This document shows, piece by piece, positions 1-64,000 of a stretch of DNA of 64,000 nt. The DNA is from a virus. Taxonomy: Duplodnaviria > Caudoviricetes. How positions within the stretch are numbered: the first letter of the stretch is position 1; the number at the start of each line of letters is the position of its first letter. The translations under genes and the position numbers were made by a program. The stretch is taken from positions 1-64,000 of IMG/VR virus record IMGVR_UViG_3300035182_002389. The stretch is one strand, 5' to 3'. Under the pieces are notes generated by a model that had not been told where the DNA came from, made no database searches, and worked only from the letters and a program-made list of their open reading frames with translations.

Positions 1-30
1 CGGCCCCCCCCCCCCCCCCCCCCACAATAG

Positions 31-80
31 CCCCACCGCAGGTGGTCCGGGAGGGTTTGGGAGGGGCGGACAGCCCCTTC
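31..80 (+). repeat. Family B G/C-run palindromic element (partial): ccccaccgcaggtgg hairpin module plus gggagggtttgggaggggc..gccccttcc module
   Basis: Modules match the copies at 3700, 3993, 11258 and (reverse complement) the ccacctgcggtgggg module at 9342 and 58913. Confidence 0.75.
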
Positions 81-228
81 CAAGTGAACGCGGAGAAAGG
101 ACGTAGGATGATGTCGGGCCTCGAAACGATCGACGTGCGCCTCGCAACCTGCACGGGCTGGGTGGAGGAAAAGCCCTGCGTCTGCTTCTTGGGCAAGGAC
201 CGGCCTACCATCGTGCGATGGTGAGGCG

Positions 229-432
229 GTGAGCGTCTCCGCCGAGATCGTGAGCTGGCTCCGAGAGTGCGCGAAGAACACGAGCGCCTTCGTCGGTCCG
301 AAGAATCGTACGAAGAACCAAGCGATCATCGAGTTCGCTGAGGAGCTGGCTCTGGAGATCGAACGCCGCTGGCCCGAGCCTGTGGCCCCCTACCGAGAGG
401 TGCAGGAAGATGGGAACGCTGAAGGCTCGTGA
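229..432 (+). CDS. hypothetical phage protein
   Basis: GTG start after GAGG, overlapping chain of short ORFs. Confidence 0.55.
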   Translation: MSVSAEIVSWLRECAKNTSAFVGPKNRTKNQAIIEFAEELALEIERRWPEPVAPYREVQEDGNAEGS

Positions 433-625
433 ACCGGAAGACGTCGAGATGGAGTACGCGCTCGGCCAGCGTCGGTCGGCGAGCGACGAGTGCATGATCT
501 GCACGAGCAACATGGCCGAGGACGGCGTGAAGGTGGACTTCAAGCTCGCCGACGGCTCGAAGGGCTTCTACTGCCGACCGTGCATCCTGCGCCTCGGCCG
601 CGTGCTGAAAGCGAAACTGCTCTAG
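410..625 (+). CDS. small C4 zinc-finger protein
   Basis: CMIC...YCRPC motif pair. Confidence 0.55.
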   Translation: MGTLKAREPEDVEMEYALGQRRSASDECMICTSNMAEDGVKVDFKLADGSKGFYCRPCILRLGRVLKAKLL

Positions 626-633
626 GAGGCCAC

Positions 634-903
634 GTGATAGAGCCGCAGAACGACCGAGAATGCGCCGAGCTGGAAAAGGGCAAACGGCTCCTTGGTTTGC
701 TCGCCGTCGAGCGCGACGCGCAGCTCACCTTCCGGGCCATGGCCCTTGGCTTTCAACAAGCCACTCCCGCAGAGGTTGCTGCGGCCAAGCGCGCCTACAT
801 CGACGCGAACGCGAAGGTGGCCGCTCTCGTGCCCCGCGCGACGGACACTCTCGTCGCCTACTTCAAGATGATCGAGCAGCAGCGCCTCGCGATGCGCCTG
901 TAG
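634..903 (+). CDS. hypothetical protein
   Basis: GGAGG RBS then GTG at 634; coding-like composition. Confidence 0.6.
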   Translation: MIEPQNDRECAELEKGKRLLGLLAVERDAQLTFRAMALGFQQATPAEVAAAKRAYIDANAKVAALVPRATDTLVAYFKMIEQQRLAMRL

Positions 904-913
904 GAGAAGTCCG

Positions 914-1150
914 ATGACCATTCGCAAAATCGACGACGGTGAGGTCTGGCGCAAGAAGGCCATCTGCCGCGACCGTGAGCACAACGTGCCGAGCATGATC
1001 TCGCTTCCTCCGGGCACCTACGAGCACGAGTGCCCGAGCTGCCACAAGCGCACGATCTTCCGCGTCGACAGCACGCAGATGAAGAGCAGCGGTTGGAGCC
1101 TCAAGCTGCCCGAAGACGTGACGAAGACCTACGCTTCGGCGCGGCCATGA
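914..1150 (+). CDS. hypothetical zinc-ribbon protein
   Basis: GGAG RBS; HECPSC motif. Confidence 0.6.
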   Translation: MTIRKIDDGEVWRKKAICRDREHNVPSMISLPPGTYEHECPSCHKRTIFRVDSTQMKSSGWSLKLPEDVTKTYASARP

Positions 1151-1359
1151 AGACGGAACTGTTCGGCCCGCACGAGATTTTCATGGGAGGGTTCGCGCTC
1201 GCGGCGGCCATCAGCATGCTGGCGCTCCTCTCGGTAGCAGCGCGCTCCGACAACGTCGCCGTGGTCTGCTGGATCTTCATCGCGCTCCTCAGCCTGATCA
1301 CCTGCGACATCTACTTCTTTCTGCGTCTGAGGGCCGACCGGCCGAAGAGGGCGCCATGA
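1147..1359 (+). CDS. small two-TM membrane protein
   Basis: ATGA overlap; two hydrophobic stretches. Confidence 0.55.
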   Translation: MKTELFGPHEIFMGGFALAAAISMLALLSVAARSDNVAVVCWIFIALLSLITCDIYFFLRLRADRPKRAP

Positions 1360-1688
1360 GCGACAAGCTGCTCCGAAGAACCGAATACCTCGCGGCCGAG
1401 CAAACGGCACGTGAGAAGGAGCAGGCCGACCGCTTTCGCGCGATGGTCGCCGACGTGGAAGCGTCAGCGGCGGCAGCTACCAATGTCGGCCTGACGAAAC
1501 ACGGTCGCAAAAGCTCGGAGGCGCAACGGACTCCGTCCTGCGTGTGCGGCGCGATCGGCGAGCACGACGACAAGCACGACGCCCACTACTGCCCTGTGAG
1601 CGGTACGTGGCTCGAAGAGTCGTGCGCGGACCGCATGTGCGTGTACTGCTTCAACCGCCCATCCTGCAAGATCCTGGAGACCCCGTGA
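1356..1688 (+). CDS. hypothetical Cys/His-rich protein
   Basis: ATGA overlap; CxC, H, C, CxxC residues. Confidence 0.55.
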   Translation: MSDKLLRRTEYLAAEQTAREKEQADRFRAMVADVEASAAAATNVGLTKHGRKSSEAQRTPSCVCGAIGEHDDKHDAHYCPVSGTWLEESCADRMCVYCFNRPSCKILETP

Positions 1689-2137
1689 AGATCAACGTCC
1701 AAGAACGCGTGCGCGAGATTCTCGACCTGCTCGAAGACTTCTCGCCTGGCATCGAGCGCGACGTCCGCATGGAGTGCAAGGAAGACTGGACGGCCGACTA
1801 CGCGATCTTCGCGCTCGACATCGTAGAGCCCTCGGACCACGACGAGCGCCGCTACCTCGACACGTTCCGGTTCATGCGCGACGTTGCCTCCTTCGTACAA
1901 GGGAAAGTGAGCAAGAACGCCATCCTCGCCGTCGGCCGCAACGGCGGCGCTGCTGCGCCGAACGGGACGCTGGTCGTGCACCTTCACGCGCAAAGCAACG
2001 GGTGGGGCGCGGAGATCGAGGTCTATCGCGTGATCCCGAAAGCTCTGAAGGGTGAGTACGTGGCGCCGAAGGTCGCTCCCGAGGTCGAAAAGGTCGCTCC
2101 GAAGCCCAAGAAAAAGGCCTCGAAGAAGAGGGCTTGA
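1685..2137 (+). CDS. hypothetical protein with Lys-rich tail
   Basis: GTGA overlap with the upstream stop. Confidence 0.6.
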   Translation: MKINVQERVREILDLLEDFSPGIERDVRMECKEDWTADYAIFALDIVEPSDHDERRYLDTFRFMRDVASFVQGKVSKNAILAVGRNGGAAAPNGTLVVHLHAQSNGWGAEIEVYRVIPKALKGEYVAPKVAPEVEKVAPKPKKKASKKRA

Positions 2138-2173
2138 CGGGTCTATAAAGGCGTGTAGTACATGTTTATGGAC
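2134..2173 (+). promoter_or_regulatory. sigma70-like promoter with GTACATGTTTATGGAC motif
   Basis: TTGACG-16-TAGTAC; the 16-mer at 2158-2173 is identical to 8796-8811. Confidence 0.55.
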
Positions 2174-2229
2174 GCGGCGCGCAGGGCGAACATCGCCGGC
2201 TCGCTTTCTCCTTGGATGAAGGAGCCCTC

Positions 2230-2727
2230 GTGAAGACCATTCGCCAGTGCGTGCACGACTACATCCGCGTCCAGATCGCGGACCCGTCCTCCGGCGCGGT
2301 CTGGGAGCGCGACACGCCGACGAGCCTCGCCGGTTTTCGTGACATGGTGATCAACCTCGCGCACGAAGAGCGGTGCGCGCCGATCAACATCGACTACGAT
2401 TGGGACGCAGCCCGGCGCCGAACGATCCTCTCGATGCTGCTGGTCGGCGGCGCTCGGCTGGTGTTTCGCCTGAACCCGGAGAAGGAATACCCGGACGCGC
2501 TTCTCGGGGCAGAGCACGCATCGTTCGACCAGGGCTTTTCGGCGGGCGTTCACGCCGCTGCGAGCATGGCCCTGCGCGCCTACCACGATCAGTCGGACGT
2601 CCGCTTTCGCGACCTCAGCGACGCGATGCTCCTGCGCCTCTTCAAGTGGCAGGAAAATGAAGGCGTCGTCTATCGCTCGAAGCTCCCCGAGAGCTGGGTC
2701 GGGATGGGCGACGAGGTGAAGCCGTGA
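2230..2727 (+). CDS. hypothetical protein
   Basis: GGAG RBS then GTG. Confidence 0.6.
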   Translation: MKTIRQCVHDYIRVQIADPSSGAVWERDTPTSLAGFRDMVINLAHEERCAPINIDYDWDAARRRTILSMLLVGGARLVFRLNPEKEYPDALLGAEHASFDQGFSAGVHAAASMALRAYHDQSDVRFRDLSDAMLLRLFKWQENEGVVYRSKLPESWVGMGDEVKP

Positions 2728-3113
2728 GCAGCGTCGGCAGGCGCATCAAGCGCGCGATGGACGGTCAGCACAAGATTTCCGTCTGGAGGTCGAAGCGCGA
2801 ACCGTTGCCGCTCTTCCCCGTCTCTCCGAACCCCGAGGCCTACCTCTTCCCGATCGAGTATTGGGCCGAGAGGCAGCTCGATGGGGGCGTCGAGGCGCGC
2901 GGAGGAGGATCGCCGCGTCGCAGAGCGATTGCGGGCCCTGGAGATTCGGGATCGCTGCTTCGCGAGGGGCTCGTCACGCTCCGAAGGGACGACTTGAAAC
3001 TCATCGGCGAAGACGACAAGGCCCGCGCCGATCTCATCGCGCGCATCAAGGAGGTCCTCGGCTCGGACTTCCAACAGGGCGTCCTCGATTCCGCGCCGAA
3101 GAAGGAGCCGTGA
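2724..3113 (+). CDS. hypothetical protein
   Basis: GTGA overlap. Confidence 0.55.
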   Translation: MSSVGRRIKRAMDGQHKISVWRSKREPLPLFPVSPNPEAYLFPIEYWAERQLDGGVEARGGGSPRRRAIAGPGDSGSLLREGLVTLRRDDLKLIGEDDKARADLIARIKEVLGSDFQQGVLDSAPKKEP

Positions 3114-3646
3114 TGCGCTTCTACAAGCACAAGGACCCGAACACCACGTTCGACGCTCCCTCGCACAAATGGCTCGTCGAGGCCGCGCCGGGCAAGTTCT
3201 TCTTCGTCCTCAAGGAGTCGGATCGCCCGACGGCGCCGCCGAACCTCGACACGTTCGACCTCGTGCCCGCAGGGGAGGTGCCGCTGCACGTTCGCAGGCT
3301 CGCAGCTTCGCGGTGGGGCGGTTTCTGCCGGCAAGAGAACGTCGAGCGCATGGCCCGTGTCGACGTGAACAAGCACGGTTTTGGTGTGAACGAGTACGGC
3401 CAGAACCTCCACAAGCCCGCCGAACACGTCCTTCACGCGAACCTGCGACGCGCGAGCTTCGAGAGCCCGTTCCGTTCGGTGTGCCCCGTGTGCGAGCGAG
3501 GACTCTTGCTCGTCGCGCGCCACCCCGAGACCTTCGATCTGGTCGATCGAGATCGCTGCGTCCGCTGCGGGCAGCTCTTCATCTACGAGGACGCGATGAT
3601 CGGCGGCGAGCCCGTACTGAAGATGAAGGCTGGAGAGACGCTATGA
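3113..3646 (+). CDS. hypothetical protein with C-terminal CPxC/CxxC zinc ribbon
   Basis: GGAG RBS; CPVC...CVRC. Confidence 0.6.
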   Translation: MRFYKHKDPNTTFDAPSHKWLVEAAPGKFFFVLKESDRPTAPPNLDTFDLVPAGEVPLHVRRLAASRWGGFCRQENVERMARVDVNKHGFGVNEYGQNLHKPAEHVLHANLRRASFESPFRSVCPVCERGLLLVARHPETFDLVDRDRCVRCGQLFIYEDAMIGGEPVLKMKAGETL

Positions 3647-3858
3647 CCTCCAAGGAAGTGCTGAAGAAGGTCTGCAAGACCTGCAAGGTCGAGTTCGGCG
3701 GGGAGTCTGAGGGGCGCGCCGAGAGCGCCCCTCAGCGGGGGTTCGGGGGCAGAGCCCCCGACGAATGGTGCAGCGGAACGCTGCCTCGGGAGGGTTCGGG
3801 AGGGGCGAGCAGCCCCTTCCGAGCGGGTGAAAAACGTTCGCGTCAGGTGCTGCCGTGA
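3643..3858 (+). CDS. truncated zinc-ribbon paralog whose 3' part is a family B repeat
   Basis: MTSKEVLKKVCKTCKVEF is nearly identical to the start of the next gene, then the frame runs through the repeat. Confidence 0.55.
   Translation: MTSKEVLKKVCKTCKVEFGGESEGRAESAPQRGFGGRAPDEWCSGTLPREGSGGASSPFRAGEKRSRQVLP
3700..3822 (+). repeat. Family B palindromic element inside CDS
   Basis: gggagtctgaggggcgc..gcgcccctcag / gggggcagagccccc / gggagggttcgggaggggc..gccccttcc; near-identical to 3993 and 11258. Confidence 0.9.
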
Positions 3859-4319
3859 CGTCCAGGGAAGTGCTCAAGAAGGTGTGCAAGACCTGCAAGG
3901 TCGAGTTCGTCATCCCGCCAGACATGGAGGCTTTCTACGTCGGCAAAGGTCTGCACCTTCCCGCGCGATGCAAGGCTTGCCGTAAGCCCGGCAGGGAGTC
4001 TGAGGGGCGCGCCGGAAGCGCCCCTCAGCGGGGTTTGGGGCAGAGCCCCAACGAAAGATGCAACGGAACGTTGCCTCGGGAGGGTCTGGGAGGGGCGAGC
4101 AGCCCCTCCCAGGCGCACGAGTGGAGAGAAGAGGCCACCAAGAACAAAGCCCTCATGGCCGCGAACGGTGGCAGGCCGCTCGTTCCGACCGACGCCGAGA
4201 TGGCGCCTGACTGGAAGAAGGGTTGCGAGGTGTGCGGCCAGAAGCCCACGCTACCGCTCACGGGGCTCTGCGGCCCTTGCACCTTCGGCGAGGCTGACAC
4301 GGCAGGCGGCAACTGGTGA
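3855..4319 (+). CDS. zinc-ribbon domain protein with in-frame repeat insertion
   Basis: CKTCKVEF..FY..KG..P.RCKACR resembles the zf-trcl type probable zinc ribbon; second Cys cluster at the C-terminus. Confidence 0.7.
   Translation: MTSREVLKKVCKTCKVEFVIPPDMEAFYVGKGLHLPARCKACRKPGRESEGRAGSAPQRGLGQSPNERCNGTLPREGLGGASSPSQAHEWREEATKNKALMAANGGRPLVPTDAEMAPDWKKGCEVCGQKPTLPLTGLCGPCTFGEADTAGGNW
3993..4112 (+). repeat. Family B palindromic element, 120 nt, in-frame (40 codons)
   Basis: Encodes RESEGRAG...ASSPSQ between zinc domains; matches the intergenic copy at 11258. Confidence 0.9.
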
Positions 4320-4329
4320 GGAGGCGATC

Positions 4330-4644
4330 GTGAAGTACAGCGACGAGATGCGCGCGGAGATCAGCAAGGACGCGGTGGGCAAAGTCGTCGAGTCGCTCGA
4401 CTGGTGCCCCGATTTTGTCGGCGGCTATTGGGTGATGGCCTTCAAGGACAACACCGAAATCTGCTTTCGGATGACGGGCGAGCCGATGTACACGCGCGAG
4501 TCGACCAGCGAGCAAGCGAAGAACAAGGTCGTCGAGTCGCTCACGTGGGACGCCGGGGGCCGTGGAGGGGGCTACTGGACCATGAGGCTGAAGGGCGGCG
4601 CGGAGTTCTGGTTTCGGCTTCGCCTGATGGCCGAGCTGGTTTGA
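4330..4644 (+). CDS. hypothetical protein with an internally duplicated domain
   Basis: KVVESL.W....GGYW.M..K...E..FR occurs twice. Confidence 0.65.
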   Translation: MKYSDEMRAEISKDAVGKVVESLDWCPDFVGGYWVMAFKDNTEICFRMTGEPMYTRESTSEQAKNKVVESLTWDAGGRGGGYWTMRLKGGAEFWFRLRLMAELV

Positions 4645-4657
4645 ACGGAGACGATTG

Positions 4658-5431
4658 ATGCCGACGACGAGGAATGACATTCGAGCGTGGCTCAAAGAGG
4701 CGGAGGAAAAAGGAGCGACCCATCTCATCGTCGCGACCGACGACTTCGGCCACGACGACTACCCCATCTACGTGATGCCGGGCGAAGACCCTCACGTGAG
4801 GGCGCAGAGGCTCGGCGATATGCAGAGGGTCATGGAGGTGTACGCGATGCACCTCGACCTCGGAGATCAGCTCGCCGAGCGCCGTTCGTTCCACTACGAG
4901 AGCGCTGAAGAGACCGCCCGCGCCATCTCGGCGGGGATGCCGAAACCGTCTAAAGGACCCACCATGCCAGGCCCCGGCCCCGCCCCGAAGCAGCCCCCTC
5001 CGAAGAAGCCGACCGCCGAGCAGGAGATCGAGACCCTCACGCGCGCGAAGGCGGAGTGGGAAGCCGCCTATCACGGCGCGCGGTCCGAGATCGAAACGAT
5101 GCGGGTCGGCCTCACGATCGCGGAGAACGATCTTGCGAAAGCGCTCGCCAAGAACGCGGACCTCGCGAGCCGCGTCGGCAAGCTCGAACTCGCCCTCCAG
5201 GTCAACAGGGGCGCCGCCACGACGCACAAGGAGATGGTCGAAAAGATGGTCGGGTCCGCTCGCGAGATGATCGAGCAGGCCCAAGCCGTCATCAAGGAGC
5301 AGACCGCCACCATGGCGAGCCAGCGCGAGCAGATCGGCAAGCTGCTCGACATGAACAAGCAGCTCATCGAGATGGCCCCGCGACGCGAGACGCGATCGAC
5401 GCTCGGCAACCCCGTGCTCGGCGAGGAGTGA
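4658..5431 (+). CDS. hypothetical protein, Pro-rich linker and coiled-coil C-terminus
   Basis: Long ORF with typical codon usage. Confidence 0.7.
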   Translation: MPTTRNDIRAWLKEAEEKGATHLIVATDDFGHDDYPIYVMPGEDPHVRAQRLGDMQRVMEVYAMHLDLGDQLAERRSFHYESAEETARAISAGMPKPSKGPTMPGPGPAPKQPPPKKPTAEQEIETLTRAKAEWEAAYHGARSEIETMRVGLTIAENDLAKALAKNADLASRVGKLELALQVNRGAATTHKEMVEKMVGSAREMIEQAQAVIKEQTATMASQREQIGKLLDMNKQLIEMAPRRETRSTLGNPVLGEE

Positions 5432-5432
5432 G

Positions 5433-5798
5433 ATGTCCGACGTCGAAATCGTGCACCTTGGTGTCGCCCCCGATCGGGTGAAGAAGCTCGTCGACGAACG
5501 CCTCTACGACACCTACTGGCGCGCGGTCGAACATTTCGGAACGACGGACCTCGTGGTGTTCCTCGAAACGGAGCGCGTCGAAAACGCCGTGAACGTTCTG
5601 CTTCGCAAGACGGTGATCGAGGACTTCGATGCTTCGTCTCGAATCGTGGAGATGATGTCCGTGCCCGCGTCAGAAATGGGTAATCCGTTGGGCGAAGGCG
5701 CGAGCACGTTCTGGTTCGTCGCGATCTTTTCCGACGGCGCGAGCGTCGTGAGGGTCGTGGCAAAACGGTTGAGCGGCGATTCTTCGGTTTCGTCGTAG
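5433..5798 (+). CDS. hypothetical protein
   Basis: GGAG RBS. Confidence 0.6.
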   Translation: MSDVEIVHLGVAPDRVKKLVDERLYDTYWRAVEHFGTTDLVVFLETERVENAVNVLLRKTVIEDFDASSRIVEMMSVPASEMGNPLGEGASTFWFVAIFSDGASVVRVVAKRLSGDSSVSS

Positions 5799-5806
5799 GG
5801 TGGGCC

Positions 5807-6541
5807 ATGAACGACATCGAAGCGACCAAGTTCTACATCCGCCACCGTGACGGCTATCCCGAGATGGAGATGCAGGACTGCGCGCGGCGCGGTTTCCACG
5901 CGCTCAACGTCGAGACGGTGCCGTATCACTGGATCGACGACATCGACGACATGAAGGATCTCGGGCCGACCGTCGGCGTGGCCGGGTACATCGGCGACGT
6001 TTGGAAGGCGCTCAAGAAGCTCGGCAAGCCGATTCCGCCCGCCCTCGACTACCCGAAGGAGCTGGAGGAGTTCCTCGGGCGCAAGGTGTGGCCCTCGACG
6101 CTCGGGGAGCTGCGCGGGCGCGTCTCGACGACCTTCGTGAAGCCCGTCGAGCAGAAGGCGTTCTCGGGCTTTCTGTGGAGCCCTGACGGGCAGAGCCGCA
6201 TGCGCCTCGTCGCGCACGACGACGAGACCCCCGTCTGGTGCTCGGAGCCGGTCGAGTTCGTCTCGGAGTATCGAGCATTCATCCTCTACCGGAAGATCGT
6301 CGGCTGCCGTCTCTACAAGGGCGACTGGTCGGTGGTCCCCGCGCGCGCGACGGTCGAGGCCGCCGTCAAGGCGATGGGGAGGAAGGCTCTACACGCCTAC
6401 GCCCTCGACTTCGGGGTCACGCGAGACGGTCGCACGCTGCTCGTCGAGGCCAACGAAGGCTACGCCCTCGGCCACTATGGGCTGCAAGACGTCACGTACG
6501 CGCGAATCCTCTCCGCCCGCTGGCACGAGCTGACCTCGTAG
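5807..6541 (+). CDS. ATP-grasp domain protein (DUF4343/R2K-like)
   Basis: FVKP, SEPVEFVSEYRAFI, YALDFGV..LLVEAN motifs. Confidence 0.75.
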   Translation: MNDIEATKFYIRHRDGYPEMEMQDCARRGFHALNVETVPYHWIDDIDDMKDLGPTVGVAGYIGDVWKALKKLGKPIPPALDYPKELEEFLGRKVWPSTLGELRGRVSTTFVKPVEQKAFSGFLWSPDGQSRMRLVAHDDETPVWCSEPVEFVSEYRAFILYRKIVGCRLYKGDWSVVPARATVEAAVKAMGRKALHAYALDFGVTRDGRTLLVEANEGYALGHYGLQDVTYARILSARWHELTS

Positions 6542-7584
6542 GAGAAGGCCATGCAGATCAACGTGTCGTGGAAGCTCGGGGCGACGGACGTCGTCAGGAT
6601 CCTGGCTTTCGAGAAGTCGAACCACGGGCGGGCCCTGCCGACCTCTCGCAAGCGGACGATGGAGATCGTTCGCAATCATCTCCGCGCGTACGGCGACGGC
6701 GCTTCGTACGAGGAGATCCAGGACGAAGACGACGCTGCGGCGAAAGGAGCTTGAGATGAGCGGCAAGAACAAGCCGGGCGCAAAGAAGCCCCGCTGCGAA
6801 ATCTGCAAGACGACCGAGAATGTGACCCTCGCGCCCGACCCCTTCAACGTCGACGTCTATGACGACGCGTCGCCGCGCTACCTGTGCGACGAGTGTCGTT
6901 TGCGACGTCGCGAAGACATCTGAGGCCGCATGACCGAACCGAAGACGTTCAAGGCCCATCCGGGATGTCCCCTCTGCGACATCCTCGTCAACCCTCCCCC
7001 GAACGACGCGTCGCTGCCCCTGCACGTCTCGGGCTTCACCCTCGCGCTCATCGCGGTGCAGGAGTTCACGCTCCCCGTGCTCCTCGCGACTCTCTGCCCG
7101 ACCCACGCCGACTTCTACAAGCGCGCTCGCGCGAGCGTCAGCGAGAAGCCGTGATGGCCGCCAAGAAAGCGCAGAAGGCCAAAGTTCCTCGGGCGAAGAA
7201 GGTGAAGGAGTACGTCCCCTCTTCGCCGCCCGAGCTGGCTGCGCAGGGTTCGTGCTGCCCGCACTGCGACACGGTGCACAGCTTCCCCATCTACGCCGCA
7301 GGCGTCGAAGACTGGCAACGTAGTCGCCGTCGCGGCGACAGCAACGATCGCTGGATCCCCTGCGGCGCATGGCGCGCGGTTGCGTGCGAGTCGCCCTACG
7401 ATTGCGTCCGATCGCTCCGCAACACGATCGAGAGCATCCAGGCCGACGTGGAGAGCTTGAACGAATGGCGGAGACGATAATCGCCCGAGGATTCGTGCTT
7501 GGATCGATGGATAACGAATAGTCTTGATCCTTACATCACCTCGTGTAGCATCTCGCTATCGAACGGGGCGAAAGGCGGGCGTCG

Positions 7585-7833
7585 ATGATCTGCAAGCTCA
7601 AGGTCGAGGCCGTAGAGCGCGAAGGGACGTGCGTGCGCGCGACGGTCTTCATGGGAGAGACCGAGGCAACGCTCATGAACTGCGGCGTGCTCACGTTGCG
7701 GCTCGGCGCCTATCAGCTCCTCGGCGCCGCCCTCGGCCTCGGCGCACAAGAGACGATGGGACGCCTCTCTTTTGTCTCTGAGGACGACGTGTTCGTCGCA
7801 TGGGTCAAGCGCTGCGCGTCGGAGGCGTCGTGA
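7585..7833 (+). CDS. hypothetical protein
   Basis: Follows an AT-richer intergenic region with TTGATC-16-TAGCAT. Confidence 0.55.
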   Translation: MICKLKVEAVEREGTCVRATVFMGETEATLMNCGVLTLRLGAYQLLGAALGLGAQETMGRLSFVSEDDVFVAWVKRCASEAS

Positions 7834-8040
7834 GCCGTCTGCAACGCTACCTGCTCTCCGCGCACTTTTCGAGGAAAGAAGCTAACTGCCGCGAAAGTTG
7901 AGACGATTGTCCGTCTTGCTCGCACGGGAAAGTGGACTGCTGTGGCGTTAGGTGAGCGATACAAGGTGTCGTCGTCGGCGATCTTGCACGTGGCAAAACA
8001 GTTCGGCGTTCGGTTCAAGAAGGGTCGGCCGAAACAATGA
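7834..8040 (+). pseudogene. start-less helix-turn-helix fragment (possible homing endonuclease remnant)
   Basis: Open frame RGKKLTAAKVETIVRL..TAVALGERYKVSSSAILHVAKQ with no start codon after the in-frame TGA at 7831; lower GC. Confidence 0.4.
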
Positions 8041-8777
8041 TCGTTGGTATTTCGGGCAGCGCAGGAGCGGGCAAAGACGCGGCTGCGGATTTTTTGGTGC
8101 GCGATTTCGGGTTCGCTCGCGTGGCGCTCGCCGATCCTTTGAAGCGCTTCATCAAAGACGTCTTCGATTTCGAGGACGACGCCTTGTGGGGGCCAAGCGA
8201 GGCGCGCAGCCGCCCTGACCTCCGCTACCCGAGACCGTGCCGCCCGTGCCGACAAACAGGTAAGGTCGCGGTCGGTGGCACCGTGGAGAGTGAGACGGGG
8301 CTCTACGTTGGCGGCGCGGAGAAAGACTGCGAACTCTGCGAAGGGCTCGGCCTTCTGTTCCTTGACGTTCGATATGCCGCCCAGAAACTCGGGACGGAAT
8401 GGGGACGCGACTGCTTCGACAGCGTGTGGGTCTGGTACGCACTTCGGATGGCGAAGGAAGTCCTCTCGGGGTGCTACGTCTACAGCCCGCAGCAGGGACT
8501 GATCCGAACCGTGTCGTGCGTGGCCGGCGTGGTCATCCCCGACGTCCGGTTCCGAAACGAGATCGTCGGCTTGCGGCAAGCCGGTGCGGTTCTCATTCGC
8601 ATCGTGCGGCCGGGCGCGGGGCTGCAAGGCGAGGCGGCGGCCCATCTCTCCGAGGCCGAACAATCGAGCATCGGCGACGAGGAGTTCGACGCCGTCATCC
8701 TCAACGACGGCAACCTGTCCGACCTGCAAACGAAGGTCGTAGAGACGGTTTCGAGGCTCCGCAAAGAGAGTCGTTGA
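8037..8777 (+). CDS. deoxynucleoside monophosphate kinase (T4 gp1-like) with zinc-finger insertion
   Basis: P-loop GSAGAGKD, ALADPLK, AQKLGTEWGR, VIPDVRFRNE. Confidence 0.85.
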   Translation: MIVGISGSAGAGKDAAADFLVRDFGFARVALADPLKRFIKDVFDFEDDALWGPSEARSRPDLRYPRPCRPCRQTGKVAVGGTVESETGLYVGGAEKDCELCEGLGLLFLDVRYAAQKLGTEWGRDCFDSVWVWYALRMAKEVLSGCYVYSPQQGLIRTVSCVAGVVIPDVRFRNEIVGLRQAGAVLIRIVRPGAGLQGEAAAHLSEAEQSSIGDEEFDAVILNDGNLSDLQTKVVETVSRLRKESR

Positions 8778-8811
8778 CATGCTTCACGTGGTGATGTACA
8801 TGTTTATGGAC
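8774..8811 (+). promoter_or_regulatory. sigma70-like promoter with GTACATGTTTATGGAC motif
   Basis: TTGACA at 8774; motif shared with 2158 and partly with 53148. Confidence 0.55.
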
Positions 8812-8852
8812 TCGCAGGCGAACCGGGCGATCACAAGGGGCAAGGCGAACAC

Positions 8853-11255
8853 ATGAGCAAGGCGAAAGCGGCGGGCGGCAAGGGCAAGACGGTCGTGGTG
8901 GAGGTCACCTCGGCGAAGATCGCGGACGCGCTCTACCTCGTGAGCCACCCGCTCCCCGAGGACGCGGTGAAGGCGGCGCCTCCGAAGCCGCCTCCGACGC
9001 ACCACATCGTCGTCGTCGACTGTTCGGGCTCGATGTACGGCGAGCTGCCGAAGCTGCGTGAGCAGCTCAAGAAGAAGCTGCCGAAGATGATCGGCGAGCA
9101 GGACACGTTCTCGTGCATCTGGTTCTCGGGCAAAGGCCAGTGCGGCGTGCTGCTCGAAGGCGAGAAGATCGGCAAAGCGACCGACCTTCAGACCGTCAAC
9201 AAGGTCATCGACAAGTACCTTCAGCCGATCGGGCTCACCGGCTTCAAGGAGCCGCTGGAGCTGGCCGCGGATCTGTGCGCGAAGCTTCTGAAACGCGATG
9301 AAGAATCGCGTGGGGGGCTGCGCACCCCCCACGCCCCCGCGCCACCTGCGGTGGGGCAAATGTTGGGGGAGGGGGCCGCCCCCCTCCCCCAAACCCCCTC
9401 TGCGTTCAGCCTGCTCTTCATGAGCGACGGCTGCGACAACCAGTGGCGCAAGGACGAGATCCTCACGGCGGTCGAGAGCGTCGGTGGCAAGGTGCAGGCG
9501 GCGACCTTCGTCGAGTACGGCTACTACGCCGATCGAGCCCTGCTCGCCGAGATGGCGGCGCGCTCCAGCGGCGCGCACATCTTCGCGGCCGACTTCGACG
9601 CGTTCGTCGTCGAGCTGGAGAAGAACCTCGGCAAGCACCCTTCGGGTCAGCCGCGTATCGACGTGCGCCTCGGCGGCGACGTCATCGGGGGGTTCGCCTT
9701 CGCGCTCGACGCGGGCGACGGCAAGACGTCGGGCGACGTGCTCGCGCTCGCCGCCAACGGCGAGACGGTCTACGTGCCCGACTCGATCAGGACCATCTGC
9801 TACCTGTCGCCGACGCCCGTCGGCACGGTCATCGAGACGCGCAACGATTTCAGCGCGCACTACGCCGCGCTCGGCCTCTACGCGACGCGCATGAAGAGCG
9901 ACGTCGTGTTCGCGATTCTGAAGGACCTCGCGGACGTCGACTTCATCGACAGCTACTGCAACTGTTTTGGCAAGCAGGCCTACTCGGCGTTCACCGCGCA
10001 GGCGAACGAGGCCGCGTTCGACGCGAAGAAGCGCTTCCTCAAGGGCCGTGACCCGAACCGCCTCCCGCGCGAGGACGCGTTCACGGTCGTCGAGCTGCTC
10101 GATCTGCTGAAAGAGAGCGGGAGCCGGCTGCTGCTCGACAGCGACGCCTTCGTCTACTCGAAGATCGGTCGGGCTCGCGTCGACACCGACCCGGACGCGC
10201 TGAAGTTCGAGCGCATCGCAAAGCCCGACGGCTACGTGATCCGCGGGCTCACGTGCAACCAGGAGCGCCCGAACGTGTCGGTGCTCGTGATCCGGGAGGG
10301 CACGGTCGACCTCACGAAGAAGAACCCGCCGGAGCAAGAGCCCGGCAAGATGGCCCTGCCGTCGCCGTTCCCCACGATCCAGTACAAGAACTACGCGATC
10401 GTGGAGGGAGGCCTCGTGAACGTGCGGTTCCTTCCCGCGCGCATCAAGGGAAAAACCTTCAAGGAGCTGCTCGCAGTCTACAAGGACGAGCGCCTGAAGT
10501 TCGGCGTCTTCTCGAACCTCGACCTGACCAAGCCTCCCGTCGTCGCCGACGACGCGGACCTCGACGTCACGTTCGATCTGCTCGCGATGCCGATGATGAA
10601 CCGCAAGAGCGTGAAGGAGACCAGCGCGGTCGACTACTTCACGCAGTGCTACGCGCTCATCGCCCAGAAGGCGCGCCAGAAGGTGTTCAACGCCTACGCC
10701 GAGGAGCTGCTGCCCGAGAAGATCGGCAACGAGGGCTTCGCCTTCATGTACGGCGAAACGGTCGCGGCGTTCCTCAAGAACGTCGGCATCGACCAGAAGA
10801 ATGGCCATCGCGCGCTGCACACGACCGGCGCGGTGAAGAGCGGCGACTTCTACATGGCAAAAAAGCTCGCGGGCGCCCTGAAGGGCCTCGGCACGCCGGC
10901 GAAGGCCTCCCTTCCGACCCTCGCGGAAGCGAAGGCGGGCAAGGGCGGCGCCGGCGGCAAGCTGATGAAGCCGATCGTCGACGAGGTGGAGAAGTTCCTC
11001 GCCTCGAACGCCTACAAGAAGTCCGCGAACCCGACCGCCGTGCTCACCGCGTGGCTCGATGCGGAACGTAAGGCCGCCATCGCCGCGACGCGGGCGGGGA
11101 TGCTGTCGCTCTCGAAGCTCACGTTCAACGTCATCGTCGGCCAGGTCTGGTTCTCGGAGTTCAAAGACTTGAGCGAAACGACCATGACGCTGAAGCTCGG
11201 CGGCGTCGACATCGCCTGCAACGCGAAGCTCGAAGAGGAAAAAATCGAGCTGTGA
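8853..11255 (+). CDS. von Willebrand factor A domain protein (800 aa)
   Basis: MIDAS DCSGSM, then T, and LFMSDG; long uncharacterised C-terminal region. Confidence 0.8.
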   Translation: MSKAKAAGGKGKTVVVEVTSAKIADALYLVSHPLPEDAVKAAPPKPPPTHHIVVVDCSGSMYGELPKLREQLKKKLPKMIGEQDTFSCIWFSGKGQCGVLLEGEKIGKATDLQTVNKVIDKYLQPIGLTGFKEPLELAADLCAKLLKRDEESRGGLRTPHAPAPPAVGQMLGEGAAPLPQTPSAFSLLFMSDGCDNQWRKDEILTAVESVGGKVQAATFVEYGYYADRALLAEMAARSSGAHIFAADFDAFVVELEKNLGKHPSGQPRIDVRLGGDVIGGFAFALDAGDGKTSGDVLALAANGETVYVPDSIRTICYLSPTPVGTVIETRNDFSAHYAALGLYATRMKSDVVFAILKDLADVDFIDSYCNCFGKQAYSAFTAQANEAAFDAKKRFLKGRDPNRLPREDAFTVVELLDLLKESGSRLLLDSDAFVYSKIGRARVDTDPDALKFERIAKPDGYVIRGLTCNQERPNVSVLVIREGTVDLTKKNPPEQEPGKMALPSPFPTIQYKNYAIVEGGLVNVRFLPARIKGKTFKELLAVYKDERLKFGVFSNLDLTKPPVVADDADLDVTFDLLAMPMMNRKSVKETSAVDYFTQCYALIAQKARQKVFNAYAEELLPEKIGNEGFAFMYGETVAAFLKNVGIDQKNGHRALHTTGAVKSGDFYMAKKLAGALKGLGTPAKASLPTLAEAKAGKGGAGGKLMKPIVDEVEKFLASNAYKKSANPTAVLTAWLDAERKAAIAATRAGMLSLSKLTFNVIVGQVWFSEFKDLSETTMTLKLGGVDIACNAKLEEEKIEL
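9309..9398 (+). repeat. Family B-related palindromic element, 90 nt, in-frame in the vWA gene
   Basis: ggggggctgcgcacccccc / ccacctgcggtgg / gggggagggggc..cccctccccc hairpins; encodes RGGLRTPH...PLPQTP just before the SDG strand. Confidence 0.85.
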
Positions 11256-11257
11256 GC

Positions 11258-11376
11258 AGGAGTCTGAGGGCGCGCTGAGCGCCCTCAGCGGGGGTTCGGG
11301 GGCAGAGCCCCCCGACAGAAGATGCAACGGCACGTTGCCTCGGGAGGGTTCGGGAGGGGCGAGCAGCCCCTCCCGG
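11258..11376 (+). repeat. Family B palindromic element, intergenic
   Basis: Directly after the vWA stop; near-identical to 3700 and 3993. Confidence 0.9.
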
Positions 11377-11556
11377 GCGAAAGATAGGGTGCCCAAGTGA
11401 GCGTCGACAACGAAGACGATGAGGACGCGGATTTCAGCAAGAAGCGTGGCGAGCCTCTCGCGTTCTCGGAAGAGGACATGGACGCTCGTAAAGAACCGGG
11501 CTTCGTCGCTCAACGTGTCGACGCCGCTGCGGACAAAGGCGCGAGCGGCAGGTGGG

Positions 11557-11955
11557 GTGAGCAAGAGCATGGGCTTCACCCAGCAAAACCTCGGCAACGC
11601 ACGGAGGGCCACGGGCGTGAGCGAAGAGGCGCTCGTCGCCGGCGCGGCCGACCAGGGAGGCGGCGAGCTGAGCGAGGAGGTCCAGGCGACGCTCAAGCGC
11701 ATGGGCCGGCGCGCCGCGAACGAGAGCAAGCGCAAGGAGAAGCTTCGCGAGAAGGTCGAAGAGGCCGTCAAGGAAGTGCTCCGAGCGGCCGACGCGCGTT
11801 CTCGCGAACTCTCCGCGCGCTCCGGCATGGGCAGCATGACCGTCACCGACAGCATGACGCAGGCGATGCGGGCGATGGCCGAGACGATGGGCATCCTCGC
11901 CGACGAGGTGCTCGGCAAGCGCTGGGCGCTCGAAGACCCGCCCGAACCGAAGTAG
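11557..11955 (+). CDS. hypothetical alpha-helical protein (start uncertain)
   Basis: Coding-like from VSKSMGFTQQ onward. Confidence 0.5.
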   Translation: MSKSMGFTQQNLGNARRATGVSEEALVAGAADQGGGELSEEVQATLKRMGRRAANESKRKEKLREKVEEAVKEVLRAADARSRELSARSGMGSMTVTDSMTQAMRAMAETMGILADEVLGKRWALEDPPEPK

Positions 11956-12005
11956 GCATCTGGCGGCTACCCAACGAAGTTCTGACGTTTCAACAGGAGA
12001 TTCCG

Positions 12006-12515
12006 ATGACCGACGCAGCCGAGACGATCGAGACGACTTCCGAGCAGACCAACGGCAAGAAGAGCACGGCGCACGACGCCTTGCGCGAGAAGGTTCGCGA
12101 GCTGTCCGTGCGCACGCGCGGCCTCAACGATCTCATCGCGCTCGCGGAGACCGAGGACGCCGCGCAGAAGGCCGAGATCGATCGGCTGCGCCTCATCGCC
12201 GACCAGAACGACGGGCTGCGCTCGCAGGCCGAGACCCTCAGCGCCGAACTGAAGGCCAACAAGGCCGACAAGAGCGCCGGGGCGAAGGCCGAGATGCAGA
12301 AGTCCGTGCTCAACGAGGAGCGTCGCTCGGGCCGCCAAGAGGTCATCGACGCCATCAAGACGCTCATCACCGCGCACCAGGAGAAGGTCCGCGAGGCCGT
12401 CGCTCTGCGCAGCGACCGCAACACCGACCGCTCGATCGCCCAGAAGGCCAACGCCGACGAGCGCGCCTTCATGCTGAAGGTCGAGACCCTGGAGGAGCTT
12501 CTCCGCTCGCTCTGA
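12006..12515 (+). CDS. coiled-coil protein
   Basis: AGGAG RBS; heptad-rich. Confidence 0.7.
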   Translation: MTDAAETIETTSEQTNGKKSTAHDALREKVRELSVRTRGLNDLIALAETEDAAQKAEIDRLRLIADQNDGLRSQAETLSAELKANKADKSAGAKAEMQKSVLNEERRSGRQEVIDAIKTLITAHQEKVREAVALRSDRNTDRSIAQKANADERAFMLKVETLEELLRSL

Positions 12516-12549
12516 CCGCGACGCGACCTCGACCACGGAGACACGACCT

Positions 12550-13083
12550 ATGCGCCCCGCCGAGTCCCTCTCGAAGCTCCTCGATGCCCTTCACCGCAAG
12601 CTGCGCGCTGTTCAGCGCGTGAGCTTGGGGCGTCATCTGCCTCGCGGGGTTACGCTCGGCGAGGCGAAGGTCGTGCGCGCGGTCGAGCGCGTCGGCAACT
12701 CGGGCGTCTCCGTCATCGCGCAGTACCTCGATCTCTCGCACCCCTCGGCCGCGAGCCTCATTGGCAAGCTGCGCGAACGCGGCCTCATCGCGATCCAGCA
12801 AGCGGGCGCCGCCGATGGGCGCAAGAAGCGCCTGCGGCTCACGGTGAAGGGTGCCGAGGTCGAAGAAGCCCAGGCGACCGCCGAGCGCGAGGCGGCCGAG
12901 ATGCTGCTCTCCGCGCTCAACAAGGAGGAACAGATCGCGTTCGTCCTGTTGCTCGAAAAGGTCGTCGCCGGCAAGGACGGGTTCCTCACGCCCGAGCAGA
13001 AGGACGCCGCGCCGAAGACCAAACCCATGAGCTTCTCGGCGGGCCCGCCGCCTGCCCCACGCGCCTCCTCGGCAGGAGCCTAG
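12550..13083 (+). CDS. MarR-family winged-helix regulator
   Basis: GVSVIAQYLDLSHPSAASLIGKLRERGLI...DGRKKRLRLTVKG. Confidence 0.8.
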   Translation: MRPAESLSKLLDALHRKLRAVQRVSLGRHLPRGVTLGEAKVVRAVERVGNSGVSVIAQYLDLSHPSAASLIGKLRERGLIAIQQAGAADGRKKRLRLTVKGAEVEEAQATAEREAAEMLLSALNKEEQIAFVLLLEKVVAGKDGFLTPEQKDAAPKTKPMSFSAGPPPAPRASSAGA

Positions 13084-13492
13084 ATGTCCGACTTGCCGCA
13101 AGCCACGACCCTCGCGGGAGGGATCTTCGATGCGCCCGAGGTCCGTGCCGCGATCAAGGCCGCCATCGTCAAGAACGTCGAGCCGGCCGAAGTGTGGGGC
13201 GACCCCGCCTACGATCCCGAGTTCGGCGGGTGGGTGGCCGTCGTCGCCGTCACGCCCACGGGGCCGCTGGTTCGGGCAGGGTTTCGCCTGAGCCTCGCGA
13301 GCGCGAAGTCGGAGCCCCTCGGATGACCGGCGCAGCCTCGAAGTACGGACACGAGCACGTCTGCTACGCGTGCGAGCTGTCGTTCGACAAAGAGATCGAG
13401 CGGCTGACCGAAGAGCGCGACGCGGCCATCCTCCGCGCCGAACGCGCCGAAAAGGCGCTGAAGACCTACCTCGACGAGCTGCGGAGCAAACC

Positions 13493-13771
13493 ATGATCGC
13501 CGTTTACAAATACGTCCTCGCCGAGACGGACGACCAGACGATCCTCATGCCCAAGGGCGCGAAGATCCTGAGCGTCGGCGCGCAGCGAGACCTCATCTGC
13601 CTCTGGGCGCTCATCAACGACGGAGAACCGATGATGGGCCATCGCTTCTACATCGTCGGCACGGGCTACCCGGCCTCGCACGTGGTCAGGTCGACGTTCC
13701 TCGGCACGGTCTCTCTGCACAACGCGGAGCTGATCTTTCAGGTCTTCCAGGACAACGCGGTGAACAAGTGA
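13493..13771 (+). CDS. conserved phage hypothetical protein
   Basis: MPKGAKILSVGAQ...LWAL...VGTG pattern common in phage ORFs. Confidence 0.6.
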   Translation: MIAVYKYVLAETDDQTILMPKGAKILSVGAQRDLICLWALINDGEPMMGHRFYIVGTGYPASHVVRSTFLGTVSLHNAELIFQVFQDNAVNK

Positions 13772-15174
13772 CTTCTCTCAAAGAGACCGTCGTGAAGGCA
13801 GGCGCGGCGCACTACGTGCTACCGAAGACGGGCGACATGAAGGTCGAGGCGCACGCGTTCCTCTCGGAGCCGCTGTTCGAGGCCTCCGAAGAGAACGTCT
13901 GGACGCAGATCGCGACCGGCGCCTCGTTCGACACCGTCACGGGCGCGTACCTGATGCCCGATTGTCACTCCGGCTACGGCGTGCCCATCGGCTCGGTCAT
14001 CGTGACCGACAATGTCATCATCCAGGGCGGCTCGGGTTACGACATCTCGTGCGGCGTCCTCTACATGAAGGCGTCCATGAAGGCGCATCAGGTCGCGGAC
14101 CGCGTGAAGCGGCGCACGTGGATCTCGGAGATCGAGCGCCGCATCTCCATGGGCAAGGGAAGCCACCGGGCCGACATGATGCCCTCTTTCACGACGGACA
14201 AGGCGCAGGAGATCCTCCGCTATGGAGCGAAAGCGCTCGGCGTCGACGAGATGCTCTGCGAGCGGCAGTACATCCCCGTCGCGGAGGGCTACGACCTCGG
14301 CAGCATCGAGCGCGCGGCCAAGCTCGTGCAGCCGCAGCTCGGGAGCGTCGGCGGCGGCAACCATTTCATCGAGATGCAGTGCGACAAGGAGACCGGCGAG
14401 GTCTTCATCATGATCCACTGCGGCAGCCGCGGGTACGGCTGGCAGACCGCGAACCACTTCTTCCACGAGGGCGCGAAGGTGCGTGGCCTGCCCGACAACC
14501 GTCGCGAGGACTCGTGGCTCTACGCCGACGAGCCGCTCGGCAAGGCGTATTGGGCCCACCACAACAGCGCCGCGAACTTCGCCGTCGCAAACCGTCACAT
14601 CATCGTCGACGGCGTGAGCCAGGCGACGCGCGTGGTCTTCGGCGGCGAGGTCGAGGTCTACTACGAGATCAGCCACAACCTCGTGCAAGAGGAGACGCTG
14701 GCGCTCCCCGACGGCGCAACCAAGCGCGGGTTCGTGCACAGAAAAGGCGCAACGCGGGCGTTCCCCGCGGGCCACCCCGACCTCGCGGGCACGCGTTGGG
14801 CGGAGACCGGCCACCCGTGTCTCATTCCCGGCTCGATGTACGAGGGCGCGGCCATCCTGTTTCCCTTGCAGGGCGCGTACAAGACCGGCTGCTCGGTCAA
14901 CCACGGCTCGGGACGGATCCTCGGACGCAAGGAGGCCCAGCGCCAGCTTGGGAGCAAGCAGGCCGACATCAACGAGGAGATGGCCACGGTCAAGCGCACG
15001 TTCAACGGCGTGCCCATCGAGGGCATCCTCTCGAACCACCGCCAGATCCCCCTCGACGAGTGCGCTCACGTTTATAAGGATTTGGACGCTGTCCTCGACG
15101 TGCTCAAGGTTGAGGGCATCGCGCGCGTGAAGAACCGCCTCTACCCGATCGCGAATCTGAAGGGCGCGGACTGA
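13768..15174 (+). CDS. rtcB: RtcB-family RNA ligase
   Basis: MPDCHSGYGVPIG, GYDISCG, GSVGGGNHFIE, IHCGSRG, HNL, HRKGAT, IPGSM, NHGSGR, DECAHVYKD. Confidence 0.93.
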   Translation: MTSLKETVVKAGAAHYVLPKTGDMKVEAHAFLSEPLFEASEENVWTQIATGASFDTVTGAYLMPDCHSGYGVPIGSVIVTDNVIIQGGSGYDISCGVLYMKASMKAHQVADRVKRRTWISEIERRISMGKGSHRADMMPSFTTDKAQEILRYGAKALGVDEMLCERQYIPVAEGYDLGSIERAAKLVQPQLGSVGGGNHFIEMQCDKETGEVFIMIHCGSRGYGWQTANHFFHEGAKVRGLPDNRREDSWLYADEPLGKAYWAHHNSAANFAVANRHIIVDGVSQATRVVFGGEVEVYYEISHNLVQEETLALPDGATKRGFVHRKGATRAFPAGHPDLAGTRWAETGHPCLIPGSMYEGAAILFPLQGAYKTGCSVNHGSGRILGRKEAQRQLGSKQADINEEMATVKRTFNGVPIEGILSNHRQIPLDECAHVYKDLDAVLDVLKVEGIARVKNRLYPIANLKGAD

Positions 15175-15475
15175 CCATGTGCGATCCACTTCGGTTGTCG
15201 ACGAGGCAGATGCGCGCGGCGACAAGGCGCTGCGCGGCGAAACCCACGAGTCGGAACCTGCGGACGCTTTTGAAGTGGTATCTGCGCTGCTGCAACGCAT
15301 GGACGAGGGTTCACCAGCCCTACCTTCCCGACCATCGTCAGGGCGTTTCTCGAAGTGTTCGTCACGACGGCAAGAAAGCGTTCAATCTCTCGGCGGCTCG
15401 GCAATTTGTCGAAGCGATGAATCGCACGCGTCAACAAGAGGCTCCGACCTGTCGCGAATCTGAAGGAGCGAACTG

Positions 15476-16066
15476 ATGGAGTCGCCTCCCTACTGGATGG
15501 TCTTCGACGTCGAAGCGGTCGGCCTGCACGGCGAAGGCTTTGCCGTCGGTTACGTGGTCATCGACACCAAGACCGGCGAAGAGGTCGACAGCGGCATCGC
15601 CATCGCGCACGAAGACCTCTCGCCGGGCCTGCCCGACGACAGGGACTGGATCAAGAAGAACGTCGTGCCCGCGCTCGAAACGTACGTGCCTCGGGTGCGC
15701 GCATCAAAACCCGTCGCCACGATGACGGCGCCCGACGTGCGCCTGTTCTTCTGGGAGCTGTGGCGCTTCTGGCGAGCCCAAGGCGCCTGGCTCGCGGCCG
15801 ACGTCGCCTGGCCCGTCGAAGCACGCTTCCTCGCCGCCTGCGTCGATGAGAGTCGAGGGCGCGCCGAGAAGGGCCCCTACCCCCTCATCGACATCGCTTC
15901 GGTGCGTTTCGGCGCCGGGCTCGACCCTCTCGCGCACGAAGACCGCTGGCCGACCGAGCTGCCCGCCCACAACCCCCTCGCGGACGCGAGGCAGTCGGCC
16001 CGCCTGCTCCTCAAGGCCCTCGCGAGCGGTAAGACCTGTGAAGACGGAGCCGACGATGCCCGATGA
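15476..16066 (+). CDS. DEDD 3'-5' exonuclease
   Basis: FDVE, D, HNPLADA motifs. Confidence 0.75.
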   Translation: MESPPYWMVFDVEAVGLHGEGFAVGYVVIDTKTGEEVDSGIAIAHEDLSPGLPDDRDWIKKNVVPALETYVPRVRASKPVATMTAPDVRLFFWELWRFWRAQGAWLAADVAWPVEARFLAACVDESRGRAEKGPYPLIDIASVRFGAGLDPLAHEDRWPTELPAHNPLADARQSARLLLKALASGKTCEDGADDAR

Positions 16067-16460
16067 GAAGTCCGACACGGTCTGGAGCTACGCGGACAGC
16101 GAGCACGCCGAAAGTCTCGACGGCGACTGCAAGACGCCTGAAGAAGCGATTGCCGAAGCACATCGCGAGTACGAGGGTCGCGAGTTCTGGCTGTACGAGT
16201 GCCGGCGCTGCGACGTGCGCGAGTTCGTCCCCGACCCGTCGGACATCATCGAGATCATGCGCGAGCGCGCGTGCGACGTCGCAGGCGACGCGGCGGAGGA
16301 CTTCCCCGACGTCAGCGACGCGGCGGCGAGCGAACTCGAAGGGCTCCTCGACGCGTGGGCCGAGAGGCACTGCAAAGCGCAGTTCTGGACCCACAGCGGG
16401 TGCGCCGACGCCGAGTACATCGCCGTCGACGATCCGCGCAGGTTTCCGAAGGAGTCGTGA
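16056..16460 (+). CDS. hypothetical acidic protein
   Basis: GGAG RBS; coding-like. Confidence 0.6.
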   Translation: MPDEKSDTVWSYADSEHAESLDGDCKTPEEAIAEAHREYEGREFWLYECRRCDVREFVPDPSDIIEIMRERACDVAGDAAEDFPDVSDAAASELEGLLDAWAERHCKAQFWTHSGCADAEYIAVDDPRRFPKES

Positions 16461-16620
16461 GCGAGCCGTCAAGCCGCCCTCACATGCTCCGCCTGGAATC
16501 TGCGTCTGATTCCACGCCCCCACCACCGGCCCCCTCGGGCGCCCCCGCGGCCTCCGCATTCGACTGTGAGCGCGAGGATGAGGCTGTGCATGCCCTCTGC
16601 CCCAAGGCTTGCCCGTTAGA

Positions 16621-16648
16621 TTGACACGTAATGAACCTCGTGTATTAT
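16621..16648 (+). promoter_or_regulatory. sigma70 promoter, probably leaderless for the gene at 16657
   Basis: TTGACA-16-TATTAT, 8 nt before ATG. Confidence 0.65.
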
Positions 16649-16656
16649 CTGCCCAC

Positions 16657-16980
16657 ATGAAGACCGTCGAGCTGACGCGCGAGAGCTTGCGAACCCTCCT
16701 CGACGACGAAGCGCACGAGAGCGCCCAGGTCACCGACCTGCAATCGCAGCTCACGCGTCACGTCCTCGAAGCCCGCACGATGCGCGAGGAGCTTCAGAAG
16801 GCCCGCGAACATGTCGACACGATGGAGGGCGTCATCCAAGACCAGTCGCGCCACATCGAGGGCCTTCGCGCGCTCGTGATGGAGCTGGGCAAGGAGGGGA
16901 AGGTCACGATCAAGCAGCTCGTCATCCTCTCCGAACGCCTCGGTGTCCACCTCTCGTTCATCGCCCGCAAGGCTCGCTAG
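16657..16980 (+). CDS. coiled-coil protein with C-terminal HTH-like segment
   Basis: VTIKQLVILSERLGVHL resembles an XRE C-terminal helix. Confidence 0.6.
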   Translation: MKTVELTRESLRTLLDDEAHESAQVTDLQSQLTRHVLEARTMREELQKAREHVDTMEGVIQDQSRHIEGLRALVMELGKEGKVTIKQLVILSERLGVHLSFIARKAR

Positions 16981-16987
16981 GAGATCG

Positions 16988-17878
16988 ATGAAGACCTTCC
17001 GCATCTACGCCCACGCCTCGACGGCCATCACGATGTACGTGCATGCGCCGAACGAAGACCTCGCGCTCGGCAGGGCGCGCGAGCGGCTCGCGGTCGACCT
17101 CTCGCCCACGCAGTACCGAACGGTGAGCCAGCCGACGGCGATCGGCGCGTGGGAGGCCGAACGGTTCGGCGTGAAGGAGCCGCGCGAGGTCGCCGACGGT
17201 CGCAAGCTTCGCGTGGGCGAGGTCGAATACTGCCGGATGCGCAGCTACGACGTCGGCTACGACATCGACGCGTTCCACGGCATTCAGTGGCGCCACATCG
17301 TCGACGATTCGGTGGCGCTGTGCCGGACCAACTCGCTCTGGGGCTCGGGCGGCACGATCGACGCGGACGTCAGGATCAGTTGCCCGTTCTGCCTCGACAT
17401 CCTGCACGCGGAGATGCGCTACCCGCATCCCGAGCTGATGGCCTACTACCGCCGCATGGGCAACCGCGCGGTCGCGGAGCTGTCGCCGGAGAGCGTGACG
17501 GGCAAGGTCTCGCTCCTGGTCAACGGCGTCGAGATCAAGAGCGTCTTTCGCACCGAAGGCTTGAACCCGAGCGTCTACGACGAGGCCTTCGGCGTCGCCT
17601 ACGGGCAGCTCCGTACGCTGTGCGAGACCATCAACAAAGCGGAAGCTCCTACCCCCGTCGAGCCCTCTCGCCCGCGCAAGGAGCTGCCCCTCGCGCGAGA
17701 CGACAACGCTCTGCGCGCGACGTACATCGCCCTGCGCTTGCAGATGGAGAACGCCGAGTCCGAAGGCCAGTTTGTCGCGCGCGACGTGCTCGCCGAGCGC
17801 CTCGCCGCCGTGGCAAAGGAGCTGACCGTGCCGATGCGTGAGGACGTCGAAGCCTACTTCGACCGAGACGACGAATGA
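16988..17878 (+). CDS. hypothetical protein
   Basis: AGGAG RBS; long ORF. Confidence 0.65.
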   Translation: MKTFRIYAHASTAITMYVHAPNEDLALGRARERLAVDLSPTQYRTVSQPTAIGAWEAERFGVKEPREVADGRKLRVGEVEYCRMRSYDVGYDIDAFHGIQWRHIVDDSVALCRTNSLWGSGGTIDADVRISCPFCLDILHAEMRYPHPELMAYYRRMGNRAVAELSPESVTGKVSLLVNGVEIKSVFRTEGLNPSVYDEAFGVAYGQLRTLCETINKAEAPTPVEPSRPRKELPLARDDNALRATYIALRLQMENAESEGQFVARDVLAERLAAVAKELTVPMREDVEAYFDRDDE

Positions 17879-18456
17879 ACGCCATCCACGAGTTCGGCTA
17901 CTTCAACGAGAAGGACGGCCTCTTCCTCCGGTACACGAACGACCGATGCCTCATCGTTCGGCGTAACGAAGGCGTCGACTGCGCGCTCGAAGAGCTGCCG
18001 CATCCGCCGGCGAGAAACGATCAGGTCGGCATGACCACGTGCCTCAGCGGCTGGTCGAACATGTTCCTCTGGCTCGGGCGGATCCAAGCACGCCGGAAGG
18101 AGAAGCGATGAGCGACAAGGGCGTCGGTGGACCCTCGCAGTCCGACCAAGAGATCCTGGAGAACGCGCAGAAGTGGGATCTGCTCGCGCGCGTCGTCGGC
18201 TACAACGAGCTGGTGAAGACGGCCGAGACCCTTGGCGAGAAGATGTACCTGCGCCTCGCGCGCGACAGCGCGCTCGCGAAGTACGCGTCGCTTGGCGGGC
18301 AGTTCGACGTCGAGCAGGACGAGCCCGTCCTCATCGTGCAGACGCGCCCGCCCTTTCTCGTGCTCTCCGACGACGACATGAAGCTGATGCGCGAAGCCGT
18401 CGCGGCCCACGACGAGCGCGTGGCTTCTCGCAAGTCGACGGAGTAATCTCTTTGCC

Positions 18457-19578
18457 ATGAAGGGCTCCGAGTTCGTCGCCACCGTCAAGAACGTCCGAGG
18501 CCCGCAGCTCTCGCGCATGGCCTTGCAAGCCATGTTCGACGAGGAGACGCCGAACTTCCTCGACGAGCGTCGCGAGTGCTTCACCGAGGCCATCATCGAC
18601 GGCGGCTACTACCGCTGCGACTACGAGGTGATGCCGAACTACCTCGCCATCGGCACCGACGACGATTTCGTCACCTGGCCGCTGTCGATCGTCGACCTGC
18701 AAGAATACTGCGACCGCGCGCCGATCGCGTGGACGGGCGCGGGCGGCGGCACGGTCAACGAGTGGTTCATCCCGCCAAAAAAGATCGTCTTCACGACGTG
18801 GGTCTTCAGCGACTGCAAGATCGTCCCCCAGGCGTTCGGCGCCATGGCGACGATGACCTGGCCCGAGACCATCCTCGCCGAGCAGGAGCGGATCAACGGC
18901 GCGATGGAACGCAATGGGTGTCTGCTTCGCGCGTTCGTGCGCGCGAAGAAGGCCTACATCACGGCGCCGAACGTGAAGACGGAAGGCGGCCCGAACGGCA
19001 ACGGCACGCTGCACTTCACCGGCTGGTACAGCTTCGATCCCATCATCCCCGAGGAGCGTACGGTCGGCACGCTCGACGGCAAGCTCGTGTACGCGGTGCA
19101 AGCGGGCGATGAGATCGGCGGCAAGATCGGCCACGAGCCCGAATACTTCGACTACTCGCACGGCTGCGACCTCGTCTACCACGAGGTCCTGATCAACGGA
19201 GAGCGGTTCACCTTCGACGAGGTGTGCAGCCATCCAAAGCTGTGCGTGCTCGTCTCGGACCAAGGCCCCTTCAACCCGCGCTACCCGAACGTCGGCGTGA
19301 GCGTTCCGCCGGCGCGCAAGACCTCGCGGATGCCCGCAGCGGCGCAAGTGCCCGCCGGCGCAAAGCCTCCCACGTTCGTGACCAAGGGCGGCGTCGCGAC
19401 GCTCGTCACGCCCGGGACCATCGGGCCGCACGTGGCGATGGACGTTTCGCCGTCGCAGGCCGCGCCCGTCGCCCTTGCGCCGACCGGCATGAGCGGCTCG
19501 ACGAAGCTCGCGATCGTGCTCGCGGCAGGGATCACCGGCTACGCGGCCTGGTACTTCTACAAGACGAGGGCGAGGTAG
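18457..19578 (+). CDS. conserved hypothetical protein with C-terminal membrane anchor, possibly envelope-active
   Basis: C-terminal LAIVLAAGITGYAAWYFY TM; H..EYFDYSHG core; TAATCT 7 nt before ATG. Confidence 0.6.
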   Translation: MKGSEFVATVKNVRGPQLSRMALQAMFDEETPNFLDERRECFTEAIIDGGYYRCDYEVMPNYLAIGTDDDFVTWPLSIVDLQEYCDRAPIAWTGAGGGTVNEWFIPPKKIVFTTWVFSDCKIVPQAFGAMATMTWPETILAEQERINGAMERNGCLLRAFVRAKKAYITAPNVKTEGGPNGNGTLHFTGWYSFDPIIPEERTVGTLDGKLVYAVQAGDEIGGKIGHEPEYFDYSHGCDLVYHEVLINGERFTFDEVCSHPKLCVLVSDQGPFNPRYPNVGVSVPPARKTSRMPAAAQVPAGAKPPTFVTKGGVATLVTPGTIGPHVAMDVSPSQAAPVALAPTGMSGSTKLAIVLAAGITGYAAWYFYKTRAR

Positions 19579-19584
19579 AGGATC

Positions 19585-19869
19585 ATGTCTCAGCCCTATT
19601 GCTACGCGGCCTCTCCCGTCTACATGCGAACGACCCTCGTCGCGCACACGAACGAGACCTACGTGCCCTCGTCGACCGTTCCCGCAGCGACGCCGCTGCC
19701 GATGGGATGGACCGTTCTTCAGTCGACGTCGCTGCCTCCGCGCTGGAAGCCGTGCATCGGCTGTGGCGGCACGGGCGGCTCCATGCAACCTGTCGATTGG
19801 GCCGTTCGGCCGCAGTGGATCACGTGCATTCACTGCGGCGGAGGGTGCGGGATGTTCTTGCCGGGCTAG
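19585..19869 (+). CDS. small protein with C-terminal CxxCxGxG zinc finger
   Basis: CIGCGGTG...CIHCGGGCG. Confidence 0.55.
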   Translation: MSQPYCYAASPVYMRTTLVAHTNETYVPSSTVPAATPLPMGWTVLQSTSLPPRWKPCIGCGGTGGSMQPVDWAVRPQWITCIHCGGGCGMFLPG

Positions 19870-20046
19870 CCCGTTCCCGTTCCCGTTCCCGTTCCCAGCG
19901 CGCCGAAGGCGCGCGTTCCCGTTCCCGAATCTCGTGCCGAAGGAGCGTCGAGAGCGAGAGCGAGACGAGATCGGGCAGCGGGAACGCTCGCTGCGCTCGC
20001 TGGGAACGGGAACGGGAACGGGAACGGGAACGGGAACGGGAACGGG
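19870..20046 (+). repeat. Family A element: (GTTCCC)n ... (GGGAAC)n inverted arms with internal cGAAg hairpins
   Basis: 4 GTTCCC units at left, 7 GGGAAC units at right, gcgcgccgaaggcgcgc hairpin, conserved core gagacgagatcgggcagcgggaacgctcgctgcg. Confidence 0.92.
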
Positions 20047-21263
20047 TGAGAATCGAGGAGCTGGGATCGAGGCGCGAGTGTGACGAGGCGACGGGGGTCG
20101 CCCGCGGGAGAGACCATGAAGGCGAAGTTGAAATGCGGCGCGCCCACGCGCACCGCGCAGTTGCATCCATCGATCCGCATCGGCGGCGTCGCGCTCGAAC
20201 GCTGCGAGCGCGACGTGCTGCCAACCATGACGGTGTGCGAGCTGCACGCGTCGCCCGACGCCGTCCGCATCGCGATGACCGCACTCGCGGCGCGGAGGAC
20301 GCCGTGAAGGTCCGTCTGAAGGTCGAGATGAGCGCGGACGTCGTCGTCGAGATGACCGCAGAGCAGTTCGCGGCGCTGGAGGAGAACCTTCCCTGCTGCG
20401 AAGACGGTCTCCCCGGCACGATCCAAATCGACTGGAGCGAGGCGATGAACGGTCTCACTGACCTGGAGATCGTCGACGCGGACGAGGTGAAGCCTCCAAA
20501 ATCGAAGGCGGTCGAACCGTGATCCGGCTCGCCGACCTCGTGAAGAGGGAAGGTTCGCTGAGCCCGAGGCAGGTCGGCCAGGTCCGAAGGTGGCTCGCGG
20601 ACGATTGGGAGACCGCGGATCTCGGCCGAGACGTCGTCAAGCTCATCAAGAGGATGCTCGCGACCATCGACCTCGCAGCGTCCCGCCCGAGGTAGCCCGT
20701 GCATTTCCTCGAAGCGGCAGTGCGCCGTGGAGAGCTTCGCCACCTCCTGCTCAACCAGCGCCACGCAGCCGTCCTCGTGCACGTCCGCGCGAAGGAGAAG
20801 GTCCTCGTCCTCGATCCCGGGCTCCACATCGCCAAGGGCGACGTGCAGTGGCTCGTGCTGCCCGAGGAGTGGCGCATCGTCAGCCCCGACGGCGACGTCA
20901 TTCGCCCTTCAGGGACCTTTCTTGTCACCGTAGAGACCTTCGACCCGTGTCACATGGTTGCCGACGTTCGCGACGATCTCATCCCCTTCTACCTTCGACC
21001 CAAGAAACGGCGCGCGAGATGACCGTTCCCGAAGAGTTTCCGCTCGACCTCATTCGCCTCTGTCGCAAGCACGATGTCGCGATCACGTCATGTCGGTGTG
21101 GCGATGGAATCAAGGCGACGCGCGCGAGCGAAGATGGACCCTTCCTCTGCGGCATCCTTGTTGACGCCGATCATGCCGAAGCGCACACGGGGTACTACAG
21201 CGGCGACGAGATTCGCGTGTCGCTCGACGAGATCGTGGTCGTCGAGCTACGAAAGGAGGAGCC

Positions 21264-21680
21264 ATGATCTCTTCCTTGCTCGCGACCGCATCCTCTTTCG
21301 ATTCCACGACTTACGCCCCGGAGGCCTACCCGTCGTGGAGGACGATCGTCTTGATCTTGACCGCCACTCTCTTGCCGATGCTCGCCGCGATGGTCGTGGT
21401 CATCTGGGCCGTGCTCGCAAAGCGCAAGGTGGTGGTCGCAGCGCCGCCCGTGAGCGCGAACTACAAGATCGAACGCCTGATTGTGCACGGTCCTCGCTGC
21501 CAAGCGTGCGACAAGGCGTTCGTTGACGACGATCTCGTGCTCGCGCTCGAAGGTCGCCCCCTCGCCCATGCGCGCTGCCTCGCGGTGGAAGCGAACAAGC
21601 GCCCCGGCAAGGCAACAGCCCTGCCGCTTCCGCGCACCGACGACGAGCCTTCCAGACCCTCCTCGGAGCGCGTCGTCTGA
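21264..21680 (+). CDS. membrane protein with a zinc/LIM-like motif
   Basis: TM followed by CQAC...HARC. Confidence 0.55.
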   Translation: MISSLLATASSFDSTTYAPEAYPSWRTIVLILTATLLPMLAAMVVVIWAVLAKRKVVVAAPPVSANYKIERLIVHGPRCQACDKAFVDDDLVLALEGRPLAHARCLAVEANKRPGKATALPLPRTDDEPSRPSSERVV

Positions 21681-22148
21681 TGGCCCGCGGACGCGTCAAG
21701 GGACGCCCCTACCGCTTCGCTGGCGCCCGCATCGCAGCGAGTGACAAGCTCGCGTGCATGGTCGAGAGCCCGTCGTTTCCGTTCTACTGCTGCTCGCGCG
21801 TGAAGAGGCACCCAGGCGATCACATCGCCTGCGTGTTTTCCGAATCGACCGACGAGCCATCGAGAACGGTCGCGCAATGGCCGCGCCGTGAGGAGCCCAA
21901 ATGGTGAAGCCGGACCGGCCGTTGAACCTCGACAAGCTGAGCCACCGCTTGCGAGCGAGCAAGCGCATCGGCGTCTCGATGACGTTCATCGATCTCGACG
22001 ACTTTCAGAAGCTCATCGATCTCGCCGAGAAGGTGGAGCTGCTCGGCGCGCTCTACGAGACGCGCAAGACCGATCGCACGACGTACGACGACGTGGCCGC
22101 CGAAGTGATCCGCGCAGGTCGCAGCCTCGCCAAAGGCTCTCTCTGACC

Positions 22149-22163
22149 GGCTCGTCGTAAGTC
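22149..22163. promoter_or_regulatory. GGCTT-N5-AAGCC palindromic operator candidate (variant)
   Basis: ggctc-gtcgt-aagtc, intergenic. Confidence 0.4.
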
Positions 22164-22759
22164 GCATAAGCCGCCGGATTCATAAGCACGTACTTTAGGT
22201 CGTCGATTGGCGTTGCGTTCGAGCCGTTGTGGTGTATTCTCGACATCTGATCTTCTCAGGCGAGGGAAGATCGATTCGGCGAGATGGGGCACATGGCGAA
22301 GAAGGCGGCGGACGAAGGTCTGACGGAGGGGCTGCTTGCTCCGAAGCGGACTCCCATGTTCGAGGCGAGGCTCACGGGCTTTCGCGATGCGCAGCGCGTC
22401 TGCCTTCGCGAGTCCGCGGCCTCGTTCGTCGAGTGGGGAAAACTCCGTGCGGCAGGGGAGCAGGCGAAGCTTGGGCCCGTCCAGGTCCGCTACCAGGCCA
22501 TCCGCGCGCTGCGTGAGAAGATCGAGGAAGCGAGCCGCTGGGCGTGGAACGAGACGACGCTGACGACCGAGTGCGACCACGACCTCACCGTGGACGAGAC
22601 CATCACGAGCGCGAAGTTCTGCCGCCGGTGCGGCGTCGTCGTCGCGGCCGAGTCGCACGAGAGCGTGCTCGAATGGCTGCTCGACAAGCTGAGGAAACGC
22701 GGCGACTCCGAAACTCTCGTCGCTGAAGCTGAAGCCCGCCTGCGTACAAGGAGCGCACC

Positions 22760-24274
22760 ATGAGGCGACGAGAAGGACTGCTTTCGACCGCGTTCGCCGC
22801 GCTCGCCGTGCCCGGATCGGGTTCGTCCATTCAGCACGTGATGGGCGAAACGCTGAAGTACCAGGATCGCTTGGAGGCCGCGGAGCATCTCCCCGACCCG
22901 CCGACGATGCCCCTGTGGGACATCTTCCTCGGGCTCGACACGCTGGACCTCGTCAAGCTCGTGCTCCTCATGAACGTGCAGAAGATTGTCGTCGAGAACG
23001 TTGCGAAGGCCGAAAAAGTCGGCAATCGGACGGTCGGCGAGGTCTGGGAAATGTGCGTTATGGCCGTGTCCAGTCGGAAGCTTCCGAAGCAGGCGGTGAT
23101 CGACGCGAAACGCATCATGACCAACGGCGCGAACATGGAGTCGCAGAACCAACTTCGATACGGGTGTCTGACCGCGATTCGATCTTTGCAAGAAGAGCCC
23201 GAGCGCCAGATCGAGGCGGCGCGCGCTCTTGCCAAGAGCGACTCGACGCTGATGGACGAAGAGACGCGCGAGGTGATCGAAGCGGTCGTCGAAGAAATCG
23301 AGCGCAACATGCGCAAGGACGGCAAGCTCGGAGCTTCGTCGCCAGCGCAGGCTTTTGCTTCCGCGGTGAATAGGAAGCTGTTGCAAAGGCCCACGTCGAC
23401 GATTCGGCAGCCCGCACGTCTCGTGATGATTGAGTGGGGGGCGCACGCGCTGGCCCTCTCCAACGCGGGCGAAGCCGACGGTCTCGACCGATCCGCATTC
23501 GAGCTGACGCGGGCAAGCCTCTCGGATCAAGAGCTGCGAGATGGTTCGGAAGAATCCGAAAAAATGGCCCAGGCGGCTGAGATTGCAGTCTTCATGGGCG
23601 TCGCTTGGGCCGCGTGCGGCTTTCCACAAATCGTACCTTCCCACAAACTCGCCGCCGCTCTCATGGCTACGGACTTGCCGGAAAACGTCGAACTTCACCT
23701 GCCGTGGAACTCTTTCGCCGTGGTTGTGCCTGACGGTCTTTTGCCCGAAGACGCTTCCAGTTCGCGTTACAAGTCGGTCGATATGATCGGCTTGGCGATC
23801 AGCGGAGAAGCGAAAATCGGCGTGTGGATTGGGCACAAAAACCACGGCATCATCGGGGTCGATACATTTCCTTCGCTTGGCGAGATGCTCGCCTGCAAGA
23901 GCTATGAGCCGGAGCAGGAGCTGCTCATGCGCCTTCTCATCGGCTGCATTTTGGAGATGGATTCGCCTCGCGCGCGCGAAGGTGTCCGCACAAGTGCCAT
24001 CGCAAGGAAGAAAAGCAGGGAAGACAAGCGTCCGACCGCGTGGAGTTTCGAGCTGAAGCGAGACGTGAAGGTCGACTGTCGCTCGTGGGTGCGCGACTAC
24101 GTCTCCTCGGGCGGGACTTCTCCGTCGGTCCGATCGCTTGTGCGCGGACACCAGAAGAGGCAACGCTACGGCCCCGGCGGAGCGCTCCGAAAGTGGATTC
24201 ACATCGAGCCTTATTGGAAGGGGCCGCTCGACGGCCCGATTGCTGTGCGAGCGCACAAAATCGGAGCCTCGTGA
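22760..24274 (+). CDS. large hypothetical protein with conserved phage C-terminal VRGH..RQ..G..RKWIHIEPYWKG domain
   Basis: C-terminal motif recurrent in phage ORFs; lower GC3 than neighbours. Confidence 0.65.
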   Translation: MRRREGLLSTAFAALAVPGSGSSIQHVMGETLKYQDRLEAAEHLPDPPTMPLWDIFLGLDTLDLVKLVLLMNVQKIVVENVAKAEKVGNRTVGEVWEMCVMAVSSRKLPKQAVIDAKRIMTNGANMESQNQLRYGCLTAIRSLQEEPERQIEAARALAKSDSTLMDEETREVIEAVVEEIERNMRKDGKLGASSPAQAFASAVNRKLLQRPTSTIRQPARLVMIEWGAHALALSNAGEADGLDRSAFELTRASLSDQELRDGSEESEKMAQAAEIAVFMGVAWAACGFPQIVPSHKLAAALMATDLPENVELHLPWNSFAVVVPDGLLPEDASSSRYKSVDMIGLAISGEAKIGVWIGHKNHGIIGVDTFPSLGEMLACKSYEPEQELLMRLLIGCILEMDSPRAREGVRTSAIARKKSREDKRPTAWSFELKRDVKVDCRSWVRDYVSSGGTSPSVRSLVRGHQKRQRYGPGGALRKWIHIEPYWKGPLDGPIAVRAHKIGAS

Positions 24275-25002
24275 AGCTCTACTTCAAGGTCGGCACGATG
24301 CCGGCTCGCTACTACGACGTCTACCGCAAGAGGAAGGCGCCTGTCGTCGGTGACGTCTTCAAGATCATCGACACCGCCGTCGCCGGCAGCAAACCGTTCC
24401 AGGTGCGTCTCACCGAGATCAAGCTGAACCCGTTTGCGGTCGCCATTTACTTCGTCGAGCAGTGGTGAAAGGAAACCGTTCGTTGGCCCTCATCGACCTC
24501 AAGCTCTCCCACAACGCGCTGCTCAGCATCTTCGACCTCCGAGGCGTCGGCGTCGACGGATGGCTCTCCATGAAGCGGGGAGAGGTCACGGCCCGCGACA
24601 CCATCCACGTCGACGAGGCGGTCACGATGGACGTCCTCTACATGCTCGTCGAGACGCTCGTGCGCGCCTCGCCGCCCATCTCCGAGCTGTTCGCCGTGGA
24701 GGTGTCGGAGAGCCGCGCTCGGGAGCTGTCCGGCGGCAGCGAGGAGCCATCATGAGCGAGAAGGACGAGTTCATCGCTCTGCCCGTCGACATCTCGAAGG
24801 TCGAGTTCGTTCCGATCGCTATCCATCTCTCGGCGGAGACGGTCCGCGGCATGTGCCGTCACTGTCGCGCGATGCGTGAGCAAGGGGCGAGCGAGGAGGA
24901 GATCAAGGCCTCCCACGACGCAGGGCTCAAGAAGCTCTTCAACGAGGGCGACGTCTACTACTGCGACACCGATCGCGACGACAGCAACAAGGAGGAACCT
25001 TC

Positions 25003-25308
25003 GTGAAGGTCATCGAACGCGCGCCGGCGAAGAAGCCGTGGTCGGCCGAAGCGGAGTGCATCGGCTACGGCAACGGCAGCCCGAAAGGCTGCGGCTCGAA
25101 GCTTCTGGTCGAGGAGGGCGACCTCTACAAGACGTACAGGGACTACTCCCGTGAGAACGCGGCCTCGGGCATCTACCCGACGTTCACGTGCCCGGTCTGC
25201 CACGCCGAGACCGACGTGCCGCTCAAGGGCTTCTCTTCGCATCTGCTCGCGAGGCTTCCCGCGAGGGGTGAACACCCTCTCTACCAGGCGGCGAGGGACG
25301 AGCGATGA
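25003..25308 (+). CDS. zinc-ribbon protein, tandem paralog 1
   Basis: C.G.GNG..GC..KLLVE.GDLYKT...FTC..C. Confidence 0.7.
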   Translation: MKVIERAPAKKPWSAEAECIGYGNGSPKGCGSKLLVEEGDLYKTYRDYSRENAASGIYPTFTCPVCHAETDVPLKGFSSHLLARLPARGEHPLYQAARDER

Positions 25309-25604
25309 AGGTCCTCGAAAAAGGGCGCCCGCAGGCGGGCTGGTCGGTCGAGACCATGTGCACGGGCGCAGGCAACGGCAACGGAGGTTGTCGCGCGAAG
25401 CTCCTCGTCGAGCAGGGCGACCTCTACAAGACCGAGAGCAGCGCTCGGGACGAGACGACGACGTACACCACCTTCACGTGCGCCGACTGCGGCGTCGAAA
25501 CCGACCTGCCCTCGCACATGGTCCCCGGACGCGTGCAGAACCTTCTGCCGAAGAAGTCCAATCACCCGATCTACCGCGACCAGAAAGACAAGGGCCTCCT
25601 ATGA
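25305..25604 (+). CDS. zinc-ribbon protein, tandem paralog 2
   Basis: Same motif as the upstream gene. Confidence 0.7.
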   Translation: MKVLEKGRPQAGWSVETMCTGAGNGNGGCRAKLLVEQGDLYKTESSARDETTTYTTFTCADCGVETDLPSHMVPGRVQNLLPKKSNHPIYRDQKDKGLL

Positions 25605-25915
25605 GCATCGACGGCAGCAAATACGAGTGGAAGCTCTGGGTCGGCCAGGACGAGACGATCAAGATCGAGATCGTCGGTGAGTTCGACGACGCCGGGCCCA
25701 TGCCGATGCCGAACCTCGGCCACACGGTCGACGCCTCCGTCTACGCGCAAGAGGAGACCGTCTGCCACGACAACCTCGACATGGAGAACGCCGTCGCGCT
25801 CTGGAACGCGATCGGCCTCGCGATCCTCCAGGCGGGCGGCAAGCTCGAAGTCGAGGATGCCATTCGTCAGGCCGTCCTCGAAGACCGTTTGTCCGACAAC
25901 TGAGGGAGCGTCGTC

Positions 25916-26353
25916 ATGAAGGAAGAAGTGAGAGCCCAGGTTCGAGAGATCGACGGACAGCTCGTGCTCGATGACCCCGACGCCCTCGCGGTCCTGAAGG
26001 TCGTCGCGAAGCTCAACTGCGCGGCCCTCTTCGACGACAGCAAGGAGCGCGTCGCCCACTTCGCGAGGCGCGTCGTCGAGCGCGGCCTCAAGTCCGAGGA
26101 CGTGGTCATCACGATCCTCAACGTCGACGACGTGCACGGCGGCCCCATCGCCGACATCCTCATGCCGAACCACCCGTGGGAGGAGTACCGAGCGCGCGGC
26201 GAGCTGCCCGTCGCGCGAGGGCTCGCCGGGCGCGAAGGCATCCAGGCCGTCCTCGAAGACTTCGACAAGGAGGCCGCGGCGAAGCTCCGGGCCTACAAGG
26301 GCGTCGCGGTCGTGGTCGTCGACCACGGCGTCGCCGAAGTCTACCCGACGTAG
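25916..26353 (+). CDS. hypothetical protein
   Basis: GGAG RBS; coding-like. Confidence 0.6.
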   Translation: MKEEVRAQVREIDGQLVLDDPDALAVLKVVAKLNCAALFDDSKERVAHFARRVVERGLKSEDVVITILNVDDVHGGPIADILMPNHPWEEYRARGELPVARGLAGREGIQAVLEDFDKEAAAKLRAYKGVAVVVVDHGVAEVYPT

Positions 26354-26621
26354 GAGGACGACCATGCACACCCTCGAAGTCAGTCACGGCTCGATCCGCG
26401 AAGGTCTCGCGACCATGCGCGTGCACCACAACAGCGATTGGTCGGGCACCGCGATCGTGCACATCGGCCGCAACGACTCGACGTACGATTTTGAGATCCC
26501 GGGCGAGATCCTCGTCAAGCTCGCCTCCTCGATCCTCGGCCCTTCGCTGCACAGCTCGCTCGACGACATGCTCGACAACCTCGTCCGAAGGGCGATGGAG
26601 TAGAGCGTCCGAGGTAAGGTC

Positions 26622-26636
26622 GGCTTTCGACAAGCC
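26622..26636. promoter_or_regulatory. GGCTT-N5-AAGCC operator candidate
   Basis: ggctt-tcgac-aagcc, intergenic; identical to 48523. Confidence 0.55.
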
Positions 26637-27239
26637 GGGATGGGCAGAGCAACGGTCATGGTGGACACCTGGCATCAATGCGTCGGTTGCCGGCGCTGGT
26701 TCTACGACGAGGAAGATCACGACGGCCACATGCCGTGCCCGGGGATGATGATGGAGCTGTTTCCCGAGACCTGTTCTCACGCGAAGCCCGACCTGCGAGC
26801 CCTCGACGATCTGCTGCTCGGCATCCAACGGGGCCGCGTCACCCTCGTGCGCGCGAAGGCGACCCTGGCGCGTTGGCTCGCGGGCGAGGACGTGAGGAAC
26901 GAGGTGCAGCTCGACGCGCCCATCCACGTCGACCCGGACTCGCCGCGGGCGGTGCTCGAATGGCTCATCGACACGCTCGGCCGACACATGTGGGCTTACC
27001 CCAAGTCGCTCGCAAAGCAGGCGGCCGAGGCCATCATGCGCAGCGACGCTGCCCCCTACCAAGCGTTCCCCGTCACGTCGCCCGATCTTCTCGACCGCGC
27101 GCTCGACCAGCTCGAACGCTCGAATGAGCAAGACCGCGAGCACTTCTTCCTCCGGCTTCGGGCGCGCTTCTGCCTCGCGTGCGGGAGCAAGACCGACCAC
27201 CGCCCCTGTTTCTGCGAAAACGATGAGTGAAGGAGAACC

Positions 27240-27875
27240 ATGTCGAACGTTCGCACCCTTTTCGGAGGCGGCCCGAACAGTCCGCCTCGCACGGCCAAGC
27301 GCCCTCGCGGCAAGAAGCTCGACCCGGACTTCGGCAACATGTCCGCGCCGTCTTTTGTCCGCCTCTACATGCGTATTCAGGAGTCCCTCATGATCACCTT
27401 GCCCACCTGGCGCGAGAAGCTCCAGGCCCAGATCCCCCGCGTCATCGGCGTTCTCAACCATCTCCAGCGCGGCGGGCCGACCGACCCCATCACGCTCGAC
27501 GCTTCCTACCGCCAGTCCGAGAAGGACGGCTACGGAGGCGACGGCCCGAAGAAGGTTTCGCCGGGGCAGAACGTGTCAATCGAGATCGAGTGCGAGCTGG
27601 GCTCGTTCGAGCCCGTCGACATCGTCGTCGACGCGTCCATCGCGCGCTACTTCGACATCATCTCGTTCAAGGTCGGTCGCGACGAGCAGCTCTGCTCGCA
27701 GAAGCCCGTCTCGGCGACGCACTACGCGAGCGATCAGGCTCTCCGGCGCCCGAACAAGATGATGACGTGCAAGACGCACCTCAAGATGTGCCTCGTGGTG
27801 CGCAACATCGGCCAGAAACCGCACACGTTCCGGGCAGTCGTCGTCGGCCGGCTCATGCCGACGCCGTGGGTGTAG
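27240..27875 (+). CDS. beta-sandwich (possible jelly-roll-like) protein related to the minus-strand paralogs
   Basis: FEPVDIVV..FDIISFKVGRDEQ..VRN....FRAVVVG pattern shared with ORFs at 48649 and 50541. Confidence 0.55.
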   Translation: MSNVRTLFGGGPNSPPRTAKRPRGKKLDPDFGNMSAPSFVRLYMRIQESLMITLPTWREKLQAQIPRVIGVLNHLQRGGPTDPITLDASYRQSEKDGYGGDGPKKVSPGQNVSIEIECELGSFEPVDIVVDASIARYFDIISFKVGRDEQLCSQKPVSATHYASDQALRRPNKMMTCKTHLKMCLVVRNIGQKPHTFRAVVVGRLMPTPWV

Positions 27876-27906
27876 CAGGGTCCGGGGCGCGCTCGATTTC
27901 GTCCTC

Positions 27907-28026
27907 GTTCCCGTTCCCGTTCCCAGCGCCGAAGGCGCGTTCCCGTTCCCGAAACCCGCCGAAAGCGAGACGAGATCGGGCAGCAGGAACGCTCGCTGCG
28001 CGAGCTGGGAACGGGAACGGGAACGG
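27907..28026 (+). repeat. Family A element, intergenic
   Basis: Same arms and core as 19870. Confidence 0.92.
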
Positions 28027-28029
28027 AGC

Positions 28030-28058
28030 TTGACGAGATGGATAAGGTCATATAGTAT
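28030..28058 (+). promoter_or_regulatory. sigma70 promoter
   Basis: TTGACG-17-TAGTAT immediately after the family A element. Confidence 0.65.
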
Positions 28059-28093
28059 GGCCTTATCAACGTTCGAGGCGAGGAGAGCGGACC

Positions 28094-28594
28094 ATGGCGA
28101 CGCGTAGGCCCACCATCCACAACGAAGAGGTCGTCGGCCTCGCGGCGAGAAACCTCGTCGCCAAAGCCGTGCGCGAAGATGCGAACTTGGAGGGTCGAGA
28201 GGACGATTTTCTCGTCGGCGTTTCCCACGCGATCCAGTACAACGACGACGGCTACGACATCTGCCGATCGCTGGAGAGCGACGGTTGGGAGCCCGACGCA
28301 AAGCTCGTCGAGATCATGGACCAAGCCATCTTCGAGAAGATGGAAGCGCTCTCGACCGCCGAGCAGGTGTGGGCGGCGAAGGAGAAGATCGTCATGCGGT
28401 TCGGCGTGCGGGAAGCCGTCACGTTCGCCGACCGCACCGGCGCGTGGCAGAGGGGCGTGATCCTCTCGGTGGACGAGCGCCGCGCGAAGTACACGGTCTT
28501 CTGCGAAGCGCTCGGACACGTCCCGCAAGGTCAGAGCGGTGTGAGCGGCGTCATCCTGAACGAAGAAGAATGTTCGGCCGCGGAGGGCGTGTGA
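28094..28594 (+). CDS. hypothetical protein
   Basis: AGGAG RBS. Confidence 0.65.
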   Translation: MATRRPTIHNEEVVGLAARNLVAKAVREDANLEGREDDFLVGVSHAIQYNDDGYDICRSLESDGWEPDAKLVEIMDQAIFEKMEALSTAEQVWAAKEKIVMRFGVREAVTFADRTGAWQRGVILSVDERRAKYTVFCEALGHVPQGQSGVSGVILNEEECSAAEGV

Positions 28595-28659
28595 AAGCCG
28601 GGAAGACTGCGAAGCCTGCGAAGCTGCCGACGCTCGCCGAGATCGAGGTCGCGCTCGGC

Positions 28660-28716
28660 GAGGTCGGGCAGCGGGAACGCTCGCTGCGCGAGCTGGCAAC
28701 GGGAACGGGAACGGGA
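28660..28716 (+). repeat. Family A right-half fragment
   Basis: gaggtcgggcagcgggaacgctcgctgcgcgagctggcaacgggaacgggaacggg. Confidence 0.85.
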
Positions 28717-28726
28717 TGGAGAAGCC

Positions 28727-29299
28727 ATGAAGCCGACGACGATCCTGGTGGAAGTGCCGCAAGCGATGATGGACGCCGCGCTCGCGGACGAGCACGGCGA
28801 CGACATCACGATCCTGACCAACCACGTGCTCGAAGCGGGCGCGCTGCGAAAGCGTCAGCACGCGTTCGTCGAGCCGGGGCTCTCTGCGCTCGAAGGACTC
28901 ACGATCAAGGGCGTCTACATCGGCGTGCTGCGCGACGAGCTGACGTTCGTCACCGAAGAGAAGGGGCTCATCTCCTTTCGCACGCACAACGGCCCCTGCG
29001 TGCGCACGACCTTCGCGGCCCAAGGTGCCGCGCACCTGCACGGCAAAATCTCGCACGTCGTCGCGATGCACGACCCGGCTCCCGGCGAAGAGCCCCACTA
29101 CAACGGCCGGTACGAGTGGTCGCTCGTGACCGTGAAGGGCAACCACCTCATCAAGATTTGGATCGAGGGTCACGGCGCCTGGGAGTCGTCGATGATGCCG
29201 GGCTACGAGGCCGACTACGAGCACGTCCCGCAGACTGTCGAACGACGCCTGCGCGGCGACTCGCCTCCGGTCGAGCTGAAGAAGCGAGCGACGCTGTGA
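28727..29299 (+). CDS. hypothetical protein
   Basis: GGAG RBS. Confidence 0.6.
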   Translation: MKPTTILVEVPQAMMDAALADEHGDDITILTNHVLEAGALRKRQHAFVEPGLSALEGLTIKGVYIGVLRDELTFVTEEKGLISFRTHNGPCVRTTFAAQGAAHLHGKISHVVAMHDPAPGEEPHYNGRYEWSLVTVKGNHLIKIWIEGHGAWESSMMPGYEADYEHVPQTVERRLRGDSPPVELKKRATL

Positions 29300-30081
29300 A
29301 CGAGCTGGGCGGCGTGACGGTCGATCTCATCGTCGAGATCAAGGTCGAGGACCGGCGCGCTGCCGCAGCCGCTTTCTACAAGGTTGCCCCCGACGCGACG
29401 TTCTCCGGCGCCGTCGAGCGTTGGATCCTCACGGGCGAAGCTGGTCACGTGCCCACCATCCTCATCGCCATCGCGAAAGCCATCGCCGAAGCGCACGCGC
29501 AAAGCTTCCGCCGCGGCTACGAGTGCGGCCACGAACACGCGCGCGCCGACCGCGAAATCTCGGAGCGAATGAACAAGCTGAGGATCAAACGATGACCTCC
29601 CGGATGCACTACGAAGCCGCCGTCGGCCGCGCCGCGATCAAGACGCAGAAGGCGAAAGACGCCCTGCGAAGCTTCCTCGTGAGGAAAGCCCTGGAGCAGC
29701 TCGACTACCGCTCGGACCCGAACTTCGCCGCGCCGCGCACGCTCAAACCCGTCGATCTCATTCGGGCGAGCACCTTCGATCTTGGGGTCATCGCCGCGAA
29801 CTTCGGACGTGGCGACTTGCACGACGCGCTGCTCGAAGCCGAGGTCGAGCTTGCGAGGGCCATCGACGCGCTGGAGAACGCCGAGAAGACCGAGACCTTC
29901 ACGGAGGAAGGGTCGTGAGCGCCGGATCGAAGTTCGCGGACGACTTTGCCATCGCGCTGCGAAGGGCGCTCGCCGCCCTCGCGGTCGGGATCGTGATGAT
30001 CGGCCTCGGCGCCTACCTCATCGGTTGGCACTTCGGGCACAAGAAGGCGTGCGAGATTCCGAGCACGTGTGGGAAAGCGCC

Positions 30082-32388
30082 ATGACCATCAAGGACGACA
30101 ACTTCTACACGAACCCGATGTTCACCTCCCCCGAGGAGGTGAAGGTTGCGGACCCTCCCGCGCGAGGCGGCTTGCCACAAGTCGCCGTCGATCCGACGTC
30201 TGTGCCCGCGTCGAAGGATTTTTCGTGGTCGTCGTACAAGGGCCAGCTCGACTGGCTGCCGCGGCGGACGATCTATTTGACGAGGCACGGATCGCACGCG
30301 TACGGCACCTCGCTGCCGACGAGCGATCTGGACATCCGCGGCGTCGCGATTGCGCCGATGCACTACTACACGGGTTTCCTCGACCGCTTCGAGCAAGCGG
30401 AATCGAAGGACCCGGATCTCGTCGTCTTCGAGCTGCGCAAGTTCTTCTCGCTCGCGGCCGACGCGAACCCGAACGCGCTGGAGATCCTGTTCACCGACCC
30501 GTCCGATTACCTGCGCGTGACGCCGTTCGGCGATCGGCTCCTGTCGATTCGCAAGATGTTCCTGAGCAAGAAGGCGAAGCACACGCTCTCGGGCTACGCC
30601 ATCAGCCAGCTCAAGCGCATCAACACGCACTACCGCTGGCTGAAGAACCCTCCGAAGGCGCCTCCGACGCGTAAGGAGTTCGGACTGCCGGAGCGCACGG
30701 TCATCCCGCAAGACCAGCTCGCGGCAGCTCAGGCCGCCGTCGACAAGCAGCTCGCGGTCTGGAACTTCACGGGCCTCGACACCGTGGACCCCGCCACGCG
30801 CATTGCCCTGCAAGGTTCGATGGCGGAGCTGCTCGCCGAGATCAAGGTCTCGGCCGACCGGCTCCCCGAGGTCGCCGCGCGCGCCATCGGCTACGACGAG
30901 AACTTCATCGAGCTGCTCGATCGCGAGCGCCACTACACCGGCCGCAAGCGCGAGTGGGACAACTACCAGACGTGGAAGAAGACGCGCAACCCCGCGAGAG
31001 CCGTGCTCGAAGAGCTGCACGGGTACGACTGCTACACCGATGACACGGAGTTTCTCACAGACGGAGGCTGGAAGTATTTCGACTCGGTAACCGCCAACGA
31101 CAAGCTTGCGACGGTGTTTGTGAACTGGTCGGACGATGCCATGACTCACCGTCGAGAATTTGGCGTCGAATACCAAGCGTTCACGGAGCGATTCGACGGA
31201 ACTTTCACGGGCAACCTTTACCATTTCGAGGGCAACCATCTCGACGTGCTCGTGACGCCGAATCACCGCATGCTCATGCGCAAGCGCGAACGTGCTTCAA
31301 GAAAAACGTCGGAGTGGGAGCTTTCTGAAGCCGCTCACGTGCCGGACACGTTCGAGTTCCTCCATACGGTTGCAGCGAAGGAGAAAACGTATGGCACGTC
31401 TTCCGTTTTCGACGGGCTGCCCATCGGCGAAACGCCATACCTTCGTCTGATGGGCTGGTACTTGTCCGACGGATCTATGGCGTTTCGCCCGTCCGGTATT
31501 CCTGACGACATTCGCATCAGTCAGAAGAAAGGCGGGCGACTCTACGGATCGATGCTCAAGTTCGCCCGAAAGTACGCTGGCAAGGGCGTTCCCTGCACGC
31601 TGTACGAGTACGAGCGCGAACCGACGGCGTTCAGGCCTTACAAGATCACCGAAGCCGTGTTGTCCGTCAGGCACCTGCCTATGGCGGAACGAATGCTTCG
31701 CGATTGCGGCTGCACCGACGGGAAGCGGATTCCGAGATGGGTCTTCACCCTCTCGGAGAGGCTTATGGAGATTCTGTTCGACGCCATGGCCGCAGGCGAC
31801 GGAACCATTCGCGACACGTCTCTGAAGTCGACGATTTACTACACAAATCTTCCTGGCCTGGCCGATGACGTTCAAGAGCTTGCGTTCTTGTGCGGCTGGG
31901 AGACGTCTATTTACGGCCCCTACGAGCCGCATGGCATGTATCACGTGCATGTCCACAAACACGCGGCAAGGACGCGCACGCTGATTCGGTGTCAGAACTT
32001 GTCGAAAGTCGCGGTCGAGAACCGTCGCATCGTCTGCTTCTCCGTTCCAAACTCGACGCTCGTGGTGCGCCGCAAAGGACACGTCAGCGTGCAGGGAAAC
32101 TGCAAGCACGGCATGCACCTCGTGCGACTCATGTGGACGTGTCGCGACCTGCTTACGACGGGTGAGTACATCGTCCGCCGCCCCGACGCCGAAGTGCTGC
32201 TCACGATTCGCAACGGCGCGTGGAGCTACGACAAGCTCATCGAGTTCGCCGAGGCCGAAGACAAGACGCTCACCGAGCTTGCGAAGACGTGCACGATCTT
32301 GCCGAAGGAGCCTCCGCGAAAGCAGCTCAACGAGCTGTGCGCCGGGCTCATCGAGGAGTTCAACGTCGAGATCATGCAGGGGCGGTGA
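30082..32388 (+). CDS. Pol-beta superfamily nucleotidyltransferase (Nuc-transf/RlaP-like) interrupted by an intein
   Basis: GSHAYGTSLPTSDLDIRG signature, ANPNALEILF, and the GYD/CKHGMHLVRL motif split by the intein. Confidence 0.85.
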   Translation: MTIKDDNFYTNPMFTSPEEVKVADPPARGGLPQVAVDPTSVPASKDFSWSSYKGQLDWLPRRTIYLTRHGSHAYGTSLPTSDLDIRGVAIAPMHYYTGFLDRFEQAESKDPDLVVFELRKFFSLAADANPNALEILFTDPSDYLRVTPFGDRLLSIRKMFLSKKAKHTLSGYAISQLKRINTHYRWLKNPPKAPPTRKEFGLPERTVIPQDQLAAAQAAVDKQLAVWNFTGLDTVDPATRIALQGSMAELLAEIKVSADRLPEVAARAIGYDENFIELLDRERHYTGRKREWDNYQTWKKTRNPARAVLEELHGYDCYTDDTEFLTDGGWKYFDSVTANDKLATVFVNWSDDAMTHRREFGVEYQAFTERFDGTFTGNLYHFEGNHLDVLVTPNHRMLMRKRERASRKTSEWELSEAAHVPDTFEFLHTVAAKEKTYGTSSVFDGLPIGETPYLRLMGWYLSDGSMAFRPSGIPDDIRISQKKGGRLYGSMLKFARKYAGKGVPCTLYEYEREPTAFRPYKITEAVLSVRHLPMAERMLRDCGCTDGKRIPRWVFTLSERLMEILFDAMAAGDGTIRDTSLKSTIYYTNLPGLADDVQELAFLCGWETSIYGPYEPHGMYHVHVHKHAARTRTLIRCQNLSKVAVENRRIVCFSVPNSTLVVRRKGHVSVQGNCKHGMHLVRLMWTCRDLLTTGEYIVRRPDAEVLLTIRNGAWSYDKLIEFAEAEDKTLTELAKTCTILPKEPPRKQLNELCAGLIEEFNVEIMQGR
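31030..32100 (+). mobile_element. intein (357 aa) with LAGLIDADG homing endonuclease
   Basis: Starts CYTDDTEFLT; block B VTPNHRM; LMGWYLSDG and FDAMAAGDG; ends VRRKGHVSVQGN followed by extein Cys; lower GC than flanks. Confidence 0.92.
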
Positions 32389-32750
32389 TGGTAACCGACA
32401 CCTACACGCCCATCCCGCAAATGGTCGGCGCGATCTTCTTCACCGCGTGCCGAACGAAGAAGCGCCTGCGGCTCGACGGGGACGTCTGGCACGCCCTGTT
32501 GTCTGGCGCTGAAGAAGGCAGCGGCAACGACGTCAGTATCGATCTGGAAGACGTGAGCGGGGATCTCAACGATCTCCTCGACTCGCCCATCACGCTCGCG
32601 GAAGAGGCGGCGCGCGAAGGTGAGGACAAGGCATCGTCGTGGACCTTCTACCGGATCGGCACGGCGAAAGGGATCGTCACGCTCCGCTTCTGGGGCGAGT
32701 CGAACGGGTACTACAGCACCGCCGCGGACGTATCCGTGTGGCGAACGTGA
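32388..32750 (+). CDS. conserved phage hypothetical protein
   Basis: LEDVSGDL.DL..SPI..AEE...WTFYRI.T.KG.VTLRF.GESNGYYS pattern. Confidence 0.65.
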   Translation: MVTDTYTPIPQMVGAIFFTACRTKKRLRLDGDVWHALLSGAEEGSGNDVSIDLEDVSGDLNDLLDSPITLAEEAAREGEDKASSWTFYRIGTAKGIVTLRFWGESNGYYSTAADVSVWRT

Positions 32751-32784
32751 AGGGGTCAATCATGAACGTGAAGGGGTCAATCAT
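32743..32784 (+). repeat. perfect 21-bp tandem duplication spanning stop, RBS and start
   Basis: gaacgtgaaggggtcaatcat twice; gives two in-frame ATGs. Confidence 0.9.
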
Positions 32785-33433
32785 GAGCGCGAAGGTCAAC
32801 GTTCGAGAGATGGACGCTCGTTACCGTCGCTACGAGTGGGGCTGCGGGGAGCTGGTCGAGGGGCTCACCGCCGACGAGATCAACGTCTGCTACTGCGACT
32901 GGAGCGGCTTCTGCCACGAGTCCATCGACAGCGGCAACCACTACAGGCGAATCTCGGGCGGCTGGACGCCGTGGGGCGTCTACGATCGCGTCGAGCGCCC
33001 CTTTGCGGAGGGCATCGAGTGCATCCGTCGGGGCACGCGCTTCAGCGAGCTGTACAACAAGCACTCGCGGGCTCGTTGCAGCGAAGGCTACACGAGCTTC
33101 ATCTTCCAGCCCGAGGTCGACACCGAAGCGCAGATTCGTGAGGGCGTCATCGAGATGCCGAACCTGCACCCCGTGCTGAAGGATCGCCTGCTCTACACGC
33201 TCGACATCGCGACGGGCAAGAAGGGAGGGTTCTACGCGACGCCCTCGCTCTGGGAGGAGACGCAAAACGCCGAGGGCGTCTTCTGCGACCGGATCGTGGA
33301 GCTTCATGGCGACGGCGCCTCGTTCGATCCCGCGCTGATTCGCGCGGGCATCGAGACCTCCCCGTTCCTCACCGAGAAGGCGCGCGAGAACCTCCTCTAC
33401 AACCTCGGCAACTTCGAGAGGAAGAGTGCGTGA
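32761..33433 (+). CDS. hypothetical protein
   Basis: ORF with two alternative starts created by the duplication. Confidence 0.65.
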
Positions 33434-34110
33434 TGCTCAAGAAGTTCTTCTCGACCGTGAGCGCCGAAATGTTCATGGACTCGGCCGGGCGATACGTCTT
33501 CCCCTTTGCCTCGGGCAGCAAGATGATGTGGGGCATCGAGCTTGCCGTTCGAGGGATCAAGGAGGACGACGACGTTGGTCCCCTGACGACGTTCTCGGAC
33601 CTGCTCGTCTTCGCGTACGGGCATACGAACGATCGCCGATACCGTGAAGGTCTCGGCGCGAAGGTGTTTCACATCCCGGGGCCGACGCGCGAGCTGGCGG
33701 GCTACGCCGGCCTCTACCGCGGGCAGAAGGCCTTCCTCGAATGCGTGAAGCGCGTCTCCGTCTGCGAGGACCACAACCTCCCCGTGATGCTCGCAGAGCC
33801 CCTGCAAGAGCACCGCTGCCTCGTCATCGGCCCCGTCGCCTCTCTCGGATGCGACGCGTACTTCTCGGATGAAGAGCCATGAGCGGGGGCAAAGGCGCAA
33901 GCCTTACCACTGGTATTGGGACTTCCTCTGGCACGCGCACCCGCCGGCCATCGGCGTGTACGGCAACAGCTACCAGAACGTTCTCGCGACCTTCCCTGCC
34001 GACGATGCGGGTTTCAGGGCCGCCGACAAGTTGCTCGACGATCTGCGTTCCGGTCGGACCCGTGAGAAGGTCGTGCTCAACGACTCCCTCAAAGCGATGA
34101 TGAGGATTTC

Positions 34111-34845
34111 GTGATCGTGCACATCCTCCTCATCGTCCTCTGCGCCGTCTCGTACGTCCTCATCGGCTACATGACGGCCGACTTCTTCAAGCAGCTCGCG
34201 CCGCCGCCGCCCTCACGCAAGGCGGCGGCCAAGCGCGGCGCCCCGGCCATCGAAGCGCCGAACCTCTTCATGGTTCGCACGGCCGCGCACGAGGCCGGCC
34301 ACGCCCTGCTCGCGCTCTCGACGACCGCCGTTGCGCGCGTGACGGGCATCCGTGTCGACGACGACGGGCTCGCGGGCGTGATGAACTACCGCAAATCGCA
34401 CCTCGTCTACCTCGACGAGAGCCCGCGGGCGCTCTGGTGCTTGCTCGTGATCGATCTCGGCGGCATGGTCGCTGAGATGATGGTGTGCGGTTCGGTGAAG
34501 ACCAACCCGTGCCGCGACGATCTGCTCTCGGCGCGCGCCTACGCGAAACAGATCGTCGACGTCTCGACGCTCGGCCGCTTTCCGTGGTCGAGGCCGCGGC
34601 GCACCAAGGCGCCCGATTTCCACCGCATGTTCGAGGGCGGCTTGCCCGAGGTCGAGCACGAGGTGATGAGCCTCGCCTACGGCCTCGCGTGGGACCTCTT
34701 GGAACGCCGCCGTGAGCAGCTCGACGAACTTGCCGCGCTGCTCGCACACAAGAAGGTGCTCAGCGAGCACGAGGTCGAGCAGTGGTTTGGCAACCGCAAC
34801 CTCTTGCTCGGCCTCGGCAAGATCATCGGCCATCGGTTCGTGTGA
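34111..34845 (+). CDS. membrane-anchored FtsH-type (M41) zinc peptidase domain without AAA module
   Basis: N-terminal TM; TAAHEAGHAL (HEXXH); LGGMVAE; DDL. Confidence 0.8.
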   Translation: MIVHILLIVLCAVSYVLIGYMTADFFKQLAPPPPSRKAAAKRGAPAIEAPNLFMVRTAAHEAGHALLALSTTAVARVTGIRVDDDGLAGVMNYRKSHLVYLDESPRALWCLLVIDLGGMVAEMMVCGSVKTNPCRDDLLSARAYAKQIVDVSTLGRFPWSRPRRTKAPDFHRMFEGGLPEVEHEVMSLAYGLAWDLLERRREQLDELAALLAHKKVLSEHEVEQWFGNRNLLLGLGKIIGHRFV

Positions 34846-35354
34846 GGAGCGCCATGCACCTGCATCGAGAAATGTCGGCCTGCAAAACCTGCCAGCGATA
34901 CGCCGCCGCGATGGCGGTCTTGATCGTGGTCTTGGCCGCCCTCGCCGTCCTCTCCGCCGTCTACCCCAACGCGACGTTCCCGTAGAGGAGCTTGTCGATG
35001 AAGCATGAAGCGCGAGGCTCCGGCCTCCTTCGGCAAGAGTGGTTCTCGGTCTGCTCGCGGCACAGGGCGCCTCACGAGGATTGCACGCTGTGCGATCAGG
35101 GCGAGTGGAAGTACGTCGCGTGGCTCGAAATCGAGCATGGCCTCTTCAGGCTCTCGCCGAGGCTGTGGAAGGCGTGGGCGAACCGGCCCTATCTGAACCC
35201 GAGCCGACGCTTCCTCGAAAGCGTGTTCCCCGGCCTGCGCAACAAGAGGTGACGAGATGGACAGCGGCCTCTTCAACATCTTCCTCGTGGGCGGCGTGCT
35301 CATCGGCACGCTCACCCACACCATCTGGACCACGTACCGACAAGGACCCGCGAA

Positions 35355-35882
35355 ATGAGCTACACGGCCCTCTGGTGGACCATCGGCATCCAAACGATCG
35401 TCATCATCGTCTACGACATCCTTTTGCGCGGCGCGAAGAAGGCCGGCGCGAAACAGGCCGTGAAGGAGCTGACGAAGGTCGAGGTTGTCGCAACGAGCCT
35501 CAACGACCTCGCAAAGCAGGTCCATGACCTGTCGTCGAGCAAGGGGTGGTGGGATGACCAGAAGGACAGCGAAGGCGTCCTCATCTACGACGAGGTCTGC
35601 GAGCAGGTCCCGCTCAAGCTCGTGCTCATCCACTCCGAGACGTCCGAGGCCGTCGAGGTCTACCGCGAGACCAAAGACCTCGCGGAGCTGCGCAAATCAA
35701 AGTTCGTCCTCGACAAGAACGGCGCCATGAAGCCCGTCGGATTTGACTCCGAGATTTCCGACGTGCTGATCCGCGCGCTCGACCTCACACACGCGCTCGG
35801 CATCGACATCGACAAGGCCGTCTCAGACAAGCACGCCTACAACCAGACCCGCGCGCATCGCCACGGCGGCAAGAGGGCGTAG
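35355..35882 (+). CDS. MazG-like nucleotide pyrophosphohydrolase with N-terminal TM
   Basis: LIHSETSEAVE...SEISDVLIRALD..IDIDKA..K..YN.TR.HRHGGK. Confidence 0.8.
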   Translation: MSYTALWWTIGIQTIVIIVYDILLRGAKKAGAKQAVKELTKVEVVATSLNDLAKQVHDLSSSKGWWDDQKDSEGVLIYDEVCEQVPLKLVLIHSETSEAVEVYRETKDLAELRKSKFVLDKNGAMKPVGFDSEISDVLIRALDLTHALGIDIDKAVSDKHAYNQTRAHRHGGKRA

Positions 35883-35888
35883 AGACGC

Positions 35889-35903
35889 GGCTTGTTGTAA
35901 GTC
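35889..35903. promoter_or_regulatory. GGCTT-N5-AAGCC operator candidate
   Basis: ggctt-gttgt-aagtc, intergenic. Confidence 0.45.
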
Positions 35904-36340
35904 GAACAGGCTGTGCTGCGCATCCTGTTTTGCGCAGCGTATGCCGCGTAAGCCGGCCATTTGGCAAGTCGCTTGCCGCGGGCCCCACACAGGAAGAGGA
36001 TCTCGCCATGCTCAAGGACGGCGCCGAGAACATCACGGTCAGCTTCAAGACGGAGGGTTCCGTCACCGCCGACGAGCTTGCACAGCTCGTCAAGGATTCG
36101 CCTTCGGGCATGGCGGGAGGCCAGGCGGGAGGCTGGAGCATCGTCTTCACGCGGCCTGGCTACAAGGCAAAGGCCGAGACGATCCACTACTGGTGCTTCT
36201 CGGCCCGCCGCATCGAGCAGGACGAGCCCTCGACGGAAGACCTGATGTTCATCCAGGGGTTCATCCGCAGCCTCGGCGGCCCCGACGTGCCGGGTGCGAC
36301 GACGACGCCGGGCGGCTGGTACTGGACGTGGGCGGTCGGC

Positions 36341-36490
36341 GGCGACTGAATCCCGCCAAAGGCGACTGAATCCCGCCAAAGGCGCCCGATCCCGCGCCGA
36401 AGGCGCGCCCGATCCCGCGTCGAAGGCGCGCCCGGTCCCGGTCCCGATCGCCCGGCCCCGGCCCCGGTCCCCGAGACGAGACGAGACGAA
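36341..36490 (+). repeat. Family A variant ((GGTCCC)n arms, cGAAg hairpins) preceded by a 20-bp tandem duplication
   Basis: ggcgactgaatcccgccaaa twice (36341-36380), then cgcgccgaaggcgcg, cgcgtcgaaggcgcg, ccggtcccggtccc, gagacgagacgagacg. Confidence 0.85.
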
Positions 36491-36566
36491 AAGGACGACC
36501 TTCGGTCGAGCACGGGCTTTGCCCGAGGACGCGCCTTCGGCGCGAGGACGGCCTTCGGCCGAGGAA
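36491..36566 (+). repeat. Family C array of four mini-hairpins
   Basis: Units [G/C]A-CG-stem-TTC/TTT-stem-CG-AG with different stems. Confidence 0.88.
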
Positions 36567-37044
36567 GGGAGAAGCGAGCCCGTGAAACGACAAGGCATCG
36601 ACTACATCCGGCCCTACATCGTCATCACGCGCGACCACGCCGAGGCCTTGTTCCCGGAGTGGCCGACACTTGTCGACGGGTGTGGCAAGGCCATCCTCGA
36701 CATGGGCGGCCCTGTCATCCTCCGCATTCACGAGCCTCGCGCGAAGGATAGGGGGCGCCACCACTTCACCTTCGAGGCCCCCTCGAACAACAAGACCCTC
36801 ACGATGTGGCGGTCGAGAGACGAGGTCGCCACCGCGGCCTTCAAGAACCCGCCGTGAGCGGCCCCATTCCCATCACGAAGTACGTCGACGGCAAGAAGGT
36901 TCCCTGCTGCCCGTACTGCGACGAGGCTCCGCTCGACGCTCGCAAACCGTCGAAGGATGGCAGCGTGCTCTGGGACTGCTGCGGATGCCTCGGCGTCTGG
37001 TTGTTTCGAGAAGGCTACTGGATCGCATTCTGAGAGGATTCGAG

Positions 37045-37722
37045 ATGATCATCGTAGAGCCCAGCGTCGTGATCGATGGCCCCGTGGACGGGGCCAAGAT
37101 GCTCCGCGATCTCGAATGGATCGCGCGCCACTGCTACAAGAGCGAAGGGCTCATCTGCGAGGGCAGCGCAGAGAAGATGGCGAAGAAGCTCTTCGAGAGC
37201 GACCCGCCCCACGTCGCCATGGGCGATCACATCACCCTGCGCTGCGTCTTCATCTGCGACCGCGGCGTCTCGCACGAGATGGTCCGCCACAAGATCGGCG
37301 TCGCCTTCGCGCAAGAGTCGACCCGCTACTGCAACTACAGCAAGGACAAGTTCGAGCGGCAGATCACGGTCATCCGTCCGCCGAACCTCAAGCGGCCCGA
37401 GCGATGGGAGAAGGCCATGCGAGACGCCGAAGAGGCGTACATGGAGATGCTCGACGCGGGCGACCCTCCCGAGATCGCGCGCTCGGTGTTGCCGAACGCG
37501 ACCAAGACCGAGGTCGTCTGCACGCACAACATCACGGCCTGGCGCCACATCTTCAACCAGCGGGCGGTGAGCAAGCGCGCGCACCCGCAGATGCGTCAGG
37601 TGATGGCGCCGCTGCTCTCGTGGTGCCGAGAGACGATCCCCGTCCTCTTCAACGACCGCGTCCCTGCGCCGCTCCCGGAGGGCGTGAAGCCCGCGATCGT
37701 CACCGTGGAGTGCCGGGAATGA
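37045..37722 (+). CDS. thyX: flavin-dependent thymidylate synthase
   Basis: RGVSHEMVRHK...QESTRY; ARSVLPNATKTE; NITAWRHIFNQR; AHPQMR. Confidence 0.92.
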   Translation: MIIVEPSVVIDGPVDGAKMLRDLEWIARHCYKSEGLICEGSAEKMAKKLFESDPPHVAMGDHITLRCVFICDRGVSHEMVRHKIGVAFAQESTRYCNYSKDKFERQITVIRPPNLKRPERWEKAMRDAEEAYMEMLDAGDPPEIARSVLPNATKTEVVCTHNITAWRHIFNQRAVSKRAHPQMRQVMAPLLSWCRETIPVLFNDRVPAPLPEGVKPAIVTVECRE

Positions 37723-38336
37723 GCGACCGCGAGGAGATGCGCAAGAACCCGTGGATCTTTCACGTCTTTCCTCCGAAGGTCGAGACGTGCACGGTGTGCG
37801 GCGGCTGCAAGTGTCAGAACCACCCGAAGATGCTCGTCTACCTCGACGGGCCGAGCTGGTCGCGCGAGCAGATGGTGCCTCCAGGCACAACGGTGCAAGA
37901 GCTGTCGGACTGGTGCGACAAGCTCCCTCACGTTCGACCTTTCCCGGTCCCCTGGGAAGGCATCGAGCGCCTTCACGCCGTCCTCAACGGCTTGCGGCAA
38001 GTCGTGCCCCCGGACGACGAGCTTCAGGCCATGGGGTTCGAGGTCGAGGGGCTCCTCGTCATCGTCGTGCCTCACAAGGCCGCGCGCCGGCCGATCTCGC
38101 CGCCCACCGTGAGCCCCTTGAACTGAGATGGACGCGAGGACCGCTTGGATCTTCGCGGGCGCAGTGTGGTGCTGCACCCTGCTCAGCATCGGCGTTACGC
38201 GGCTCTTGATCTGGAGGCTGCGCAAGAAGGTCGTCAGGCTCGAAAAGGCCGCCGCCCTGCACGACGAATGGTCGAAATCGAGGAAGGCGTCCGACAAAGG
38301 GACGCGCGTCCTCGACCTCGACCTTCACGACGAAGG

Positions 38337-38672
38337 CTAGTCGCGGTCTCGGAGCGCGCCGAGGACCGAGTAGGCCGCGCCGGCTGCGAGGCGGTCCATG
38401 TTCTCTTGGTGGCGGGCCTCTGGAGTCATCGAAGCGAGGCGGGTCTGGTCCTTGTTCCACATCCAGATGCCGACGCCCACCAGGCCGACCACGAGACCGC
38501 CGACGAGCAGGGTGCCGGTCGTGATCCCGGTCTGCTGCGGGGGCGCGGCATAGCCGATGGGCTGCGTGAACTGCGGGTCAGCGACGGGGACGACGGGAGC
38601 AACGACCGCTCCGGTGGAGGCGTTGCAAAGGAGGGGGCGACGGTACGGAGCGGCCATGGGCGGATCGTACAT
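38337..38672 (-). CDS. small membrane protein (virion-like)
   Basis: TM GTLLVGGLVVGLVGVGIWMW; isolated minus-strand gene. Confidence 0.55.
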   Translation of the reverse strand: MYDPPMAAPYRRPLLCNASTGAVVAPVVPVADPQFTQPIGYAAPPQQTGITTGTLLVGGLVVGLVGVGIWMWNKDQTRLASMTPEARHQENMDRLAAGAAYSVLGALRDRD

Positions 38673-38730
38673 GGCGTGAGATGACGCGACAACCGCGTCT
38701 ACGGGCAGGCGGCAGGAAAGGCGGGTGGCG

Positions 38731-40781
38731 ATGCTGAGTCGAATCACAGCGCAGCGCAAAAGGCGCTGTTTTATGGTCTACGACATGGAGTGGATCCCGG
38801 GCCAGTTGGAGGTCCGTCTCCTCGGCCTGTACGACGGCGACCGATACCGCGCGTTCCACAAGGTCGACGACTTCCTCAACGCGGTGCTGGTGCGTGAGAA
38901 CGCGGACAAATGGCTCTACGCCCACTACGGCGGCATGGCCGACGCGCAGTTCCTCCTCCAGCGCCTCGCCTCGCGCGCGGACGAGGGCTTTCAGATCGAC
39001 GCGTCCTTCTCGGGCTCGTCGGCCATCATCATCCACGTCACGCGCGGCGAGCTGAGCTGGCACTTCATCGACAGCTTCTGGCTGCTGCGCGATCGGCTCT
39101 CGAAGATCGGCGAAGCGGTCGGCCTCGAAAAGATGGGCGAAGAGTACGCCTGCGACAACTTCCCGAACTGCGGACACGTCGACAGCAACGAGATGAAGTA
39201 TCTCGATCCCTGCTCGTGCACGCACTCCTATGGAGCGCACGACAAGCAGCCGGGCACCAAGGACCTCGCGTGCCTCGCGTGCGGGTGCAGGAAATACGAC
39301 GGCGATCACCCCTACGCGATGTGCGTCTTCTGGGCGCCGATCGCCGAGCTGACGACGTACAACGAACGCGACTGCGTCATCTTGTACAAGGCCATCGAGC
39401 GCTTCGAGCAGACGCTGCTCGATCTCGGCGGCCAGCTCCAGATGACGATTGCCTCGTGCGCGATGCACCTCTTTCGTCGCAAGTACCTCCAAGACGACAT
39501 TCGCACCGTCGCCGCCGTCAACGGGTGGGCTCGAAAGGCCTACACGTCTTCACGCGTGGAGGTGTTCCAGACCCACTGTGAGAACGCTCACTATTTTGAC
39601 CTGAACTCGTCTTTTCCGTTCGCGATGACATTTGACTGTCCTGGCAACGTGAAGAAGATGCGCGCGAAGAAGCTGCCTCCCTACGGCAGCATCTACATCG
39701 CCGAGTGCGAGATCATCGTGCCCGAGATGTACCTGCCGCCGCTGCCGTTCCGGCACGACGGGCGCGTCTTCTTCCCGACGGGCACGTGGACGAGCTGGTT
39801 CTCGAACATCGACCTGGAGCTGCTTCAGAAGCGCGGCGGACGAATCGTGAAGGTGATTCAGTCCATCGAGTTCGAGAAGCAATCCTCTCTTCGCGAGTAC
39901 GCGATCGACATCTATGCAAAGAGAAAAGCCGCGACGACGAGCTACGAAAAGCTCATCCTCAAGTATCTGTTGAATAGCCTTGGGGGCGGGATGCGGATGG
40001 CGCCCTTGGCCGCATCCCGAGCCCCCTCTGGCGCCCATAGGAACTCTACGGAAAGTTCGGCGAGCGCACCGAGAAGACCTCGATGCTGCTCCATCCAACG
40101 TCGACCGACTGTCCTCACACGCCGAAGCATCGGTGCGACAGTTGGCCCATCTGCCCGCACGCCATCGAAGGCGTCGAGTGCAACCTCTGCATCCAGATGC
40201 TGTTCCCTGGGTGTTTGCTCGTCACCAACGAGGTCGAGCTGGCGCACGAGTGGGTGCCCATCGCGGTCCACATCACGGCCACCGCCCGCAAGAACCTCGA
40301 AGGTCACCTCTGGAATGCGCAGGAGGACATCTACTACTGCGACACCGACAGCGTCATCACGACCGTGCAGCTCCCGAGCGATCCGACCACCCTCGGCGCG
40401 CTCAAGCTCGAAGACGAGATCCGTAAGGGCGAGTTCATCGCCTGCAAAATCTACGCGGTCGAAGTCATCGACGAGAAGACTGGCCACGGTCACTGGAAGA
40501 CCAAAGCAAAAGGCTTCTCCAAGATGAACTACAGCAAGTTCGTCGACGTGAAGCTCGGCAACGACATCAAGCTCGCGCGCATGACGCGCATCCGCGAGCT
40601 GTATCGAAAGGGCAAGATCGTCCCCGAGGAGAACATCGTCGCCAAACGCCTCGTGCAGAAGTGCATGGCGAAGCGCTGCATGCTCCCGTCGGGACAAAGC
40701 CGCCCTTGGACGATCGAGGAAATCCAGAGAAACCGCATGGATCTCGGCATCGACATCGATCCCATGATCCTGTCGGATTGA
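38731..40781 (+). CDS. polB: family B DNA polymerase, reading frame interrupted by a 65-nt insertion in motif B
   Basis: ExoI YDME, ExoII HYGGMAD, ExoIII YNERD, motif A DLNSSFP and KYLLNSL in frame +1; LYGKFG, YCDTDS, KIY and KAKG in frame +3. Confidence 0.9.
39982..40046 (+). other. 65-nt hairpin-forming intervening sequence between CTT and CTC Leu codons
   Basis: gggggc-gggatgcgg / ccgcatccc-ga-gccccc stem; removal restores LNSLYGKFG. Confidence 0.85.
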
Positions 40782-40831
40782 CGTTCGCCCTGGGCGACAC
40801 ATATTACGCAGATCCGCAAAAGGCTGAACCG

Positions 40832-41416
40832 ATGGCGAAGATGAACCTGTCGACGCGCACCCTCTTGGCCGTGGGCATCACGATGATGGCGGTGGAAGCC
40901 GCCCGCATCCTGCTCGGCCTCACGGCAATCCTGTCGACGCGCCTCGTCGGGTTCATCTCCGTCGGTCTCGGCGCGTCCATCGTGATCGAGACCCTCGTCA
41001 TCGCGTTGCTGTCGCGCATCTCGTCGACGCCCAAGATCATGCGCTCGTTCGCGAACGCGGCGCTCCCCGGGCTCTGGATCGTCGCCTACTACTTCACGGG
41101 CGGGGCTCGCGCGGTCGCGGTCTCGCTCGGGATCTACTTCGTCATCTTGAACGCGATCGAGCTGTTCGGCGCGCGCAGCCGGAGCACCGCGAAGATTTCG
41201 ACGGCGGTGCAGCAATCCGGCGGGGTGACGATGGCGTGCAATGAGCTGTGCACGTGCGAAGCGTGCCAAGGCTACGACGACGCCGTTGAAGCGCTCGTCG
41301 CTGCGGAGGCGTCCCCGGACGACCTGCAAGACCCCGTGCGCCGATTCGTGCTCGCGAGAACGCGAATGGTGAAGGCCCACGAAGAAGACGAAGCTGTCGA
41401 ACCGCCGCTCGTGTGA
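40832..41416 (+). CDS. multi-TM membrane protein with C-terminal Cys motif
   Basis: About four TM segments; ALPGLW similar to ILPALW of the downstream paralog. Confidence 0.7.
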   Translation: MAKMNLSTRTLLAVGITMMAVEAARILLGLTAILSTRLVGFISVGLGASIVIETLVIALLSRISSTPKIMRSFANAALPGLWIVAYYFTGGARAVAVSLGIYFVILNAIELFGARSRSTAKISTAVQQSGGVTMACNELCTCEACQGYDDAVEALVAAEASPDDLQDPVRRFVLARTRMVKAHEEDEAVEPPLV

Positions 41417-41655
41417 GGAGAAGTCCATGAAGATCCTTCAAATCGTCCGCCGCACCACCCGCACCATCGCCGGTTCGTTCTTTCTCGGCCTCGGGTCGAG
41501 CCTCCTCGGCGTGCCGAACGAGACCTTCGACGAGTGGATGAAGATGGCTCTTCTCCACGACGTCGTGAGCGCGCCGTGAGCAACGACGAAGCCTCCGCCC
41601 CGCCCTCGAACTCAAGCACAAGGTCGGCCTCGCCGTCCTTGGTGCGACGTGGTTC

Positions 41656-42147
41656 GTGCAAGCGATCGCGGCAATCTACTTCATCGCCGTCGTTCCCGCG
41701 CATCACGTTGGAGCCCTCTGCACTCTCATCGCAGCGATGTATCTGATTCGAGGTGCAAGCGTCACGTTTCTCACGACGACCGTTTCGTTCCGCCCGGTTG
41801 CGAACGAGATCCTTTCGGCGATCCTTCCGGCGCTCTGGGCCGTCGCGCTCTACAAGGGCTCGGACTCCCGAGCGATCGTCCTGGTCTCGGCGGCGTGGTT
41901 GCTTGTAACCGCCGCGCAAGCGATCGGCGGGACCACCGTGAAGGTGTGGAGGGTCATACGGATGATGCGCGGCGAGATCGACGAGGATGGCGATGACCCG
42001 AGCTGTCCCGACTGCGTCGAGACGGGGCTTGCTCACAAAGCGTTCTTGGACGCGGGCCGCCGTGGCGACGACATGGACGAGACGGGGCGCGCACTTTTTG
42101 AGGCTACGGCGAGGATGTACAAGGCGCACGGCAAGGAGGGGCCGTGA
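41656..42147 (+). CDS. multi-TM membrane protein, paralog (5' end uncertain)
   Basis: TM segments then CPDC; the hydrophobic frame extends upstream without a start codon. Confidence 0.6.
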   Translation: MQAIAAIYFIAVVPAHHVGALCTLIAAMYLIRGASVTFLTTTVSFRPVANEILSAILPALWAVALYKGSDSRAIVLVSAAWLLVTAAQAIGGTTVKVWRVIRMMRGEIDEDGDDPSCPDCVETGLAHKAFLDAGRRGDDMDETGRALFEATARMYKAHGKEGP

Positions 42148-42576
42148 AGACGCCTCCCATGCGCGTCGAGGGCATGCCTGAGAGCCCCGAGCGAACCGCC
42201 AAGCGGCTCGGCTTGTCGAAAGCCGTCGTCGATTCGCTGCGGCGTCTGCTTGGCATGGGGCCGAAGAAGAAGACCGCGCCGAAGAAGGTCCGCCAGTTGC
42301 TCGATCTCCTCCACGGCGGACATCAAGAAGTGTGGGTCTTCTGGGAGGACACCGTCAAACCGACGAAGAACGTCCGGTCGGCCGCAGAGTGGCACTGCCA
42401 CGTGACCGGAACGCGCACGTTCGACCGCCACTCGCTGTCGGCCTTCACGGGCGTGCCCGTCGAGGTGCTGATGTCGGACGACCTGAAGCTGCTCCTCCCC
42501 TACGGCATCCGTCTTGCGCGGTAATGACAATCATGAGCTTGCCGCGCGAGAAGAGAGCCGCCTATTGCAAGCGTTC

Positions 42577-42585
42577 TGGTATCGT
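42577..42585 (+). promoter_or_regulatory. extended -10 (TGGTATCGT), leaderless promoter candidate
   Basis: 6 nt before ATG 42592; same motif precedes other virion-like genes. Confidence 0.5.
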
Positions 42586-42591
42586 CAAAAC

Positions 42592-43584
42592 ATGTCACAT
42601 GCGCCCGTGATGTACACGCTGTCCGCGCCGAGCCTTTCGGCCCTCGGACAGATCCAAGGAAACTTCAACGACGGCGATCTTGGCGTCGTGGGCCGCGTGT
42701 TCTACGTCTATCGCTCGGCCATTCCTGCGCTGCCGCCCATAGGTGGAACCCTCGCCTACGGAAAAGGGTATTGGGCGCCGTTCAACGATGTCCCCCTCAG
42801 TGAGACGACGCGCGAAATCATCGTCGTGGCAAGCGGGACAACCTCAGCGTTTCGGACGCCCGTCGGCTCGTATTTCGCGGCTCATTCCGAAGACGTGCAA
42901 GTCGACATTTCGACCGACGGCGGTACGAACTGGATCGAGCAGCAATACGGTCCCGACTACAACGCCTACTACTCGGGCATGTGGAACCCGCCGTACGAAC
43001 AGCCGATGAGCGTGCGCGATGTTGCTTCTGGCATCTGGATTTCGGGGGGCTTCCCGCCCGCGGGCTGGCTCGTCCGAATCCGATGGATCGAGCGGACCGC
43101 GGTCTTCTTTCCGCGCACCGTGAGCCCGACGAGGTTCGACTTCAACGGGATCGCCTGGATCGTGAACAACGCCGTGTCGTGGACGACGAGCAACGAGTTG
43201 TACAATCCCAACGGGGTTATCGTTCCGCCTGGGCCCAGCGGGTTCGTTCCTGAGCTGTGGCGCGTAGGACGACATCGCGGAGGGCTCAACCGATCCACGG
43301 TCGGCAAAGACTTTCACGGGTCGGGCCGCCGCTTGCTGCCTTATTTCCGCGGCCCGCAAGCCATCGTGGCCGATCCCAACGGGCTGGTGTTCATCGGCAC
43401 GTCCGACATCGCGGGCCCGTCGCTTTGCAAGTTGAAGTTTCGCGTCTGCTACTACAGTCCAACGCTTCGCGCCCGTACTCCGTTCGCGCCCGGACTCATC
43501 ACGCGTTTTGCGAAGCTCGATCGGCATAACGGCAACTCCACCACCGTCCGCAAGGCGCAAACGATCTACGTGGATCCGTCCTGA
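42592..43584 (+). CDS. beta-rich putative structural or receptor-binding protein
   Basis: Trp/Gly/Pro-rich, atypical codon usage; DISTDGGTNW motif. Confidence 0.55.
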   Translation: MSHAPVMYTLSAPSLSALGQIQGNFNDGDLGVVGRVFYVYRSAIPALPPIGGTLAYGKGYWAPFNDVPLSETTREIIVVASGTTSAFRTPVGSYFAAHSEDVQVDISTDGGTNWIEQQYGPDYNAYYSGMWNPPYEQPMSVRDVASGIWISGGFPPAGWLVRIRWIERTAVFFPRTVSPTRFDFNGIAWIVNNAVSWTTSNELYNPNGVIVPPGPSGFVPELWRVGRHRGGLNRSTVGKDFHGSGRRLLPYFRGPQAIVADPNGLVFIGTSDIAGPSLCKLKFRVCYYSPTLRARTPFAPGLITRFAKLDRHNGNSTTVRKAQTIYVDPS

Positions 43585-43605
43585 TGAAGTGGTAGTCTTT
43601 TTTCC

Positions 43606-43702
43606 GATGCGACCGTGAAGCCGTGGTCCTTTAGCATTCCGGTCGGAGTTCTTTAGGGTGCCGTTCGGCGCCACTTTAGGATCACGCCTCCACGGTCGCA
43701 TC
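43606..43702 (+). ncRNA. candidate structured small RNA
   Basis: 12-bp closing stem, 8-bp inner stem, two hairpins, three CTTTAG junction motifs; TGGTAGTCT promoter at 43590. Confidence 0.5.
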
Positions 43703-44676
43703 TGAGCTTTTGATGCTCCCCGCAGATTCTCTCCATCGCCCCATCACGCTCGCGCCCCTGACGGGGGCGGCGTGGAGGACGCCATGGGAGATCGAAGCCG
43801 TTGCAAAGATCGTGGTCGAGGGGATCGTCGAGACTGCACGCGCGCGTGCGCGCTGAGCGCCTGGAAGCTCTGGACGCGCGTCATGGGCTCAACGTGGCCC
43901 GTGCCCGCAGGGAAGTTCAAGAAGCGTCAGGCGATGAGCTGTCGGTGCCGCAAGCACCCCGTCGGGAGCCCCAAGGTCGGAGGGTCGCTCTGCCACGGGG
44001 GCGCCTATCATCCGGCGACCGTCGAGCGCATCGTCGGCAAGCGCCTCGCGCGCGATTGGCTACGCTTCGGTGAGACGGAGGAACGATGAAGCACGTGATC
44101 CTGGTCGGCCTCGGCCTCTACGTCGTCGTGATGTTCCTCGTCAGCGTCAACCGCACACGCTACGTGATGGCAGGGATGGCGAAGCTGAGGGGCGGAGCGA
44201 CGCTTCCCTTCGCTTGGGCCTACTGGAAGGGCTGGGTCGGGGTCGCGTGGTTCACGCTCTCGGGCATGGTCACCATCCCGTACGAACTCGCCCTCATCGC
44301 TCGCAAGTACGTCAAAGTCCGACGCTCGCAGGATGAGATGGGCGCTGTCGAGGTCCTCGCGGCGCCGAAGGATCCTCCGAGCGAGGAGCCGCCGAGCGAG
44401 GGCCCGTGATCAAGTACGCGATCCTCGCCTACGGGCTCGTCGGGATCACCAACGCGGTCTGGTGGTGCTGGACGGTGCTCGCATTTGCGGCGGCCAAGCA
44501 AGGCTACGACCGCATCCCCTTCGAGGATCTGACCGCACGAATGTGGTGGGGAGCCTTCCTGTTCGGGCTCAAGCAGGCGCTCACCTGGCCCGTGGACGTC
44601 GTGCGACGATTGCGCATGTACGCGTACGGGCGAGGGTGGGTGGACAGGCTCCCGCCCTCGTGAGGCTCGCGAGGGT

Positions 44677-45078
44677 TCAGATGCTGGAGCGGCGGCGCGG
44701 CGGCGAGATCGCGAGCGAGCCCATCGAGACGGGGCCGCGCGCGATCGAGTACCTGCCGCCGACCGAGATCCCCTCGCTGCGCAGGCTCGATCGACGCTTG
44801 TCCGACTCGACCTTGTGGATGGCCGCGTCGATCGTCTGAACCAGATGCGTGCGCAGCCAGCCCTTGACCTCGGCGCGCTCGGCGACCGTGAACTTCGATC
44901 GGTAGCCGATGAACTCGACGTGCTGGACGGCGGCGGCCACGAGGTTGCGGCGGTAGTCGTGAAGGTTTCGCCACACCTCCGAGTTCAGGTCCACGGCGAC
45001 CTTGTGCCGCATGGACGCGAGGTAGTCTTTCGGGCTCTGGCCCATGAGGGCCTCGAAGACATCGTTGAAGTGGCTCAT
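44677..45078 (-). CDS. hypothetical protein
   Basis: TATACT 7 nt upstream of ATG on the minus strand. Confidence 0.55.
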   Translation of the reverse strand: MSHFNDVFEALMGQSPKDYLASMRHKVAVDLNSEVWRNLHDYRRNLVAAAVQHVEFIGYRSKFTVAERAEVKGWLRTHLVQTIDAAIHKVESDKRRSSLRSEGISVGGRYSIARGPVSMGSLAISPPRRRSSI

Positions 45079-45099
45079 GTGCGCGAGTATAGCTCCGAG

Positions 45100-45114
45100 G
45101 GCTTGGCGCAAGCC
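45100..45114. promoter_or_regulatory. GGCTT-N5-AAGCC operator candidate between divergent genes
   Basis: ggctt-ggcgc-aagcc. Confidence 0.55.
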
Positions 45115-45142
45115 AGCGCGCAAACGGTGGTACGCTGCGCTC

Positions 45143-45535
45143 ATGGACAGCACCTGGAAGTGGGCGGCCGGAGCATTGGGGCTCGGCGTGGTCGGCTACT
45201 TGGTCCTGCGGCCGGGCGCTTCCGCGGACGCTCCCAAGCTCGTGCTTCGGACCGAGTGGAACGCATCGCACCGCTCGCCGCTGCTCACCGAGGTCTCCGC
45301 CGCGGAACTCGCGGCGGCCTCGGCACACATCCCGAGGCTCCCCACGCAGGGAGAGCTTGCCGCGACCATCGTGCGCGGCGGCGTCGTTTCGGTGCGCCCT
45401 GTCGGCATCGAGTCCTACGACGCGAGCACGGGCATCGGACAAATCTACGATCGCACCGATCTCGCCGCCCCGCAGTCGTGGTCGAACGTGCGCGTCGCCG
45501 ATTTCGTGGGCGCCGTTTCGTTCCTGATCCACTGA
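45143..45535 (+). CDS. N-terminally anchored membrane protein
   Basis: WAAGALGLGVVGYLVL TM; TGGTACGCT 6 nt upstream. Confidence 0.6.
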   Translation: MDSTWKWAAGALGLGVVGYLVLRPGASADAPKLVLRTEWNASHRSPLLTEVSAAELAAASAHIPRLPTQGELAATIVRGGVVSVRPVGIESYDASTGIGQIYDRTDLAAPQSWSNVRVADFVGAVSFLIH

Positions 45536-45552
45536 GGCGCCAAGCGCCGTTC

Positions 45553-45918
45553 CTAGACCGTCGAAGCCTTGAGCACGAGGTTTCGCGGCAGCGGGCCCCG
45601 GTAGAGGATCTGCTCCAGGATGACGTCGTCGCCGTCGAAGTCGTACCCGATCGAACCGCCCGCCTTTCGCAGCGCCGCGACGTTGATCTCGACGAGCATC
45701 GGCGTCGACTTGTCGTGACACCCCGCGCTCTCGGCGTAGTCGCACGCCGTGTCCTCGTTGTTCGTGAGGTAGAGGCCTTCGGTCAACGCGGCGCTGCGAA
45801 GCTTCCTCAACCCCTTCTCGCTCGTCCCGTGCCACAGGCGCGTGGGCCAGATCCAGACGGAGACAGGCTTGTGCGAAGTCGACGTCTTCGCGCGGGCGGG
45901 CTTCTTCACGGCGCTCAC
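45553..45918 (-). CDS. ADP-ribosyltransferase-like protein
   Basis: LWHGTS...GLYLT..A.DYA...EQI.Y. Confidence 0.55.
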   Translation of the reverse strand: MSAVKKPARAKTSTSHKPVSVWIWPTRLWHGTSEKGLRKLRSAALTEGLYLTNNEDTACDYAESAGCHDKSTPMLVEINVAALRKAGGSIGYDFDGDDVILEQILYRGPLPRNLVLKASTV

Positions 45919-46271
45919 CGCGGCAGATGGTCTTTTGCGAGCATCACGGTGCCGCCGAGGACCATCGCGGTGCCGGCGAGAAACCTCCACGACAGATCGC
46001 CCGCGGGCGAGTCGATCATGCCGCCGACGCCGAGTCCCGCGCCGGCGGTCGCGATCCCTGCGTAGACGAAATCGCTACGATGGGCGACGGTCCCGTAGAT
46101 GGAGAGCGCGGCGCCGGCGGCAGAGGCCACCATCGCGCCGGTCTTCATCCACGCCGGCAAGGGCGCGGGCGTCGTGGCCGGGGCGTCCGCGCCGACGCTC
46201 GCGCGGGCGGCGAGCGGAGCTGAACGAACCATCGAAACAGAGCGAGCGAGGGAGGGGCGGGCGTAGGACAT
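45915..46271 (-). CDS. three-TM membrane protein
   Basis: Three Gly/Ala-rich hydrophobic segments; TGGTAGCCT upstream. Confidence 0.6.
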   Translation of the reverse strand: MSYARPSLARSVSMVRSAPLAARASVGADAPATTPAPLPAWMKTGAMVASAAGAALSIYGTVAHRSDFVYAGIATAGAGLGVGGMIDSPAGDLSWRFLAGTAMVLGGTVMLAKDHLPR

Positions 46272-46311
46272 GAGGGACCTCGACGTCGAGGCTACCATGG
46301 ACGCGGGCCTT

Positions 46312-46977
46312 CTACGAACGCCGCGCGTTGCTCGCAGCGATCCTTCGTGCCTCGCGCGCGGCAGCTCGGCGCACGTCGGAGAGCTGCTTCTTCAGCCTCG
46401 CGATCTCGGCCTGCGGCATCGCGCGGACGTCCGGGCCCGGGTAGTGGTAGCTGCGGTACGGGTAGACGGCCTTGGGCAACGGCAGACCCGTGTCGAACTC
46501 GCGGCCGAGACGCTCTTCGATCCAGCCCGGCGCGCCGTACTCCTCGCGCACGTACGCGTCGAGCGGAATGACGCGCAACAGGGCAAGCTTGCGGTACGAG
46601 GTCGCGGGCACGAACATCTCGCCGCCGTAGCGCCCGTGCACGCCTGCGTCGTGAACGATGGAGGGGTCGACCCTGAACTCGGCGAGGAAGGGGCGCATGT
46701 ACCCGTGCTCGTTCACCCACGTCTCCGGGCGCGGGCCGAGGTAGATGCCGGGCCTTCCCGAGCGGTCTTCGAGCGCAAACGCGTTGTCCTCGGGCGCGAA
46801 CTTCGCGTCGAGCTTGAAGCGTGCGCGCTCGGTCAGGTGATACCAGACCGGCTGCACGAGGGAGTGGCGTTGCGACAGGCTCGACACCGATGACACCTCG
46901 GAAGGGATCGTACCACGCGCCCAGACTCGAAGGTTGTCGGCCGACAGCGTAGACTCGGGCGCATGCTCCTGTTCCAC
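46312..46977 (-). CDS. ADP-ribosyltransferase-like protein (start uncertain)
   Basis: WYHLT...GIYL...GEMFVP. Confidence 0.45.
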   Translation of the reverse strand: MEQEHAPESTLSADNLRVWARGTIPSEVSSVSSLSQRHSLVQPVWYHLTERARFKLDAKFAPEDNAFALEDRSGRPGIYLGPRPETWVNEHGYMRPFLAEFRVDPSIVHDAGVHGRYGGEMFVPATSYRKLALLRVIPLDAYVREEYGAPGWIEERLGREFDTGLPLPKAVYPYRSYHYPGPDVRAMPQAEIARLKKQLSDVRRAAAREARRIAASNARRS

Positions 46978-47319
46978 GGCACGTCCAAGCGGCAGTGGAG
47001 TCGCCGCCTTTCCGGCGAGCAGACGCTCTACCTCGTGAACAGCGCGAAGGAAGCTTGGAGCTACGCGTACCACGCCGCAGAAGAGGACGAGCTGGAAGGC
47101 CGCACTCCCGAGCCCATCGTGCTCGCGATTCAGCTCGGCGATCTGCGAGGCCTCACGCGCCTGCCGGACGACGCCGCGATCCGTTCCGGCGAGCTGCCCG
47201 CGTCGGCGAGCTGGCGCGACACGCTTCGCGCGGTCGGCTCGTTTGCGGTCTTCGGGCGCATCGAGCGCTACAAGCGGTTCTTCGCGAGGGTCAGGCCCGC
47301 GACGAGCTTGCGCGAATAG
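46963..47319 (+). CDS. ADP-ribosyltransferase-like protein
   Basis: LFHGTS...LYLV..A.SYA. Confidence 0.5.
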   Translation: MLLFHGTSKRQWSRRLSGEQTLYLVNSAKEAWSYAYHAAEEDELEGRTPEPIVLAIQLGDLRGLTRLPDDAAIRSGELPASASWRDTLRAVGSFAVFGRIERYKRFFARVRPATSLRE

Positions 47320-47540
47320 CCCGCCGAGAGTCGAGGGCTCGGCCCGATGCGCGAGTCGGGTGAGGGTAGCGGTGAGGGGCCCGCACAACCTCCCCCTGAG
47401 CCCGCGCCCGTCCAGCGCACGCACGGCCTCGGGTGAAGGCTGCGGCGCCGGGGGCACGGGCACCCCACGGCGCTGCTGGCTCAGATTCTAGGTGGAGCGG
47501 GTGGCTGCGGGGCGCGTCCAGCGTGCGAAGCACGCGCTGC

Positions 47541-47590
47541 CCGTTCCCGTTGCCAGTGAGCGAAGCGAACGTTCCCGTTCCCGCTCTCGC
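47541..47590 (-). repeat. Family A right-half fragment, inverted
   Basis: Reverse complement matches the copy at 53448. Confidence 0.8.
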
Positions 47591-47627
47591 TCTGCTGGCT
47601 GCGGGTGCGCCGACGCTCGCCCCAACG

Positions 47628-48452
47628 TCAACCGAGAACGCCGTAGAGCGTCACGTTGCGCGGCAGGCTGATCGTCTGGGGGCTGCCGTTCTTGAACTCG
47701 ATCGTGAAGGGCATGCCGCCGCCGAGAACGATCGGCTTGAGGTCCAGGGGCACCGAAATGGAATAGAACCCGTCGGCGATGGGCGCCATGAGCCCGTTGA
47801 CGCGCGTCTGATACATCGCCGCGGCGTTCGCGTTCTGCGTCTGCGCGGGAACGTTGGCGCTCGAAGGCGGCCAGACGATGTTACGCCCTGCTCGGACGAC
47901 GTCAGGCATCGCTGCCGCACCGTTTGCGTCGAACTCCCACGAGATGCCCGTCGGTCTGAACTGTCGACCGCTCACGAAGGCCATGATCGCCTGCGATCCG
48001 CCGTTGCCGGGAATGCTGGGAGCGATGCCCGGGGGCAGGTTCCACGCGAACGGAATGCTCGCGTCGAACGGGCCGAGCTTGGCACGCTGCGCCGGGTTGA
48101 GCGTCGCCCGCGCGGGAGCGCGCAGCGCCGCCGCGTTGAACGCCAGGGGCGCCGCGGTGCGCACGGGGGACGTTCCCTGCTGGCGAAGCGCAGCCATCGC
48201 CGCGCCGTCGGCACCGCCGAGGTGCGCGAGGGCGGAGGCCGCGTGGACGTCGGGCGTCACGAGGCCGCCGAAGGGCTGCACGCCGGCGGTGTGGGCGGCG
48301 TACATCGAGGCCGCGTGGACGTCCGCGGTGAGCAGGCCCGAGAGGGGATGGTTCGCCGAGCGACGGAGCTGCTCGGTGTACGAGAGGCCGCGCGCGGCGG
48401 GCGCGCCGCCGGTCTGGGCGTGGTTCTGACCGCAAGAGGGGCAATAGGGCAT
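47628..48452 (-). CDS. CPxC-family virion-like paralog 4
   Basis: MPYCPSCGQNH; PFGGLVTPDVHAASALAHLGG repeat; beta-rich C-terminal domain. Confidence 0.7.
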   Translation of the reverse strand: MPYCPSCGQNHAQTGGAPAARGLSYTEQLRRSANHPLSGLLTADVHAASMYAAHTAGVQPFGGLVTPDVHAASALAHLGGADGAAMAALRQQGTSPVRTAAPLAFNAAALRAPARATLNPAQRAKLGPFDASIPFAWNLPPGIAPSIPGNGGSQAIMAFVSGRQFRPTGISWEFDANGAAAMPDVVRAGRNIVWPPSSANVPAQTQNANAAAMYQTRVNGLMAPIADGFYSISVPLDLKPIVLGGGMPFTIEFKNGSPQTISLPRNVTLYGVLG

Positions 48453-48522
48453 GGAGGATCTCCTTGCTGCCGAGGCTACCACTTTTGCTTCGACTCGTGC
48501 CAAAACAAGAAGACGCCCTCGC

Positions 48523-48537
48523 GGCTTTCGACAAGCC
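48523..48537. promoter_or_regulatory. GGCTT-N5-AAGCC operator candidate
   Basis: ggctt-tcgac-aagcc, intergenic. Confidence 0.55.
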
Positions 48538-48556
48538 GTGCGCCTCACACCTCGCG

Positions 48557-48640
48557 AGACGAAAAGGACGCGCCTTCGGCGCGAGCACGACCTTCGGTCG
48601 AGGACGCTCCTTCGGAGCGAGGACGCGCTTCGCGCGAGGC
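48557..48640. repeat. Family C array of four mini-hairpins
   Basis: gagacgaaaaggacgcgccttcggcgcgag cacgaccttcggtcgag gacgctccttcggagcgag gacgcgcttcgcgcgag. Confidence 0.9.
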
Positions 48641-48648
48641 GAGAAGTC

Positions 48649-49131
48649 TCAGAAGCGGTTGTACGTGAGCTTGCCCGAAGGGAACGCGAGGGGCGCGTCG
48701 GTCGGGTTGTAGAGGATGACCGAGAGCTGCTTGGTCACAGGCCAGCCTGCGAACGCGGGGTTCAGGGCGACGTCTTGGTTCGCGCGGGCGAGGTAGAGCT
48801 GGCCCGCGCTCGTCGGCACGGGTTCGAGCGTGAGCTTGCCGAACGACCTGTGAGCCTTCGCACGGTTGATGACGTCGCGGCCGACCTTGATCTCGGCGAT
48901 GTAGAGGTCGGGGCTCTCGAAGGTCACCGTGACGGGCTTGATGGGCGAGCCCGTGTAGTAGATCGCCTCCTTGAACCCGTGCGCGGGGACGATCCCCGCG
49001 CCGGGCAAGGGCATCGCGTACGCCCCACGGTGGAACATGCTCTCGATCATCGCGAACGCTTTTGACGAGCGCGGCACGATGCCGGCGCCCGTTTGGGCGT
49101 GCGCGGTTCCACAGTGGGGGCAACGCTTCAT
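48649..49131 (-). CDS. CPxC-family virion-like paralog 3
   Basis: MKRCPHCGTAH; IAEIKVGR; VILYN..F..G. Confidence 0.7.
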   Translation of the reverse strand: MKRCPHCGTAHAQTGAGIVPRSSKAFAMIESMFHRGAYAMPLPGAGIVPAHGFKEAIYYTGSPIKPVTVTFESPDLYIAEIKVGRDVINRAKAHRSFGKLTLEPVPTSAGQLYLARANQDVALNPAFAGWPVTKQLSVILYNPTDAPLAFPSGKLTYNRF

Positions 49132-49153
49132 GGTGCGGCCTTCTCTCGCGAGA

Positions 49154-50464
49154 TCAGGAGACCAAAGCCGAGAGCGTCACGTTCTGCGGGACGCTCGTGA
49201 GCGCGACCGGACCGGGCCCGCGGTTGACGAACTCGACCCAGAAGCCCGAGCCCGCCTGACCGGGCGCCGACTGACCGAGCTTGAACGCCTTGAGCGCGCT
49301 GAGCGAGACCGATCGGGTTGCGCGCTGCTTCGTCCCCTGCGACGCGGCCCGCGGACCCGCGCTGCCCGCCTGGTAGACGTAGCCGTTGTTCGCGTGGATG
49401 GCCGACAGCTCCCAGCCCGCCGAGGCCGCAGCGCTCTGCCACTGGAGCGTGTTCGGCTTGATGGTCTCGCCGTTCTCGGGCAGGTACACGCGGAAGTTCG
49501 CGCCGACGGGGTAGTTGGTCCCCGGCGGGAAATGCGGCACCGGCGGGTCCGGGAACGCGAGGGTCGCTTGATGCGGCGCGACCGTTGCGCGGGCAGGGAC
49601 TGCGACCTTGGCGGCCGTGTTGCCGATGCGCCGATACGCGACGGGCGCCGCGGTGCGCGCCGGAAGCGCGTTCGCCTGCTGCATGGCCTGGGGGACGCTC
49701 TGCATGCCGGCCGGGCCGCCGAGGTGCGCGAGGGCCGAGGCCGCCTTCACGGGGGGCGTGACCAGGCCGCCGAAGGGGTTTGGCGCGCCCATGTGCGCGA
49801 GCGAAGAGGCCGCGTGCACGCCGGGGGTCACGAGGCCGCCGAAGGGCAGCGCCGCGCCGGTGTGCACGGGGGTCCACGACGCCGGCAGGTGGAGCACCTC
49901 GCCGACCTTGAGGTCCATGAAGTTGCCGTCGATCTTGTTGGTCGCCTTCTGCGGGTTCGCAGCGGCCAGCGCCTTCCACATGTCCTTGCGGCCCGTGTGC
50001 TTGTGCGCGATGTGCGAGGGCGTGTCGCCAGCCCGCACGATGTAGACGTTGCCGCTCGCCTTCTGCTCGGCGGGCTGCACGGTGGCGGCCTGCGCGGCGG
50101 CCTTCTGCGCGGAGGCGATGAGGTTCTTCTTCGCCGTGGTCGCGCCGGTGTGCATGGGGACCGTGCCGTTCACCGACTGGCCGTAGCCGTGGCTCTGGGC
50201 GCTCGGGGCGACGGAGCGGGCGTTGAACTGCGACACGGGAACGGGCATCGCCGTGAGGTGCTGCGGGGCGCCTGCGTGCGCGGCCTGGTAGGACGGACGG
50301 CGCGCGTTCTCGATGGCCGCCTTCGCCGCCGCTTCCTGGAGGACGGCGGCTGCGTACACCTGCTGCGTCTGCGAGCGGTAGGGGCTCGCCTGGGGGAGCG
50401 CGGGCGCCCCGGTCGCGGCGTGGGGGAGAGGGTGGTTCGTACCGCAAAAGGGGCAGAAGGGCAT
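49154..50464 (-). CDS. CPxC-family virion-like paralog 2 with LysM domain
   Basis: MPFCPFCGTNH; YIVRAGDTPSHIAHKH..W.ALAAAN..L.VGEVLHLP. Confidence 0.78.
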   Translation of the reverse strand: MPFCPFCGTNHPLPHAATGAPALPQASPYRSQTQQVYAAAVLQEAAAKAAIENARRPSYQAAHAGAPQHLTAMPVPVSQFNARSVAPSAQSHGYGQSVNGTVPMHTGATTAKKNLIASAQKAAAQAATVQPAEQKASGNVYIVRAGDTPSHIAHKHTGRKDMWKALAAANPQKATNKIDGNFMDLKVGEVLHLPASWTPVHTGAALPFGGLVTPGVHAASSLAHMGAPNPFGGLVTPPVKAASALAHLGGPAGMQSVPQAMQQANALPARTAAPVAYRRIGNTAAKVAVPARATVAPHQATLAFPDPPVPHFPPGTNYPVGANFRVYLPENGETIKPNTLQWQSAAASAGWELSAIHANNGYVYQAGSAGPRAASQGTKQRATRSVSLSALKAFKLGQSAPGQAGSGFWVEFVNRGPGPVALTSVPQNVTLSALVS

Positions 50465-50540
50465 GGGAGAGCTTCCTTGGTGGATCGAGAACGAAGCGGC
50501 GGACCTCGCGCGCGAGTTCACGCGCGAGATCCGCGGAGGA

Positions 50541-51281
50541 TCAGGAGACGAAGCCGGTCGGCATGATCGCCGCGCCCGTCGCGTTGTGGAACACGATGTA
50601 GAGGTGGTTGCTGTTGATGGTCGCACCCATCGGCAGGTTCTTCGTCCACACCATACCGCCCGTGTCGAGCTGAATCCCTCGGCACACGCCATCGTTGGCG
50701 GCGGGAACGCCGATCGGGGTCGCCGAGCACGCGTCGTACGTGCCGGTGCGACCGGAGGCGTCGAGGGTCGGGAGCGCCTCGTTGCGGCCGACCTTGACCG
50801 AGGAGACCTGAAGACCAGGACTCGTGATCGTGACGCTGCGCAGAGCGATGTCGCTCGGCGTCTGATAGAGCGCGAACACGGTCGCGCCCGGGGCGATGGG
50901 CTTGTCGAGCGCGGGCAGTGCGATCGCGCTCGGCGGCGTCGGCGGCGTCGACGGCGTCGAGGAACCGCCGGAAGGCGCCGTGAGGTTTAGTCGGAAGCGG
51001 CGCGCGTTGAACAGGAAGGGCGCGCCGGTCGCGGCGCCGGCCATGAGACCGTTGACGGCGGCGCGCTCCTTCTGCTGCTGCGCCTGGATGACCGAGGCGG
51101 CCTTCTTCGCCTTGAGCTGCTGCTGCACGTGGAAGCTCGACGGGCGAGCCGTCAAGCCGTGCTGGGCCTGCTCGGCAATGGCCGCGGCGTAGATCCGCTG
51201 GACCTGCGAGCGGTAGGGGCTCGCCTGGGGGACGGCCCCGACGGCGGCGTGGTTCTGGCGGCAGTGGGGGCAAAGCGACAT
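50541..51281 (-). CDS. CPxC-family virion-like paralog 1
   Basis: MSLCPHCRQNH; PQASPYRSQ shared with paralog 2; VSSVKVGRNE. Confidence 0.7.
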   Translation of the reverse strand: MSLCPHCRQNHAAVGAVPQASPYRSQVQRIYAAAIAEQAQHGLTARPSSFHVQQQLKAKKAASVIQAQQQKERAAVNGLMAGAATGAPFLFNARRFRLNLTAPSGGSSTPSTPPTPPSAIALPALDKPIAPGATVFALYQTPSDIALRSVTITSPGLQVSSVKVGRNEALPTLDASGRTGTYDACSATPIGVPAANDGVCRGIQLDTGGMVWTKNLPMGATINSNHLYIVFHNATGAAIMPTGFVS

Positions 51282-51345
51282 GAGGACGGCTCCTGATCTC
51301 TCGGGTTCGTCTCGCATCGTACCACTGCCGTACGGGTCCGAGAAC

Positions 51346-51360
51346 AGCTTGTCGCAAGCC
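51346..51360. promoter_or_regulatory. GGCTT-N5-AAGCC operator candidate
   Basis: agctt-gtcgc-aagcc in the divergent intergenic region. Confidence 0.5.
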
Positions 51361-51438
51361 GTGAAACCCTGAACGCTTTGCCAGCGACTAGATACATTGA
51401 CAACTCATGTACGTTGTGCGATCCTCACGTCTGACTCC

Positions 51439-53148
51439 ATGAAGAAACCGAACGCGGGAAGCGAAAAGAACGCGCCGTTGGCGCGAGCACGCGCTTCGCG
51501 CGAGGACGCTCCTGCGGAGCGAGGACGCTCCTTTGGAGCGAGCGGCGAGAAGCAAAAGTACGTCGCGGGGCGCCCCGTGCGGGTCGGCGACAGGTTCGGC
51601 GAGCTGACCGTCACCGAGCAGATCGAAGCGCCCGACCACAAGACCTACCAAGGTCGGCACTGGCTCTGCACGTGCGACTGCGGCAACCCTGCGATTCGCA
51701 CGACCACGACGCTTCAGCAAGCGCTCGCAAAAGGGCACGTCTCTTCCTGCCGAGAGTGCTGGCTGGAGCTGCTCCGATCGCGCACGGCGGAGACGTTCGA
51801 CCAGGAACGAACCAAGACGCGCACCGCGCTCGCATCGCTGTGGGCGCAGCATCGAACGCTCTACAGCGTCGCCTACGACGCGCGCGAAGAAGAACGGATT
51901 CGAGACGCCATCGAAGAGGACGGGATCCCGATCCGGTCGGAGGAGTCGCTCTCCGAGCAGTACGCCGTCGAGCCCTCACTGCTGAACGTCGACGCTCCCT
52001 CGTCGGCGGAGACGACCACGGCCCCGGTGCAGCGCGCCGCGTACCTCTATCCCGTCGGAGGCGGCGAGCTTTGCTGGGCGTGCATCACGTGTGGCGAGAC
52101 CTTTTCGCGAGGGTTCGGGTGCACGCTCTGCATCGAGCCCGTCTGCATGGACTGCGTGAGGAGCGAGGCGCACGTCCACACCGAAGACGAAGACGGCCTG
52201 ATGCTGCATCAGATTGCGGCGGAGTTCGATCGGAGCCGCGAGCGCGTCCGGCAGATGGAGACGCAGGGTCTCACCAAGCTGCGTCACCTCCACATGGCTT
52301 CACTCGTCAGGACCCTCGGGGCGGACTACGTGAGCGTGCACGCGTTTCTTCGCGCCTTGCACCCCGAGCTTCTCGACGTCGGCGAGATGCTTGCTGTGCT
52401 CGACTGGCGCGAGCGCATGGCGCGCGAAGCGAAGGTCGCCGCGTACAGGGCCGCAGAGGAGGCGGCCGAGAGGGCCGCAGAAACGCGGAGGATCATCGAA
52501 GAGCGTCGCCAGGCCAAGCGTGAAGAAGAACAGCGTCGCCGGGCCGAGCTTGCTGCCCAACCCGAGGAAGTGAGGGCGCTTCGTATTCAGCGCAACCTCG
52601 CGCGTCGTGAGACGGAGACGACGCGGCTGGCGAACGATCTCGCAGCCTGGCACGCGAACCTCGAAGCGTTGCGTGCGAGCGAGCCCGAACGAGATCGGCG
52701 CGCGGCCGAGGCGAAGAGCGCGCTCGAACTCGAACGCATCGAGAACGAGAAGAGGCGCAGCGCCGAGGTGATGGAAGAGGCCCGTAAGACCCTCGCCACG
52801 ACCTCCGCCGTCTTCGTCCCGAGCAAGCTCAGGGTCGCCGCGCGCAAGCAAGACCTCCTCGCGATCCTCATGCTCCCCGTCGGCGAGTTCGATTTCAGCG
52901 AGGAGGTGCGAGGCGCACTCGTCGAGGCCGGCGCCGAGTACATCGGCGATCTTCTCTGCGAGCTGTCGTGCCCGCCTTCGCGATGGGTCGGACCTCTGCT
53001 CGGCGCGGAGGTGCTGTTCGCGTTGCGAGAGGTCGGCCTCAACTTCGGCGTCAACATCTACGCGCTCACGGGCAGGAAAGGCTCGGAGCTGCCGTTCGCG
53101 ACCCCGTTCGTCAAGCGGATGGGGAAGGTTTCAACCAAAAAACATTGA
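51439..53148 (+). CDS. multidomain transcription-factor-like protein (CxCxC zinc module, sigma70 region-4 HTH, coiled coil, RNAP alpha-CTD-like domain)
   Basis: GELTV..WLCTCDCGN; LHQIAAEFDRSRERVRQME..GL.KLRH; LPVGEFDFS..GALVEAG..IGDL. Confidence 0.7.
   Translation: MKKPNAGSEKNAPLARARASREDAPAERGRSFGASGEKQKYVAGRPVRVGDRFGELTVTEQIEAPDHKTYQGRHWLCTCDCGNPAIRTTTTLQQALAKGHVSSCRECWLELLRSRTAETFDQERTKTRTALASLWAQHRTLYSVAYDAREEERIRDAIEEDGIPIRSEESLSEQYAVEPSLLNVDAPSSAETTTAPVQRAAYLYPVGGGELCWACITCGETFSRGFGCTLCIEPVCMDCVRSEAHVHTEDEDGLMLHQIAAEFDRSRERVRQMETQGLTKLRHLHMASLVRTLGADYVSVHAFLRALHPELLDVGEMLAVLDWRERMAREAKVAAYRAAEEAAERAAETRRIIEERRQAKREEEQRRRAELAAQPEEVRALRIQRNLARRETETTRLANDLAAWHANLEALRASEPERDRRAAEAKSALELERIENEKRRSAEVMEEARKTLATTSAVFVPSKLRVAARKQDLLAILMLPVGEFDFSEEVRGALVEAGAEYIGDLLCELSCPPSRWVGPLLGAEVLFALREVGLNFGVNIYALTGRKGSELPFATPFVKRMGKVSTKKH
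51463..51545 (+). repeat. Family C array, in-frame in the N-terminus of the 51439 gene
   Basis: Four units incl. gacgctcctgcggagcgag; encodes KNAPLARARASREDAPAERGRSFGAS. Confidence 0.8.
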
Positions 53149-53173
53149 CATGTTTATGTAGTTGATCCAAACT
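53145..53173 (+). promoter_or_regulatory. sigma70 promoter overlapped by the ACATGTTTATG motif
   Basis: TTGACA-17-CAAACT; AACAT-TGAC-ATGTT inverted repeat. Confidence 0.55.
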
Positions 53174-53447
53174 GAGCGTTCCCTCGCGAGGGTCTGAAGG
53201 AGACGGTATGGGCGAGACGTGCAAGCTGAGGGCGTGGGGGTCGGGCGACAAGGAAGACTGCGGCTCGCCGGCGGGCTCGCACGGCTACTGCCAGAAGTGC
53301 TACCCGCTCGTGCGAGGTGGCATCCTCGCGCGCATTCGAGAGGCCGAGCGCGACCTCGAATCCGACAGGTTGGAGCTGCGCCAGCTCGAAGCGGCAGAGG
53401 CTCGCGACATCGCCAAGCGCTGCTTCGGCGGAGACATCTGAGGCAAG

Positions 53448-53523
53448 GCGAGACGAGATGGGGAACGGGAACGCTCGCTTCGCGAGCTGGCAACGGGAAC
53501 GGGAACGCTCGCTTCGCGAGCTG
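53448..53523 (+). repeat. Family A right-half fragment with internal duplication
   Basis: gggaacgggaacgctcgcttcgcgagctg twice. Confidence 0.85.
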
Positions 53524-53537
53524 TGGAGAAGGCCATC

Positions 53538-53927
53538 GTGGCGAGCAACCCCCGCAAATCGCAACACCTCTGCGTCCACAACCTGTGCAAGAACCTTCGC
53601 GAGCCCGGCAAGGCTCGCTGCTGGGTGCACCTCGGTTGGGCTGCGCGCCATTCTGCGACCTACCGGCAGCGGCGCGAGAGCCAGGGGCTCTGTCACCACT
53701 CGGCGTGCAAGAAGCGCCCGGTGAAAGACCGCCGCTTCTGCAAGCCCCACCTCAAGCTCCACGCCGAGAAGACCAACGAGTACCTGAAGCGCAAAGCGAA
53801 GGAGCGCGAGCGTCTGAACGCCGACATCTCGCGCGCGATGGCGCAGTCGAGCATCGCGCAAACGAAGGCGGCCAAGCCCGCGAAGAAGACCGTGAAGAAG
53901 ACCGCGAAGAAGAGGGCAAGCCGATGA
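53538..53927 (+). CDS. protein with repeated C-x-C-K-C-xx-H zinc knuckles and basic tail
   Basis: CVHNLC..RCWVH; CHHSAC..FCKPH. Confidence 0.65.
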   Translation: MASNPRKSQHLCVHNLCKNLREPGKARCWVHLGWAARHSATYRQRRESQGLCHHSACKKRPVKDRRFCKPHLKLHAEKTNEYLKRKAKERERLNADISRAMAQSSIAQTKAAKPAKKTVKKTAKKRASR

Positions 53928-54172
53928 CCGAGCACTCCGTGGACGTGTCGATGGGCAGTGGCGAGGTGGCGGCGCACGAGGACGGCTCGATCGAGCTTCG
54001 CGCCTCGTCGATCGAGACGGCCCTGCTCGTGCTCGCGAAGATGCTCTCCGACCAAGGCAAGGTCATGGTCCGGGTGAAGGGCGACGGCTCGATGGGGATC
54101 GTCGCGACGCTCTCGATCCACGAAGCGCCCAAGCCGTCGTGAGAGGAAGAGGAAGAGGAAGAGGAAGCGACG

Positions 54173-55180
54173 ATGCGCCTTGGATGGATCACCGACCCCC
54201 ACATGAACTTCGTGAGCACGCTCGACTGGTGGCGCGAGCTGCTCAAAGAGGGCGACGACGCCTACCTCATCACGGGCGACATCGCGGAGGCCTCGTCCAT
54301 CATCCCGTCGCTCCAGGCGCTCGCGGCGGAACTGCCCGCCGGCAAGGTCATCTACTTCGTGCTCGGCAACCACGATTTTTACGGCTCCTCGATGCCGGGC
54401 CGTCCGAGGGCGACCATCGCGGACACGCGCGCGAGGGTCGCACACTTCGCGAAGTACGAGCCGAAGCTCGTCTACCTGCACGACCTCGATCCCTTTGCCA
54501 GCGCGCCGAAGGCGCGCGTTCCCGTTCCCGTTCCCGAATCCCGCGCCGAAGGCGCGTCTCGTCTCCCTGCGCTGGGACGAGACGAAATCGGGAAGGGGGA
54601 ACGCTCGCTGCGCGAGCTGGAAACGGGAACGGGAACGGGAAACGGGTACGTCGAGATCGCTCCGAACACCGCGCTGGTCGGCGTCGACGGCTGGTACGAC
54701 ACGCTCAACGGCGACGTGAAGAGGAGTCGCTGCGGACTCGCGGACTTCCACCTCATCCCGGACATGAACTGCCCGGCGAAGGAGAGGAACGCCCTCTGCC
54801 AGACCCTCACGATGATGGACGCCGTGCGGCTCCAGAAGATGATCGAGAACGCGCTCGGCGACAAGCGCGTCGTCGAGCTGGTCGTCGCGACGCACGTGCC
54901 GCCGTTTTCGGGCGCGGCGTGGCATCTCGGCGAAGTGAGCGACTCCGAGCACCTGCCCTACTTCTCGAACCGCCTCGTCGGCAAAGCCATCGTCGAGTCG
55001 ACCGAAGACTTTCGACAAGCCGGCGGCAAGGTGACGGTGCTGTGCGGCCACTCGCACTCGGAGGGGAAAATCTATCCCCACCACAACCTCAAGGTGCTCA
55101 CCGGCGCGGCCGAATACTACGCGCCGAAGAAGCACATGACGCTCGCGCTCGGCGAGCTTGTCCGTTCGGAGAACTGGTGA
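54173..55180 (+). CDS. calcineurin-like metallophosphoesterase with in-frame repeat insertion
   Basis: TDPH, TGDI, LGNHD, THVPP, CGHSH motifs. Confidence 0.88.
   Translation: MRLGWITDPHMNFVSTLDWWRELLKEGDDAYLITGDIAEASSIIPSLQALAAELPAGKVIYFVLGNHDFYGSSMPGRPRATIADTRARVAHFAKYEPKLVYLHDLDPFASAPKARVPVPVPESRAEGASRLPALGRDEIGKGERSLRELETGTGTGNGYVEIAPNTALVGVDGWYDTLNGDVKRSRCGLADFHLIPDMNCPAKERNALCQTLTMMDAVRLQKMIENALGDKRVVELVVATHVPPFSGAAWHLGEVSDSEHLPYFSNRLVGKAIVESTEDFRQAGGKVTVLCGHSHSEGKIYPHHNLKVLTGAAEYYAPKKHMTLALGELVRSENW
54497..54646 (+). repeat. Family A element, 150 nt, in-frame (50 codons)
   Basis: Encodes ASAPKARVPVPVPES...RELETGTGTGNG between YLHDLDPF and YVEIAPN. Confidence 0.92.
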
Positions 55181-55289
55181 CCTTCCCGGCGGGCGACCGA
55201 AGGTCGCGAGCCGCCCGATCCCGCACCGAAGGTGCGCCCGGTCCCGGTCCCGTTTTCCCCGGTTCCCGGTCCCCGCTTTCCCGTTTCTG
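55181..55289 (+). repeat. Family A variant, intergenic
   Basis: gcgaccgaaggtcgc and gcaccgaaggtgc hairpins, ccggtcccggtccc units; similar to 36381. Confidence 0.8.
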
Positions 55290-55301
55290 TAGGAGGACTC
55301 G

Positions 55302-55406
55302 ATGGCGTTCGCGTTTCAGAAGATGGACGTCTACCGGGCCTCGATGGAGTTCGTCTCCTTCGCGAAGCTCACTGAAGAAGAACAGGCCGCGCTCGGGATC
55401 CGCTGA
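55302..55406 (+). pseudogene. truncated four-helix-bundle (23S rRNA IVS protein / Avd-like) ORF
   Basis: Strong AGGAGG RBS; MAFAFQKMDVYRASMEFV resembles the family N-terminus F.F..LDVY..A.EF, then stops after 34 aa. Confidence 0.5.
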
Positions 55407-55744
55407 CTCATGCGCTTCAACAACGGTCTGATGGGCGACAAAGCCCCTTGCGACGACTGCAAGCGCCCGCGCAGTGAGCACGAGTGGCGATGTCGAAAGT
55501 GCGGGGCGCTCTCGGTCGAGAAGCATCCGTGCAACTGCGGCGCGCACTCGTTCCCGACGCCCGCGTGCGGGTGCAAGATCGGCAGCTCCCTCTACTGCGC
55601 GACTTCGGTGCGAAGGTTCACCGAGCACGACCGCCTCGAATGCGCGATGTACGACACGGTCGCGGTCAGTGCCGCGCTCGCGAAGCGGTGGCGCGACGAC
55701 ATGAAGTGGGAGCTGGACGAAGCCGCACGACTCAAGGATCTGCC

Positions 55745-56458
55745 ATGAAGTACAAATCGAGCCGGCCGGGCGGAGGGGGAGATTGCGCGACGTGCAAGCA
55801 GAGCACACTCGCACACGTGTGGCACTGCACGGGCTGCGGCAAAGAATCGAAGATCATTCGCCTGGACAAGCCCATGGCGGAGGCTGAGCCCGCGTGTTCG
55901 TGCGTCGACACTCTCATCCTTCCCTACTGCCCAAAAGACGTGCGAAGTCTGACTCAAGAGGACCTCGACGCCGACGATCTTCTGTCCGAGAAGCTCAGAC
56001 AACTCTTGTGCTTGGGCCCGGGGCCCTACGAGACCGCAATCTCGTGGATGCGATGGGAGCTGGAAGAGGTTGGACGGATGCGCGAGGAGATGGAAGAGAT
56101 CGCCCACCTTCGCAAAATGGAGGCGGCGCAGACCGACGAAGACCTCATCATGATCTTCCTTGGCGCGCTCTCCATCTTCCACGGCGCGACGACGGACGAA
56201 GCTTCCCAAACGTCGGCAAGCAAGAGCGTCGACGAGGCGCTCGATGCCCTTCGCGAGCGCATGAAGCGCCTTCGCGCGGTTGCCGTCGCCGCAAAGAAGG
56301 CGCGCCGCATCATCGAGTCTGAGGAGGATATTATCGACTCGTTGCGCGCGGGCTACGACGAAGAGAATGCGAGCCTCCGCTTCTCCAGGTTCCACGAGGC
56401 GCTCGCCGACCTGCGCGCGCACGACATGAATCCGATCGGATCGGTGAAACCAGCATGA
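55745..56458 (+). CDS. hypothetical protein with N-terminal Cys cluster
   Basis: CxxC..H.WHCxxC. Confidence 0.6.
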   Translation: MKYKSSRPGGGGDCATCKQSTLAHVWHCTGCGKESKIIRLDKPMAEAEPACSCVDTLILPYCPKDVRSLTQEDLDADDLLSEKLRQLLCLGPGPYETAISWMRWELEEVGRMREEMEEIAHLRKMEAAQTDEDLIMIFLGALSIFHGATTDEASQTSASKSVDEALDALRERMKRLRAVAVAAKKARRIIESEEDIIDSLRAGYDEENASLRFSRFHEALADLRAHDMNPIGSVKPA

Positions 56459-57399
56459 GTGAAAAGTCCGAAGACCCTCGCGAGGATGAAGGTCGCTGGT
56501 CGCGCTACCGACCGGGCGGCAAGGAGTTCACTTCGGAATCCGAAGTGCTCCGCAAATGCACGAAGTGTGGCCACTTCGAGTGCCCTTTCTGCCGCATTTG
56601 GTGCGACACCTTCATTGACCATGAGGACGATCCGTCCATCGAAGAAGGCGACCACGAGATGTGCTGTGATGGGGAGTGCACCTACGACAGAGAGCCCGAC
56701 CCGAGGCTTGACGCCTTCCTCGGCGCGCACGAAGGTCACACTCTCGGCGAGCGTGAGGACGGGGCCGTCCTCGCCTACGAAGAACCGCCGCTGACGCCCG
56801 AGGAGCTGGCCGAAAAGGCTGCCCAGAAGGCGCGCGACGAAGCGGAACGACTCCACAAGAGAACGAGGCGAGCCATGCGTGAAGTTCTGAGCAAGACGGT
56901 CAAGGCGGCGCTCAAGGCAGTGGGCAAGGACGGCACGGGGATCTACCTCGTCGTCGACTTCGGGGAAAAGGGCGTGATGAGCGCCATCCTCAAGGACGAC
57001 CAGGACCCGACGGCCCTCGACCGCATCCACAAGAAGATCGACGAGGATTGGGCCAAGCCGCCCTCGGCCGATGCCGAGCGCTCGACGACGGTCGTCGTGC
57101 CGATGGACGAGCGCATCACGGACTCGGTCGCGCCTCCCCCGGGCCCGATGAAGGCCGACGACCCGATGAAGGCGGACGACCCGCTGAAGCCCGCCTGCGA
57201 CGCCACCATCGCGTCTGCGAAGGACGAAGAGGCCAAGCGTGAGGCGCTCATCGAGCACGCGCGCGCGTGGGTCAAGGACCCCGAGAAGAACGGCGGTCTC
57301 GAATGGCTCCAGAACACGGGCGCGGACGCGCTCGCCGCCCTCTTCACCGTCATCGACCGCGAACCCGAAGCGCCGGAGTTCGACGCGGACAGAGGATGA
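56455..57399 (+). CDS. hypothetical protein with Cys cluster and MKADDP repeats
   Basis: ATGA overlap; coding-like. Confidence 0.65.
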   Translation: MSEKSEDPREDEGRWSRYRPGGKEFTSESEVLRKCTKCGHFECPFCRIWCDTFIDHEDDPSIEEGDHEMCCDGECTYDREPDPRLDAFLGAHEGHTLGEREDGAVLAYEEPPLTPEELAEKAAQKARDEAERLHKRTRRAMREVLSKTVKAALKAVGKDGTGIYLVVDFGEKGVMSAILKDDQDPTALDRIHKKIDEDWAKPPSADAERSTTVVVPMDERITDSVAPPPGPMKADDPMKADDPLKPACDATIASAKDEEAKREALIEHARAWVKDPEKNGGLEWLQNTGADALAALFTVIDREPEAPEFDADRG

Positions 57400-57533
57400 A
57401 ACCGCGTGTTTCATGCGGCAAAAACTGCATGAACACGTCAATGGCTTGACCCCTTATCTATTTTGTGAAAGCCTCGGTTTCGCGGAACGGGCGGACCTGG
57501 GCACGGAGCGCTTTTGGCGCGAGGGGCAAGAGC

Positions 57534-58175
57534 ATGAGCGTTCACATCGGAGACCGTTTCGGGCGCCTGCTCGTCGTCGCGAACGGTACGGAGGGGCCGA
57601 AGCGGATCGTCACGGTTCTCTGCGACTGCGGGCAGAAGCGCGAGGTCCAGGCCGGCAACCTCACGGTAGGGCACACGACCTCGTGCGGCTGCTATCGCGT
57701 CGAGCAGGTCAAGAAGGCGACCACGACGCACGGACACCGCGCGGGCGAGGACACGACGCCCGAGTACGAGGCGTGGCGAAGCACGATCGCTCGCTGCTAC
57801 GACTCCGCGTGCGAGTCCTTCCCCCACTACGGCGGCAAGGGCGGCGGCGTTTGCCAGGAGTGGCAGTCGAGCTTCGCGGCGTTCCTCGAAGATGTCGGTC
57901 CGAGGCCCAGCGAAGATCACGTCATCAGCCGTCGCCGGCGCGACGAAGACTTCACCAGGGAAAACACGTTCTGGGCGACGCGCGCCGAGGCGGCTCGCAA
58001 CAAGTCGACCACGCGCATGTATGAGGTGAACGGCGTGACCAAGTGCCTCGAAGATTGGGCGACCGAGTACGGCATCGGGAAATCAACGCTCCACTATCGG
58101 CTCAAGAAGGGGCTCTCGATGCGCGAGGCCCTCGATCTTGGGCATGGTCGGTCGGGCCGCCCGCTCCACGCGTGA
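57534..58175 (+). CDS. HNH homing-endonuclease-like protein, active site possibly degenerate
   Basis: GRLLV..CDCG..SCGC..EY.AW...RCY..YGG.G..VC.EW..F..FL.D.G.RP; the expected DRIDN region reads SRRRRD. Confidence 0.75.
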   Translation: MSVHIGDRFGRLLVVANGTEGPKRIVTVLCDCGQKREVQAGNLTVGHTTSCGCYRVEQVKKATTTHGHRAGEDTTPEYEAWRSTIARCYDSACESFPHYGGKGGGVCQEWQSSFAAFLEDVGPRPSEDHVISRRRRDEDFTRENTFWATRAEAARNKSTTRMYEVNGVTKCLEDWATEYGIGKSTLHYRLKKGLSMREALDLGHGRSGRPLHA

Positions 58176-58888
58176 GAAGAGGTCATGGACGAATCGAACG
58201 AACCGGACCAAGTCGTCATCCGCGTCTCGCGCGCGAAGCTGACGAACCTCATCGCCGCACGCGACGCGTATCGAAAGGCGCAGCGCGAGAACCACGAGCT
58301 GAGCGCCGCGTTCGAGAAGGCCGGCGAAGACCTCGACCACGCGACGATGGATCTTGTCGCCACCGTCGCGACTTCGATGCTGCTCGATGGCCTCGACCCG
58401 AGTGAGGTCCCCGAGGCCGAGCTTCAGCAGATCCGCGACGCGTACGACGCCGCCCTCAAGGTGCCGAGCCACGACACGATCCAAGAGCTGTTTCGGCTCG
58501 GCATCAACGCGCAGATCCAAGCGAACGCGCTCTCCAAACGCATCAACAAGCAGGAGCAGCTTCCGTGAAGCCGATGAGCGAAGAGGACCGGACCTCGTAC
58601 TTCGTGAAGCTCGCGTTCCTGAAGGGTCGAAGGGTCGCAACTCCATCCGAGGTCCCGAGGCGCGACTTCACCAATCCCGAGAACCGTCGCGCGAACGCGC
58701 GAGGGACCATCAAGGAGAACTCCAGCGGCCATGGGCTCTGCTTCCTCGTCGAGTACGACGACGGCGGCGAGGGGTGGTTCGATGCCGACGAGCTGAGCAT
58801 CGATCTGTCCGAGCTGATGGGGACCAGTCGGTGAGCGAGCGGTTCGCACAGCGGCGCTAAAACAAGACGAGACAAGACGAGACGAGAG

Positions 58889-58993
58889 TGGGGCTGCGCG
58901 CCCCACACCCGCGCCACCTGCGGTGGGGCTCCTGTTGGGGCTCTGCCCCAAACCCCGCTGAGGGGCGCTTCCAGCGCGCCCCTCAGACTCCCC
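58889..58993. repeat. Family B hybrid element (vWA-type left half plus inverted 3993-type right half)
   Basis: ccacctgcggtgggg joined to the reverse complement of gggagtctgaggggcgc..ggggtttggggcagagcccc; preceded by agacgagac repeats. Confidence 0.88.
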
Positions 58994-59025
58994 GCCGTTC
59001 AGATCAAGTGAAGGAGAGACCGTTC

Positions 59026-59421
59026 ATGGCTTCCAAGAAAATCACCCCCGCCGCGCCCCTGACCCCCGAGCAGCAGAGCAAGATGTTGGAGATCGCGGTG
59101 ACGGACGCTGTCGGTCACGCGATGGAGAACATTGTCGGCGCCCTGCCGAACGCCGTCTCGGTCGGCCTCGTCGTGAACTACATGACGCCCGCTGGCACCG
59201 AGGTGAAGAGCTTCCACGCGCTCGCCCAGCAGGGCGCGCACGACGAGAAGAAGGCAATGCTCGCGCTCGTCCAGAAATGGATGGAGCTGTCGGCGGAGCT
59301 GGCGAAGGCCGGCAGCCTGCCGAAGAGCGTCGTGCCCGTCGTCGAGACCGCCCTCGCGACGATCCGTGCGGCCTTCGAGTCGCCGGCGGCTACGCCCGTC
59401 GACGAGACGGAAGAGGCCTGA
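59026..59421 (+). CDS. hypothetical protein
   Basis: AAGGAG RBS. Confidence 0.65.
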   Translation: MASKKITPAAPLTPEQQSKMLEIAVTDAVGHAMENIVGALPNAVSVGLVVNYMTPAGTEVKSFHALAQQGAHDEKKAMLALVQKWMELSAELAKAGSLPKSVVPVVETALATIRAAFESPAATPVDETEEA

Positions 59422-59424
59422 GCC

Positions 59425-60126
59425 GTGGCCGACGCACTCGCCCTCTGCAAGCGGCAGATCCAGAACCTCACCCGCGGCTACGAGGCGTGCATGGCCTCGG
59501 GCTCGGACGACATCATCTACGTCGAGCGCCAGCTTCGCAGGCTCACGCGCCGGCGTACTTGGTTGCTCACGGACGCCGTGCGCCGCGAGCGCAAGCAGCT
59601 CGACATCCTCTACCGCACGGTCGATCAGATGCTGATGCTCGACCGCAAGCTCCCCGAGCCCGTGCGAGCCCCCGCCATCGCGCGCCTGCGCCGCCGCCAG
59701 ATGGCCCACAAGCGCACCATCAACCGCCTCTACGGCCCGTTCGCGGAGAAGGTGCAGCTCTCCTCCATGTACGACAAGTTCGAGTTCCAGAAGGAGGACG
59801 TTGCGAAGGCCGGAGAGGCCGTTCGCGCCTTCTACGAGGCCAAGCCCGCCGGAAATGGCGAAGTCGACATAGCGATCACCGTCGCCGTCAAGAAGGACGA
59901 CGGCGAACAGATCGAGGGCCGGTCGATGAACTACTACGACGTCTCGTCGAGCTTCCCCGAGGCGATGTCCTCCCAGAAGCCGAAGAAGCTCGTGAAGAAG
60001 GCCGCGACTTCCGACAAACCGGAGCCGAAGAAGCCGGCGGCGAAGAAGGCCGCGAAGGTCGAGGAGCCGGTGAAGAAGGCCGCGAAGCCAAAGGCGAAGC
60101 CAAAGGCGAAGAAGGAGGCACCGTGA
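59425..60126 (+). CDS. hypothetical protein with Lys/Ala/Pro-rich histone-like tail
   Basis: KKPAAKKAAK repeats. Confidence 0.65.
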   Translation: MADALALCKRQIQNLTRGYEACMASGSDDIIYVERQLRRLTRRRTWLLTDAVRRERKQLDILYRTVDQMLMLDRKLPEPVRAPAIARLRRRQMAHKRTINRLYGPFAEKVQLSSMYDKFEFQKEDVAKAGEAVRAFYEAKPAGNGEVDIAITVAVKKDDGEQIEGRSMNYYDVSSSFPEAMSSQKPKKLVKKAATSDKPEPKKPAAKKAAKVEEPVKKAAKPKAKPKAKKEAP

Positions 60127-60575
60127 GCAAGAGCATCGAGATCATCGACGGCGAAGACGAAGACGACATCCTCGCGAAAAAGCTCGCCGACGAGCTTGCT
60201 GTGGATGAGGAGAGGGTCCGAAAGAGCGGCAAGCGCATCTTCCGGGTCCGCGTCGTCCTCGAAACCGACGTCCTCGTGTTCGCGAAGGACGCGGAAGAGG
60301 CGTCCGATCTCGCTGAAATCCACTGGAACGGTTTCGGGGATCAAGAACCCTTCACCGACTACGAGCCCATCTCTTCGGAGGCCGAAGAGGTCGCGAACTT
60401 CTCACAGGTCGAAGACCTTCGAGACGTCCTGATGTTCGTTCCCGTCATCGACCCCAAGGACGAGATCGAGGATGAGATCAACGGTCTCGACTTCACTGTC
60501 CACGAGTACCTGCGCGCTCTCAAGGTGCCGGGAGAACCCGACGAATCGGACGAAGACGACGAGTCGGAGGAGTGA
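60123..60575 (+). CDS. hypothetical acidic protein
   Basis: GGAGG RBS then GTG. Confidence 0.6.
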   Translation: MSKSIEIIDGEDEDDILAKKLADELAVDEERVRKSGKRIFRVRVVLETDVLVFAKDAEEASDLAEIHWNGFGDQEPFTDYEPISSEAEEVANFSQVEDLRDVLMFVPVIDPKDEIEDEINGLDFTVHEYLRALKVPGEPDESDEDDESEE

Positions 60576-60980
60576 TGGAACACCCGACGTACATCCTGAT
60601 CGTCTTCATCCTCGCCGGGGTGTTCGCCGGGACCATCATCGCCACGATGTTCGTCTTCGCGTACCGCGAGCGCACCAAAGTCATCGAACGAGCCGGCCTC
60701 GATCAGAACGCCGCGCTCTACCGCATCGCCGCGGCCCTCACGCGTATGGAGCGGCCGTGAAGCTTGCGTGCCCGTGCTGCGGGCGAGAGGTCGAGGAGAA
60801 GGAGCGGCCCGGCCTCTTTCTCAACGCTCGCCTCTCGCTCCGTAGCGATCTCGTGCAGCTCAAGGCCACGATCGAGCGGCTGCCCACAAAGGGCGCCGAG
60901 GCCATTCGCGAAGTCCTCCAAGGTCGCTACGAAGCCCACGTTCAACGTCTCCGGCTGCTCGGCGACGCCTCGGAGATTGC

Positions 60981-61349
60981 ATGAACGAGGCGCCATTCGG
61001 CGAACATGAAGAGTGGAGGCCGATTCCTTCCCTCCCAGCCGGCTACGAGGCAAGCGATCTCGGGAGAATACGTTCCTGGCGACATCGAAAAGGAACCGCT
61101 TCGTCGCCTCTGATTCGCAAGCCTGTGAAACATACGAAGTATGGGCACATGTCGATGATGTTCTACGTCGACAAAAAGTTCGTATGCCGCCTCGTTCATC
61201 ACCTTGTTCTCGACGCTTTCGGCATTGCTCGACTACCCAACACGGAGACGCGCCACATCGACGAGTCGGGCGTCGATGCTGCCAAACGATGTGGCGTAAC
61301 GCCGGCGGTGATTACTCGTATTCGGAGAAGCAGAGGCTATGTCCGCTAG
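60981..61349 (+). pseudogene. internally deleted NUMOD4-HNH endonuclease
   Basis: EEWRPIP..YEASDLGRIRS and VHHLVL.AF..RHID joined directly to an HTH; HNH core missing. Confidence 0.65.
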
Positions 61350-62181
61350 ACCGTTCATCAAATACGTGGGGGGCAAGACGCAGCTTCTGCCAACGCTGCT
61401 CCCTCTCTTCCCTCCCAAGTTCAAGCGCTACATCGAGCCGTTCGTGGGCGGCGGCGCCGTGTTCTTCGCGCTCGCGGGAGAGAACCGATTCGAGGAGGCG
61501 GTCCTCAACGACTGGAACGCCGAACTGGTGCTTCTCTACGCCATCGTGAAGTTGGAGCCGGCAGCGCTCATGCGAGCGCTCGACGAGATCGAGGCGCAGT
61601 ACGTCAAGCAGCCGAGTGAGACCTACTACACAATCCGAGCGCTCGACCTGGCCGCGATGAGCGAAGTTGCGCAGGCGGCCCGCTTCATCGCGCTCAATAA
61701 AATGGGTTTCAACGGCCTGTACCGCGTAAACAAGGCGGGCAAGTTCAACGTGCCGTGGGGCAAGAAGGAGAAGGTCTCGACCTACGACGAGGCGAACATC
61801 CGCGACTGCTCGGCTGCGCTCCACCTCGCGACGGTGTTCGAGGGGGACTTCTCGCACGTGATGGACAGGGCCGACGAAGGCGACGTCATCTACCTCGACC
61901 CGCCCTACCTGCCCATCAGCGCGACGTCCGACTTCACCGCGTACACCGCCCGGGGATTCGACGTCTTCGCCCACGAGCGACTCGCGAACGTCGCGGAGGC
62001 CGCCGCGAAACGGGGAGCGCTCGTCATCGCGTCGAACTCCGACCACGCCGAGGTGCGCTGTCTCTACGAAGCGCGAGGGTTCTCCGTGACGGAGGTGCTC
62101 GCGAAACGCAACGTCAACAGCCAGGGCGACGGGCGCGGCAAGATCAAGGAGTTGGTCTTCGTGCGCGACGGGCGCGCGTAG
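61339..62181 (+). CDS. dam: Dam-family DNA adenine methyltransferase
   Basis: KYVGGK, YIEPFVGGGAV, ND.N, GFNGLYRVNKAGKFNVPWG, YLDPPY. Confidence 0.92.
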   Translation: MSARPFIKYVGGKTQLLPTLLPLFPPKFKRYIEPFVGGGAVFFALAGENRFEEAVLNDWNAELVLLYAIVKLEPAALMRALDEIEAQYVKQPSETYYTIRALDLAAMSEVAQAARFIALNKMGFNGLYRVNKAGKFNVPWGKKEKVSTYDEANIRDCSAALHLATVFEGDFSHVMDRADEGDVIYLDPPYLPISATSDFTAYTARGFDVFAHERLANVAEAAAKRGALVIASNSDHAEVRCLYEARGFSVTEVLAKRNVNSQGDGRGKIKELVFVRDGRA

Positions 62182-62190
62182 GAGGTCGTC

Positions 62191-62736
62191 GTGCCCTCGC
62201 TCTTTGCGGTTCTCACCGTCATCTTCGCGATCTGGTTCTTCTTCGGCGATGTCGTCGACGCATGGCTGCTGCTCACGATCAAGGAACGCCTGAAGGCGCG
62301 CGACGCAAAGAAGAAGGCAAAAGCGCTCGCCGACTCCATGGCCAAACCGAAGGACCATGGCCGCTGGCGCGTACTCGGCCGCTACGTGATCAAGTCCGAG
62401 AGCGCGCCGAAGACCTTGAGGGCGCCGAAAGAGAAGCGCAACTACCGCATCGGCCGCGACGCGTTCGGGCGCTACACGAGGGTCTACGAGACGGATGCTC
62501 CGCACGACCCGGAGCACCTCGCGCGCATCGAGGCGGAGCTGGACGCCGAGCTGTCGGGGCGCCGCGTCGACGACGAGGTCAAGAAGCTCTACCAGCCCAC
62601 CAAGAGCGCGTCTTCGCCGTTCATTCGCGTCGTCGAGAAGTTTCCGACCGACGTGGTGCAAGGCGACCTCATCGTCCGCCGCGGCGTCTACTACATGTTC
62701 GACGGCGGGCGCTTTCAACGGATGGACAAGGAGTAG
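62191..62736 (+). CDS. membrane-anchored hypothetical protein
   Basis: N-terminal TM. Confidence 0.6.
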   Translation: MPSLFAVLTVIFAIWFFFGDVVDAWLLLTIKERLKARDAKKKAKALADSMAKPKDHGRWRVLGRYVIKSESAPKTLRAPKEKRNYRIGRDAFGRYTRVYETDAPHDPEHLARIEAELDAELSGRRVDDEVKKLYQPTKSASSPFIRVVEKFPTDVVQGDLIVRRGVYYMFDGGRFQRMDKE

Positions 62737-62985
62737 CTCGTGAACGTCGCCGACCTGATGCACCAGCTCTCGAAGCTGCCGCCGCACTACAAGGTGTTCT
62801 TCGCCGATCCGGGCGGCCGAAGCGCGCCCCACCAAGTCGCGCCCGTCCACGGTCTTCGGCAGGGCCACTATCTGAACTACGACGGCCATCAAGTTCTGCC
62901 TGCCGCCGCGGCCGACGACCCCGAGGACGAGGTCGACGCAGTGGTGTTTCTCCGCGTCGCGCCTGAAGAGAAGAGGCGCTGAACC

Positions 62986-63903
62986 ATGAGCTTCACCGAA
63001 CCTCCCAAAGCCCATGCGGAGCCCGTTGCCACCGACGAAGAGCCGGCGAAAGAGCGGCACGGCAAGCTTACCCTCGTCGAGCCGCTGTTCATCGACCCCC
63101 GGCGCCGCTGCAAAATCTACCTGTGGCGGTGCGACTGTGGCAACGGCGTGCGCGCTTCGTTGAAGGACGTCCGCCACAAGCTCATCGCCTCTTGCCCGTC
63201 GAAAAGGTGCACGGGCGCGATGACTCCAAAACGCGTTCGTCGCGCGCCCGAGATCATCGCGTCGGCGCCCGAGATCATTGCGCCAGCGCCCAAGGCAGCA
63301 CCAGCGCCCAAGGTTGCGCCAGCGCTTGACTCTTCGCCGCCGACTCCCGATCGAGTGAGAAGCAAGAAGGTTGCGAGCAACGCCGAGCCCTCCGAGGTCG
63401 CCACGCGGTTTCAAGCTCTTCGGCGCCGCAAGCACTTCCTCGATCGCCTCCACGGCCTCCTTCAGCAGTACGAGCTGACCGTCGATGAGCAAGAGCAGCT
63501 CCTCTACGATCTCCTCTTCGACGTCACGACGCCCTCGAACGGGGCCGCACCTTCCACCGCTGCAACCCCTTCGGATGCGGCTCCGGCTCCGATCTTTACG
63601 CCCAAGGCGTCCTCGTGGCGCCTCATACCACCAACGTTCCCGCCTGTTAGGACCACCTTTCCCCCGATCCCGCGGTATCACGTCCTCGAATACTTGGTCC
63701 GCGAGGGGTGCACGAGGACTGCGGATGAGATGACCGTCGCCTTCTTCGGCGTGAGCCGATGCGACGTCCGATCCCGCGTCAAGACGCAGATCAAGGCCCT
63801 CTTCACCGCGGGCTTTTTGGAGCGCGTCGAAGACGGGTGGCGCGCGACGGAAAAGGGACGCAATCGGATCCACAACACATACGACTGGAAACGCTCGCTA
63901 TGA
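62986..63903 (+). CDS. protein with CxCxC zinc module and C-terminal winged helix
   Basis: GKLTL..WRCDCGN..SC; LEYL..TADE..F.AGFLER...W..TEKG. Confidence 0.65.
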   Translation: MSFTEPPKAHAEPVATDEEPAKERHGKLTLVEPLFIDPRRRCKIYLWRCDCGNGVRASLKDVRHKLIASCPSKRCTGAMTPKRVRRAPEIIASAPEIIAPAPKAAPAPKVAPALDSSPPTPDRVRSKKVASNAEPSEVATRFQALRRRKHFLDRLHGLLQQYELTVDEQEQLLYDLLFDVTTPSNGAAPSTAATPSDAAPAPIFTPKASSWRLIPPTFPPVRTTFPPIPRYHVLEYLVREGCTRTADEMTVAFFGVSRCDVRSRVKTQIKALFTAGFLERVEDGWRATEKGRNRIHNTYDWKRSL

Positions 63904-64000
63904 CAGAAGCCAGCGCTGAGATTCGAGAGTTGATCGCGCGCGCAGAGCGCCGCCGCGTCGTCGCCGCGCATCTGCGCAAAGCCTTCAACACCTCGACGCT

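Follow-up and report, generated by a model that had tools for sequence, protein, structure and literature searches.

Hairpin elements in a large virus genome

The window analysed here is a 64 kb stretch of a 202,518 bp record from an uncultured bacterial virus. The virus genome has a GC content of 65% and its host is probably among the myxobacteria. Three open frames that had been proposed on the + strand were all confirmed, namely a truncated paralog ORF (3643..3858, 71 aa), the zinc-ribbon gene P0001 that follows it (3855..4319, 154 aa) and the vWA-type gene P0002 (8853..11255, 800 aa, phrog_2426). All three contain a copy of an element of ~100-135 bp, which has no gene of its own and is built from three or four different GC-rich hairpins and a purine-rich tail. 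An earlier reading of the sequence alone (the sequence-only reading) had listed copies at 31, 3700, 3993, 9309, 11258 and 58889, and all six are present at those places. Searching the whole record with blastn-short gave 12 loci, six of them inside the window (12-100, 3696-3830, 3989-4115, 9306-9410, 11256-11382 and 58886-59000) and six further along the record (97604-97709, 101050-101137, 102341-102447, 111354-111462, 112091-112204 and 122528-122611). The window copies are connected by direct and inverted repeat families (D4, D9, I1, I2, I4 and I15); in the inverted repeat I1, 64 nt at 3989-4052 are 97% complementary to 58934-58997. Copies at unrelated sites share 76-97% identity, where zero is expected by chance. 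Moreover, the 17-18 nt head of module M1 occurs four times in the window (0.00 expected from 100 shuffles) and the 13 nt hairpin of module M6 three times (0.00 expected).

The copies are mosaics of six hairpin modules (M1-M6) arranged in three or four layouts, in line with the proposal that they are assembled from interchangeable hairpins. In the type I layout four different modules follow one another in a fixed head-to-tail order, M1-M2-M3-M4. This layout is found on the + strand in c3700 (3696..3830; hairpins 3707-3735, 3743-3761, 3770-3784 and 3796-3822), in c3993 (3989..4115; hairpins 4000-4028, 4035-4051, 4060-4074 and 4086-4112), which lies in frame in P0001, and in the intergenic c11258 (11256..11382; hairpins 11264-11288, 11296-11315, 11324-11338 and 11351-11375). 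The last of these begins directly 3′ of the TGA of the vWA gene, and the length of its M1 loop varies between strains. On the − strand, c9309 (9299..9400) is without M1 and encodes residues ~150-182 of the vWA protein. Read along the + strand, it comprises the purine tail, M5 (9308-9334), M6 (9342-9354) and M2 (9363-9392), the loop of the latter holding a nested extra G5/C6 hairpin. The intergenic type II copy c58889 (58861..58997, − strand) reads along the + strand as tail (58861-58887), M5 (58888-58906), M6 (58914-58926), M2′ (58935-58951) and M1′ (58958-58986), and so joins the vWA-type M5-M6 to an inverted 3993-type M2-M1 exactly as had been described. Here an upstream stop is followed by the purine tail and then the element, which lies 40 nt from the ATG at 59037. 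Finally, c31 (24..84, + strand) holds M6′ (CCACC-GCA-GGTGG, 33-45) followed by an M4-type hairpin (57-83), its left side being cut by the contig start and a run of 20 C. Two variants of M1 exist and each is present in both main layouts, which implies either module exchange or repeated change. The 5′ half of M4 is prone to G-quadruplex formation.

Most copies lie directly 3′ of stops or between co-directional genes. About seven of the 12 are at or just 3′ of a stop codon: c11258 and c97604, for example, adjoin one, while c101050 and c102341 encode the last codons of a gene and provide the stop itself. The others comprise one copy in a divergent intergenic/promoter region, two in frame within genes, c3700, which provides the end of the truncated ORF, and c31, which the start of the contig interrupts. 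On contig L034, one copy lies upstream of an unrelated gene.

Copies translated within genes

The sequence-only reading proposed an in-frame insertion in the vWA gene, and this proved to be clean. Thirteen homologs of the vWA protein (53-69% identity) are without the ~31 residues encoded by c9309; including the purine-rich tail the insert measures ~99 nt, and the protein is 31-32 codons longer than its homologs. A strain from another metagenome, ~98-99.7% identical in flanking contigs, carries 13 codons at this position as against 45 in the window. Its contig, from run X5, differs at 9 of 421 upstream bases, and between the equivalents of 9268 and 9405 it has 40 nt of other sequence, which read in frame as 13 homolog-like codons. 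The earlier reading had named ancestry of the segment in homologs as the finding that would count against it; both the homologs and the near-identical strain are without the segment. The empty allele is also diverged on both sides of the element, over ~30 nt on the left and 9 nt on the right, a pattern that is not the footprint of textbook cut-and-paste and that would be better fitted by patch-wise recombination. In a structural model with a confident vWA fold, the insert links helix 132-152 to strand 184-191 as coil of pLDDT 46-62 and is modelled as a disordered surface loop.

For the zinc-ribbon gene the claim of an insertion held in part. P0001 comprises a treble-clef domain (zf_Tbcl, residues 10-48), the element-encoded residues (~46-87) and a conserved C-terminal zinc ribbon, such that c3993 lies in frame between two independent domains. 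However, a clean insertion cannot be demonstrated because the homologs have only the C-terminal 45 residues in common with P0001, and its cluster mates have the same element. The N-terminal treble-clef domain is widespread and also occurs as stand-alone proteins of 52-69 residues. Alternatively, the element may have fused two small genes to give P0001.

As proposed, a truncated paralog takes its 3′ part from the copy at 3700. In the 71-aa ORF, codons 2-18 (50 nt, 3646-3695) share ~90% DNA identity with the start of the next gene; relative to that gene there is an 81-nt in-frame gap after 3695, and the remainder is read from c3700. The ORF ends in a TGA that overlaps the GTG start codon of P0001, and a gene caller also predicted this ORF on two contigs. 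The unit of this tandem duplication terminates at the last hairpin of the element, which may have caused the duplication.

The segments of 120 nt (3993) and 90 nt (9309) had been noted as multiples of three. The frames are indeed open but these lengths are only approximate. Open frames by themselves are unremarkable, since 65% of random 120-nt windows in this GC-rich genome are stop-free in a random frame. Within this virus lineage the element has been copied to new sites, and its copies survive where harm is small: at stop codons, between genes, in a surface loop and in an inter-domain linker, where they are read as floppy peptide.

Stem pairing and exchange between copies

The stems reported to covary (ttcgggggc-aga-gcccccga versus tttggggc-aga-gccccaa, and cgggag..tcccg versus ctgggag..tcccag) are real. 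As MAFFT alignments place gaps wrongly in G-runs, pairs were counted per module by script. Within their own copy 396 of 399 stem positions are paired, leaving three mismatches; when the 3′ arms were shuffled among copies the mean rose to 66 mismatches, and none of 20,000 shuffles was as low as three. Changes in run length and base swaps are mirrored on both arms of the stem, and RNAalifold found three and four pairs altered on both sides in the two alignments. The further claim that structure is under selection stands only as far as the pairing, which is maintained. There are few subfamilies, and hairpin-templated repair or gene conversion would yield the same pattern with no need for selection. 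G-T wobbles outnumber the single A-C mismatch six to one when the sense strand is considered, and the element strand is the sense strand in 8 of the 11 copies with clear context. This strand bias, together with the wobbles, leaves room for a role at the RNA level.

The description of the element as recombinogenic is circumstantially backed by three independent hints. One is the end point of the tandem duplication. Another is a hybrid copy on the related contig L035, in which M5 resembles c112091 and M6-M2-M1 resemble c58889 at four diagnostic sites; the contig runs on into a homolog of the gene at 59037 and not of that at 112218, giving a breakpoint in gene order, although at 1.4 kb this metagenome contig could be a chimeric assembly. 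The remaining hint is a gene between two near-identical copies that is 7.3% diverged while its flanks differ by ≤1.7%. Between the window virus and L035, moreover, the two element copies show 4 differences in 232 bases as against differences at 16% of third codon positions in the intervening gene, a comparison which hints that the element may be constrained or homogenised and not mere junk. The joints 4049 to 11316, 9398 to 4030 and 11293 to 3765 were set aside as repeat artefacts, being short contigs that hop between copies.

Origin of the element and known systems compared

Profile searches of the record found no Y1 transposase, TnpB, HNH, GIY-YIG or tyrosine integrase. PF01797 (RAYT/Y1 transposase) was absent from all 202 kb, whilst control genomes were positive, and so was PF00589 (tyrosine recombinase), leaving integron attC or other recombinase-site cassettes without a partner. 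No Rfam family reached its gathering threshold over the window, the best match at an E-value threshold scoring 22 bits against cut-offs of 38-270. Terminator-like sites numbered 9 (10.3 expected), none of them on the sense strand of an element, and terminator-type T-runs are absent; intrinsic terminators were rejected, the hairpins being flagged on the antisense strand only and with weak T-runs. A MITE was likewise rejected, as the ends of the element are not inverted copies of each other and the filled and empty vWA sites show no target duplication. Neither GTAG nor CGTC is common to the copies, whose hairpin feet read GAGT|CTGAGG, GGTT|YGGGG and GAT|GCAACG; a GTAG is found in c97604 only and derives from the neighbouring stop codon. 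Mimicry of CRISPR repeats by an anti-CRISPR (Racr, PMC10651486) is unlikely given four different hairpins and the copies within genes.

Relatives of the element are few. Megablast against INPHARED gave no match, an exact look-up of P0002 found no entry, and scans of IMG/VR with patterns for M1, M4 and the M1-M2 junction gave none; an 18-nt M6 word had six IMG/VR matches in unrelated contexts, which were judged to be chance. The relative whose vWA gene is 52% identical (contigs L030-L032) has no element. Among 185,579 species genomes the exact M1 pattern was found in one cyanobacterium only, a mat-dwelling organism of 49% GC with at least 24 copies of a repeat that shares the first two hairpins (M1-M2) of the virus element. 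That genome has 12 Y1 transposase genes, none with a copy at ≤1.5 kb. The repeat has no Rfam match, and its pattern was absent from 400 other cyanobacterial genomes sampled.

On balance we regard the element as probably a selfish, dispersed mosaic palindromic repeat akin to REP/BIME or Rickettsia palindromes. Two routes of spread are most likely. A hairpin-specific enzyme from the host or a co-infecting element would act on single-stranded DNA, which is expected to be abundant given the protein-primed type B polymerase of the virus. Alternatively, or in addition, homologous recombination or gene conversion between copies of co-infecting relatives would carry the element, and would also reshuffle modules and relocate neighbouring genes. 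It is conceivable, though we think it rather unlikely, that the M1-M2 core marks a repeat family crossing distant genomes, moved by a putative hairpin-recognising activity on single-stranded DNA and doubling in the virus as a site of cassette exchange.

The position of most copies, behind stops or between co-directional genes, could instead mean that the hairpin arrays are selected transcript signals (for 3′-end protection, factor-dependent termination or pausing, or processing by RNase between genes) and that the copies within genes are recombination accidents. The eight to three strand bias with transcription, the wobbles favouring the sense strand and the conservation of copies far above that of nearby synonymous sites between two strains are all consistent with this, and REPs are thought to act likewise (PMC3733652). 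However, T-runs are absent and terminator-like sites are not in excess; three copies are reversed and one occupies a divergent promoter region, two sit inside reading frames, one at codon ~150 of 800 and the other mid-gene, and a terminator at such a point would do harm, and there are only 12 copies for ~250-300 genes and none in one relative. We hold a primary role in transcripts to be unlikely. Exchange of gene cassettes through promoter-stem-loop cassettes has been proposed for T4-type phages, and the elements might similarly serve mainly as portable homology, that is, as shared recombination sites for swapping or relocating cassettes between co-infecting relatives. The L035 hybrid with its switched downstream gene, the diverged gene between copies with its conserved flanks and the duplication ending at the element all point this way, as does the finding that repeat-rich regions of pithoviruses are rearrangement hotspots (PMC10664404). 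Yet any dispersed repeat recombines, so exchange may be incidental rather than a function; L035 is short and possibly chimeric, and the copy-hopping joints are artefacts. Such a function is judged improbable. It is hardly credible that the segments represent ancestral protein sequence of an ordinary kind, or GC-rich palindromes arisen by chance: the frequency of stop-free random windows would allow this, but the reading is refuted by the identity of copies at unrelated sites and by the homologs and near-identical strain that are without the vWA segment.

The selfish-repeat reading bears on the way in which new peptide loops, gene fusions and gene orders arise in very large bacterial viruses. 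For annotation, it follows that one ORF of 71 residues and the C-terminal tails of several proteins are element-encoded and, for assembly, that contigs from these viruses break at the repeats. That a cyanobacterium has the two-hairpin core as well prompts one to ask by what means such elements pass between distant genomes.

Several known systems resemble the element in part. BOX elements of Streptococcus pneumoniae are built from boxA, boxB and boxC modules. Like the virus element they combine a few sub-units in variable number and order, have stable secondary structure and are mostly intergenic, but they are unrelated in sequence, reside in a bacterium and not all of their modules are hairpins. 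The inverted-repeat (M1/M2) MITE-like invaders of pithoviruses reach thousands of copies and up to a quarter of the genome (PMC10664404). They too form hairpins, have spread through a large viral genome and coincide with regions that rearrange, but their hosts are amoeba-infecting viruses and in-frame insertion in genes is not their hallmark. REP/BIME are GTAG- and CGTC-tagged palindromes in mosaic units (PMC3733652). They share with the virus element short GC-rich imperfect palindromes with stems of 5-13 bp, mosaic clusters, pairing that is kept while loops vary, and a position mostly downstream of genes with some copies inside them. In contrast, the virus element is without the GTAG/CGTC tag at its hairpin feet, and joins different modules in a fixed head-to-tail order where BIME are inverted dimers of one unit; the virus also lacks a RAYT gene, as does the vicinity (≤1.5 kb) of the related cyanobacterial repeats.

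Rickettsia palindromic elements (RPE; Ogata et al., reviewed in PMC10969869 and PMC3733652) are, as summarised in these reviews, ~100-150 bp long and inserted in frame in unrelated genes. In the same summaries they are palindromic, read as an extra peptide, also found between genes and without a transposase of their own, all of which applies to the virus element; the vWA copy is, as in RPE, an in-frame insertion in a conserved gene that is missing from the orthologs. The virus element differs from RPE so described in residing in a bacterial virus, in having 12 copies, in being a mosaic of exchangeable hairpins where an RPE is one long palindrome, and in lacking a conserved peptide family, save that three copies share a reading frame. 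RPE-1 to RPE-10 were compared by description, and their Rickettsia host range does not fit. In-frame selfish palindromic repeats are known from a few bacteria and, of late, also from giant viruses that infect amoebae; the literature searched held no report of them in a virus of bacteria, and the near-identical strain with an empty site provides unusually direct proof of insertion.

Family B copies across the virus genome

The virus record (202,518 bp, 65% G+C, completeness estimate 94%), of which the window is the first 64 kb, contains 12 loci of Family B, a gene-less mosaic of GC-rich hairpin modules (M1-M6). All six window copies reported by the sequence-only reading are present (c31, c3700, c3993, c9309, c11258 and c58889, named by approximate start), and six more lie outside at 97.6, 101.0, 102.3, 111.4, 112.1 and 122.5 kb (c97604, c101050, c102341, c111354, c112091 and c122506). 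A repeat finder ties the window copies together via direct families D4 and D9, the inverted pair I1 (3989-4052 and 58934-58997, 64 nt, 97% complementary), and I4 and I15, which connect the contig-start copy with those at 9309 and 58889. The M1 head occurs four times in the window and the M6 hairpin three times, where shuffles expect 0.00 for each, and Family B hairpins include the virus genome's longest perfect stems. Neither tRNA genes in the window nor a near match to it among deposited phages were found. Metagenome runs containing the virus came from sediment and microbial mat.

Reading M1-first, M1 is preceded by GGAGT and has a stem of 10-11 bp (CTGAGGG(G)CGC) and a loop of 5-7 nt, the most variable part. 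The remaining stems and loops are TYGGGG(G)C with AGA (M2), GCARCG with GAA (M3), YYGGGAGGGGC with GAGCA (M4), TCGGGGGC or GTGGGGG with GCGCA (M5) and CCACC with GCA (M6). Four copies, c3700, c3993, c11258 and one on metagenome contig L034, have the type I layout (M1-M2-M3-M4). c58889 and the six distal copies are type II, in which M1-M2-M6-M5 is accompanied by a purine-rich tail resembling GAGACGAGA. c9309 runs tail-M5-M6-M2, without M1, and its M2 loop contains an additional nested G5/C6 hairpin; c31 has M6 then an M4-type unit and is truncated by the contig end together with a run of 20 C. Those 20 C (4-23) open the contig, draw very high depth from many unrelated contigs and are probably artefactual, from sequencing or assembly; the assembly break falls within this copy. 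M2, M4 and M5 have a common archetype (a G-run followed by TT and a hairpin in whose 5′ arm that G-run recurs), making the element a short array of related hairpin units. Judged by its bases, the M4 5′ half, flank plus 5′ arm (GGGAGGGTTYGGGAGGGG; 50-67, 3789-3806, 4079-4096 and 11343-11360), appears to be a textbook four-run G-quadruplex motif, which would compete with the M4 hairpin.

Copies c11258 and c97604 start at the upstream gene's stop codon and c122506 starts 12 nt past one, while c58889 and c112091 are inverted, ~27 nt past a stop, and the genes downstream of these two are paralogs (43% identical to each other). c111354 is located between divergent genes; the gene between it and c112091 (111482-112060) has its ATG 16 nt past the element, without a Shine-Dalgarno-like motif. 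At c101050 and c102341, on the basis of ORFs only, the final codons and stops of the upstream genes come from the element. M1 is first on the sense strand in 8 of the 11 copies with clear context. Moreover, 11 of 12 copies fit a position rule in which M1 leads on the + strand in copies below 12 kb and on the - strand in those from 58 kb onwards. The virus encodes a protein-primed type B DNA polymerase at 39343-39987 (PF03175, E 1.7e-27), implying strand-displacement replication with long single-stranded intermediates; the rule could reflect the displaced strand, with gene direction as a confounder.

Two other repeat families were seen in the window. A larger intergenic system (19867-20046, 27900-28026, 28648-28714, 47540-47589, 53442-53523 and 54492-54648) has two short GC hairpins with CCCGTT/GGGAAC hexamer runs on either side, arranged into long inverted arms (I9, 34 nt, 97% complementary), the purine-rich GAGACGAGA tail also seen in Family B, and further copies outside the window. 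The other (36478-36551, 48553-48626 and 51455-51528; also 36383-36453 and 55212-55259) has three or four small hairpins per array with CTTCGG-type loops and GAGGAC/GAGCAC spacing, and a related unit based on CCCGATCCCGCGCCGAAGGCGCG.

Pairing of the hairpin arms

Across all modules of all copies, the 399 stem positions of the arms comprise 390 Watson-Crick pairs, six G-T pairs and three unpaired. Shuffling the 3′ arms among same-module copies gave a mean of 66 mismatches (sd 8.7, minimum 24) and never as few as three (0/20,000), although the copies are kin in few subfamilies and independent events are few. The covariation claimed for the stems is borne out, with 396/399 positions paired and matched changes on both arms. 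In M1 the G-run and C-run lengths match (4/4 in five copies, 3/3 in six), and run-length changes are likewise matched in M2 and M5. Both arms have also changed at the M2 foot (T-A vs C-G), in M3 (A-T vs G-C) and in M5 (TC/GA vs GT/AC); M4 foot variants are CT/AG, TT/AA, TC/GA and TC/GG, the last with a G-T wobble as its outer pair. RNAalifold predicted 36 pairs for the type I alignment, three with both sides changed, and 31 for type II, four with both sides changed.

The further proposal that the structure is under selection stands only in part. Pairing is maintained, but hairpin-templated repair and gene conversion restore it without selection and give equal symmetry. A weak strand asymmetry exists, with six G-T wobbles (~five separate sites) against one A-C mismatch when the M1-first strand is read.

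Copies within genes and an empty site

The vWA gene (8853-11255, 800 aa) matches phrog_2426 in three stretches (E 8e-152). Alignment with 13 homologs (53-69% identity over that stretch) revealed ~31 extra residues only in the window's protein, placed after the conserved ...GLTGFKEPL...L block and before the FSLFFMSDG strand, coinciding exactly with c9309 and its tail. c112091 and c122506 have tails matching the left flank of this one (GAAGAATCGC). The strongest evidence came from aligning contigs of four other metagenome runs to the window. A 514-nt contig of one run, X5, tracks 8848-9268 with 9 differences, then has 40 other letters before rejoining the window at 9405; in frame these give 13 homolog-like codons vs 45 in the window. 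The next X5 contig (9476-10662) differs at 3/1187 bases. A nearly identical strain therefore carries an empty site, and the clean insertion proposed for this gene is upheld by both the homologs and this strain. The empty site demonstrates mobility or patch transfer of the element; the filled and empty alleles also differ in ~30 nt to its left and 9 nt to its right, and no target duplication is visible between them. In an AlphaFold model of residues 1-330 (26 sequences, mean pLDDT 79.9) the insert is coil (pLDDT 46-62) between helix 132-152 and strand 184-191. In-frame copies are tolerated. L030, a relative whose vWA gene is 52% identical, has no Family B copy; its spacer after that gene, where the window has c11258, holds CCGCCTTC-type short tandem repeats (12277-12382). 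This spacer is filled with different repeats in different lineages.

In the zinc-ribbon gene (3855-4319), c3993 encodes residues ~46-87, a linker between a complete treble-clef domain (residues 10-48; PF13451, E 1.3e-5) and a C-terminal zinc ribbon. Here the in-frame copy is confirmed but clean insertion is not, as the 15 homologs have only the C-terminal ribbon in common with the protein. Elsewhere the treble-clef domain occurs in tandem and as stand-alone proteins of 52-69 residues, and since copies usually abut stop codons, c3993 may even have fused two small genes. The neighbouring ORF 3643-3858 begins with 50 nt (3646-3695) of 90% DNA identity to the zinc-ribbon gene start, followed by an 81-nt in-frame gap and then c3700, read in the frame used at c3993; the ORF's stop codon overlaps the start of the next gene. 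It is therefore a truncated paralog whose 3′ part is c3700, as had been suggested. The duplicated unit is bounded by the element's last hairpin, and sequence past the two copies is unrelated. Related strains in X5 and another run, X6, diverge from the window after 3609, with zero depth at 4001-4400, marking the locus with its two element copies (3610-4400) as strain-variable. An open frame is unremarkable in itself: stops are missing from three or four of the six frames in each copy, and 65% of 120-nt windows drawn at random are likewise open. Survivorship is the best reading of copy lengths divisible by three.

Relatives and candidate classes

IMG/VR exact-pattern scans for M1, M4 and the M1-M2 junction gave no further match. 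One JGI metagenome has two contigs with copies. In L034, which has no protein similarity to the virus, a type I copy closely precedes a gene. L035 is 95% identical to 111271-112204. Its counterpart of c111354 is identical and that of c112091 differs at four sites, whereas the gene between them differs by 7.3% overall and at 16% of third codon positions (Fisher test, elements vs third positions, p = 4e-8); the flanks are nearly identical. At the four differences the right part of the copy resembles c58889, and L035 then enters a homolog of the gene at 59037 (82% protein identity), not the gene at 112218. Such a hybrid would be the expected product of recombination between two copies, a chimeric contig being the alternative.

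The M1 pattern (24 fixed bases) matched one contig among 185,579 species genomes, from an Oculatellaceae cyanobacterium MAG. In this MAG a longer repeat (~170 nt; L033/L036-L051, JANRJA010000118.1 and other contigs) is present in at least 24 copies; the repeat is conserved in its 5′ part (…CACCCGCACTGG…GATGCGAAGCGCGCC…) and has GGTTCTCAA as its tail. Its core is arranged like M1-M2: GGGAGT, a CTGAGGG... hairpin, CG(A)GGGGGTT, a TGGGGG... hairpin and an AA end. In the virus, a profile of 13 copies gave 11 hits (E-values down to 1e-5), all of them accounted for by the ten M1-M2 copies and the M2 of c9309. The repeat has no Rfam match; a search of 400 further cyanobacterial genomes, taken as a sample, did not find it, and it does not neighbour any of the MAG's 12 Y1 transposase genes. 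The virus's presence in sediment and mat metagenomes means that the two may share a habitat, but the G+C gap (65% vs 49%) argues against the cyanobacterium as host. The likeness may reflect either homology through transfer or convergence on a single recognition structure.

Family B does not look like a set of intrinsic terminators: terminator-like sites are not in excess and none is on the element sense strand. It had no Rfam match at gathering in the window, nor at permissive thresholds. Y1 transposase, TnpB, HNH, GIY-YIG and tyrosine integrase were absent from the record, with control genomes positive. How the element spreads, and any part it plays in recombination or at the transcript level, are inferences.

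Family B is best read as a selfish family of mosaic palindromes carried by a bacterial virus, similar to the bacterial palindromic repeats REP/BIME and RPE (Rickettsia palindromic elements). It differs from REP in having neither a GTAG nor a CGTC tag, and from MITE-like elements in lacking terminal inverted repeats and target duplication. The literature searched gave no report of in-frame palindromic invaders in bacterial viruses; such invaders are known in Rickettsia and in some other bacteria (PMC10969869, PMC3733652), and pithoviruses are known to undergo repeat invasions (PMC10664404).

Follow-up and report, generated by a model that had tools for sequence, protein, structure and literature searches.

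A gene-less palindromic repeat with hexamer arms in an uncultured bacterial virus, including in-frame copies within two enzyme genes

A palindromic repeat with inverted hexamer arms, here termed Family A, is present at 13 loci of 51-226 nt in the 202,518-bp genome of an uncultured bacterial virus, and copies of it have recently been gained or lost in the virus lineage. Eight of the loci lie within the window, the 64,000-nt stretch of the genome that was analysed (Table 1). The copies carry no open reading frame, and two of them are inserted in frame in enzyme genes. On balance we favour the view that Family A is a selfish, non-autonomous, gene-less shell, made up of nothing but the end structures of a PF05635 cassette and moved by a factor acting in trans.

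Structure and placement of the repeat

A full copy opens with (GTTCCC)n and hairpins with GAA triloops, continues through a conserved core to a GCTCGC/GCGAGC hairpin, and closes with (GGGAAC)n. It is made of two inverted halves, each with a hexamer array and a GGGAAC-flanked hairpin, so that it can form one long stem on either strand, as DNA or as RNA. Complete palindromes account for five of the 13 loci, the remainder being halves or variants; the left-type variants at 36381-36470 and 55181-55289 combine cGAAg hairpins with GATCCC/GGTCCC arms, and the first of them abuts another hairpin-array family (36478-36560). A preliminary description of the window had claimed at least eight copies with arms of variable unit number, cGAAg hairpins and a conserved core. 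The repeat was found at all eight listed places, with the structure described, and the number of arm units differed both between copies and between relatives. Outside the window, Family A sequence lies at seven places (81160, 81958, 113006, 113509, 124525, 126547 and 142182), counted as five loci; 81160 lies close to 81958, and 113006 close to 113509.

The motif GGGAACGGGAAC occurred 22 times in the window and not once in 100 shuffles. Full copies folded as RNA with their arms paired, at energies between -79 and -130 kcal/mol and z-scores of -4.7 to -10.6 relative to mononucleotide shuffles; the copy at 19870..20046 gave -130.5 kcal/mol and z = -10.6 and was identical in the independent assembly L210. 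Contigs of one JGI and three Logan assemblies were 100% identical to the genome through whole elements, including the insert in the phosphoesterase gene described below, and exact-protein look-ups around four Family A loci returned only contigs identical to the present genome. The repeat is real, as first observed. Although short-read contigs often break within the hexamer arms, the chance that Family A is an assembly artefact or fortuitous low-complexity sequence is negligible in view of these identical contigs, the 22 matches against none expected and the related but distinct copies carried by diverged relatives.

Table 1. Family A copies and associated features in the window
Feature	Position	Strand	Remarks
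Full copy	19870..20046	+	directly past stop codon 19867-19869; (GTTCCC)4, GAA-triloop hairpin, (GTTCCC)2, second hairpin, core GAGACGAGATCGGG..GGGAAC, GCTCGC/GCGAGC-type hairpin, (GGGAAC)7
Full copy, short arms (3 + 3 units)	27905..28026	+	30 nt past stop codon; L206 identical
Sigma-70-like promoter match	28030-28058		downstream of the 27905..28026 full copy
Right half (core, hairpin, GGGAAC arm)	28654..28716	+	ends 10 nt ahead of start codon 28727
Variant left-type copy	36381..36470	+	repeated CCCGATCCCG-cGAAg hairpin units, then GGTCCC/GGCCCC hexamers
Empty site	40816..40820		spacer, 17 nt upstream of start codon; filled in relative L042
Right half	47540..47590	-	between two minus-strand genes
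Right half, GGGAAC-hairpin unit doubled	53448..53523	+	between stop codon 53439-53441 and following gene; L207-L209 identical
Calcineurin-like metallophosphoesterase gene	54173..55180	+	335 aa
Full copy within phosphoesterase	54485..54646	+	in frame, residues about 105-157; degenerate left arm
Variant left-type arm	55181..55289	+	directly past phosphoesterase stop; cGAAg hairpins, then GGTCCC/GGTTCCC/GCTTTCCC hexamers
Small ORF, 37 codons as compared	55293..55406	+	behind the 55181..55289 arm, like the PF05635 gene in bacterial cassettes

In the window, all but one of the eight copies start 0-60 nt past a stop codon, in line with the earlier statement that most copies sit there, and right-half copies terminate 4-70 nt ahead of start codons. 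Within one-directional gene blocks the orientation follows transcription in nine of 10 copies, and copies are found at joints where gene content differs between relatives. This placement would suit a virus-owned regulatory or RNA-processing module at the gene boundaries of polycistronic transcripts (terminators lacking a T tract, RNase III sites or stabilisers of 3' ends), spread from copy to copy by homologous or illegitimate recombination as proposed for the promoter stem-loops (PeSLs) of T4-like phages, with accidental intragenic copies. We consider such a module unlikely, since the genome has roughly 250-300 gene junctions and a copy at only 13 of them, the copy at 81958 opposes its operon, others are flanked by convergent or divergent genes, and none matches the intrinsic-terminator pattern or an Rfam family. 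Moreover, two copies lie inside conserved enzyme genes, a relative with 98% identity differs in the presence of a copy, and the same end structures enclose an unrelated gene in distant bacteria, as detailed in the following sections.

In-frame copies within two enzymes

All five full copies are free of stop codons in all six frames, whereas stops average 1.6% per codon over the genome. One of them lies within the metallophosphoesterase gene, the product of which is longer than its homologues (260-290 aa). None of the 13 aligned homologues has the insert of about 52-54 residues, which shows in the alignment as a clean gap and bears out the earlier expectation of a clean insert. The preliminary description had reported a 150-nt in-frame copy that left all five metal-binding motifs intact; frame and ligands stand, and the length becomes 156-162 nt because the degenerate left arm begins at 54485. 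The protein retains every metal ligand, and the alignment shows no variation at D8, H10, D36, N66, H67, H241, H293 or H295. In the predicted structure the insert has pLDDT values below 50 and lies between two confident strands; it is thus modelled as a disordered loop on an otherwise confident fold, consistent with the new protein loop originally proposed. The contig L205 spans the insert and is identical. Contigs of four other runs over 36300-56299 yielded no clean allele of this site, being mostly unrelated or broken in the arms.

The second in-frame insert comprises 19 residues of a 5'-3' exonuclease gene. Exactly these residues are missing from the relative P0123 (94% protein identity), and the empty allele is therefore seen at the protein level; gene spacing hints that the P0123 contig may also miss two further elements. 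For a stop-free element, two intragenic copies would both be in frame by chance in only about 1 of 9 cases. A reading of Family A as an intron or intein was rejected, there being no Rfam family at gathering score and no intein blocks in the insert peptide.

Variation between relatives and possible means of movement

In the relative L042, whose flanks are 98% identical, a 174-nt full copy is located exactly at the site that is empty in the present genome (40816-40820). Empty-site alleles, named in the preliminary description as a check, were accordingly obtained at this spacer and, in P0123, at the exonuclease insert. A difference between filled and empty sites could also come from recombination or deletion. 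In another relative, L040, a right half stands in place of a 45-codon ORF. Arm lengths differ between relatives by 30 nt (nine versus four units) and by 6 nt, that is, in whole-hexamer steps. No target-site duplication was present at the filled and empty pair, the flanks of six full copies have no repeat in common, and a conserved target motif did not emerge. Neither blastn against phage records nor a protein-guided scan of viral contigs detected a close relative, and pattern scans of viral contigs gave only chance matches in coding sequence and an unrelated GTTCCC-rich spacer (L030).

The preliminary description had noted that no transposase is visible in the window. This holds for the whole 202-kb virus, in which no Y1/RAYT, TnpB, DDE, rve or reverse transcriptase gene (PF01797, PF07282, PF01609, PF00665, PF00078) was detected, nor any match to PF05635. 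Exact searches for the virus-specific left and right halves in the genomes of 185,579 species returned nothing or chance matches and thus revealed neither a donor nor a copy in a host. Like a MITE, Family A is short, non-coding and multi-copy with terminal inverted repeats, but an autonomous, transposase-bearing partner with the same ends was not found in the virus, and bacterial elements with the same arms carry a PF05635 gene. Of the original proposal of a non-autonomous, spreading, MITE/REP-like element, non-autonomy and gain or loss are supported; the target duplications and RAYT link that it named as checks did not appear. Without these, "MITE" and "REP" are labels for the behaviour of Family A and do not denote membership.

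Family A partly resembles REP/REPIN elements: its tagged hairpin units occur singly and as inverted doublets, like REP singlets and REPIN doublets (the doublet being the likely mobile form and solo units its remnants), and no target duplication is seen, but two copies are intragenic. It might be moved as single-stranded DNA by a host RAYT (Y1 HUH) protein, the hairpin-adjacent GGGAAC taking the role of the GTAG tag, and a Lysobacterales MAG with Y1 genes does contain this hairpin unit in tandem arrays whose stems co-vary. However, in this MAG, the single bacterial genome in which a RAYT association was sought, none of the four Y1 loci has a unit within 1.5 kb, and the arrays enclose a PF05635 gene instead. 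The virus has no Y1 gene, the tag differs in being GGGAAC in tandem arrays, and Family A is not strictly extragenic. A location of 12 of the 13 copies on the plus strand would fit such movement, but the bias is confounded with gene direction and is marginal (P about 0.035 by our own arithmetic) once the 66% share of plus-strand genes in the virus is allowed for. We therefore judge movement by a RAYT improbable.

Possible relation to PF05635 cassettes and comparison with known elements

In L118 and L062 the arms (GTTCCC)n...(GGGAAC)n enclose a PF05635 gene that is intact; in L065, L093 and L156 they enclose internally deleted remnants of such a gene. L062 also contains IS1380-type fragments, which are broken remnants. 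Among PF05635 loci of three MAGs, 13 of 30 have GNNCCC arms, and inverted tandem 6-7-mer arms are present at 10 of 25 further loci. In the Lysobacterales MAG, GGGGAACG-hairpin-CTGG units form inverted arrays on either side of the PF05635 gene, and one of these units is identical to the virus hairpin unit. A scan for four successive GGGAAC units returned 120 loci, mostly unrelated coding repeats, with inverted arm pairs at only six. The link between Family A and the cassettes depends on shared end structures, which could be convergent, since many genomes with no relation to one another contain runs of GGGAAC. Four near-identical armed copies in one MAG were considered as a case of arm-driven movement and rejected: their outer flanks are shared too, making them parts of a larger repeat that is uninformative on this point. 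To our knowledge, no PF05635 protein has a known DNA-mobility activity.

The first ~20 residues encoded by the small ORF at 55293..55406 resemble the N termini of PF05635 proteins (10/19 identical, pairwise E 9e-6). Against the PF05635 profile in a six-frame translation of the virus the ORF ranks second at a non-significant E of 0.14, and Pfam returned nothing for it; it is possibly the remnant of a truncated PF05635 gene. None of the Family A loci of the virus holds a PF05635 gene. As the virus has no PF05635 match and the likeness of the ORF is weak, Family A is at most a gene-less derivative of the cassette.

The wider bacterial cassette class would consist of a small gene for a PF05635 four-helix bundle (the "S23p" ORF) between inverted tandem 6-8-mer arrays. 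A gene-less shell of this class would be incapable of its own movement and would depend on a trans factor supplied by the host or by an intact cassette, which may be the four-helix-bundle protein, bound to the hexamer arrays and assisted by recombination or repair functions of the host. Copies land mostly in short intergenic spacers, and the two intragenic ones persist in frame; the frames are stop-free, and arm length changes only in steps of a whole hexamer, equal to two codons. Within proteins, the repeat would form floppy surface loops. The stem in transcripts is probably an RNase III substrate, by analogy with rRNA intervening sequences.

Intervening sequences (IVS) with an S23p/PF05635 ORF occur in the 23S rRNA of Coxiella, Leptospira and others; they are regarded as selfish, and where they come from and whether they move has been debated for decades (PMC4990558). 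Both IVS and Family A end in inverted repeats that pair into a single long stem, and PF05635 genes are present in bacterial cassettes with Family A-like arms. In contrast to IVS, Family A has no ORF, is placed between or inside virus protein genes and not in rRNA helices, and has arms of tandem hexamer arrays in place of unique inverted repeats.

Rickettsia palindromic elements, of about 100-150 nt, are inserted in frame within protein genes, where they add a surface peptide and leave the fold intact. Family A is similar in being palindromic and in frame in the phosphoesterase and the exonuclease, but it is found in another organism, is mostly intergenic, and has hexamer arms of variable number and solo halves. 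Because its carrier is a virus of a GC-rich bacterium, we do not claim membership of this group. MITEs of viruses include MPME1/2 of mycobacteriophages and those of Pandoravirus, which have an autonomous partner in the host. Family A shares with them a short non-coding sequence, inverted ends, multiple copies, presence or absence between close relatives and a virus devoid of transposase; however, those MITEs have target duplications and known transposase partners, and Family A shows no duplication and has no known partner of this kind.

As far as we know, reports of small palindromic insertion elements in bacterial viruses are rare, and Rickettsia supplies most of the known cases of in-frame insertion into enzymes. 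With filled and empty alleles in hand at both intergenic and intragenic sites, the process is recent and open to study. More tentatively, PF05635 cassettes might be a widespread, undescribed class of transposase-less mobile DNA, perhaps mobilised through binding of the protein to its own arrays, that gave rise to the 23S rRNA IVS and whose gene-less shells invaded a giant bacterial virus, reshaping enzymes in frame and marking the joints of gene content. The shared end structures tie Family A to the S23p/IVS proteins, and if this tie holds, the question of the origin of the IVS becomes testable. The stop-free, hexamer-periodic design of the repeat offers a route to the rapid gain and resizing of protein loops.

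Architecture of the Family A element

The virus record is a single sequence of 202,518 bp with 65% G+C, and the window covers its first 64 kb. The palindromic repeat family claimed for this virus in a preliminary description is real. The window contains 22 occurrences of GGGAACGGGAAC, against none in 100 shuffled versions. Alignment of the genome's five full copies revealed a constant order of modules: a left arm (GTTCCC)n, a GAA-triloop GC hairpin, two further GTTCCC units, GAATCCCG with a second hairpin, a variable spacer, the core GAGACGAGATCGGG..GGGAAC, a GCTCGC/GCGAGC hairpin, and TGG followed by a right arm (GAACGG)n. When a profile was built from the right half, it matched left halves too, on the other strand, showing that a full copy is composed of two inverted halves around a centre. 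Full copies are predicted to fold into one long stem (-79 to -130 kcal/mol, z -4.7 to -10.6). On one relative's contig a variant arm is fused directly to a standard right half, and so the left-type variants are grouped with the other copies in one broad family. One JGI and three Logan assemblies supplied contigs that were 100% identical through entire Family A elements, excluding an assembly artefact.

Locations of the repeat elements and of the interrupted phosphoesterase gene
Feature	Positions	Reference
Family A, full copies (starts)	19870, 27905, 54485, 81160, 113006	genome
Family A, solo right halves (eight loci)	28654, 47540 (minus), 53448, 81958, 113509, 124525, 126547, 142182	
Family A, left-type variants (GATCCC/GGTCCC hexamers)	36381, 55181	window
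Calcineurin-like phosphoesterase, 335 residues	54173-55180	
Second repeat family	36478-36560, 48553-48626, 51455-51528	window
Second repeat family	113567-113658, 125650-125757	genome
Third repeat	48-99, 3696-3838, 3989-4128, 11270-11392; inverted at 58934-58997	window

No Family A element matched an Rfam family or resembled an intrinsic terminator. The sole sigma-70-like promoter match in 19500-29000 (window 28030-28058; TTGACG, 17 nt, TAGTAT) lies immediately beyond the copy at 27905, 3' of its right arm. A six-frame search of the whole virus record detected no Y1/RAYT, TnpB zinc ribbon, DDE_Tnp_1, rve integrase, reverse transcriptase or PF05635 gene, extending to the entire virus, for these families, the earlier statement that no transposase is visible.

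Two other repeat families are present. The second consists of GAGACGA..GACGAAAAGGACG and, behind it, three or four GC hairpins that have TTC triloops and are separated by AGGACG/AGCACG spacers. Gene spacing suggests that its copy at genome 125650-125757 is absent from the ENA contig encoding P0123, a relative's exonuclease. The third, of 50-110 nt, has the form CGGGAGGGTTYGGGAGGGGCG..CAGCCCCTYCC and includes one inverted pair 55 kb apart with 97% complementarity.

In-frame insertions in two enzymes

No stop codon is found in any of the six frames of the five full copies, against a genome mean of 1.6% per codon. The sole requirement for maintaining a reading frame is a length that is a multiple of three. 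Slippage of the arms by whole hexamers never breaks the frame. Because one insertion in three would be in frame by chance, two in-frame survivors do not prove selection.

The first of these is the 54485 copy in the phosphoesterase, for which the preliminary description had proposed an in-frame insert leaving the metal-binding motifs intact. The homologues of this enzyme number in the thousands, are 260-290 residues long and include named ones from Minicystis. When the protein was aligned with 13 homologues, about 52 residues fell in a clean gap filled by no other sequence, and the eight metal ligands (Asp-8, His-10, Asp-36, Asn-66, His-67, His-241, His-293 and His-295) were invariant, bearing the proposal out. 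The AlphaFold model has a confident core (pLDDT of at least 90 at 190 residues) and agrees with solved metallophosphoesterases on structure comparison. Residues 112-153, between strands 99-101 and 160-163, are modelled without secondary structure (pLDDT < 50), consistent with the loop location suggested at the outset.

The second case lies beyond the window, where a right half (124525-124577) is placed in frame within a 5'-3' exonuclease gene (PF02739, PF01367) and makes the protein 16-19 residues longer than its Taq and mycobacterial counterparts. Across the aligned columns P0123 is 94% identical, and precisely those 19 residues are missing from it. In another relative (97% DNA identity) the insert is longer by one GGGAAC unit, equal to two codons. 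A small Cys/His-rich ORF at genome position ~125160-125350 is also seemingly missing from the P0123 contig.

The main rival to a mobile element is a boundary or processing signal owned by the virus and spread by recombination. Such a signal explains the siting of copies after stop codons and their orientation, as, of the 10 copies within one-directional gene blocks, 9 share the direction of transcription; 12 of the 13 copies are on the plus strand, which holds 66% of genes. It does not account for the intragenic copies or for the copy that opposes its own operon.

Gain and loss among close relatives

A pattern scan of metagenome contigs recovered three contigs from relatives with 95-98% identity. 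Contig L042 matches window 39240-40995 at 98% and carries a 174-nt full copy between the points equivalent to window 40816 and 40820, in a spacer 17 nt upstream of a start codon. In contig L040 a right half takes the place of a 45-codon ORF of the window's virus. One arm of the 81160 copy has 4 units in a relative versus 9 here, a clean 30-nt difference. The third contig, L038, is colinear with the virus and has both its elements present. Family A is thus polymorphic in presence and arm length among very close genomes. Empty-site alleles, one of the marks of insertion sought, are provided by window 40816-40820 and, at protein level, by P0123; target duplications, the other, were not seen at the L042 junctions.

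Other differences were observed among these genomes. Small ORFs at gene junctions vary among relatives of 95-97% identity (genome 78469-78606 and 79094-79393 versus L040), and in one of these junctions the right-half element replaces the small ORF. L042 also contains an intein of ~263 codons (1105-1894, equivalent to window 40342/40343), absent from this genome. It begins SISADRTVV, ends VLLHN followed by T, and occupies the YCDTDS motif of a family-B DNA polymerase. The polymerase region of the window (38725-40781) has two overlapping frames, 38725-40527 and 40083-40781, the second containing the YCDTDS motif; this could reflect a frameshift, a split gene or a sequencing error.

Similarity to PF05635 cassettes

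The ORF carried by 23S rRNA intervening sequences encodes a PF05635 protein. These sequences have been described as selfish elements with terminal inverted repeats that pair into a stem for RNase III cleavage, and neither their origin nor their mobility has yet been explained (PMC4990558). Family A and PF05635 cassettes have end structures in common. The 23-nt hairpin unit of Family A, with its GGAAC and CTGG flanks, is present at over 20 sites in a single Lysobacterales MAG, where it belongs to tandem arrays with the structure GGGGAACG-stem-loop-stem-CTGG and co-varying stems. In this MAG one PF05635 gene (E 2.7e-33) lies between a run of at least 10 such units and five inverted ones, and a second is flanked by inverted octamer arrays. 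The MAG's Y1 genes have no hairpin units nearby.

Of 120 (GGGAAC)4 loci from bacterial genomes, six carry inverted (GTTCCC)n...(GGGAAC)n pairs. One pair (L062) encloses an intact PF05635 gene. Inside three others (L065, L093 and L156) all that is left of such a gene is a few codons from either end; these are internally deleted shells. A seventh locus outside those six (L118) has a (GCTCCC)3-GTTCCC left array facing (GGGAAC)4, and an intact PF05635 gene takes up nearly all of the space that separates the two arrays. GNNCCC arms were found at 13 of 30 PF05635 loci in three MAGs, and inverted tandem 6-7-mer arms of other sequences at 10 of 25 further loci in a sample of 41 genomes from one order. 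The boundary-signal explanation does not account for these bacterial cassettes.

Inverted tandem arrays of other units lie on either side of PF05635 genes in the Lysobacterales MAG (L203) and in the one order (L213-L235), namely the octamer GTCACGGA, the hexamers GTGGCC and TGATCG, and heptamers. Their sequence differs from lineage to lineage, with a constant layout. In an unrelated IMG/VR viral contig (L030:4600-5000), a spacer 5' of a gene is crowded with single GTTCCC/GGGAAC hexamers in both orientations and looks like a putative set of protein-binding sites. Within the window, a small ORF lies 3' of the variant arm 55181-55289 at cassette-like spacing. Its first ~20 residues resemble the PF05635 N terminus (10 of 19 identical), with a non-significant match to the PF05635 profile (E 0.14). 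Full-text search of an incomplete literature collection found no paper that treats PF05635 genes flanked by tandem-repeat arms as a form of mobile DNA.

The modular palindrome, recent gain or loss, lack of target duplication, in-frame tolerance, absence of a mobility gene from the virus and end structures in common with PF05635 cassettes fit a gene-less shell of the PF05635 cassette class, whose DNA would be moved by something supplied in trans. By analogy with the 23S rRNA intervening sequences, the arms may render Family A insertions between genes harmless at the RNA level.

Follow-up and report, generated by a model that had tools for sequence, protein, structure and literature searches.

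The window analysed here, a stretch of 64,000 nucleotides at the start of a 202,518-bp contig from an uncultured bacterial virus, contains short arrays of GC-rich hairpins in its spacers, which raises the question of what kind of element they represent and how it is kept and copied. An initial annotation had reported three arrays of four units each, at 36491, 48557 and 51463. A strict motif scan, in which a unit was defined as A-CG-stem-loop-stem-CG-AG with a perfect stem, found all three, with four adjacent units at 36495-36563, 48568-48638 and 51470-51542. The count of three holds for the window, but the whole contig contains six such arrays; the others start at 77995, 113586 and 125684, and all six copies lie on the plus strand. 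The 202-kb virus, which has a protein-primed DNA polymerase, carries several families of palindromic repeats; the present one is called Family C here.

Each copy consists of a (GAGAC)n tail, the leader GACGAAAAGG and exactly four hairpins, with a total size of ca. 90-110 nt. The tail is found on one side of the element only and varies in length. The A-rich leader reads GACGAAAAG[G/A] in five of the six copies and GCGAAAAGA in copy 3. The start gagacgaaaagg, previously assigned to two of the window's three arrays, is exact in both, but the variable (GAGAC)n tail preceding it had been missed. The units (16-18 nt) follow one another head-to-tail, have GC-rich stems of 5-6 bp and loops of 3 nt, and are joined by fixed 8-nt linkers CGAG-N-ACG, in which the variable base is, by position, C, G, G (A) and G (C). 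The shuffling of unit order described earlier is only partial, as the copies form two sub-families with units held in common (units 2-3 in copies 1, 4, 5 and 6; units 1 and 3 in copies 2 and 3).

All six copies are intergenic with no genes inside, and the distances between them are uneven (3-35 kb). Copy 1 begins with a (CGAGA)n tail of 3.6 units and GACGAAAAGG (36472..36494, plus strand), and its units at 36495-36510, 36512-36527, 36529-36546 and 36548-36563 have the stems CGACC, CGGGC, CGCGCC and CGGCC, in this order. The spacer that contains copy 1 is non-coding, and its last unit is followed after 18 nt by GTG 36582, the start of a plus-strand ORFan gene of 91 aa (36582..36857) with coding potential and no Pfam or PHROG family. 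Upstream in the same spacer (36341..36471, plus strand) are a 20-bp repeat (2.8 copies), a 23-bp repeat (2.6 copies) with a CGCGCC.GAA.GGCGCG hairpin, and (CCCGGT)n. Copy 2 has a tail remnant, CGAGAC, followed by GACGAAAAGG (48555..48567, plus strand); the stems of its units (48568-48585, 48587-48602, 48604-48621 and 48623-48638) are CGCGCC, CGACC, CGCTCC and CGCGC. Directly before it in the minus sense, at a distance of 10 nt, is the stop codon (48649-48651) of a minus-strand ORFan gene of 160 aa (48649..49131; coding potential, no Pfam or PHROG family), and the next minus-strand gene (47902..48453) has its ATG at 48453, ca. 100 nt past the leader. Copy 3 carries the degenerate leader GGGAAGCGAAAAGA (51455..51469, plus strand) and the most deviant loops of the family (GTT, TTT); its units at 51470-51487, 51489-51504, 51506-51523 and 51525-51542 have the stems CGCGCC, CGCGC, CGCTCC and CGCTCC, the spacer around it is divergent, and GTG 51577 follows 34 nt further on.

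The strands of the neighbouring genes are +/+, -/-, -/+, +/+, +/- and -/- for copies 1 to 6. Copies 2, 5 and 6 begin 10, 3 and 2 nt past the stop codons of minus-strand genes, while copies 1 and 4 end 18-19 nt ahead of start codons, just before Shine-Dalgarno motifs. At copy 5, which adjoins a (GGGAAC)n element, the genes on the two sides converge. The only motif common to the flanks was the Shine-Dalgarno-like CGARAAG, in four of the six copies. Scans of the flanking genes with Pfam and PHROG returned unrelated ORFans, with a known family only for the gene at copy 3. A paralogous cargo gene travelling with the array was unsupported, since the scanned genes differ in length and orientation and, apart from the gene at copy 3, match no family.

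The gene at copy 3 (51577..53148, plus strand) was assigned by domain scan and coding potential, and its product has an HNH-like N-terminal domain and sigma-70 region 4. Gene callers begin it at ATG 51439, which would make copy 3 codons 11-35, and the initial annotation had accordingly placed the array in frame in the N-terminus of a regulator. Since the coding potential over copy 3 is neutral and the homology of the protein to its only relative starts at residue 48, directly after the in-frame GTG 51577, the array is probably a 5' UTR and not part of the regulator. The probable true start of the gene is GTG 51577.

Genome-wide, 23 strict units were found on the plus strand and two on the minus strand, while 100 Markov shuffles of the genome gave a mean of 1.7 strict units. 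Since two adjacent units never arose in the shuffles, a chance origin of the arrays was rejected. Six stem types were present (CGACC, CGGGC, CGCGCC, CGGCC, CGCTCC and CGCGC), with 128 of 130 stem pairs being Watson-Crick. The loops of the 24 units on the plus strand were TTC (17), TGC (4), TTT (2) and GTT (1). In the alignment, 97.7% of the cells were paired, and four of the 17 pairs changed on both sides and none on one side only. The covariation score of the stems was 0.248, as compared to 0.078 in shuffles, and was reached in none of 500 shuffles. Because the covariation exceeded that of every shuffle and no one-sided changes were observed, the hairpins are real, kept structures. A coding repeat was ruled out, as neither unit length, 17 or 19 nt, is a multiple of three, and the coding potential was flat over the six arrays. 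A known RNA family was also ruled out, since no Rfam model matched the arrays, whether at the gathering threshold or with E <= 1, and no tRNAs were found. The arrays were rightly regarded as not CRISPR-like: a CRISPR array has repeats of 24-48 nt, unique spacers, and cas genes or a leader, whereas the units of Family C are 16-18 nt long, their variable parts are palindromes of six types, and there are no unique spacers.

The orientation of Family C follows the genome, whatever the direction of the neighbouring genes; taken alone, six of six co-oriented copies have a two-sided chance of 0.03. On the minus strand, the loops of 21 of the 24 units are GNA with a C-G closing pair, and the units contain GCGAAGC or CCGAAGG, both being forms of the canonical C(GNA)G mini-hairpin of DNA, whose stability is extraordinary. 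Across the genome, C(GNA)G hairpins numbered 44 on the minus strand versus 20 on the plus strand (38 versus 11 for recurring stems). Family-1, another family of four hairpins, shares the (GAGAC/GAGAG)n tail with Family C, and in both it is attached on the same side. Both Family-1 and the (GGGAAC)n family share spacers and polarity with Family C, with GNA loops on the minus strand, but their hairpin sequences are unrelated to those of Family C, which consists of uniform mini-hairpins with fixed 8-nt linkers.

The virus encodes a protein-primed PolB (PF03175, 92 bits). The strand term of the GC skew at four-fold sites had a slope of -0.0011 per kb (t = -7.2), and none of 2000 permutations was as steep. 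The gradient was roughly linear and independent of gene orientation, and plus and minus genes were opposite in sign. This codon-neutral gradient marks the minus strand as that with the greatest single-stranded exposure right of ca. 36 kb, and for the mode of replication it is an indirect sign. All six Family C copies lie right of ca. 36 kb. No hairpin family extends into the last 60 kb on the right, although exposure of the minus strand is expected to be longest there, and no inverted terminal repeats were found at the contig ends. Nearest-neighbour DNA folding gave similar energies for both strands and modest z-scores (-1 to -4); the parameters used include no bonus for GNA loops and hence do not tell the strands apart. 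The melting temperatures of GNA mini-hairpins are 70-76 °C, and their binding of SSB is poor (PMC13037366), and in phage N4 the complementary-loop hairpin is melted by SSB while the GNA hairpin is not (PMC4496689).

The reading we favour, with a probability of roughly 45%, is that Family C is a structural or selfish repeat of the REP/BIME kind, which folds when single-stranded DNA is displaced and needs no transposase to be copied. As strand-displacement replication frees the minus strand, the hairpins would fold on it and may resist SSB through their GNA loop type; selection, or else correction inside the hairpin, would keep the stems complementary. A polymerase copying the displaced strand would meet the tail first and stall at the hairpins. 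Slippage after stalling could produce the (GAGAC)n tail, and template switching at the fixed CGAG-N-ACG linkers or at the tails could copy and reshuffle units between spacers with no need of a transposase. The initial annotation had suggested either a structural code read by a hairpin-binding protein or a templated insertion process. The hairpins are kept, but no candidate for a dedicated hairpin-binding protein was found, and templated copying appears to fit better because of the fixed linkers, the one-sided variable simple-repeat tail, the absence of a transposase and the uniform polarity. Template switching would not predict a constant number of four units or linker bases that depend on position, and these look more like functional constraint.

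Modular repeats of hairpin sub-units with no spreading enzyme of their own are known in the pneumococcus as the BOX and RUP types. Family C resembles REP/BIME elements in its short GC-rich stem-loops, conserved unpaired flanks, intergenic position often right after stops (directly 3' of genes in three of the six copies), clustering with other repeats and stems kept complementary, and CGTC-type REPs likewise have no dedicated transposase (PMC3733652, PMC3333891). It differs from them in having six copies in 202 kb and not tens to hundreds, and in its 5-6 bp stems, 3-nt loops, genome-wide uniform polarity and viral host. All of its 24 units are arranged head-to-tail in strict tetramers, while in REP families head-to-head or tail-to-tail dimers predominate; as for the unpaired tetranucleotide that tags one end of a REP palindrome, GTAG is absent and CGTC occurs only on the minus strand, where it is made of the stem-base CG and the linker TC and is half paired (PMC3733652). 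Rickettsia palindromic elements are also modular small hairpin-built repeats that spread without an element-encoded enzyme (PMC3184786), but they characteristically lie in frame inside genes, whereas Family C is confined to spacers, its lone apparent case within an ORF being probably a 5' UTR. No in-gene or strain-polymorphic copies were found among the six copies and the two sites compared across strains.

An RNA-level cis element has, in our judgement, a modest chance of being the better account. The arrays would then act as a polar intrinsic terminator or 3'-end stabiliser of minus-sense transcripts and, in the other three copies, as a structured 5' leader or insulator just upstream of the RBS of a plus-strand gene. 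The minus-sense RNA of the element comprises four hairpins, then UCCUUUUCGU. On the minus strand of every copy, a consensus scan marked unit 1 with its T-tract as resembling a terminator (hairpin plus TCCTTTTCGT), and canonical terminators are otherwise rare in this genome. The gene context is right for a terminator at copies 2, 5 and 6 only, just behind stop codons, and the place of copies 1 and 4 ahead of Shine-Dalgarno motifs would suit a leader. However, the orientation tracks the genome and not the transcription unit, at copies 1, 3 and 4 the terminator reads antisense to the genes on either side, copy 3 adjoins no gene end in its divergent spacer, and the U-tract has four U only. Besides, the stem changes are mostly transversion pair flips with no G-U intermediates, which is unusual for RNA-selected stems, and no Rfam family was matched. 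Within the reading of a REP-like repeat, copies 2, 5 and 6 probably also act as a terminator or 3'-end stabiliser, as a side effect.

It is unlikely that the arrays are a protein-read signal on single-stranded DNA, in which SSB-resistant hairpin clusters serve as landmarks, that is, as ssi/G4-type priming, pause or protection sites. A structure recognised by a protein would be expected to combine fixed parts, here the linkers, leader, closing pairs and number of units, with stem interiors that are free but compensated, and the polarity agrees with the ssDNA-exposed strand. The priming origins of phage G4 and RSF1010 ssiA are hairpin clusters with GCGAAAGC or CCGAAGG mini-hairpins (PMC13037366). 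Mini-hairpins of the d(GCGNAGC) type occur at the complementary-strand origins of phages G4, St-1 and alpha3, in RSF1010 ssiA and in N4 early promoters (PMC13037366, PMC4496689); Family C matches them in the exact GCGAAGC or CCGAAGG, the C:G closing pair, the free middle base of GNA and the clustering of adjacent hairpins on the strand becoming single-stranded, here the minus strand only. In contrast to such sites, it forms six dispersed copies, 3-35 kb apart, and not one origin, and no partner was found for it, neither a primase nor a virion RNA polymerase. Searches for a viral primase in four Pfam families (Prim-Pol, Toprim_2, DnaG zinc ribbon and RepB primase) were negative, the RepB control also being silent. 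Protein-primed replicons have no need of internal priming, and the roughly linear skew gradient is that expected without it. The spacers also house unrelated repeat families, which resembles junk accumulation. Slightly less likely again is the specific proposal that the arrays are no junk but functional ssDNA punctuation of a giant protein-primed genome. A factor of the host or the virus would read the invariant linkers in blocks of four SSB-resistant mini-hairpins on the displaced strand, so that synthesis of the second strand is started, paused or protected there; the displaced strand would then set the polarity of all hairpin families.

Mobilisation by a transposase, as in REP/REPIN by RAYT, in IS200/IS605-type elements or in a MITE moved by a host enzyme, is very unlikely. 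Small palindromic, intergenic and strand-biased units do resemble the targets of single-strand transposition (PMC3333891, PMC3733652). However, the virus has no RAYT (Y1 HUH transposase), as the Y1_Tnp profile (PF01797) had no match in it while the control genomes were positive; a reverse transcriptase was not found in it either. Unlike MITEs and IS200/IS605 derivatives, the copies lack both terminal inverted repeats and a fixed target duplication, and head-to-tail units are negligible in REP families (PMC3733652). The leader-plus-linker pattern gave eight chance matches and no array in 185,579 species genomes. The adjacent-unit pattern gave ca. 115 chance coding matches in 401 Myxococcota genomes, with no array at the 32 loci inspected, the remaining matches being inspected as 22-26-nt strings only. 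Hairpin promoters for an N4-type virion RNA polymerase, extruded from supercoiled DNA, are highly unlikely: the 5-7-bp stem, 3-nt GNA loop, C:G closing pair, free stem interiors and adjacent A4 'ruler' follow N4 grammar (PMC4496689), but no T7/N4-type RNA polymerase (PF00940) was found in the virus (the control was also silent), a row of four hairpins does not make a promoter, the A-tract belongs to the strand of the TTC loops and not of the GNA loops, and copy 5 sits between convergent gene ends.

Outside this virus, Family C was found only in a 94-97% identical strain, with two arrays at the same sites. The metagenome scan, whose pattern also matches (GACGAG)n microsatellites, gave at least two true matches (L030 and L064) among the matches listed. 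Array 2 in the strain relative L064 differed at two of 86 nt, neither of them paired, and array 6 was unchanged between strains, while the flanks of arrays 2 and 6 were 94% and 97% identical. Neither an empty site nor a new insertion was seen, and mobility of the family is unproven because both orthologous sites compared are occupied. In IMG/VR, the linker pattern gave chance coding matches only, the leader pattern and the sister-family motif gave none, and protein queries (copy 1 flank, PolB and a 22-sequence PolB alignment) returned no relatives. BLAST against GenBank phages and PLSDB plasmids gave no match to Family C, and two Myxococcota MAG contigs with a PolB_2 gene had no comparable hairpins.

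Small palindromic repeats are well known in bacteria, and some of those without a transposase are strand-polar. A REP-like repeat of this four-hairpin form has not been described for a virus. The coexistence of a regular family of four mini-hairpins, a protein-primed polymerase and a linear skew gradient offers a testable link between repeat polarity and the single-stranded DNA strand. Should the arrays prove to be functional ssDNA signals, replication in the largest candidate tailless phage known would have punctuation of a new kind. If the link between polarity and single-stranded DNA holds, it would explain the polarity of all repeat families in this virus and provide a model for the transposase-free spread of REP-like elements.

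The initial annotation had described three Family C arrays of four mini-hairpins with fixed linkers and shuffled stems, and reading the sequence at 36495, 48568 and 51470 bore out both the sites and the pattern. A strict scan of the 202,518-bp single-contig genome identified six four-unit arrays, all on the plus strand: these three inside the window (copies 1 to 3), and copies 4 to 6 beyond it, at 77995, 113586 and 125684. BLAST of the arrays against the genome revealed no additional Family C copies, and a scan of the genome for any chain of adjacent perfect hairpins revealed no further four-hairpin chains. Each copy has a leader, GACGAAAAGG (its final base A in copy 6; replaced by GCGAAAAGA in copy 3), a body of four hairpins (stems of 5 or 6 bp, loops of 3 nt), and a (GAGAC)n tail that ranges from none to ca. 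five units; an SD-like GCGARAAG trails copies 1 to 4. The individual hairpin, or unit, takes the form A-CG-(2-4 nt)-loop-(2-4 nt)-CG-AG, with a single linker base between neighbours that is C, G, G and G by position (one exception at the third and one at the fourth). Only six stem types occur; units 2 and 3 are common to copies 1, 4, 5 and 6, and units 1 and 3 to copies 2 and 3. The loops of the 24 units are TTC (17), TGC (4), TTT (2) and GTT (1), closed by a C-G pair in 23 units and by a C.A mismatch in one.

The pattern was also confirmed to be far more frequent than in shuffled sequence, since strict units numbered 23 on the plus strand and 2 on the minus strand, while 100 Markov shuffles averaged 1.7 units and produced no adjacent pair. 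Of the stem pairs, 128 of 130 were Watson-Crick, both exceptions being C.A on the plus strand, i.e. G.T on the minus strand. Covariation was scored over units 1 to 3 of an alignment of the six copies and two relatives, in which 97.7% of cells were paired, 4 of 17 pairs had changed on both sides and none of 17 on one side only. The covariation score (0.248 versus 0.078 in shuffles) was reached by 0 of 500 shuffles, and sliding the partners by 1 to 3 columns lowered pairing to 23-49%. The changes were all two-sided, and many were G-C to C-G flips without a wobble intermediate. Selection, or else correction inside the hairpin, would maintain stem complementarity. Thermodynamic z-scores were modest (-1 to -4) because GC-rich shuffles fold too; the case for structure therefore rests on complementarity and not on energy. 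Chance, a coding repeat and CRISPR were all excluded as readings of Family C.

A codon-usage log-odds profile placed all six arrays in non-coding spacers. Copies 1 and 4 lie between two plus-strand genes, with 18 and 19 nt on the right to the start codon, respectively. Copies 2 and 6 lie between two minus-strand genes, with 10 and 2 nt on the right to the stop codon of the minus-strand gene. Copy 5 is in a convergent spacer (left gene plus, right gene minus), 3 nt from the stop codon of the minus-strand gene on its right, and copy 3 is in a divergent spacer (left gene minus, right gene plus), 34 nt from the start codon on its right. Thus, the neighbouring genes run in every orientation while the arrays are all on the plus strand, and the polarity of Family C is therefore independent of transcription. 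The right-hand gene adjoins the right array edge in all copies; the left neighbour is 17-138 nt away, and this gap is often occupied by other repeats. The spacer left of copy 1 (window 36341-36471) is composed wholly of them: a 20-bp unit (2.8 copies), a 23-bp unit (2.6 copies) and (CCCGGT)n. The 23-bp unit contains a CGCGCC.GAA.GGCGCG hairpin, which is a Family C stem with the loop orientation reversed. Between the plus-strand gene's stop codon and copy 5, at contig 113513-113564, is an element of the (GGGAAC)n type, another hairpin family of this virus, with a GAGATCGGGAAC core, a GCGCC.TTC.GGCGC hairpin and three GGGAAC; with two repeat elements side by side, the 146-nt convergent spacer consists wholly of repeats.

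The genes flanking Family C are mostly ORFans, and the one after copy 3 encodes an HNH-like N-terminal domain and sigma-70 region 4. The suggestion in the initial annotation that array 3 lies in frame in the N-terminus of this regulator was not upheld. The called start, ATG 51439 (protein P0001), places the array in codons 11-35, but its coding potential is neutral and homology appears only after GTG 51577: the PHROG match starts at residue 3 counted from this GTG, and homology to P0002, the only relative, starts at P0001 residue 48, directly past it. We read array 3 as a probable 5' UTR.

Three independent observations, on loop chemistry, replication mode and tail position, point to the minus DNA strand as the one that matters. 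On that strand, 21 of the 24 loops have the sequence GNA and a C-G closing pair, which gives such a unit GCGAAGC or CCGAAGG. Sequences of this type are the canonical 'extraordinarily stable' DNA mini-hairpins, which have melting temperatures of 70-76 °C and a low affinity for SSB; they are present at the priming origins of G4, St-1 and alpha3, at ssiA and at N4 promoters (PMC13037366). In the case of phage N4, the complementary-loop hairpin is melted by SSB and the GNA hairpin resists it (PMC4496689). Across the genome, 44 C(GNA)G hairpins with a stem of 5 bp or more were on the minus strand and 20 on the plus strand; for recurring stems, the numbers were 38 and 11. A separate family with GNA loops on the plus strand (window 3668-4074 and 11324-11338) has the form GCAACG/GCAGCG. 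GNA. CGTTGC/CGCTGC, then CTCGGGAGGGT, plus GACCT.GCA.AGGTC; it is confined to the left 12 kb, where strand skew is opposite in sign to that of the remaining genome. A third kind, CGGCTT / 5-nt loop / AAGCCG, occurs at window 48522-48538 and 42207-42226 (minus) and contig 120047-120066 (plus), two of the three bounded by ACG...CGAG ends like Family C units. The right-most 60 kb of the contig are without hairpin families.

The viral gene set includes a protein-primed family-B polymerase (PF03175, 92 bits); searches of the virus for a primase, a reverse transcriptase or a Y1 transposase found none. At window 39343-40527, the PF03175 match ends at 39987, within a 615-codon open frame, and PolB relatives sharing 65-67% identity have lengths of 650-682 aa. 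For four-fold degenerate sites across the whole contig, GC skew was decomposed into two terms, one for the coding strand and one for the DNA strand. The latter (strand) term fell linearly from ca. +0.04 at the left end to ca. -0.18 at the right end, with zero near 36 kb (slope -0.0011 per kb, t = -7.2; equally steep in 0 of 2000 permutations), and skew correlated with position in opposite directions for plus- and minus-strand genes. A linear gradient is predicted from the time spent single-stranded during strand-displacement replication, by analogy with mitochondrial DNA. The gradient is consistent with asymmetric strand displacement that begins mostly at the right end, and it would make the minus strand the more exposed one right of ca. 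36 kb, where all six copies lie. The contig begins with a run of 20 C (window 4-23), and no inverted terminal repeat was found between its two ends; with no common terminal repeat, the true genome ends are probably missing.

The (GAGAC)n tail is on one side only, where a polymerase copying the minus strand would first meet the hairpins. Family-1, another family of four unrelated hairpins (window 58862-58990; contig 97555-97740, 101000-101160, 102290-102480, 111300-111490 and 112050-112230), carries the same (GAGAC/GAGAG)n tail, 3-9 units long, on the same side. Such a placement would be expected from a polymerase that stalls, and then slips, at hairpins already folded in the template.

Searches of IMG/VR, GenBank phages and PLSDB plasmids yielded no Family C; the leader pattern matched 0 of 185,579 species genomes, and in 401 sampled Myxococcota genomes none of the 32 loci inspected for the adjacent-unit pattern carried an array. 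The linker pattern used on metagenomes also matches (GACGAG)n microsatellites, which dominated the matches listed, and among these matches at least two were true Family C, on L064 and L030. Both are short contigs and belong to a strain, from metagenome Ga0315287, with identities of 94% and 97% to the present genome. Soil and sediment metagenomes abound in hexamer microsatellites, (GACGAG)n or (CACGAG)n, which often lie between genes or within them. Copies 2 and 6 are present in the strain, in unchanged positions; these were the two orthologous sites compared, both were occupied, and no empty site was seen. Array 2 differed by two changes in 86 nt, both unpaired (leader G>A; loop TTC>TGC, which leaves the minus-strand loop GNA), array 6 by none, and neither had stem changes. 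From the divergence of the flanks, ca. 8 changes were expected in the two arrays, ca. 4 of them in stems, so this sequence comparison offers modest evidence of constraint. Next to copy 2, the CGGCTT hairpin has the same sequence in both strains, and the 50 nt leftward of it are rearranged. The stretch most divergent between the strains (37 differences in one 100-nt bin) is a 69-bp tandem repeat at window 49717-49865 (ca. 2.2 copies, 76-80% match), within the GC-rich block of minus-strand genes that separates copy 2 from copy 3.

Starting from the observed anatomy, polarity, covariation and skew, we tentatively regard Family C as a REP/BIME-like structural or selfish repeat, folded on the displaced minus strand and copied without a transposase (probability ca. 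45%). The hairpins would fold on the displaced minus strand, the polymerase would stall at them in the template, and Family C may be copied from spacer to spacer through template switches made at its invariant linkers and its tails. Against this explanation, the strict four-unit count and position-specific linkers look like functional constraint; that no empty site was seen and that the right-most 60 kb lack hairpin families are further weak points.

A consensus scan found the minus-sense RNA of all six copies terminator-like, with UCCUUUUCGU coming after the four hairpins. The three copies directly after minus-strand genes agree with this, and for them an RNA terminator or leader element would serve well; such a role is nevertheless doubtful for the family, being at odds with the genome-wide polarity and with the divergent spacer of copy 3, and under the repeat explanation the terminator-like reading would be a side effect. 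Less likely still is a single-stranded-DNA signal read by a protein, e.g. a second-strand priming or pause site; the pattern of conservation and the precedent of G4 and ssiA speak for it, the lack of a detected primase and the linear skew against it. A transposase-mobilised REP or MITE is improbable, as neither the enzyme nor host copies were found and the unit arrangement is wrong (PMC3733652). An N4-type hairpin promoter shares its hairpin grammar with Family C but is very improbable, since no polymerase partner was found and copy 5 lies between two gene ends.

Family C represents a distinct and very regular hairpin family, in which canonical mini-hairpins are arranged in head-to-tail tetramers, and it is conserved, not polymorphic, at the two sites compared between strains. 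Also new are the skew gradient at four-fold sites and the tail-side argument, which would link the polarity of Family C to the displaced strand.

Follow-up and report, generated by a model that had tools for sequence, protein, structure and literature searches.

How a complete DNA polymerase can be made from a gene whose reading frame is broken inside a catalytic motif is the question raised by this locus. The window, that is, the whole stretch of DNA analysed, is 64,000 nucleotides long (positions 1 to 64,000 of the IMG/VR record IMGVR_UViG_3300035182_002389), and it belongs to the 202-kb genome of an uncultured virus, whose sole DNA polymerase gene is interrupted within catalytic motif B by a 65-base hairpin insert. 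First of all, the gene is, as judged from its motifs, that of a protein-primed family B DNA polymerase: the match to PF03175 (DNA_pol_B_2) spans the junction (E = 9e-30, 104 bits against a cut-off of 25.8), and the exonuclease motifs, motif A (DxNSSFP), motif B (KxxxNSxYGKF) and motif C (YCDTDS) align with those of relatives. A comparison of the two contig ends revealed no terminal inverted repeat. According to translation, the PF03175 match and alignment, the N-terminal part (38731..39981, plus strand, as are all features below) comprises the exonuclease motifs, motif A and the first half of motif B; its frame is open from GTG 38725, ATG 38731 agrees with the MLSRIT start of the relatives, and ATG 38773 is the start chosen by gene callers. 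The C-terminal part (40044..40781, with the stop codon at 40779-81) lies in the -1 frame; by translation and alignment, it carries the remainder of motif B together with a Cys/His cluster, motif C (YYCDTDS), KAKGF and the C-terminal domain.

The break itself was confirmed as the original prediction had described it. Frame 1 reads K-Y-L-L-N-S-L as far as CTT (Leu, 39979..39981), which in the alignment is the last in-frame polymerase codon 5′ of the gap and the candidate take-off codon, and beyond it the frame continues in sequence that is not polymerase until the stop at 40527. In frame 0, TAG at 40038-40 is followed by GAA CTC TAC GGA AAG TTC GGC and all of the C-terminal motifs (YYCDTDS, KAKGFS); the CTC (Leu, 40044..40046) is, by alignment, the candidate landing codon, and the following TAC GGA AAG TTC encodes Y-G-K-F of motif B. 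Removal of 65 nt gives LNSLYGKFGE, which is identical to the intact relatives in the alignment, and because CT is repeated at both borders, the register of this excision is free from 39979-40043 to 39982-40046. The 62 nt at 39982-40043 are, as read from the sequence, a non-coding gap within the polymerase gene.

Could the insert simply be an artefact of assembly or sequencing, such as a collapsed or chimeric palindrome? Palindromic GC-rich DNA is prone to errors, and the evidence on coverage consists of contigs only. However, the same 65 nt occur in independent assemblies, where they bear natural substitutions and covariation, and homologous inserts are present in distant relatives from other samples. 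The insert of the window is found ungapped in L003 (JGI 3300035661, 100%) and in run X4 (a 326-nt contig with 0 differences), and sister-strain versions of it are carried by L002, L037 and X5, the 65 nt being shared by the IMG/VR record, one contig from JGI, and megahit (ENA) and Logan contigs of several studies; the samples of the studies behind X1-X5 came from microbial mats and sediments. A check for misassembly had been called for at the outset, and among the contigs across the locus, none at ≥90% likeness was without the insert. The probability of an artefact is thus taken to be practically negligible.

In the 202-kb genome, blastn-short detected no copy of the insert besides itself, so that it does not have the copy number of a mini-element of the byps, RPE or REP/MITE-like kind. 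The 27 matches to the stem pattern in IMG/VR were all chance hairpins and were discarded. When the flanks were used as the pattern, one match was obtained in metagenomes (the sister strain L037), none in IMG/VR and just 7 in GTDB genomes, all of them due to chance. No related locus was found in the viral and genome collections, the phage nucleotide search gave no match, and the protein search returned only distant tectivirus or Methanosarcina-virus polymerases.

Both halves of the polymerase are, to judge from their codon changes, under strong purifying selection with the insert present. Over 604 codons, the window and the sister strain L002 (97.7% identical, insert shared) differ by 39 synonymous codon changes and a single non-synonymous one, namely 21 and 0 in the N-terminal half and 18 and 1 (S to T) in the C-terminal half. 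Since both strains share the insert, with 3 substitutions that all lie in its tail, the insert is older than their split. This evidence bears on the view that a mobile or slippage-made hairpin has inactivated the gene, which would then be dead or dying, its place being taken by another polymerase, a helper or co-infecting genomes. Such a view can appeal to the broken reading frame, to the fact that recoding is only predicted, and to an intact allele that is 94% identical to the insert-bearing L041 type. Against it stand not only the 39 synonymous versus 1 non-synonymous changes accumulated in the correct frames of both halves since the insert-bearing strains diverged, but also the catalytic motifs, which are all intact in four insert-bearing lineages, the in-frame intein retained in the C-terminal half of L002, and the genome itself, 94% complete, in which no second DNA polymerase was detected. 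Moreover, the homologous inserts of the window and L032 are as conserved (75.8%) as their coding flanks (72-75%), and the insert is single-copy and unrelated to the repeat families of the genome (blastn-short). In L041, the C-terminal half diverges from the intact alleles no more than these diverge among themselves. Inactivation is accordingly regarded as very improbable, and in the form of a recent insertion, as had also been considered originally, it is rejected; the relaxed selection on the C-terminal half that was to count against function is not seen, and the functional gene argued for from the integrity of both halves gains support.

The inserts are not confined to one strain. As to their presence or absence in related phages, which the original prediction had wished to see compared, three further polymerase lineages, 44-58% identical, have inserts at exactly the same codon boundary in motif B: 61 nt in L032/L033, 59 nt in L035 and 50 nt in L041-43. 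A fourth insert, of 49 nt, was deduced for P0165 from an out-of-frame protein translation. As in the window, taking the insert out exactly gives back the conserved protein in L032, L035 and L041. P0002, P0005 and P0285, the last of which has an empty site and is 94% identical to P0183, are intact alleles. None of the five lengths (65, 61, 59, 50 and the deduced 49 nt) is a multiple of three, and all of them break the frame. Between classes the insert sequences are largely unrelated, with about 50% identity, that is, the level of chance, and they share one layout: CTT, a GC-rich two-part hairpin 0-1 nt further on, a short tail, and CTC TAY GGA AAG TT. The four insert classes for which there is DNA (window, L032, L035 and L041) all have CTT before the gap, and CTC TAY GGA AAG TT follows it in every class, for P0165 as deduced from the out-of-frame translation; at the same position intact relatives have a single CTG, TTG or CTC. 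The inserts are scattered on the polymerase tree (246 rows), where at least 5 gains or losses are needed; judged from this distribution, the element family is often gained or lost, like the mobile T4 gene 60 cassette, but it has no endonuclease of its own. P0212, which reads LMNAL-Y and then junk, may by its sequence be a further variant one codon downstream. The contig of L036 is of a long-read style and changes frame at two other places, both in homopolymer runs; these changes were judged to be sequencing errors and set aside.

The comparison with these relatives also bears on whether the insert might be translated, with the frame restored by a programmed frameshift inside or after it and some 16-21 extra residues placed in motif B, or whether the two halves might be separate subunits. 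No stop interrupts the downstream frame within the inserts of L032, L035 and L041, and strong hairpins are able to stimulate frameshifting. In the window and L002, however, the downstream frame is blocked by TAG 40038-40 up to 6 nt ahead of YGKF, where there is no slippery site, and this rules out frameshifting inside the insert of the window; furthermore, the shift needed varies by class (-1 or +1), the peptides encoded by the inserts are not conserved, and among about 270 family representatives not one has an insert in frame here, midway along the dNTP-binding helix. As for separate subunits, no start codon occurs between the gap and ATG 40083, and therefore YGKFGERTEKTS is reachable only from upstream, yet YGKF[GSA]E is conserved with synonymous changes. 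Both forms of this explanation are hardly credible.

In the window, the GC stem predicted to begin right after CTT was confirmed by folds and by the inverted repeat. The two-part GC-rich hairpin (39982..40026) consists of P1 with 6 bp (39982-87 with 40021-26) and P2 with 9 bp (39988-96 with 40010-18), a GA bulge at 40019-20 and a 13-nt loop at 39997-40009, and it is followed by a single-stranded tail of 17 nt (40027..40043), whose 3′ end is the purine-rich AGGAA. Owing to the very high GC content of the sequence, the folding energy of this hairpin reaches no more than z = -1.4 to -1.8 against dinucleotide shuffles, and the significance of the hairpin therefore comes from its recurrence in relatives and not from the single fold of the window. 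In the 97.7%-identical strain the hairpin is unchanged and the 3 substitutions of the tail are at 40027, 40029 and 40036 (L002, L037 and X5). Covariation in the stem, which had been proposed as a check, is represented by one compensatory change between the window and L032, CGG/CCG to CGA/TCG, with one G and one C gone from the two P1 arms. The stem of L041 (z = -6.2) incorporates the two U residues of CUU and ends in a UUCG tetraloop, and its two G-U pairs can form only on the sense strand. Pairing between the ends of the insert (CCTTGGG with CCCATAGG), which had been suggested to bring the two Leu codons together, is not supported: it needs the same G residues as the hairpin, the sister strain disrupts it through C40036G, and the other classes do not conserve it. 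A loop-tail pseudoknot was likewise considered, since loop and tail share GGCGCC in both the window and L032 and have GCCCCC/GGGGGC in L035; it was rejected as a conserved feature because L041 has the UUCG tetraloop instead and because a linker of 0-3 nt is too short for a 15-bp helix.

From the gap, the selection and the recurring layout, all of which can be read directly from the DNA, we infer that removal would take place on the ribosome and not in the RNA. Programmed translational bypass, in which the ribosome would skip the insert while tRNA-Leu(GAG) moves from CUU to CUC, is considered the probable explanation, with modest confidence. It is favoured by the fact that CUU...CUC, together with the hairpin after CUU, recurs at the same codon in four largely unrelated classes, and the hop between two Leu codons proposed earlier is strengthened to this extent. 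tRNA-Leu(GAG) reads both CUU and CUC through wobble pairing. With CUU in the P site, the GC-rich hairpin starting at the A-site codon would block normal decoding; the peptidyl-tRNA-Leu(GAG) would release CUU, where G34 makes a mere G-U wobble, and the ribosome would slide past the hairpin and its short tail until, 65 nt downstream, this tRNA paired anew with the first CUC that is free, now by Watson-Crick pairing throughout, so that translation could restart at UAC GGA AAG and yield a single polypeptide with an intact LNSLYGKFG motif B.

Several features of the locus can be compared with what is expected of such a bypass. The codons on both sides of the gap are readable by the same tRNA, being CUU and CUC in the four classes with DNA and CUC, by inference, in P0165, and a stem-loop stands at the take-off site in every class, 0-1 nt after CUU. 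In the viral genome, CTT makes up 9.6% of Leu codons, and CTC, at 57.6%, is the main one; no tRNA-Leu gene was found there. The 5′ border of the gap is at the base of the helix and the 3′ border lies 8-17 nt beyond it, according to the length of the tail in each class, which fits a landing set by the codon and not a cleavage measured from structure. The landing CUC is the first CUY past the hairpin, except that in two variants, the window (40026-28) and L032, a CUC straddles the 3′ end of the helix; unless the stem masks it, a landing on this CUC would be unproductive, and this counts against bypass. Further points against it are that no stop or slow codon occupies the A site at take-off in the four classes, where the codons are GGG, UGG, GCG and GGG (GGG accounts for 17.7% of Gly codons in the viral genome), and that no conserved Shine-Dalgarno-like triplet was found 5-7 nt 5′ of the landing codon, AGGA occurring only in the window and L002 at a spacing of 2 nt, and GAAAG, CAACG and AAAGA standing ahead of the landing codon in L032, L035 and L041, respectively. 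Bypass is also disfavoured by the frame after take-off, which stays open for 124-182 codons, so that ribosomes failing to hop would yield long junk tails. A search for RNA runs that contain this sequence gave none.

As the main alternative, the 65 nt could be cut from the mRNA as a micro-intron by an endonuclease or ribozyme activity and the ends religated with the viral RtcB, which is thought unlikely. The RtcB gene to which the original prediction had drawn attention is present at 13768-15174. Splicing, too, would remove the insert exactly, whatever its length modulo 3; ribosomes that never met the insert would not be affected by the long junk frame or by the lack of a stop or hungry codon behind CUU; and precise loss through reverse transcription of spliced RNA would account for the patchy distribution. 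Nevertheless, RtcB as a sign of splicing is not supported here; the genome is without a splicing endonuclease (PF01974) or archease, and RtcB in phages is sufficiently explained by tRNA repair. Group I and group II introns are far larger than the 47-62-nt insert, and there is no match to an Rfam family: cmscan at E up to 10 gave chance-level matches only, far below the gathering scores for catalytic RNA. By inspection of the folds, no bulge-helix-bulge could be drawn in any of the four classes; the exons are unpaired, the borders are asymmetric about a 4-bp helix, and between the 3′ border and the sole conserved structure the distance varies from 8 to 17 nt. To our knowledge, none of the known splicing chemistries makes use of a conserved doubled Leu codon with rare CUU ahead and CUC behind, and the searches found no protein or contig of the spliced form. 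The mini-intron proposed as an alternative at the outset thus gains no support. A new type of micro-intron in a virus of a bacterium-like host, namely a 47-62-nt hairpin cut at CU|Y borders by a nuclease or by self-cleavage and sealed by RtcB, is the most novel form of this reading, and it is quite doubtful.

If translational bypass is the true explanation, the consequences go beyond this virus. Long-range programmed bypassing is among the rarest recoding events, and the only established natural case in bacteria and phages that we know of is the T4 gene 60 cassette with its homologues, in one gene. The polymerase inserts would then be a second natural family of long-range translational bypass, the mechanism would have evolved more than once, and it would operate in a different essential gene, in a GC-rich setting, without a stop codon or an obvious Shine-Dalgarno element, which would help to sort the signals that are required (matched codons and a hairpin in the A site) from the peculiarities of T4. 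For reporter assays, nature already supplies a mutagenesis series: four variants of equivalent structure whose sequences are largely unrelated, and nearly identical alleles in which the site is empty. Were the insert spliced instead, a new class of intron would be at hand, and an RtcB-sealed micro-intron would be the counterpart, in a prokaryotic virus, of IRE1/RtcB or archaeal BHB mRNA splicing. In addition, gene callers split such polymerases into a truncated ORF with a junk tail and a fragment, and for this reason this virus group seems to be without an intact replicase in databases.

Among the known systems, archaeal BHB mRNA introns (cbf5) and IRE1/RtcB splicing of HAC1/XBP1 are similar in that small (26-65 nt) frame-changing inserts lie in mRNA, with RtcB encoded here as well. 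In those systems a protein endonuclease removes the insert and RtcB joins the ends, whereas the polymerase insert has no BHB motif and no paired 7-nt border loops, its genome has no EndA or archease, and its borders are structurally non-equivalent. Rickettsia palindromic elements and similar in-frame hairpin inserts are likewise short palindromic DNA within protein-coding genes, but they are multi-copy, have lengths divisible by three, are translated and sit in tolerant loops, unlike the single-copy, always frame-breaking insert in a catalytic helix.

The byps of Magnusiomyces capitatus mitochondria (Lang 2014) are closer: according to the summary in PMC5009743, there are 81 copies per mitochondrial genome, with an unassigned A-site codon and relaxed mitochondrial decoding, and these mobile, lineage-specific elements are short, GC-rich, hairpin-prone and frame-breaking inserts in essential genes, flanked by matching or near-matching codons and skipped in translation. 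The polymerase insert differs in being single-copy in its genome, at one fixed site, in a bacterial-type context, and with ordinary sense codons after take-off. For the terminase of Streptomyces phage Hau3, UUA-dependent hops over gaps of 7-10 nt, triggered by the rare UUA codon, have been proposed with partial experimental support, and local RNA structure brings the landing codon near (PMC10732093). Here, too, a high-GC phage gene has short frame-breaking blocks inside conserved sequence, but the polymerase gaps are longer, at 47-62 nt, and are without a rare A-site codon.

The last system to be compared is the T4 gene 60 bypass cassette, reportedly the subject of work by Huang in 1988. Membership of the T4 gene 60/MobA family was considered and rejected, as the gene is PolB and not the large subunit of topoisomerase II, there is no mobA HNH, and no homology to the cassette was found; no HNH, HNH_3 or GIY-YIG homing endonuclease was found in the genome, and the neighbours of polB had no Pfam matches. 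Unlike T4 gene 60, then, the host gene is a protein-primed PolB, interrupted at motif B, with no sequence similarity to the cassette. The polymerase gap is GC-rich throughout and has no conserved mini-SD or AU-rich 3′ part; a stop or hungry A-site codon is present in gene 60 homologues and in the byps but not here; the T4 take-off stem-loop is far smaller than the hairpins here, which are GC-rich and have 14-19 bp; and no dedicated extension of the nascent peptide can be made out, the residues that precede take-off being simply the conserved motif B helix. On the other hand, as in the cassettes of myovirus topoisomerase genes (gene 60, MobA), a gap of about 50 nt, here 47-62 nt, lies inside an invariant motif of an essential replication enzyme, a stable stem-loop stands at take-off, with the UUCG tetraloop of T4 recurring in one class (L041), the change of frame is optional, and insertion at the same site is recurrent and patchy among close relatives. 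In a study of gene 60 homologues by Manning and Atkins, U-to-C wobble pairs (GAU/GAC and GGU/GGC) are likewise described, as is repeated insertion of the MobA/gene 60 cassette at one site (10.1101/2022.08.31.505936).

The record that holds the window (202,518 bp, 65% G+C, completeness estimate 94%; the window is its first 64 kb) encodes a protein-primed family B DNA polymerase whose N-terminal two thirds (PF03175) lie in an ORF open from 38725, with the probable start ATG at 38731. Its translation runs to ...EKLILKYLLNSL, with CTT (39979-81) as the last polymerase codon, and the frame past this CTT gives 182 codons of non-polymerase sequence up to a stop at 40527. The rest of the gene lies in the -1 frame, which picks up with CTC TAC GGA AAG at 40044 and closes with a stop at 40779-81; it encodes YGKFGE, which completes motif B, then a Cys/His cluster, motif C (YYCDTDS) and the C-terminal domain, and a TAG (40038-40) stands in it just 5′ of CTC. 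The gap between CTT and CTC is 62 nt long and is composed of a hairpin (39982-40026; 6 + 9 bp, a two-base bulge and a 13-nt loop) and a 17-nt tail (40027-43). The removal of 65 nt, as put forward in the original prediction, yields in alignment the exact LNSLYGKFGE of intact relatives. Straight after motif B, at 40100-40195, there are invariant Cys and His residues (C442, H444, H448, C450, C456, H458, C465 and C468, numbered on the joined protein with the break counted as one X), and this cluster has the look of a zinc-binding module that is particular to the clade of the window's polymerase.

The insert is very unlikely to be an assembly artefact, since it recurs in different assemblers and different samples and shows natural variation. 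The exact out-of-frame product is present on several contigs; the JGI contig L003 is 100% identical across the insert site, and the Logan contigs of run X4, from an independent sediment study, cover 39939-40264 with zero differences and no gap. No insert-free version was found among contigs at ≥90% likeness. A sister strain (ENA locus L002, JGI locus L037, run X5) of 97.7% identity keeps the insert but for three changed bases in the tail, namely 40027 T>G, 40029 T>C and 40036 C>G, which leave the hairpin unaltered. Misassembly, which had been raised earlier as a concern, was thus answered at the level of assembled contigs, not raw reads.

When the window was compared with L002, 21 of the 358 codons of the N-half differed synonymously and none non-synonymously; in the C-half, with 246 codons, 18 differences were synonymous and a single one, of a conservative kind, was non-synonymous. 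Since the insert is common to both strains and is itself diverged, this purifying pattern arose with the insert present, which upholds the argument that two intact halves speak for function. A second DNA polymerase (Pol A, classical Pol B, Pol III alpha or another PF03175) was not detectable in the genome. Moreover, there is no start codon between the gap and ATG 40083, and YGKF[G/S/A]E is kept, with synonymous changes, in all insert-bearing relatives; therefore, YGKF must be translated by ribosomes coming from upstream. The absence of a start codon before YGKF rules out a two-subunit enzyme, and frameshifting within the insert is ruled out for the window by the TAG at 40038-40, while the insert classes would need different shifts. 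This leaves removal of the gap on the ribosome or from the RNA. The same gene has a further strain-level variation: an intein of about 260-430 aa sits inside motif C, between YYCD and TDS, in many relatives (L002:1176-2666, L037, P0002-P0004, P0007 and P0012), being present in the sister strain and absent from the window.

The same codon site is also interrupted in distant polymerase relatives, as a search of related polB genes, suggested earlier as a check, revealed at L032/L033, L035, L041-43 and P0165, other relatives being intact. In L032/L033 (found in two runs, with the product P0118; polymerase identity to the window about 51-58%) the gap is 58 nt with 61 removed; in L035 (products P0217 and P0126; identity about 44% by tblastn against the intact P0005, not against the window) it is 56 nt with 59 removed; in L041/L042/L043 (three samples, five contigs; P0183) it is 47 nt with 50 removed; and in P0165, a relative of P0183 available as protein only, it is inferred as 46 nt with 49 removed. 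The L032 insert (L032:5378-5435) is a clear homologue of that of the window; a compensatory substitution in its stem turns CGG/CCG into CGA/TCG, its outer stem has lost a matching G and C, and there are changes in bulge, loop and tail. The L035 insert (L035:2244-2299) is unrelated in sequence and again forms a two-part hairpin. The L041 insert (L041:4123-4169) folds into a 19-bp hairpin taking in the UU of CUU, with a UUCG tetraloop (z = -6.2), and is viable on the sense strand only, because of two G-U pairs. The P0165 out-of-frame reading gives the gap and then CTC TAC GGA AAG TT. In every case the layout is AAT-(AGC/TCC)-CTT, a hairpin 0-1 nt on, an 8-17-nt tail with a purine-rich end, and CTC-TAY-GGA-AAG-TT. 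The removed lengths modulo 3 are 2, 1, 2, 2 and 1, so the frame is broken in 5/5 (p about 0.13, not yet significant), and no in-frame insert occurs at this site among about 270 family representatives. Two other loci deserve mention: P0212 (461 aa), which reads KLLMNAL-Y and then junk, is possibly another polymerase interrupted one codon further downstream, judging by its sequence; and the distant polymerase L036, on a long-read-style ENA contig, has two frame changes (L036:3780-4050), one in a stretch of T and one in a G-rich stretch, neither of them near motif B; most likely these are sequencing errors rather than recoding.

On a tree of 246 sequences, six rows bear the insert and require at least five gains or losses; the window's clade, well supported, has seven members, six of them intact. 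The intact P0285 is 94% identical to the insert-bearing P0183 over the N-half, and the L041 C-half diverges from intact alleles no more than these do among themselves. Between the window and L032, insert identity is 75.8%, as against 72-75% over 300 nt of flanking coding DNA, which puts conservation of the insert on a par with that of coding sequence. By tree pattern, empty-site allele and flank-like conservation, the insert family is thus old and constrained, and its gain or exact loss is frequent; slippage across the hairpin, from one CT repeat to the other, would be a mechanistically easy route to loss. The insert is single-copy and shows no relation to the other hairpin repeat families of the genome. 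No homing endonuclease was found near the polymerase or elsewhere in the 202-kb genome, in which HNH and GIY-YIG genes were not detected. Upstream of the polymerase, the window and L032 share part of their gene order, with a ThyX (Thy1) gene about 1-2 kb 5′ of the polymerase gene in both (window 37045-37722, L003:1273-1950; L032:1220-1900), which is evidence for a common viral lineage.

At this site, intact relatives carry just one Leu codon (CTG three times and TTG once in L036 and L038-L040; CTC in two loose-end contigs), whereas insert-bearing genes always have CTT 5′ and CTC 3′ of the gap. In this genome CTC makes up 57.6% and CTT 9.6% of Leu codons, and the four codons before the gap (39970-39981, TTG AAT AGC CTT) account for 6.9%, 7.8%, 29% and 9.6% of their families, nearly all rare at 65% G+C. 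AAT and CTT are found again in every insert class, which suggests either that the RNA 5′ of the hairpin is constrained or that these codons were transferred together with the insert. ARAGORN found only two tRNAs (G000:C1 111005-111099 and 145865-145937), a tRNA-Gln(UUG) of normal appearance and a doubtful 'tRNA-Pro(CGG)' of 95 nt with 85% G+C and a long extra arm; two more appeared in the intron search, with implausible introns of 700-900 nt. The contig opens with a run of about 20 C (1-23). A protein-primed polymerase would predict a terminal inverted repeat, but a comparison of the first with the last 5 kb of the genome revealed none. Probably one end or both are incomplete.

Both CUU and CUC are decoded by tRNA-Leu(GAG). 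The ribosome would take off at CUU, where G-U pairing with this tRNA is weaker, and land at CUC, where G-C pairing is stronger; U/C wobble pairs of the same kind, GAU/GAC and GGU/GGC, occur in T4 gene 60 homologues (10.1101/2022.08.31.505936). On balance, ribosomal bypass is the reading we lean towards, with some reserve. It is favoured by a pair of Leu codons that is conserved, matched and asymmetric, by a hairpin that sits exactly at the A site, by the close resemblance to the gene 60 cassette, itself mobile, and by a 3′ border whose distance from the sole conserved structure varies, as expected if a codon and not a structure sets it. Cognate triplets in the hairpin are a weak objection, since the 5′ part of the T4 gap is reported to be unscanned (10.1101/2024.12.09.627546). 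Against bypass count the absence of a stop or hungry codon after take-off and of a conserved mini-SD, long junk frames for ribosomes failing to hop, very stable stems, and a CUC straddling the helix end in two variants. Excision of the gap from the RNA would dispose of these difficulties, and the virus encodes an RtcB ligase (13768-15174, preceded by a DUF7352 gene at 13370-13771). However, it seems unlikely: neither the splicing endonuclease EndA nor archease was detected across the 202-kb genome, the insert has neither a BHB nor an Rfam match, and the duplicated Leu codon would be left without reason.

A literature search found no paper on an interrupted motif B in protein-primed polymerases. 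The insert does not belong to the gene 60/MobA family, as it lies in a different gene, shows no homology and has no endonuclease. Its likeness to T4 gene 60 bypassing is functional, and that to the Magnusiomyces byps (PMC5009743) and the Hau3 terminase hops (PMC10732093) is looser.
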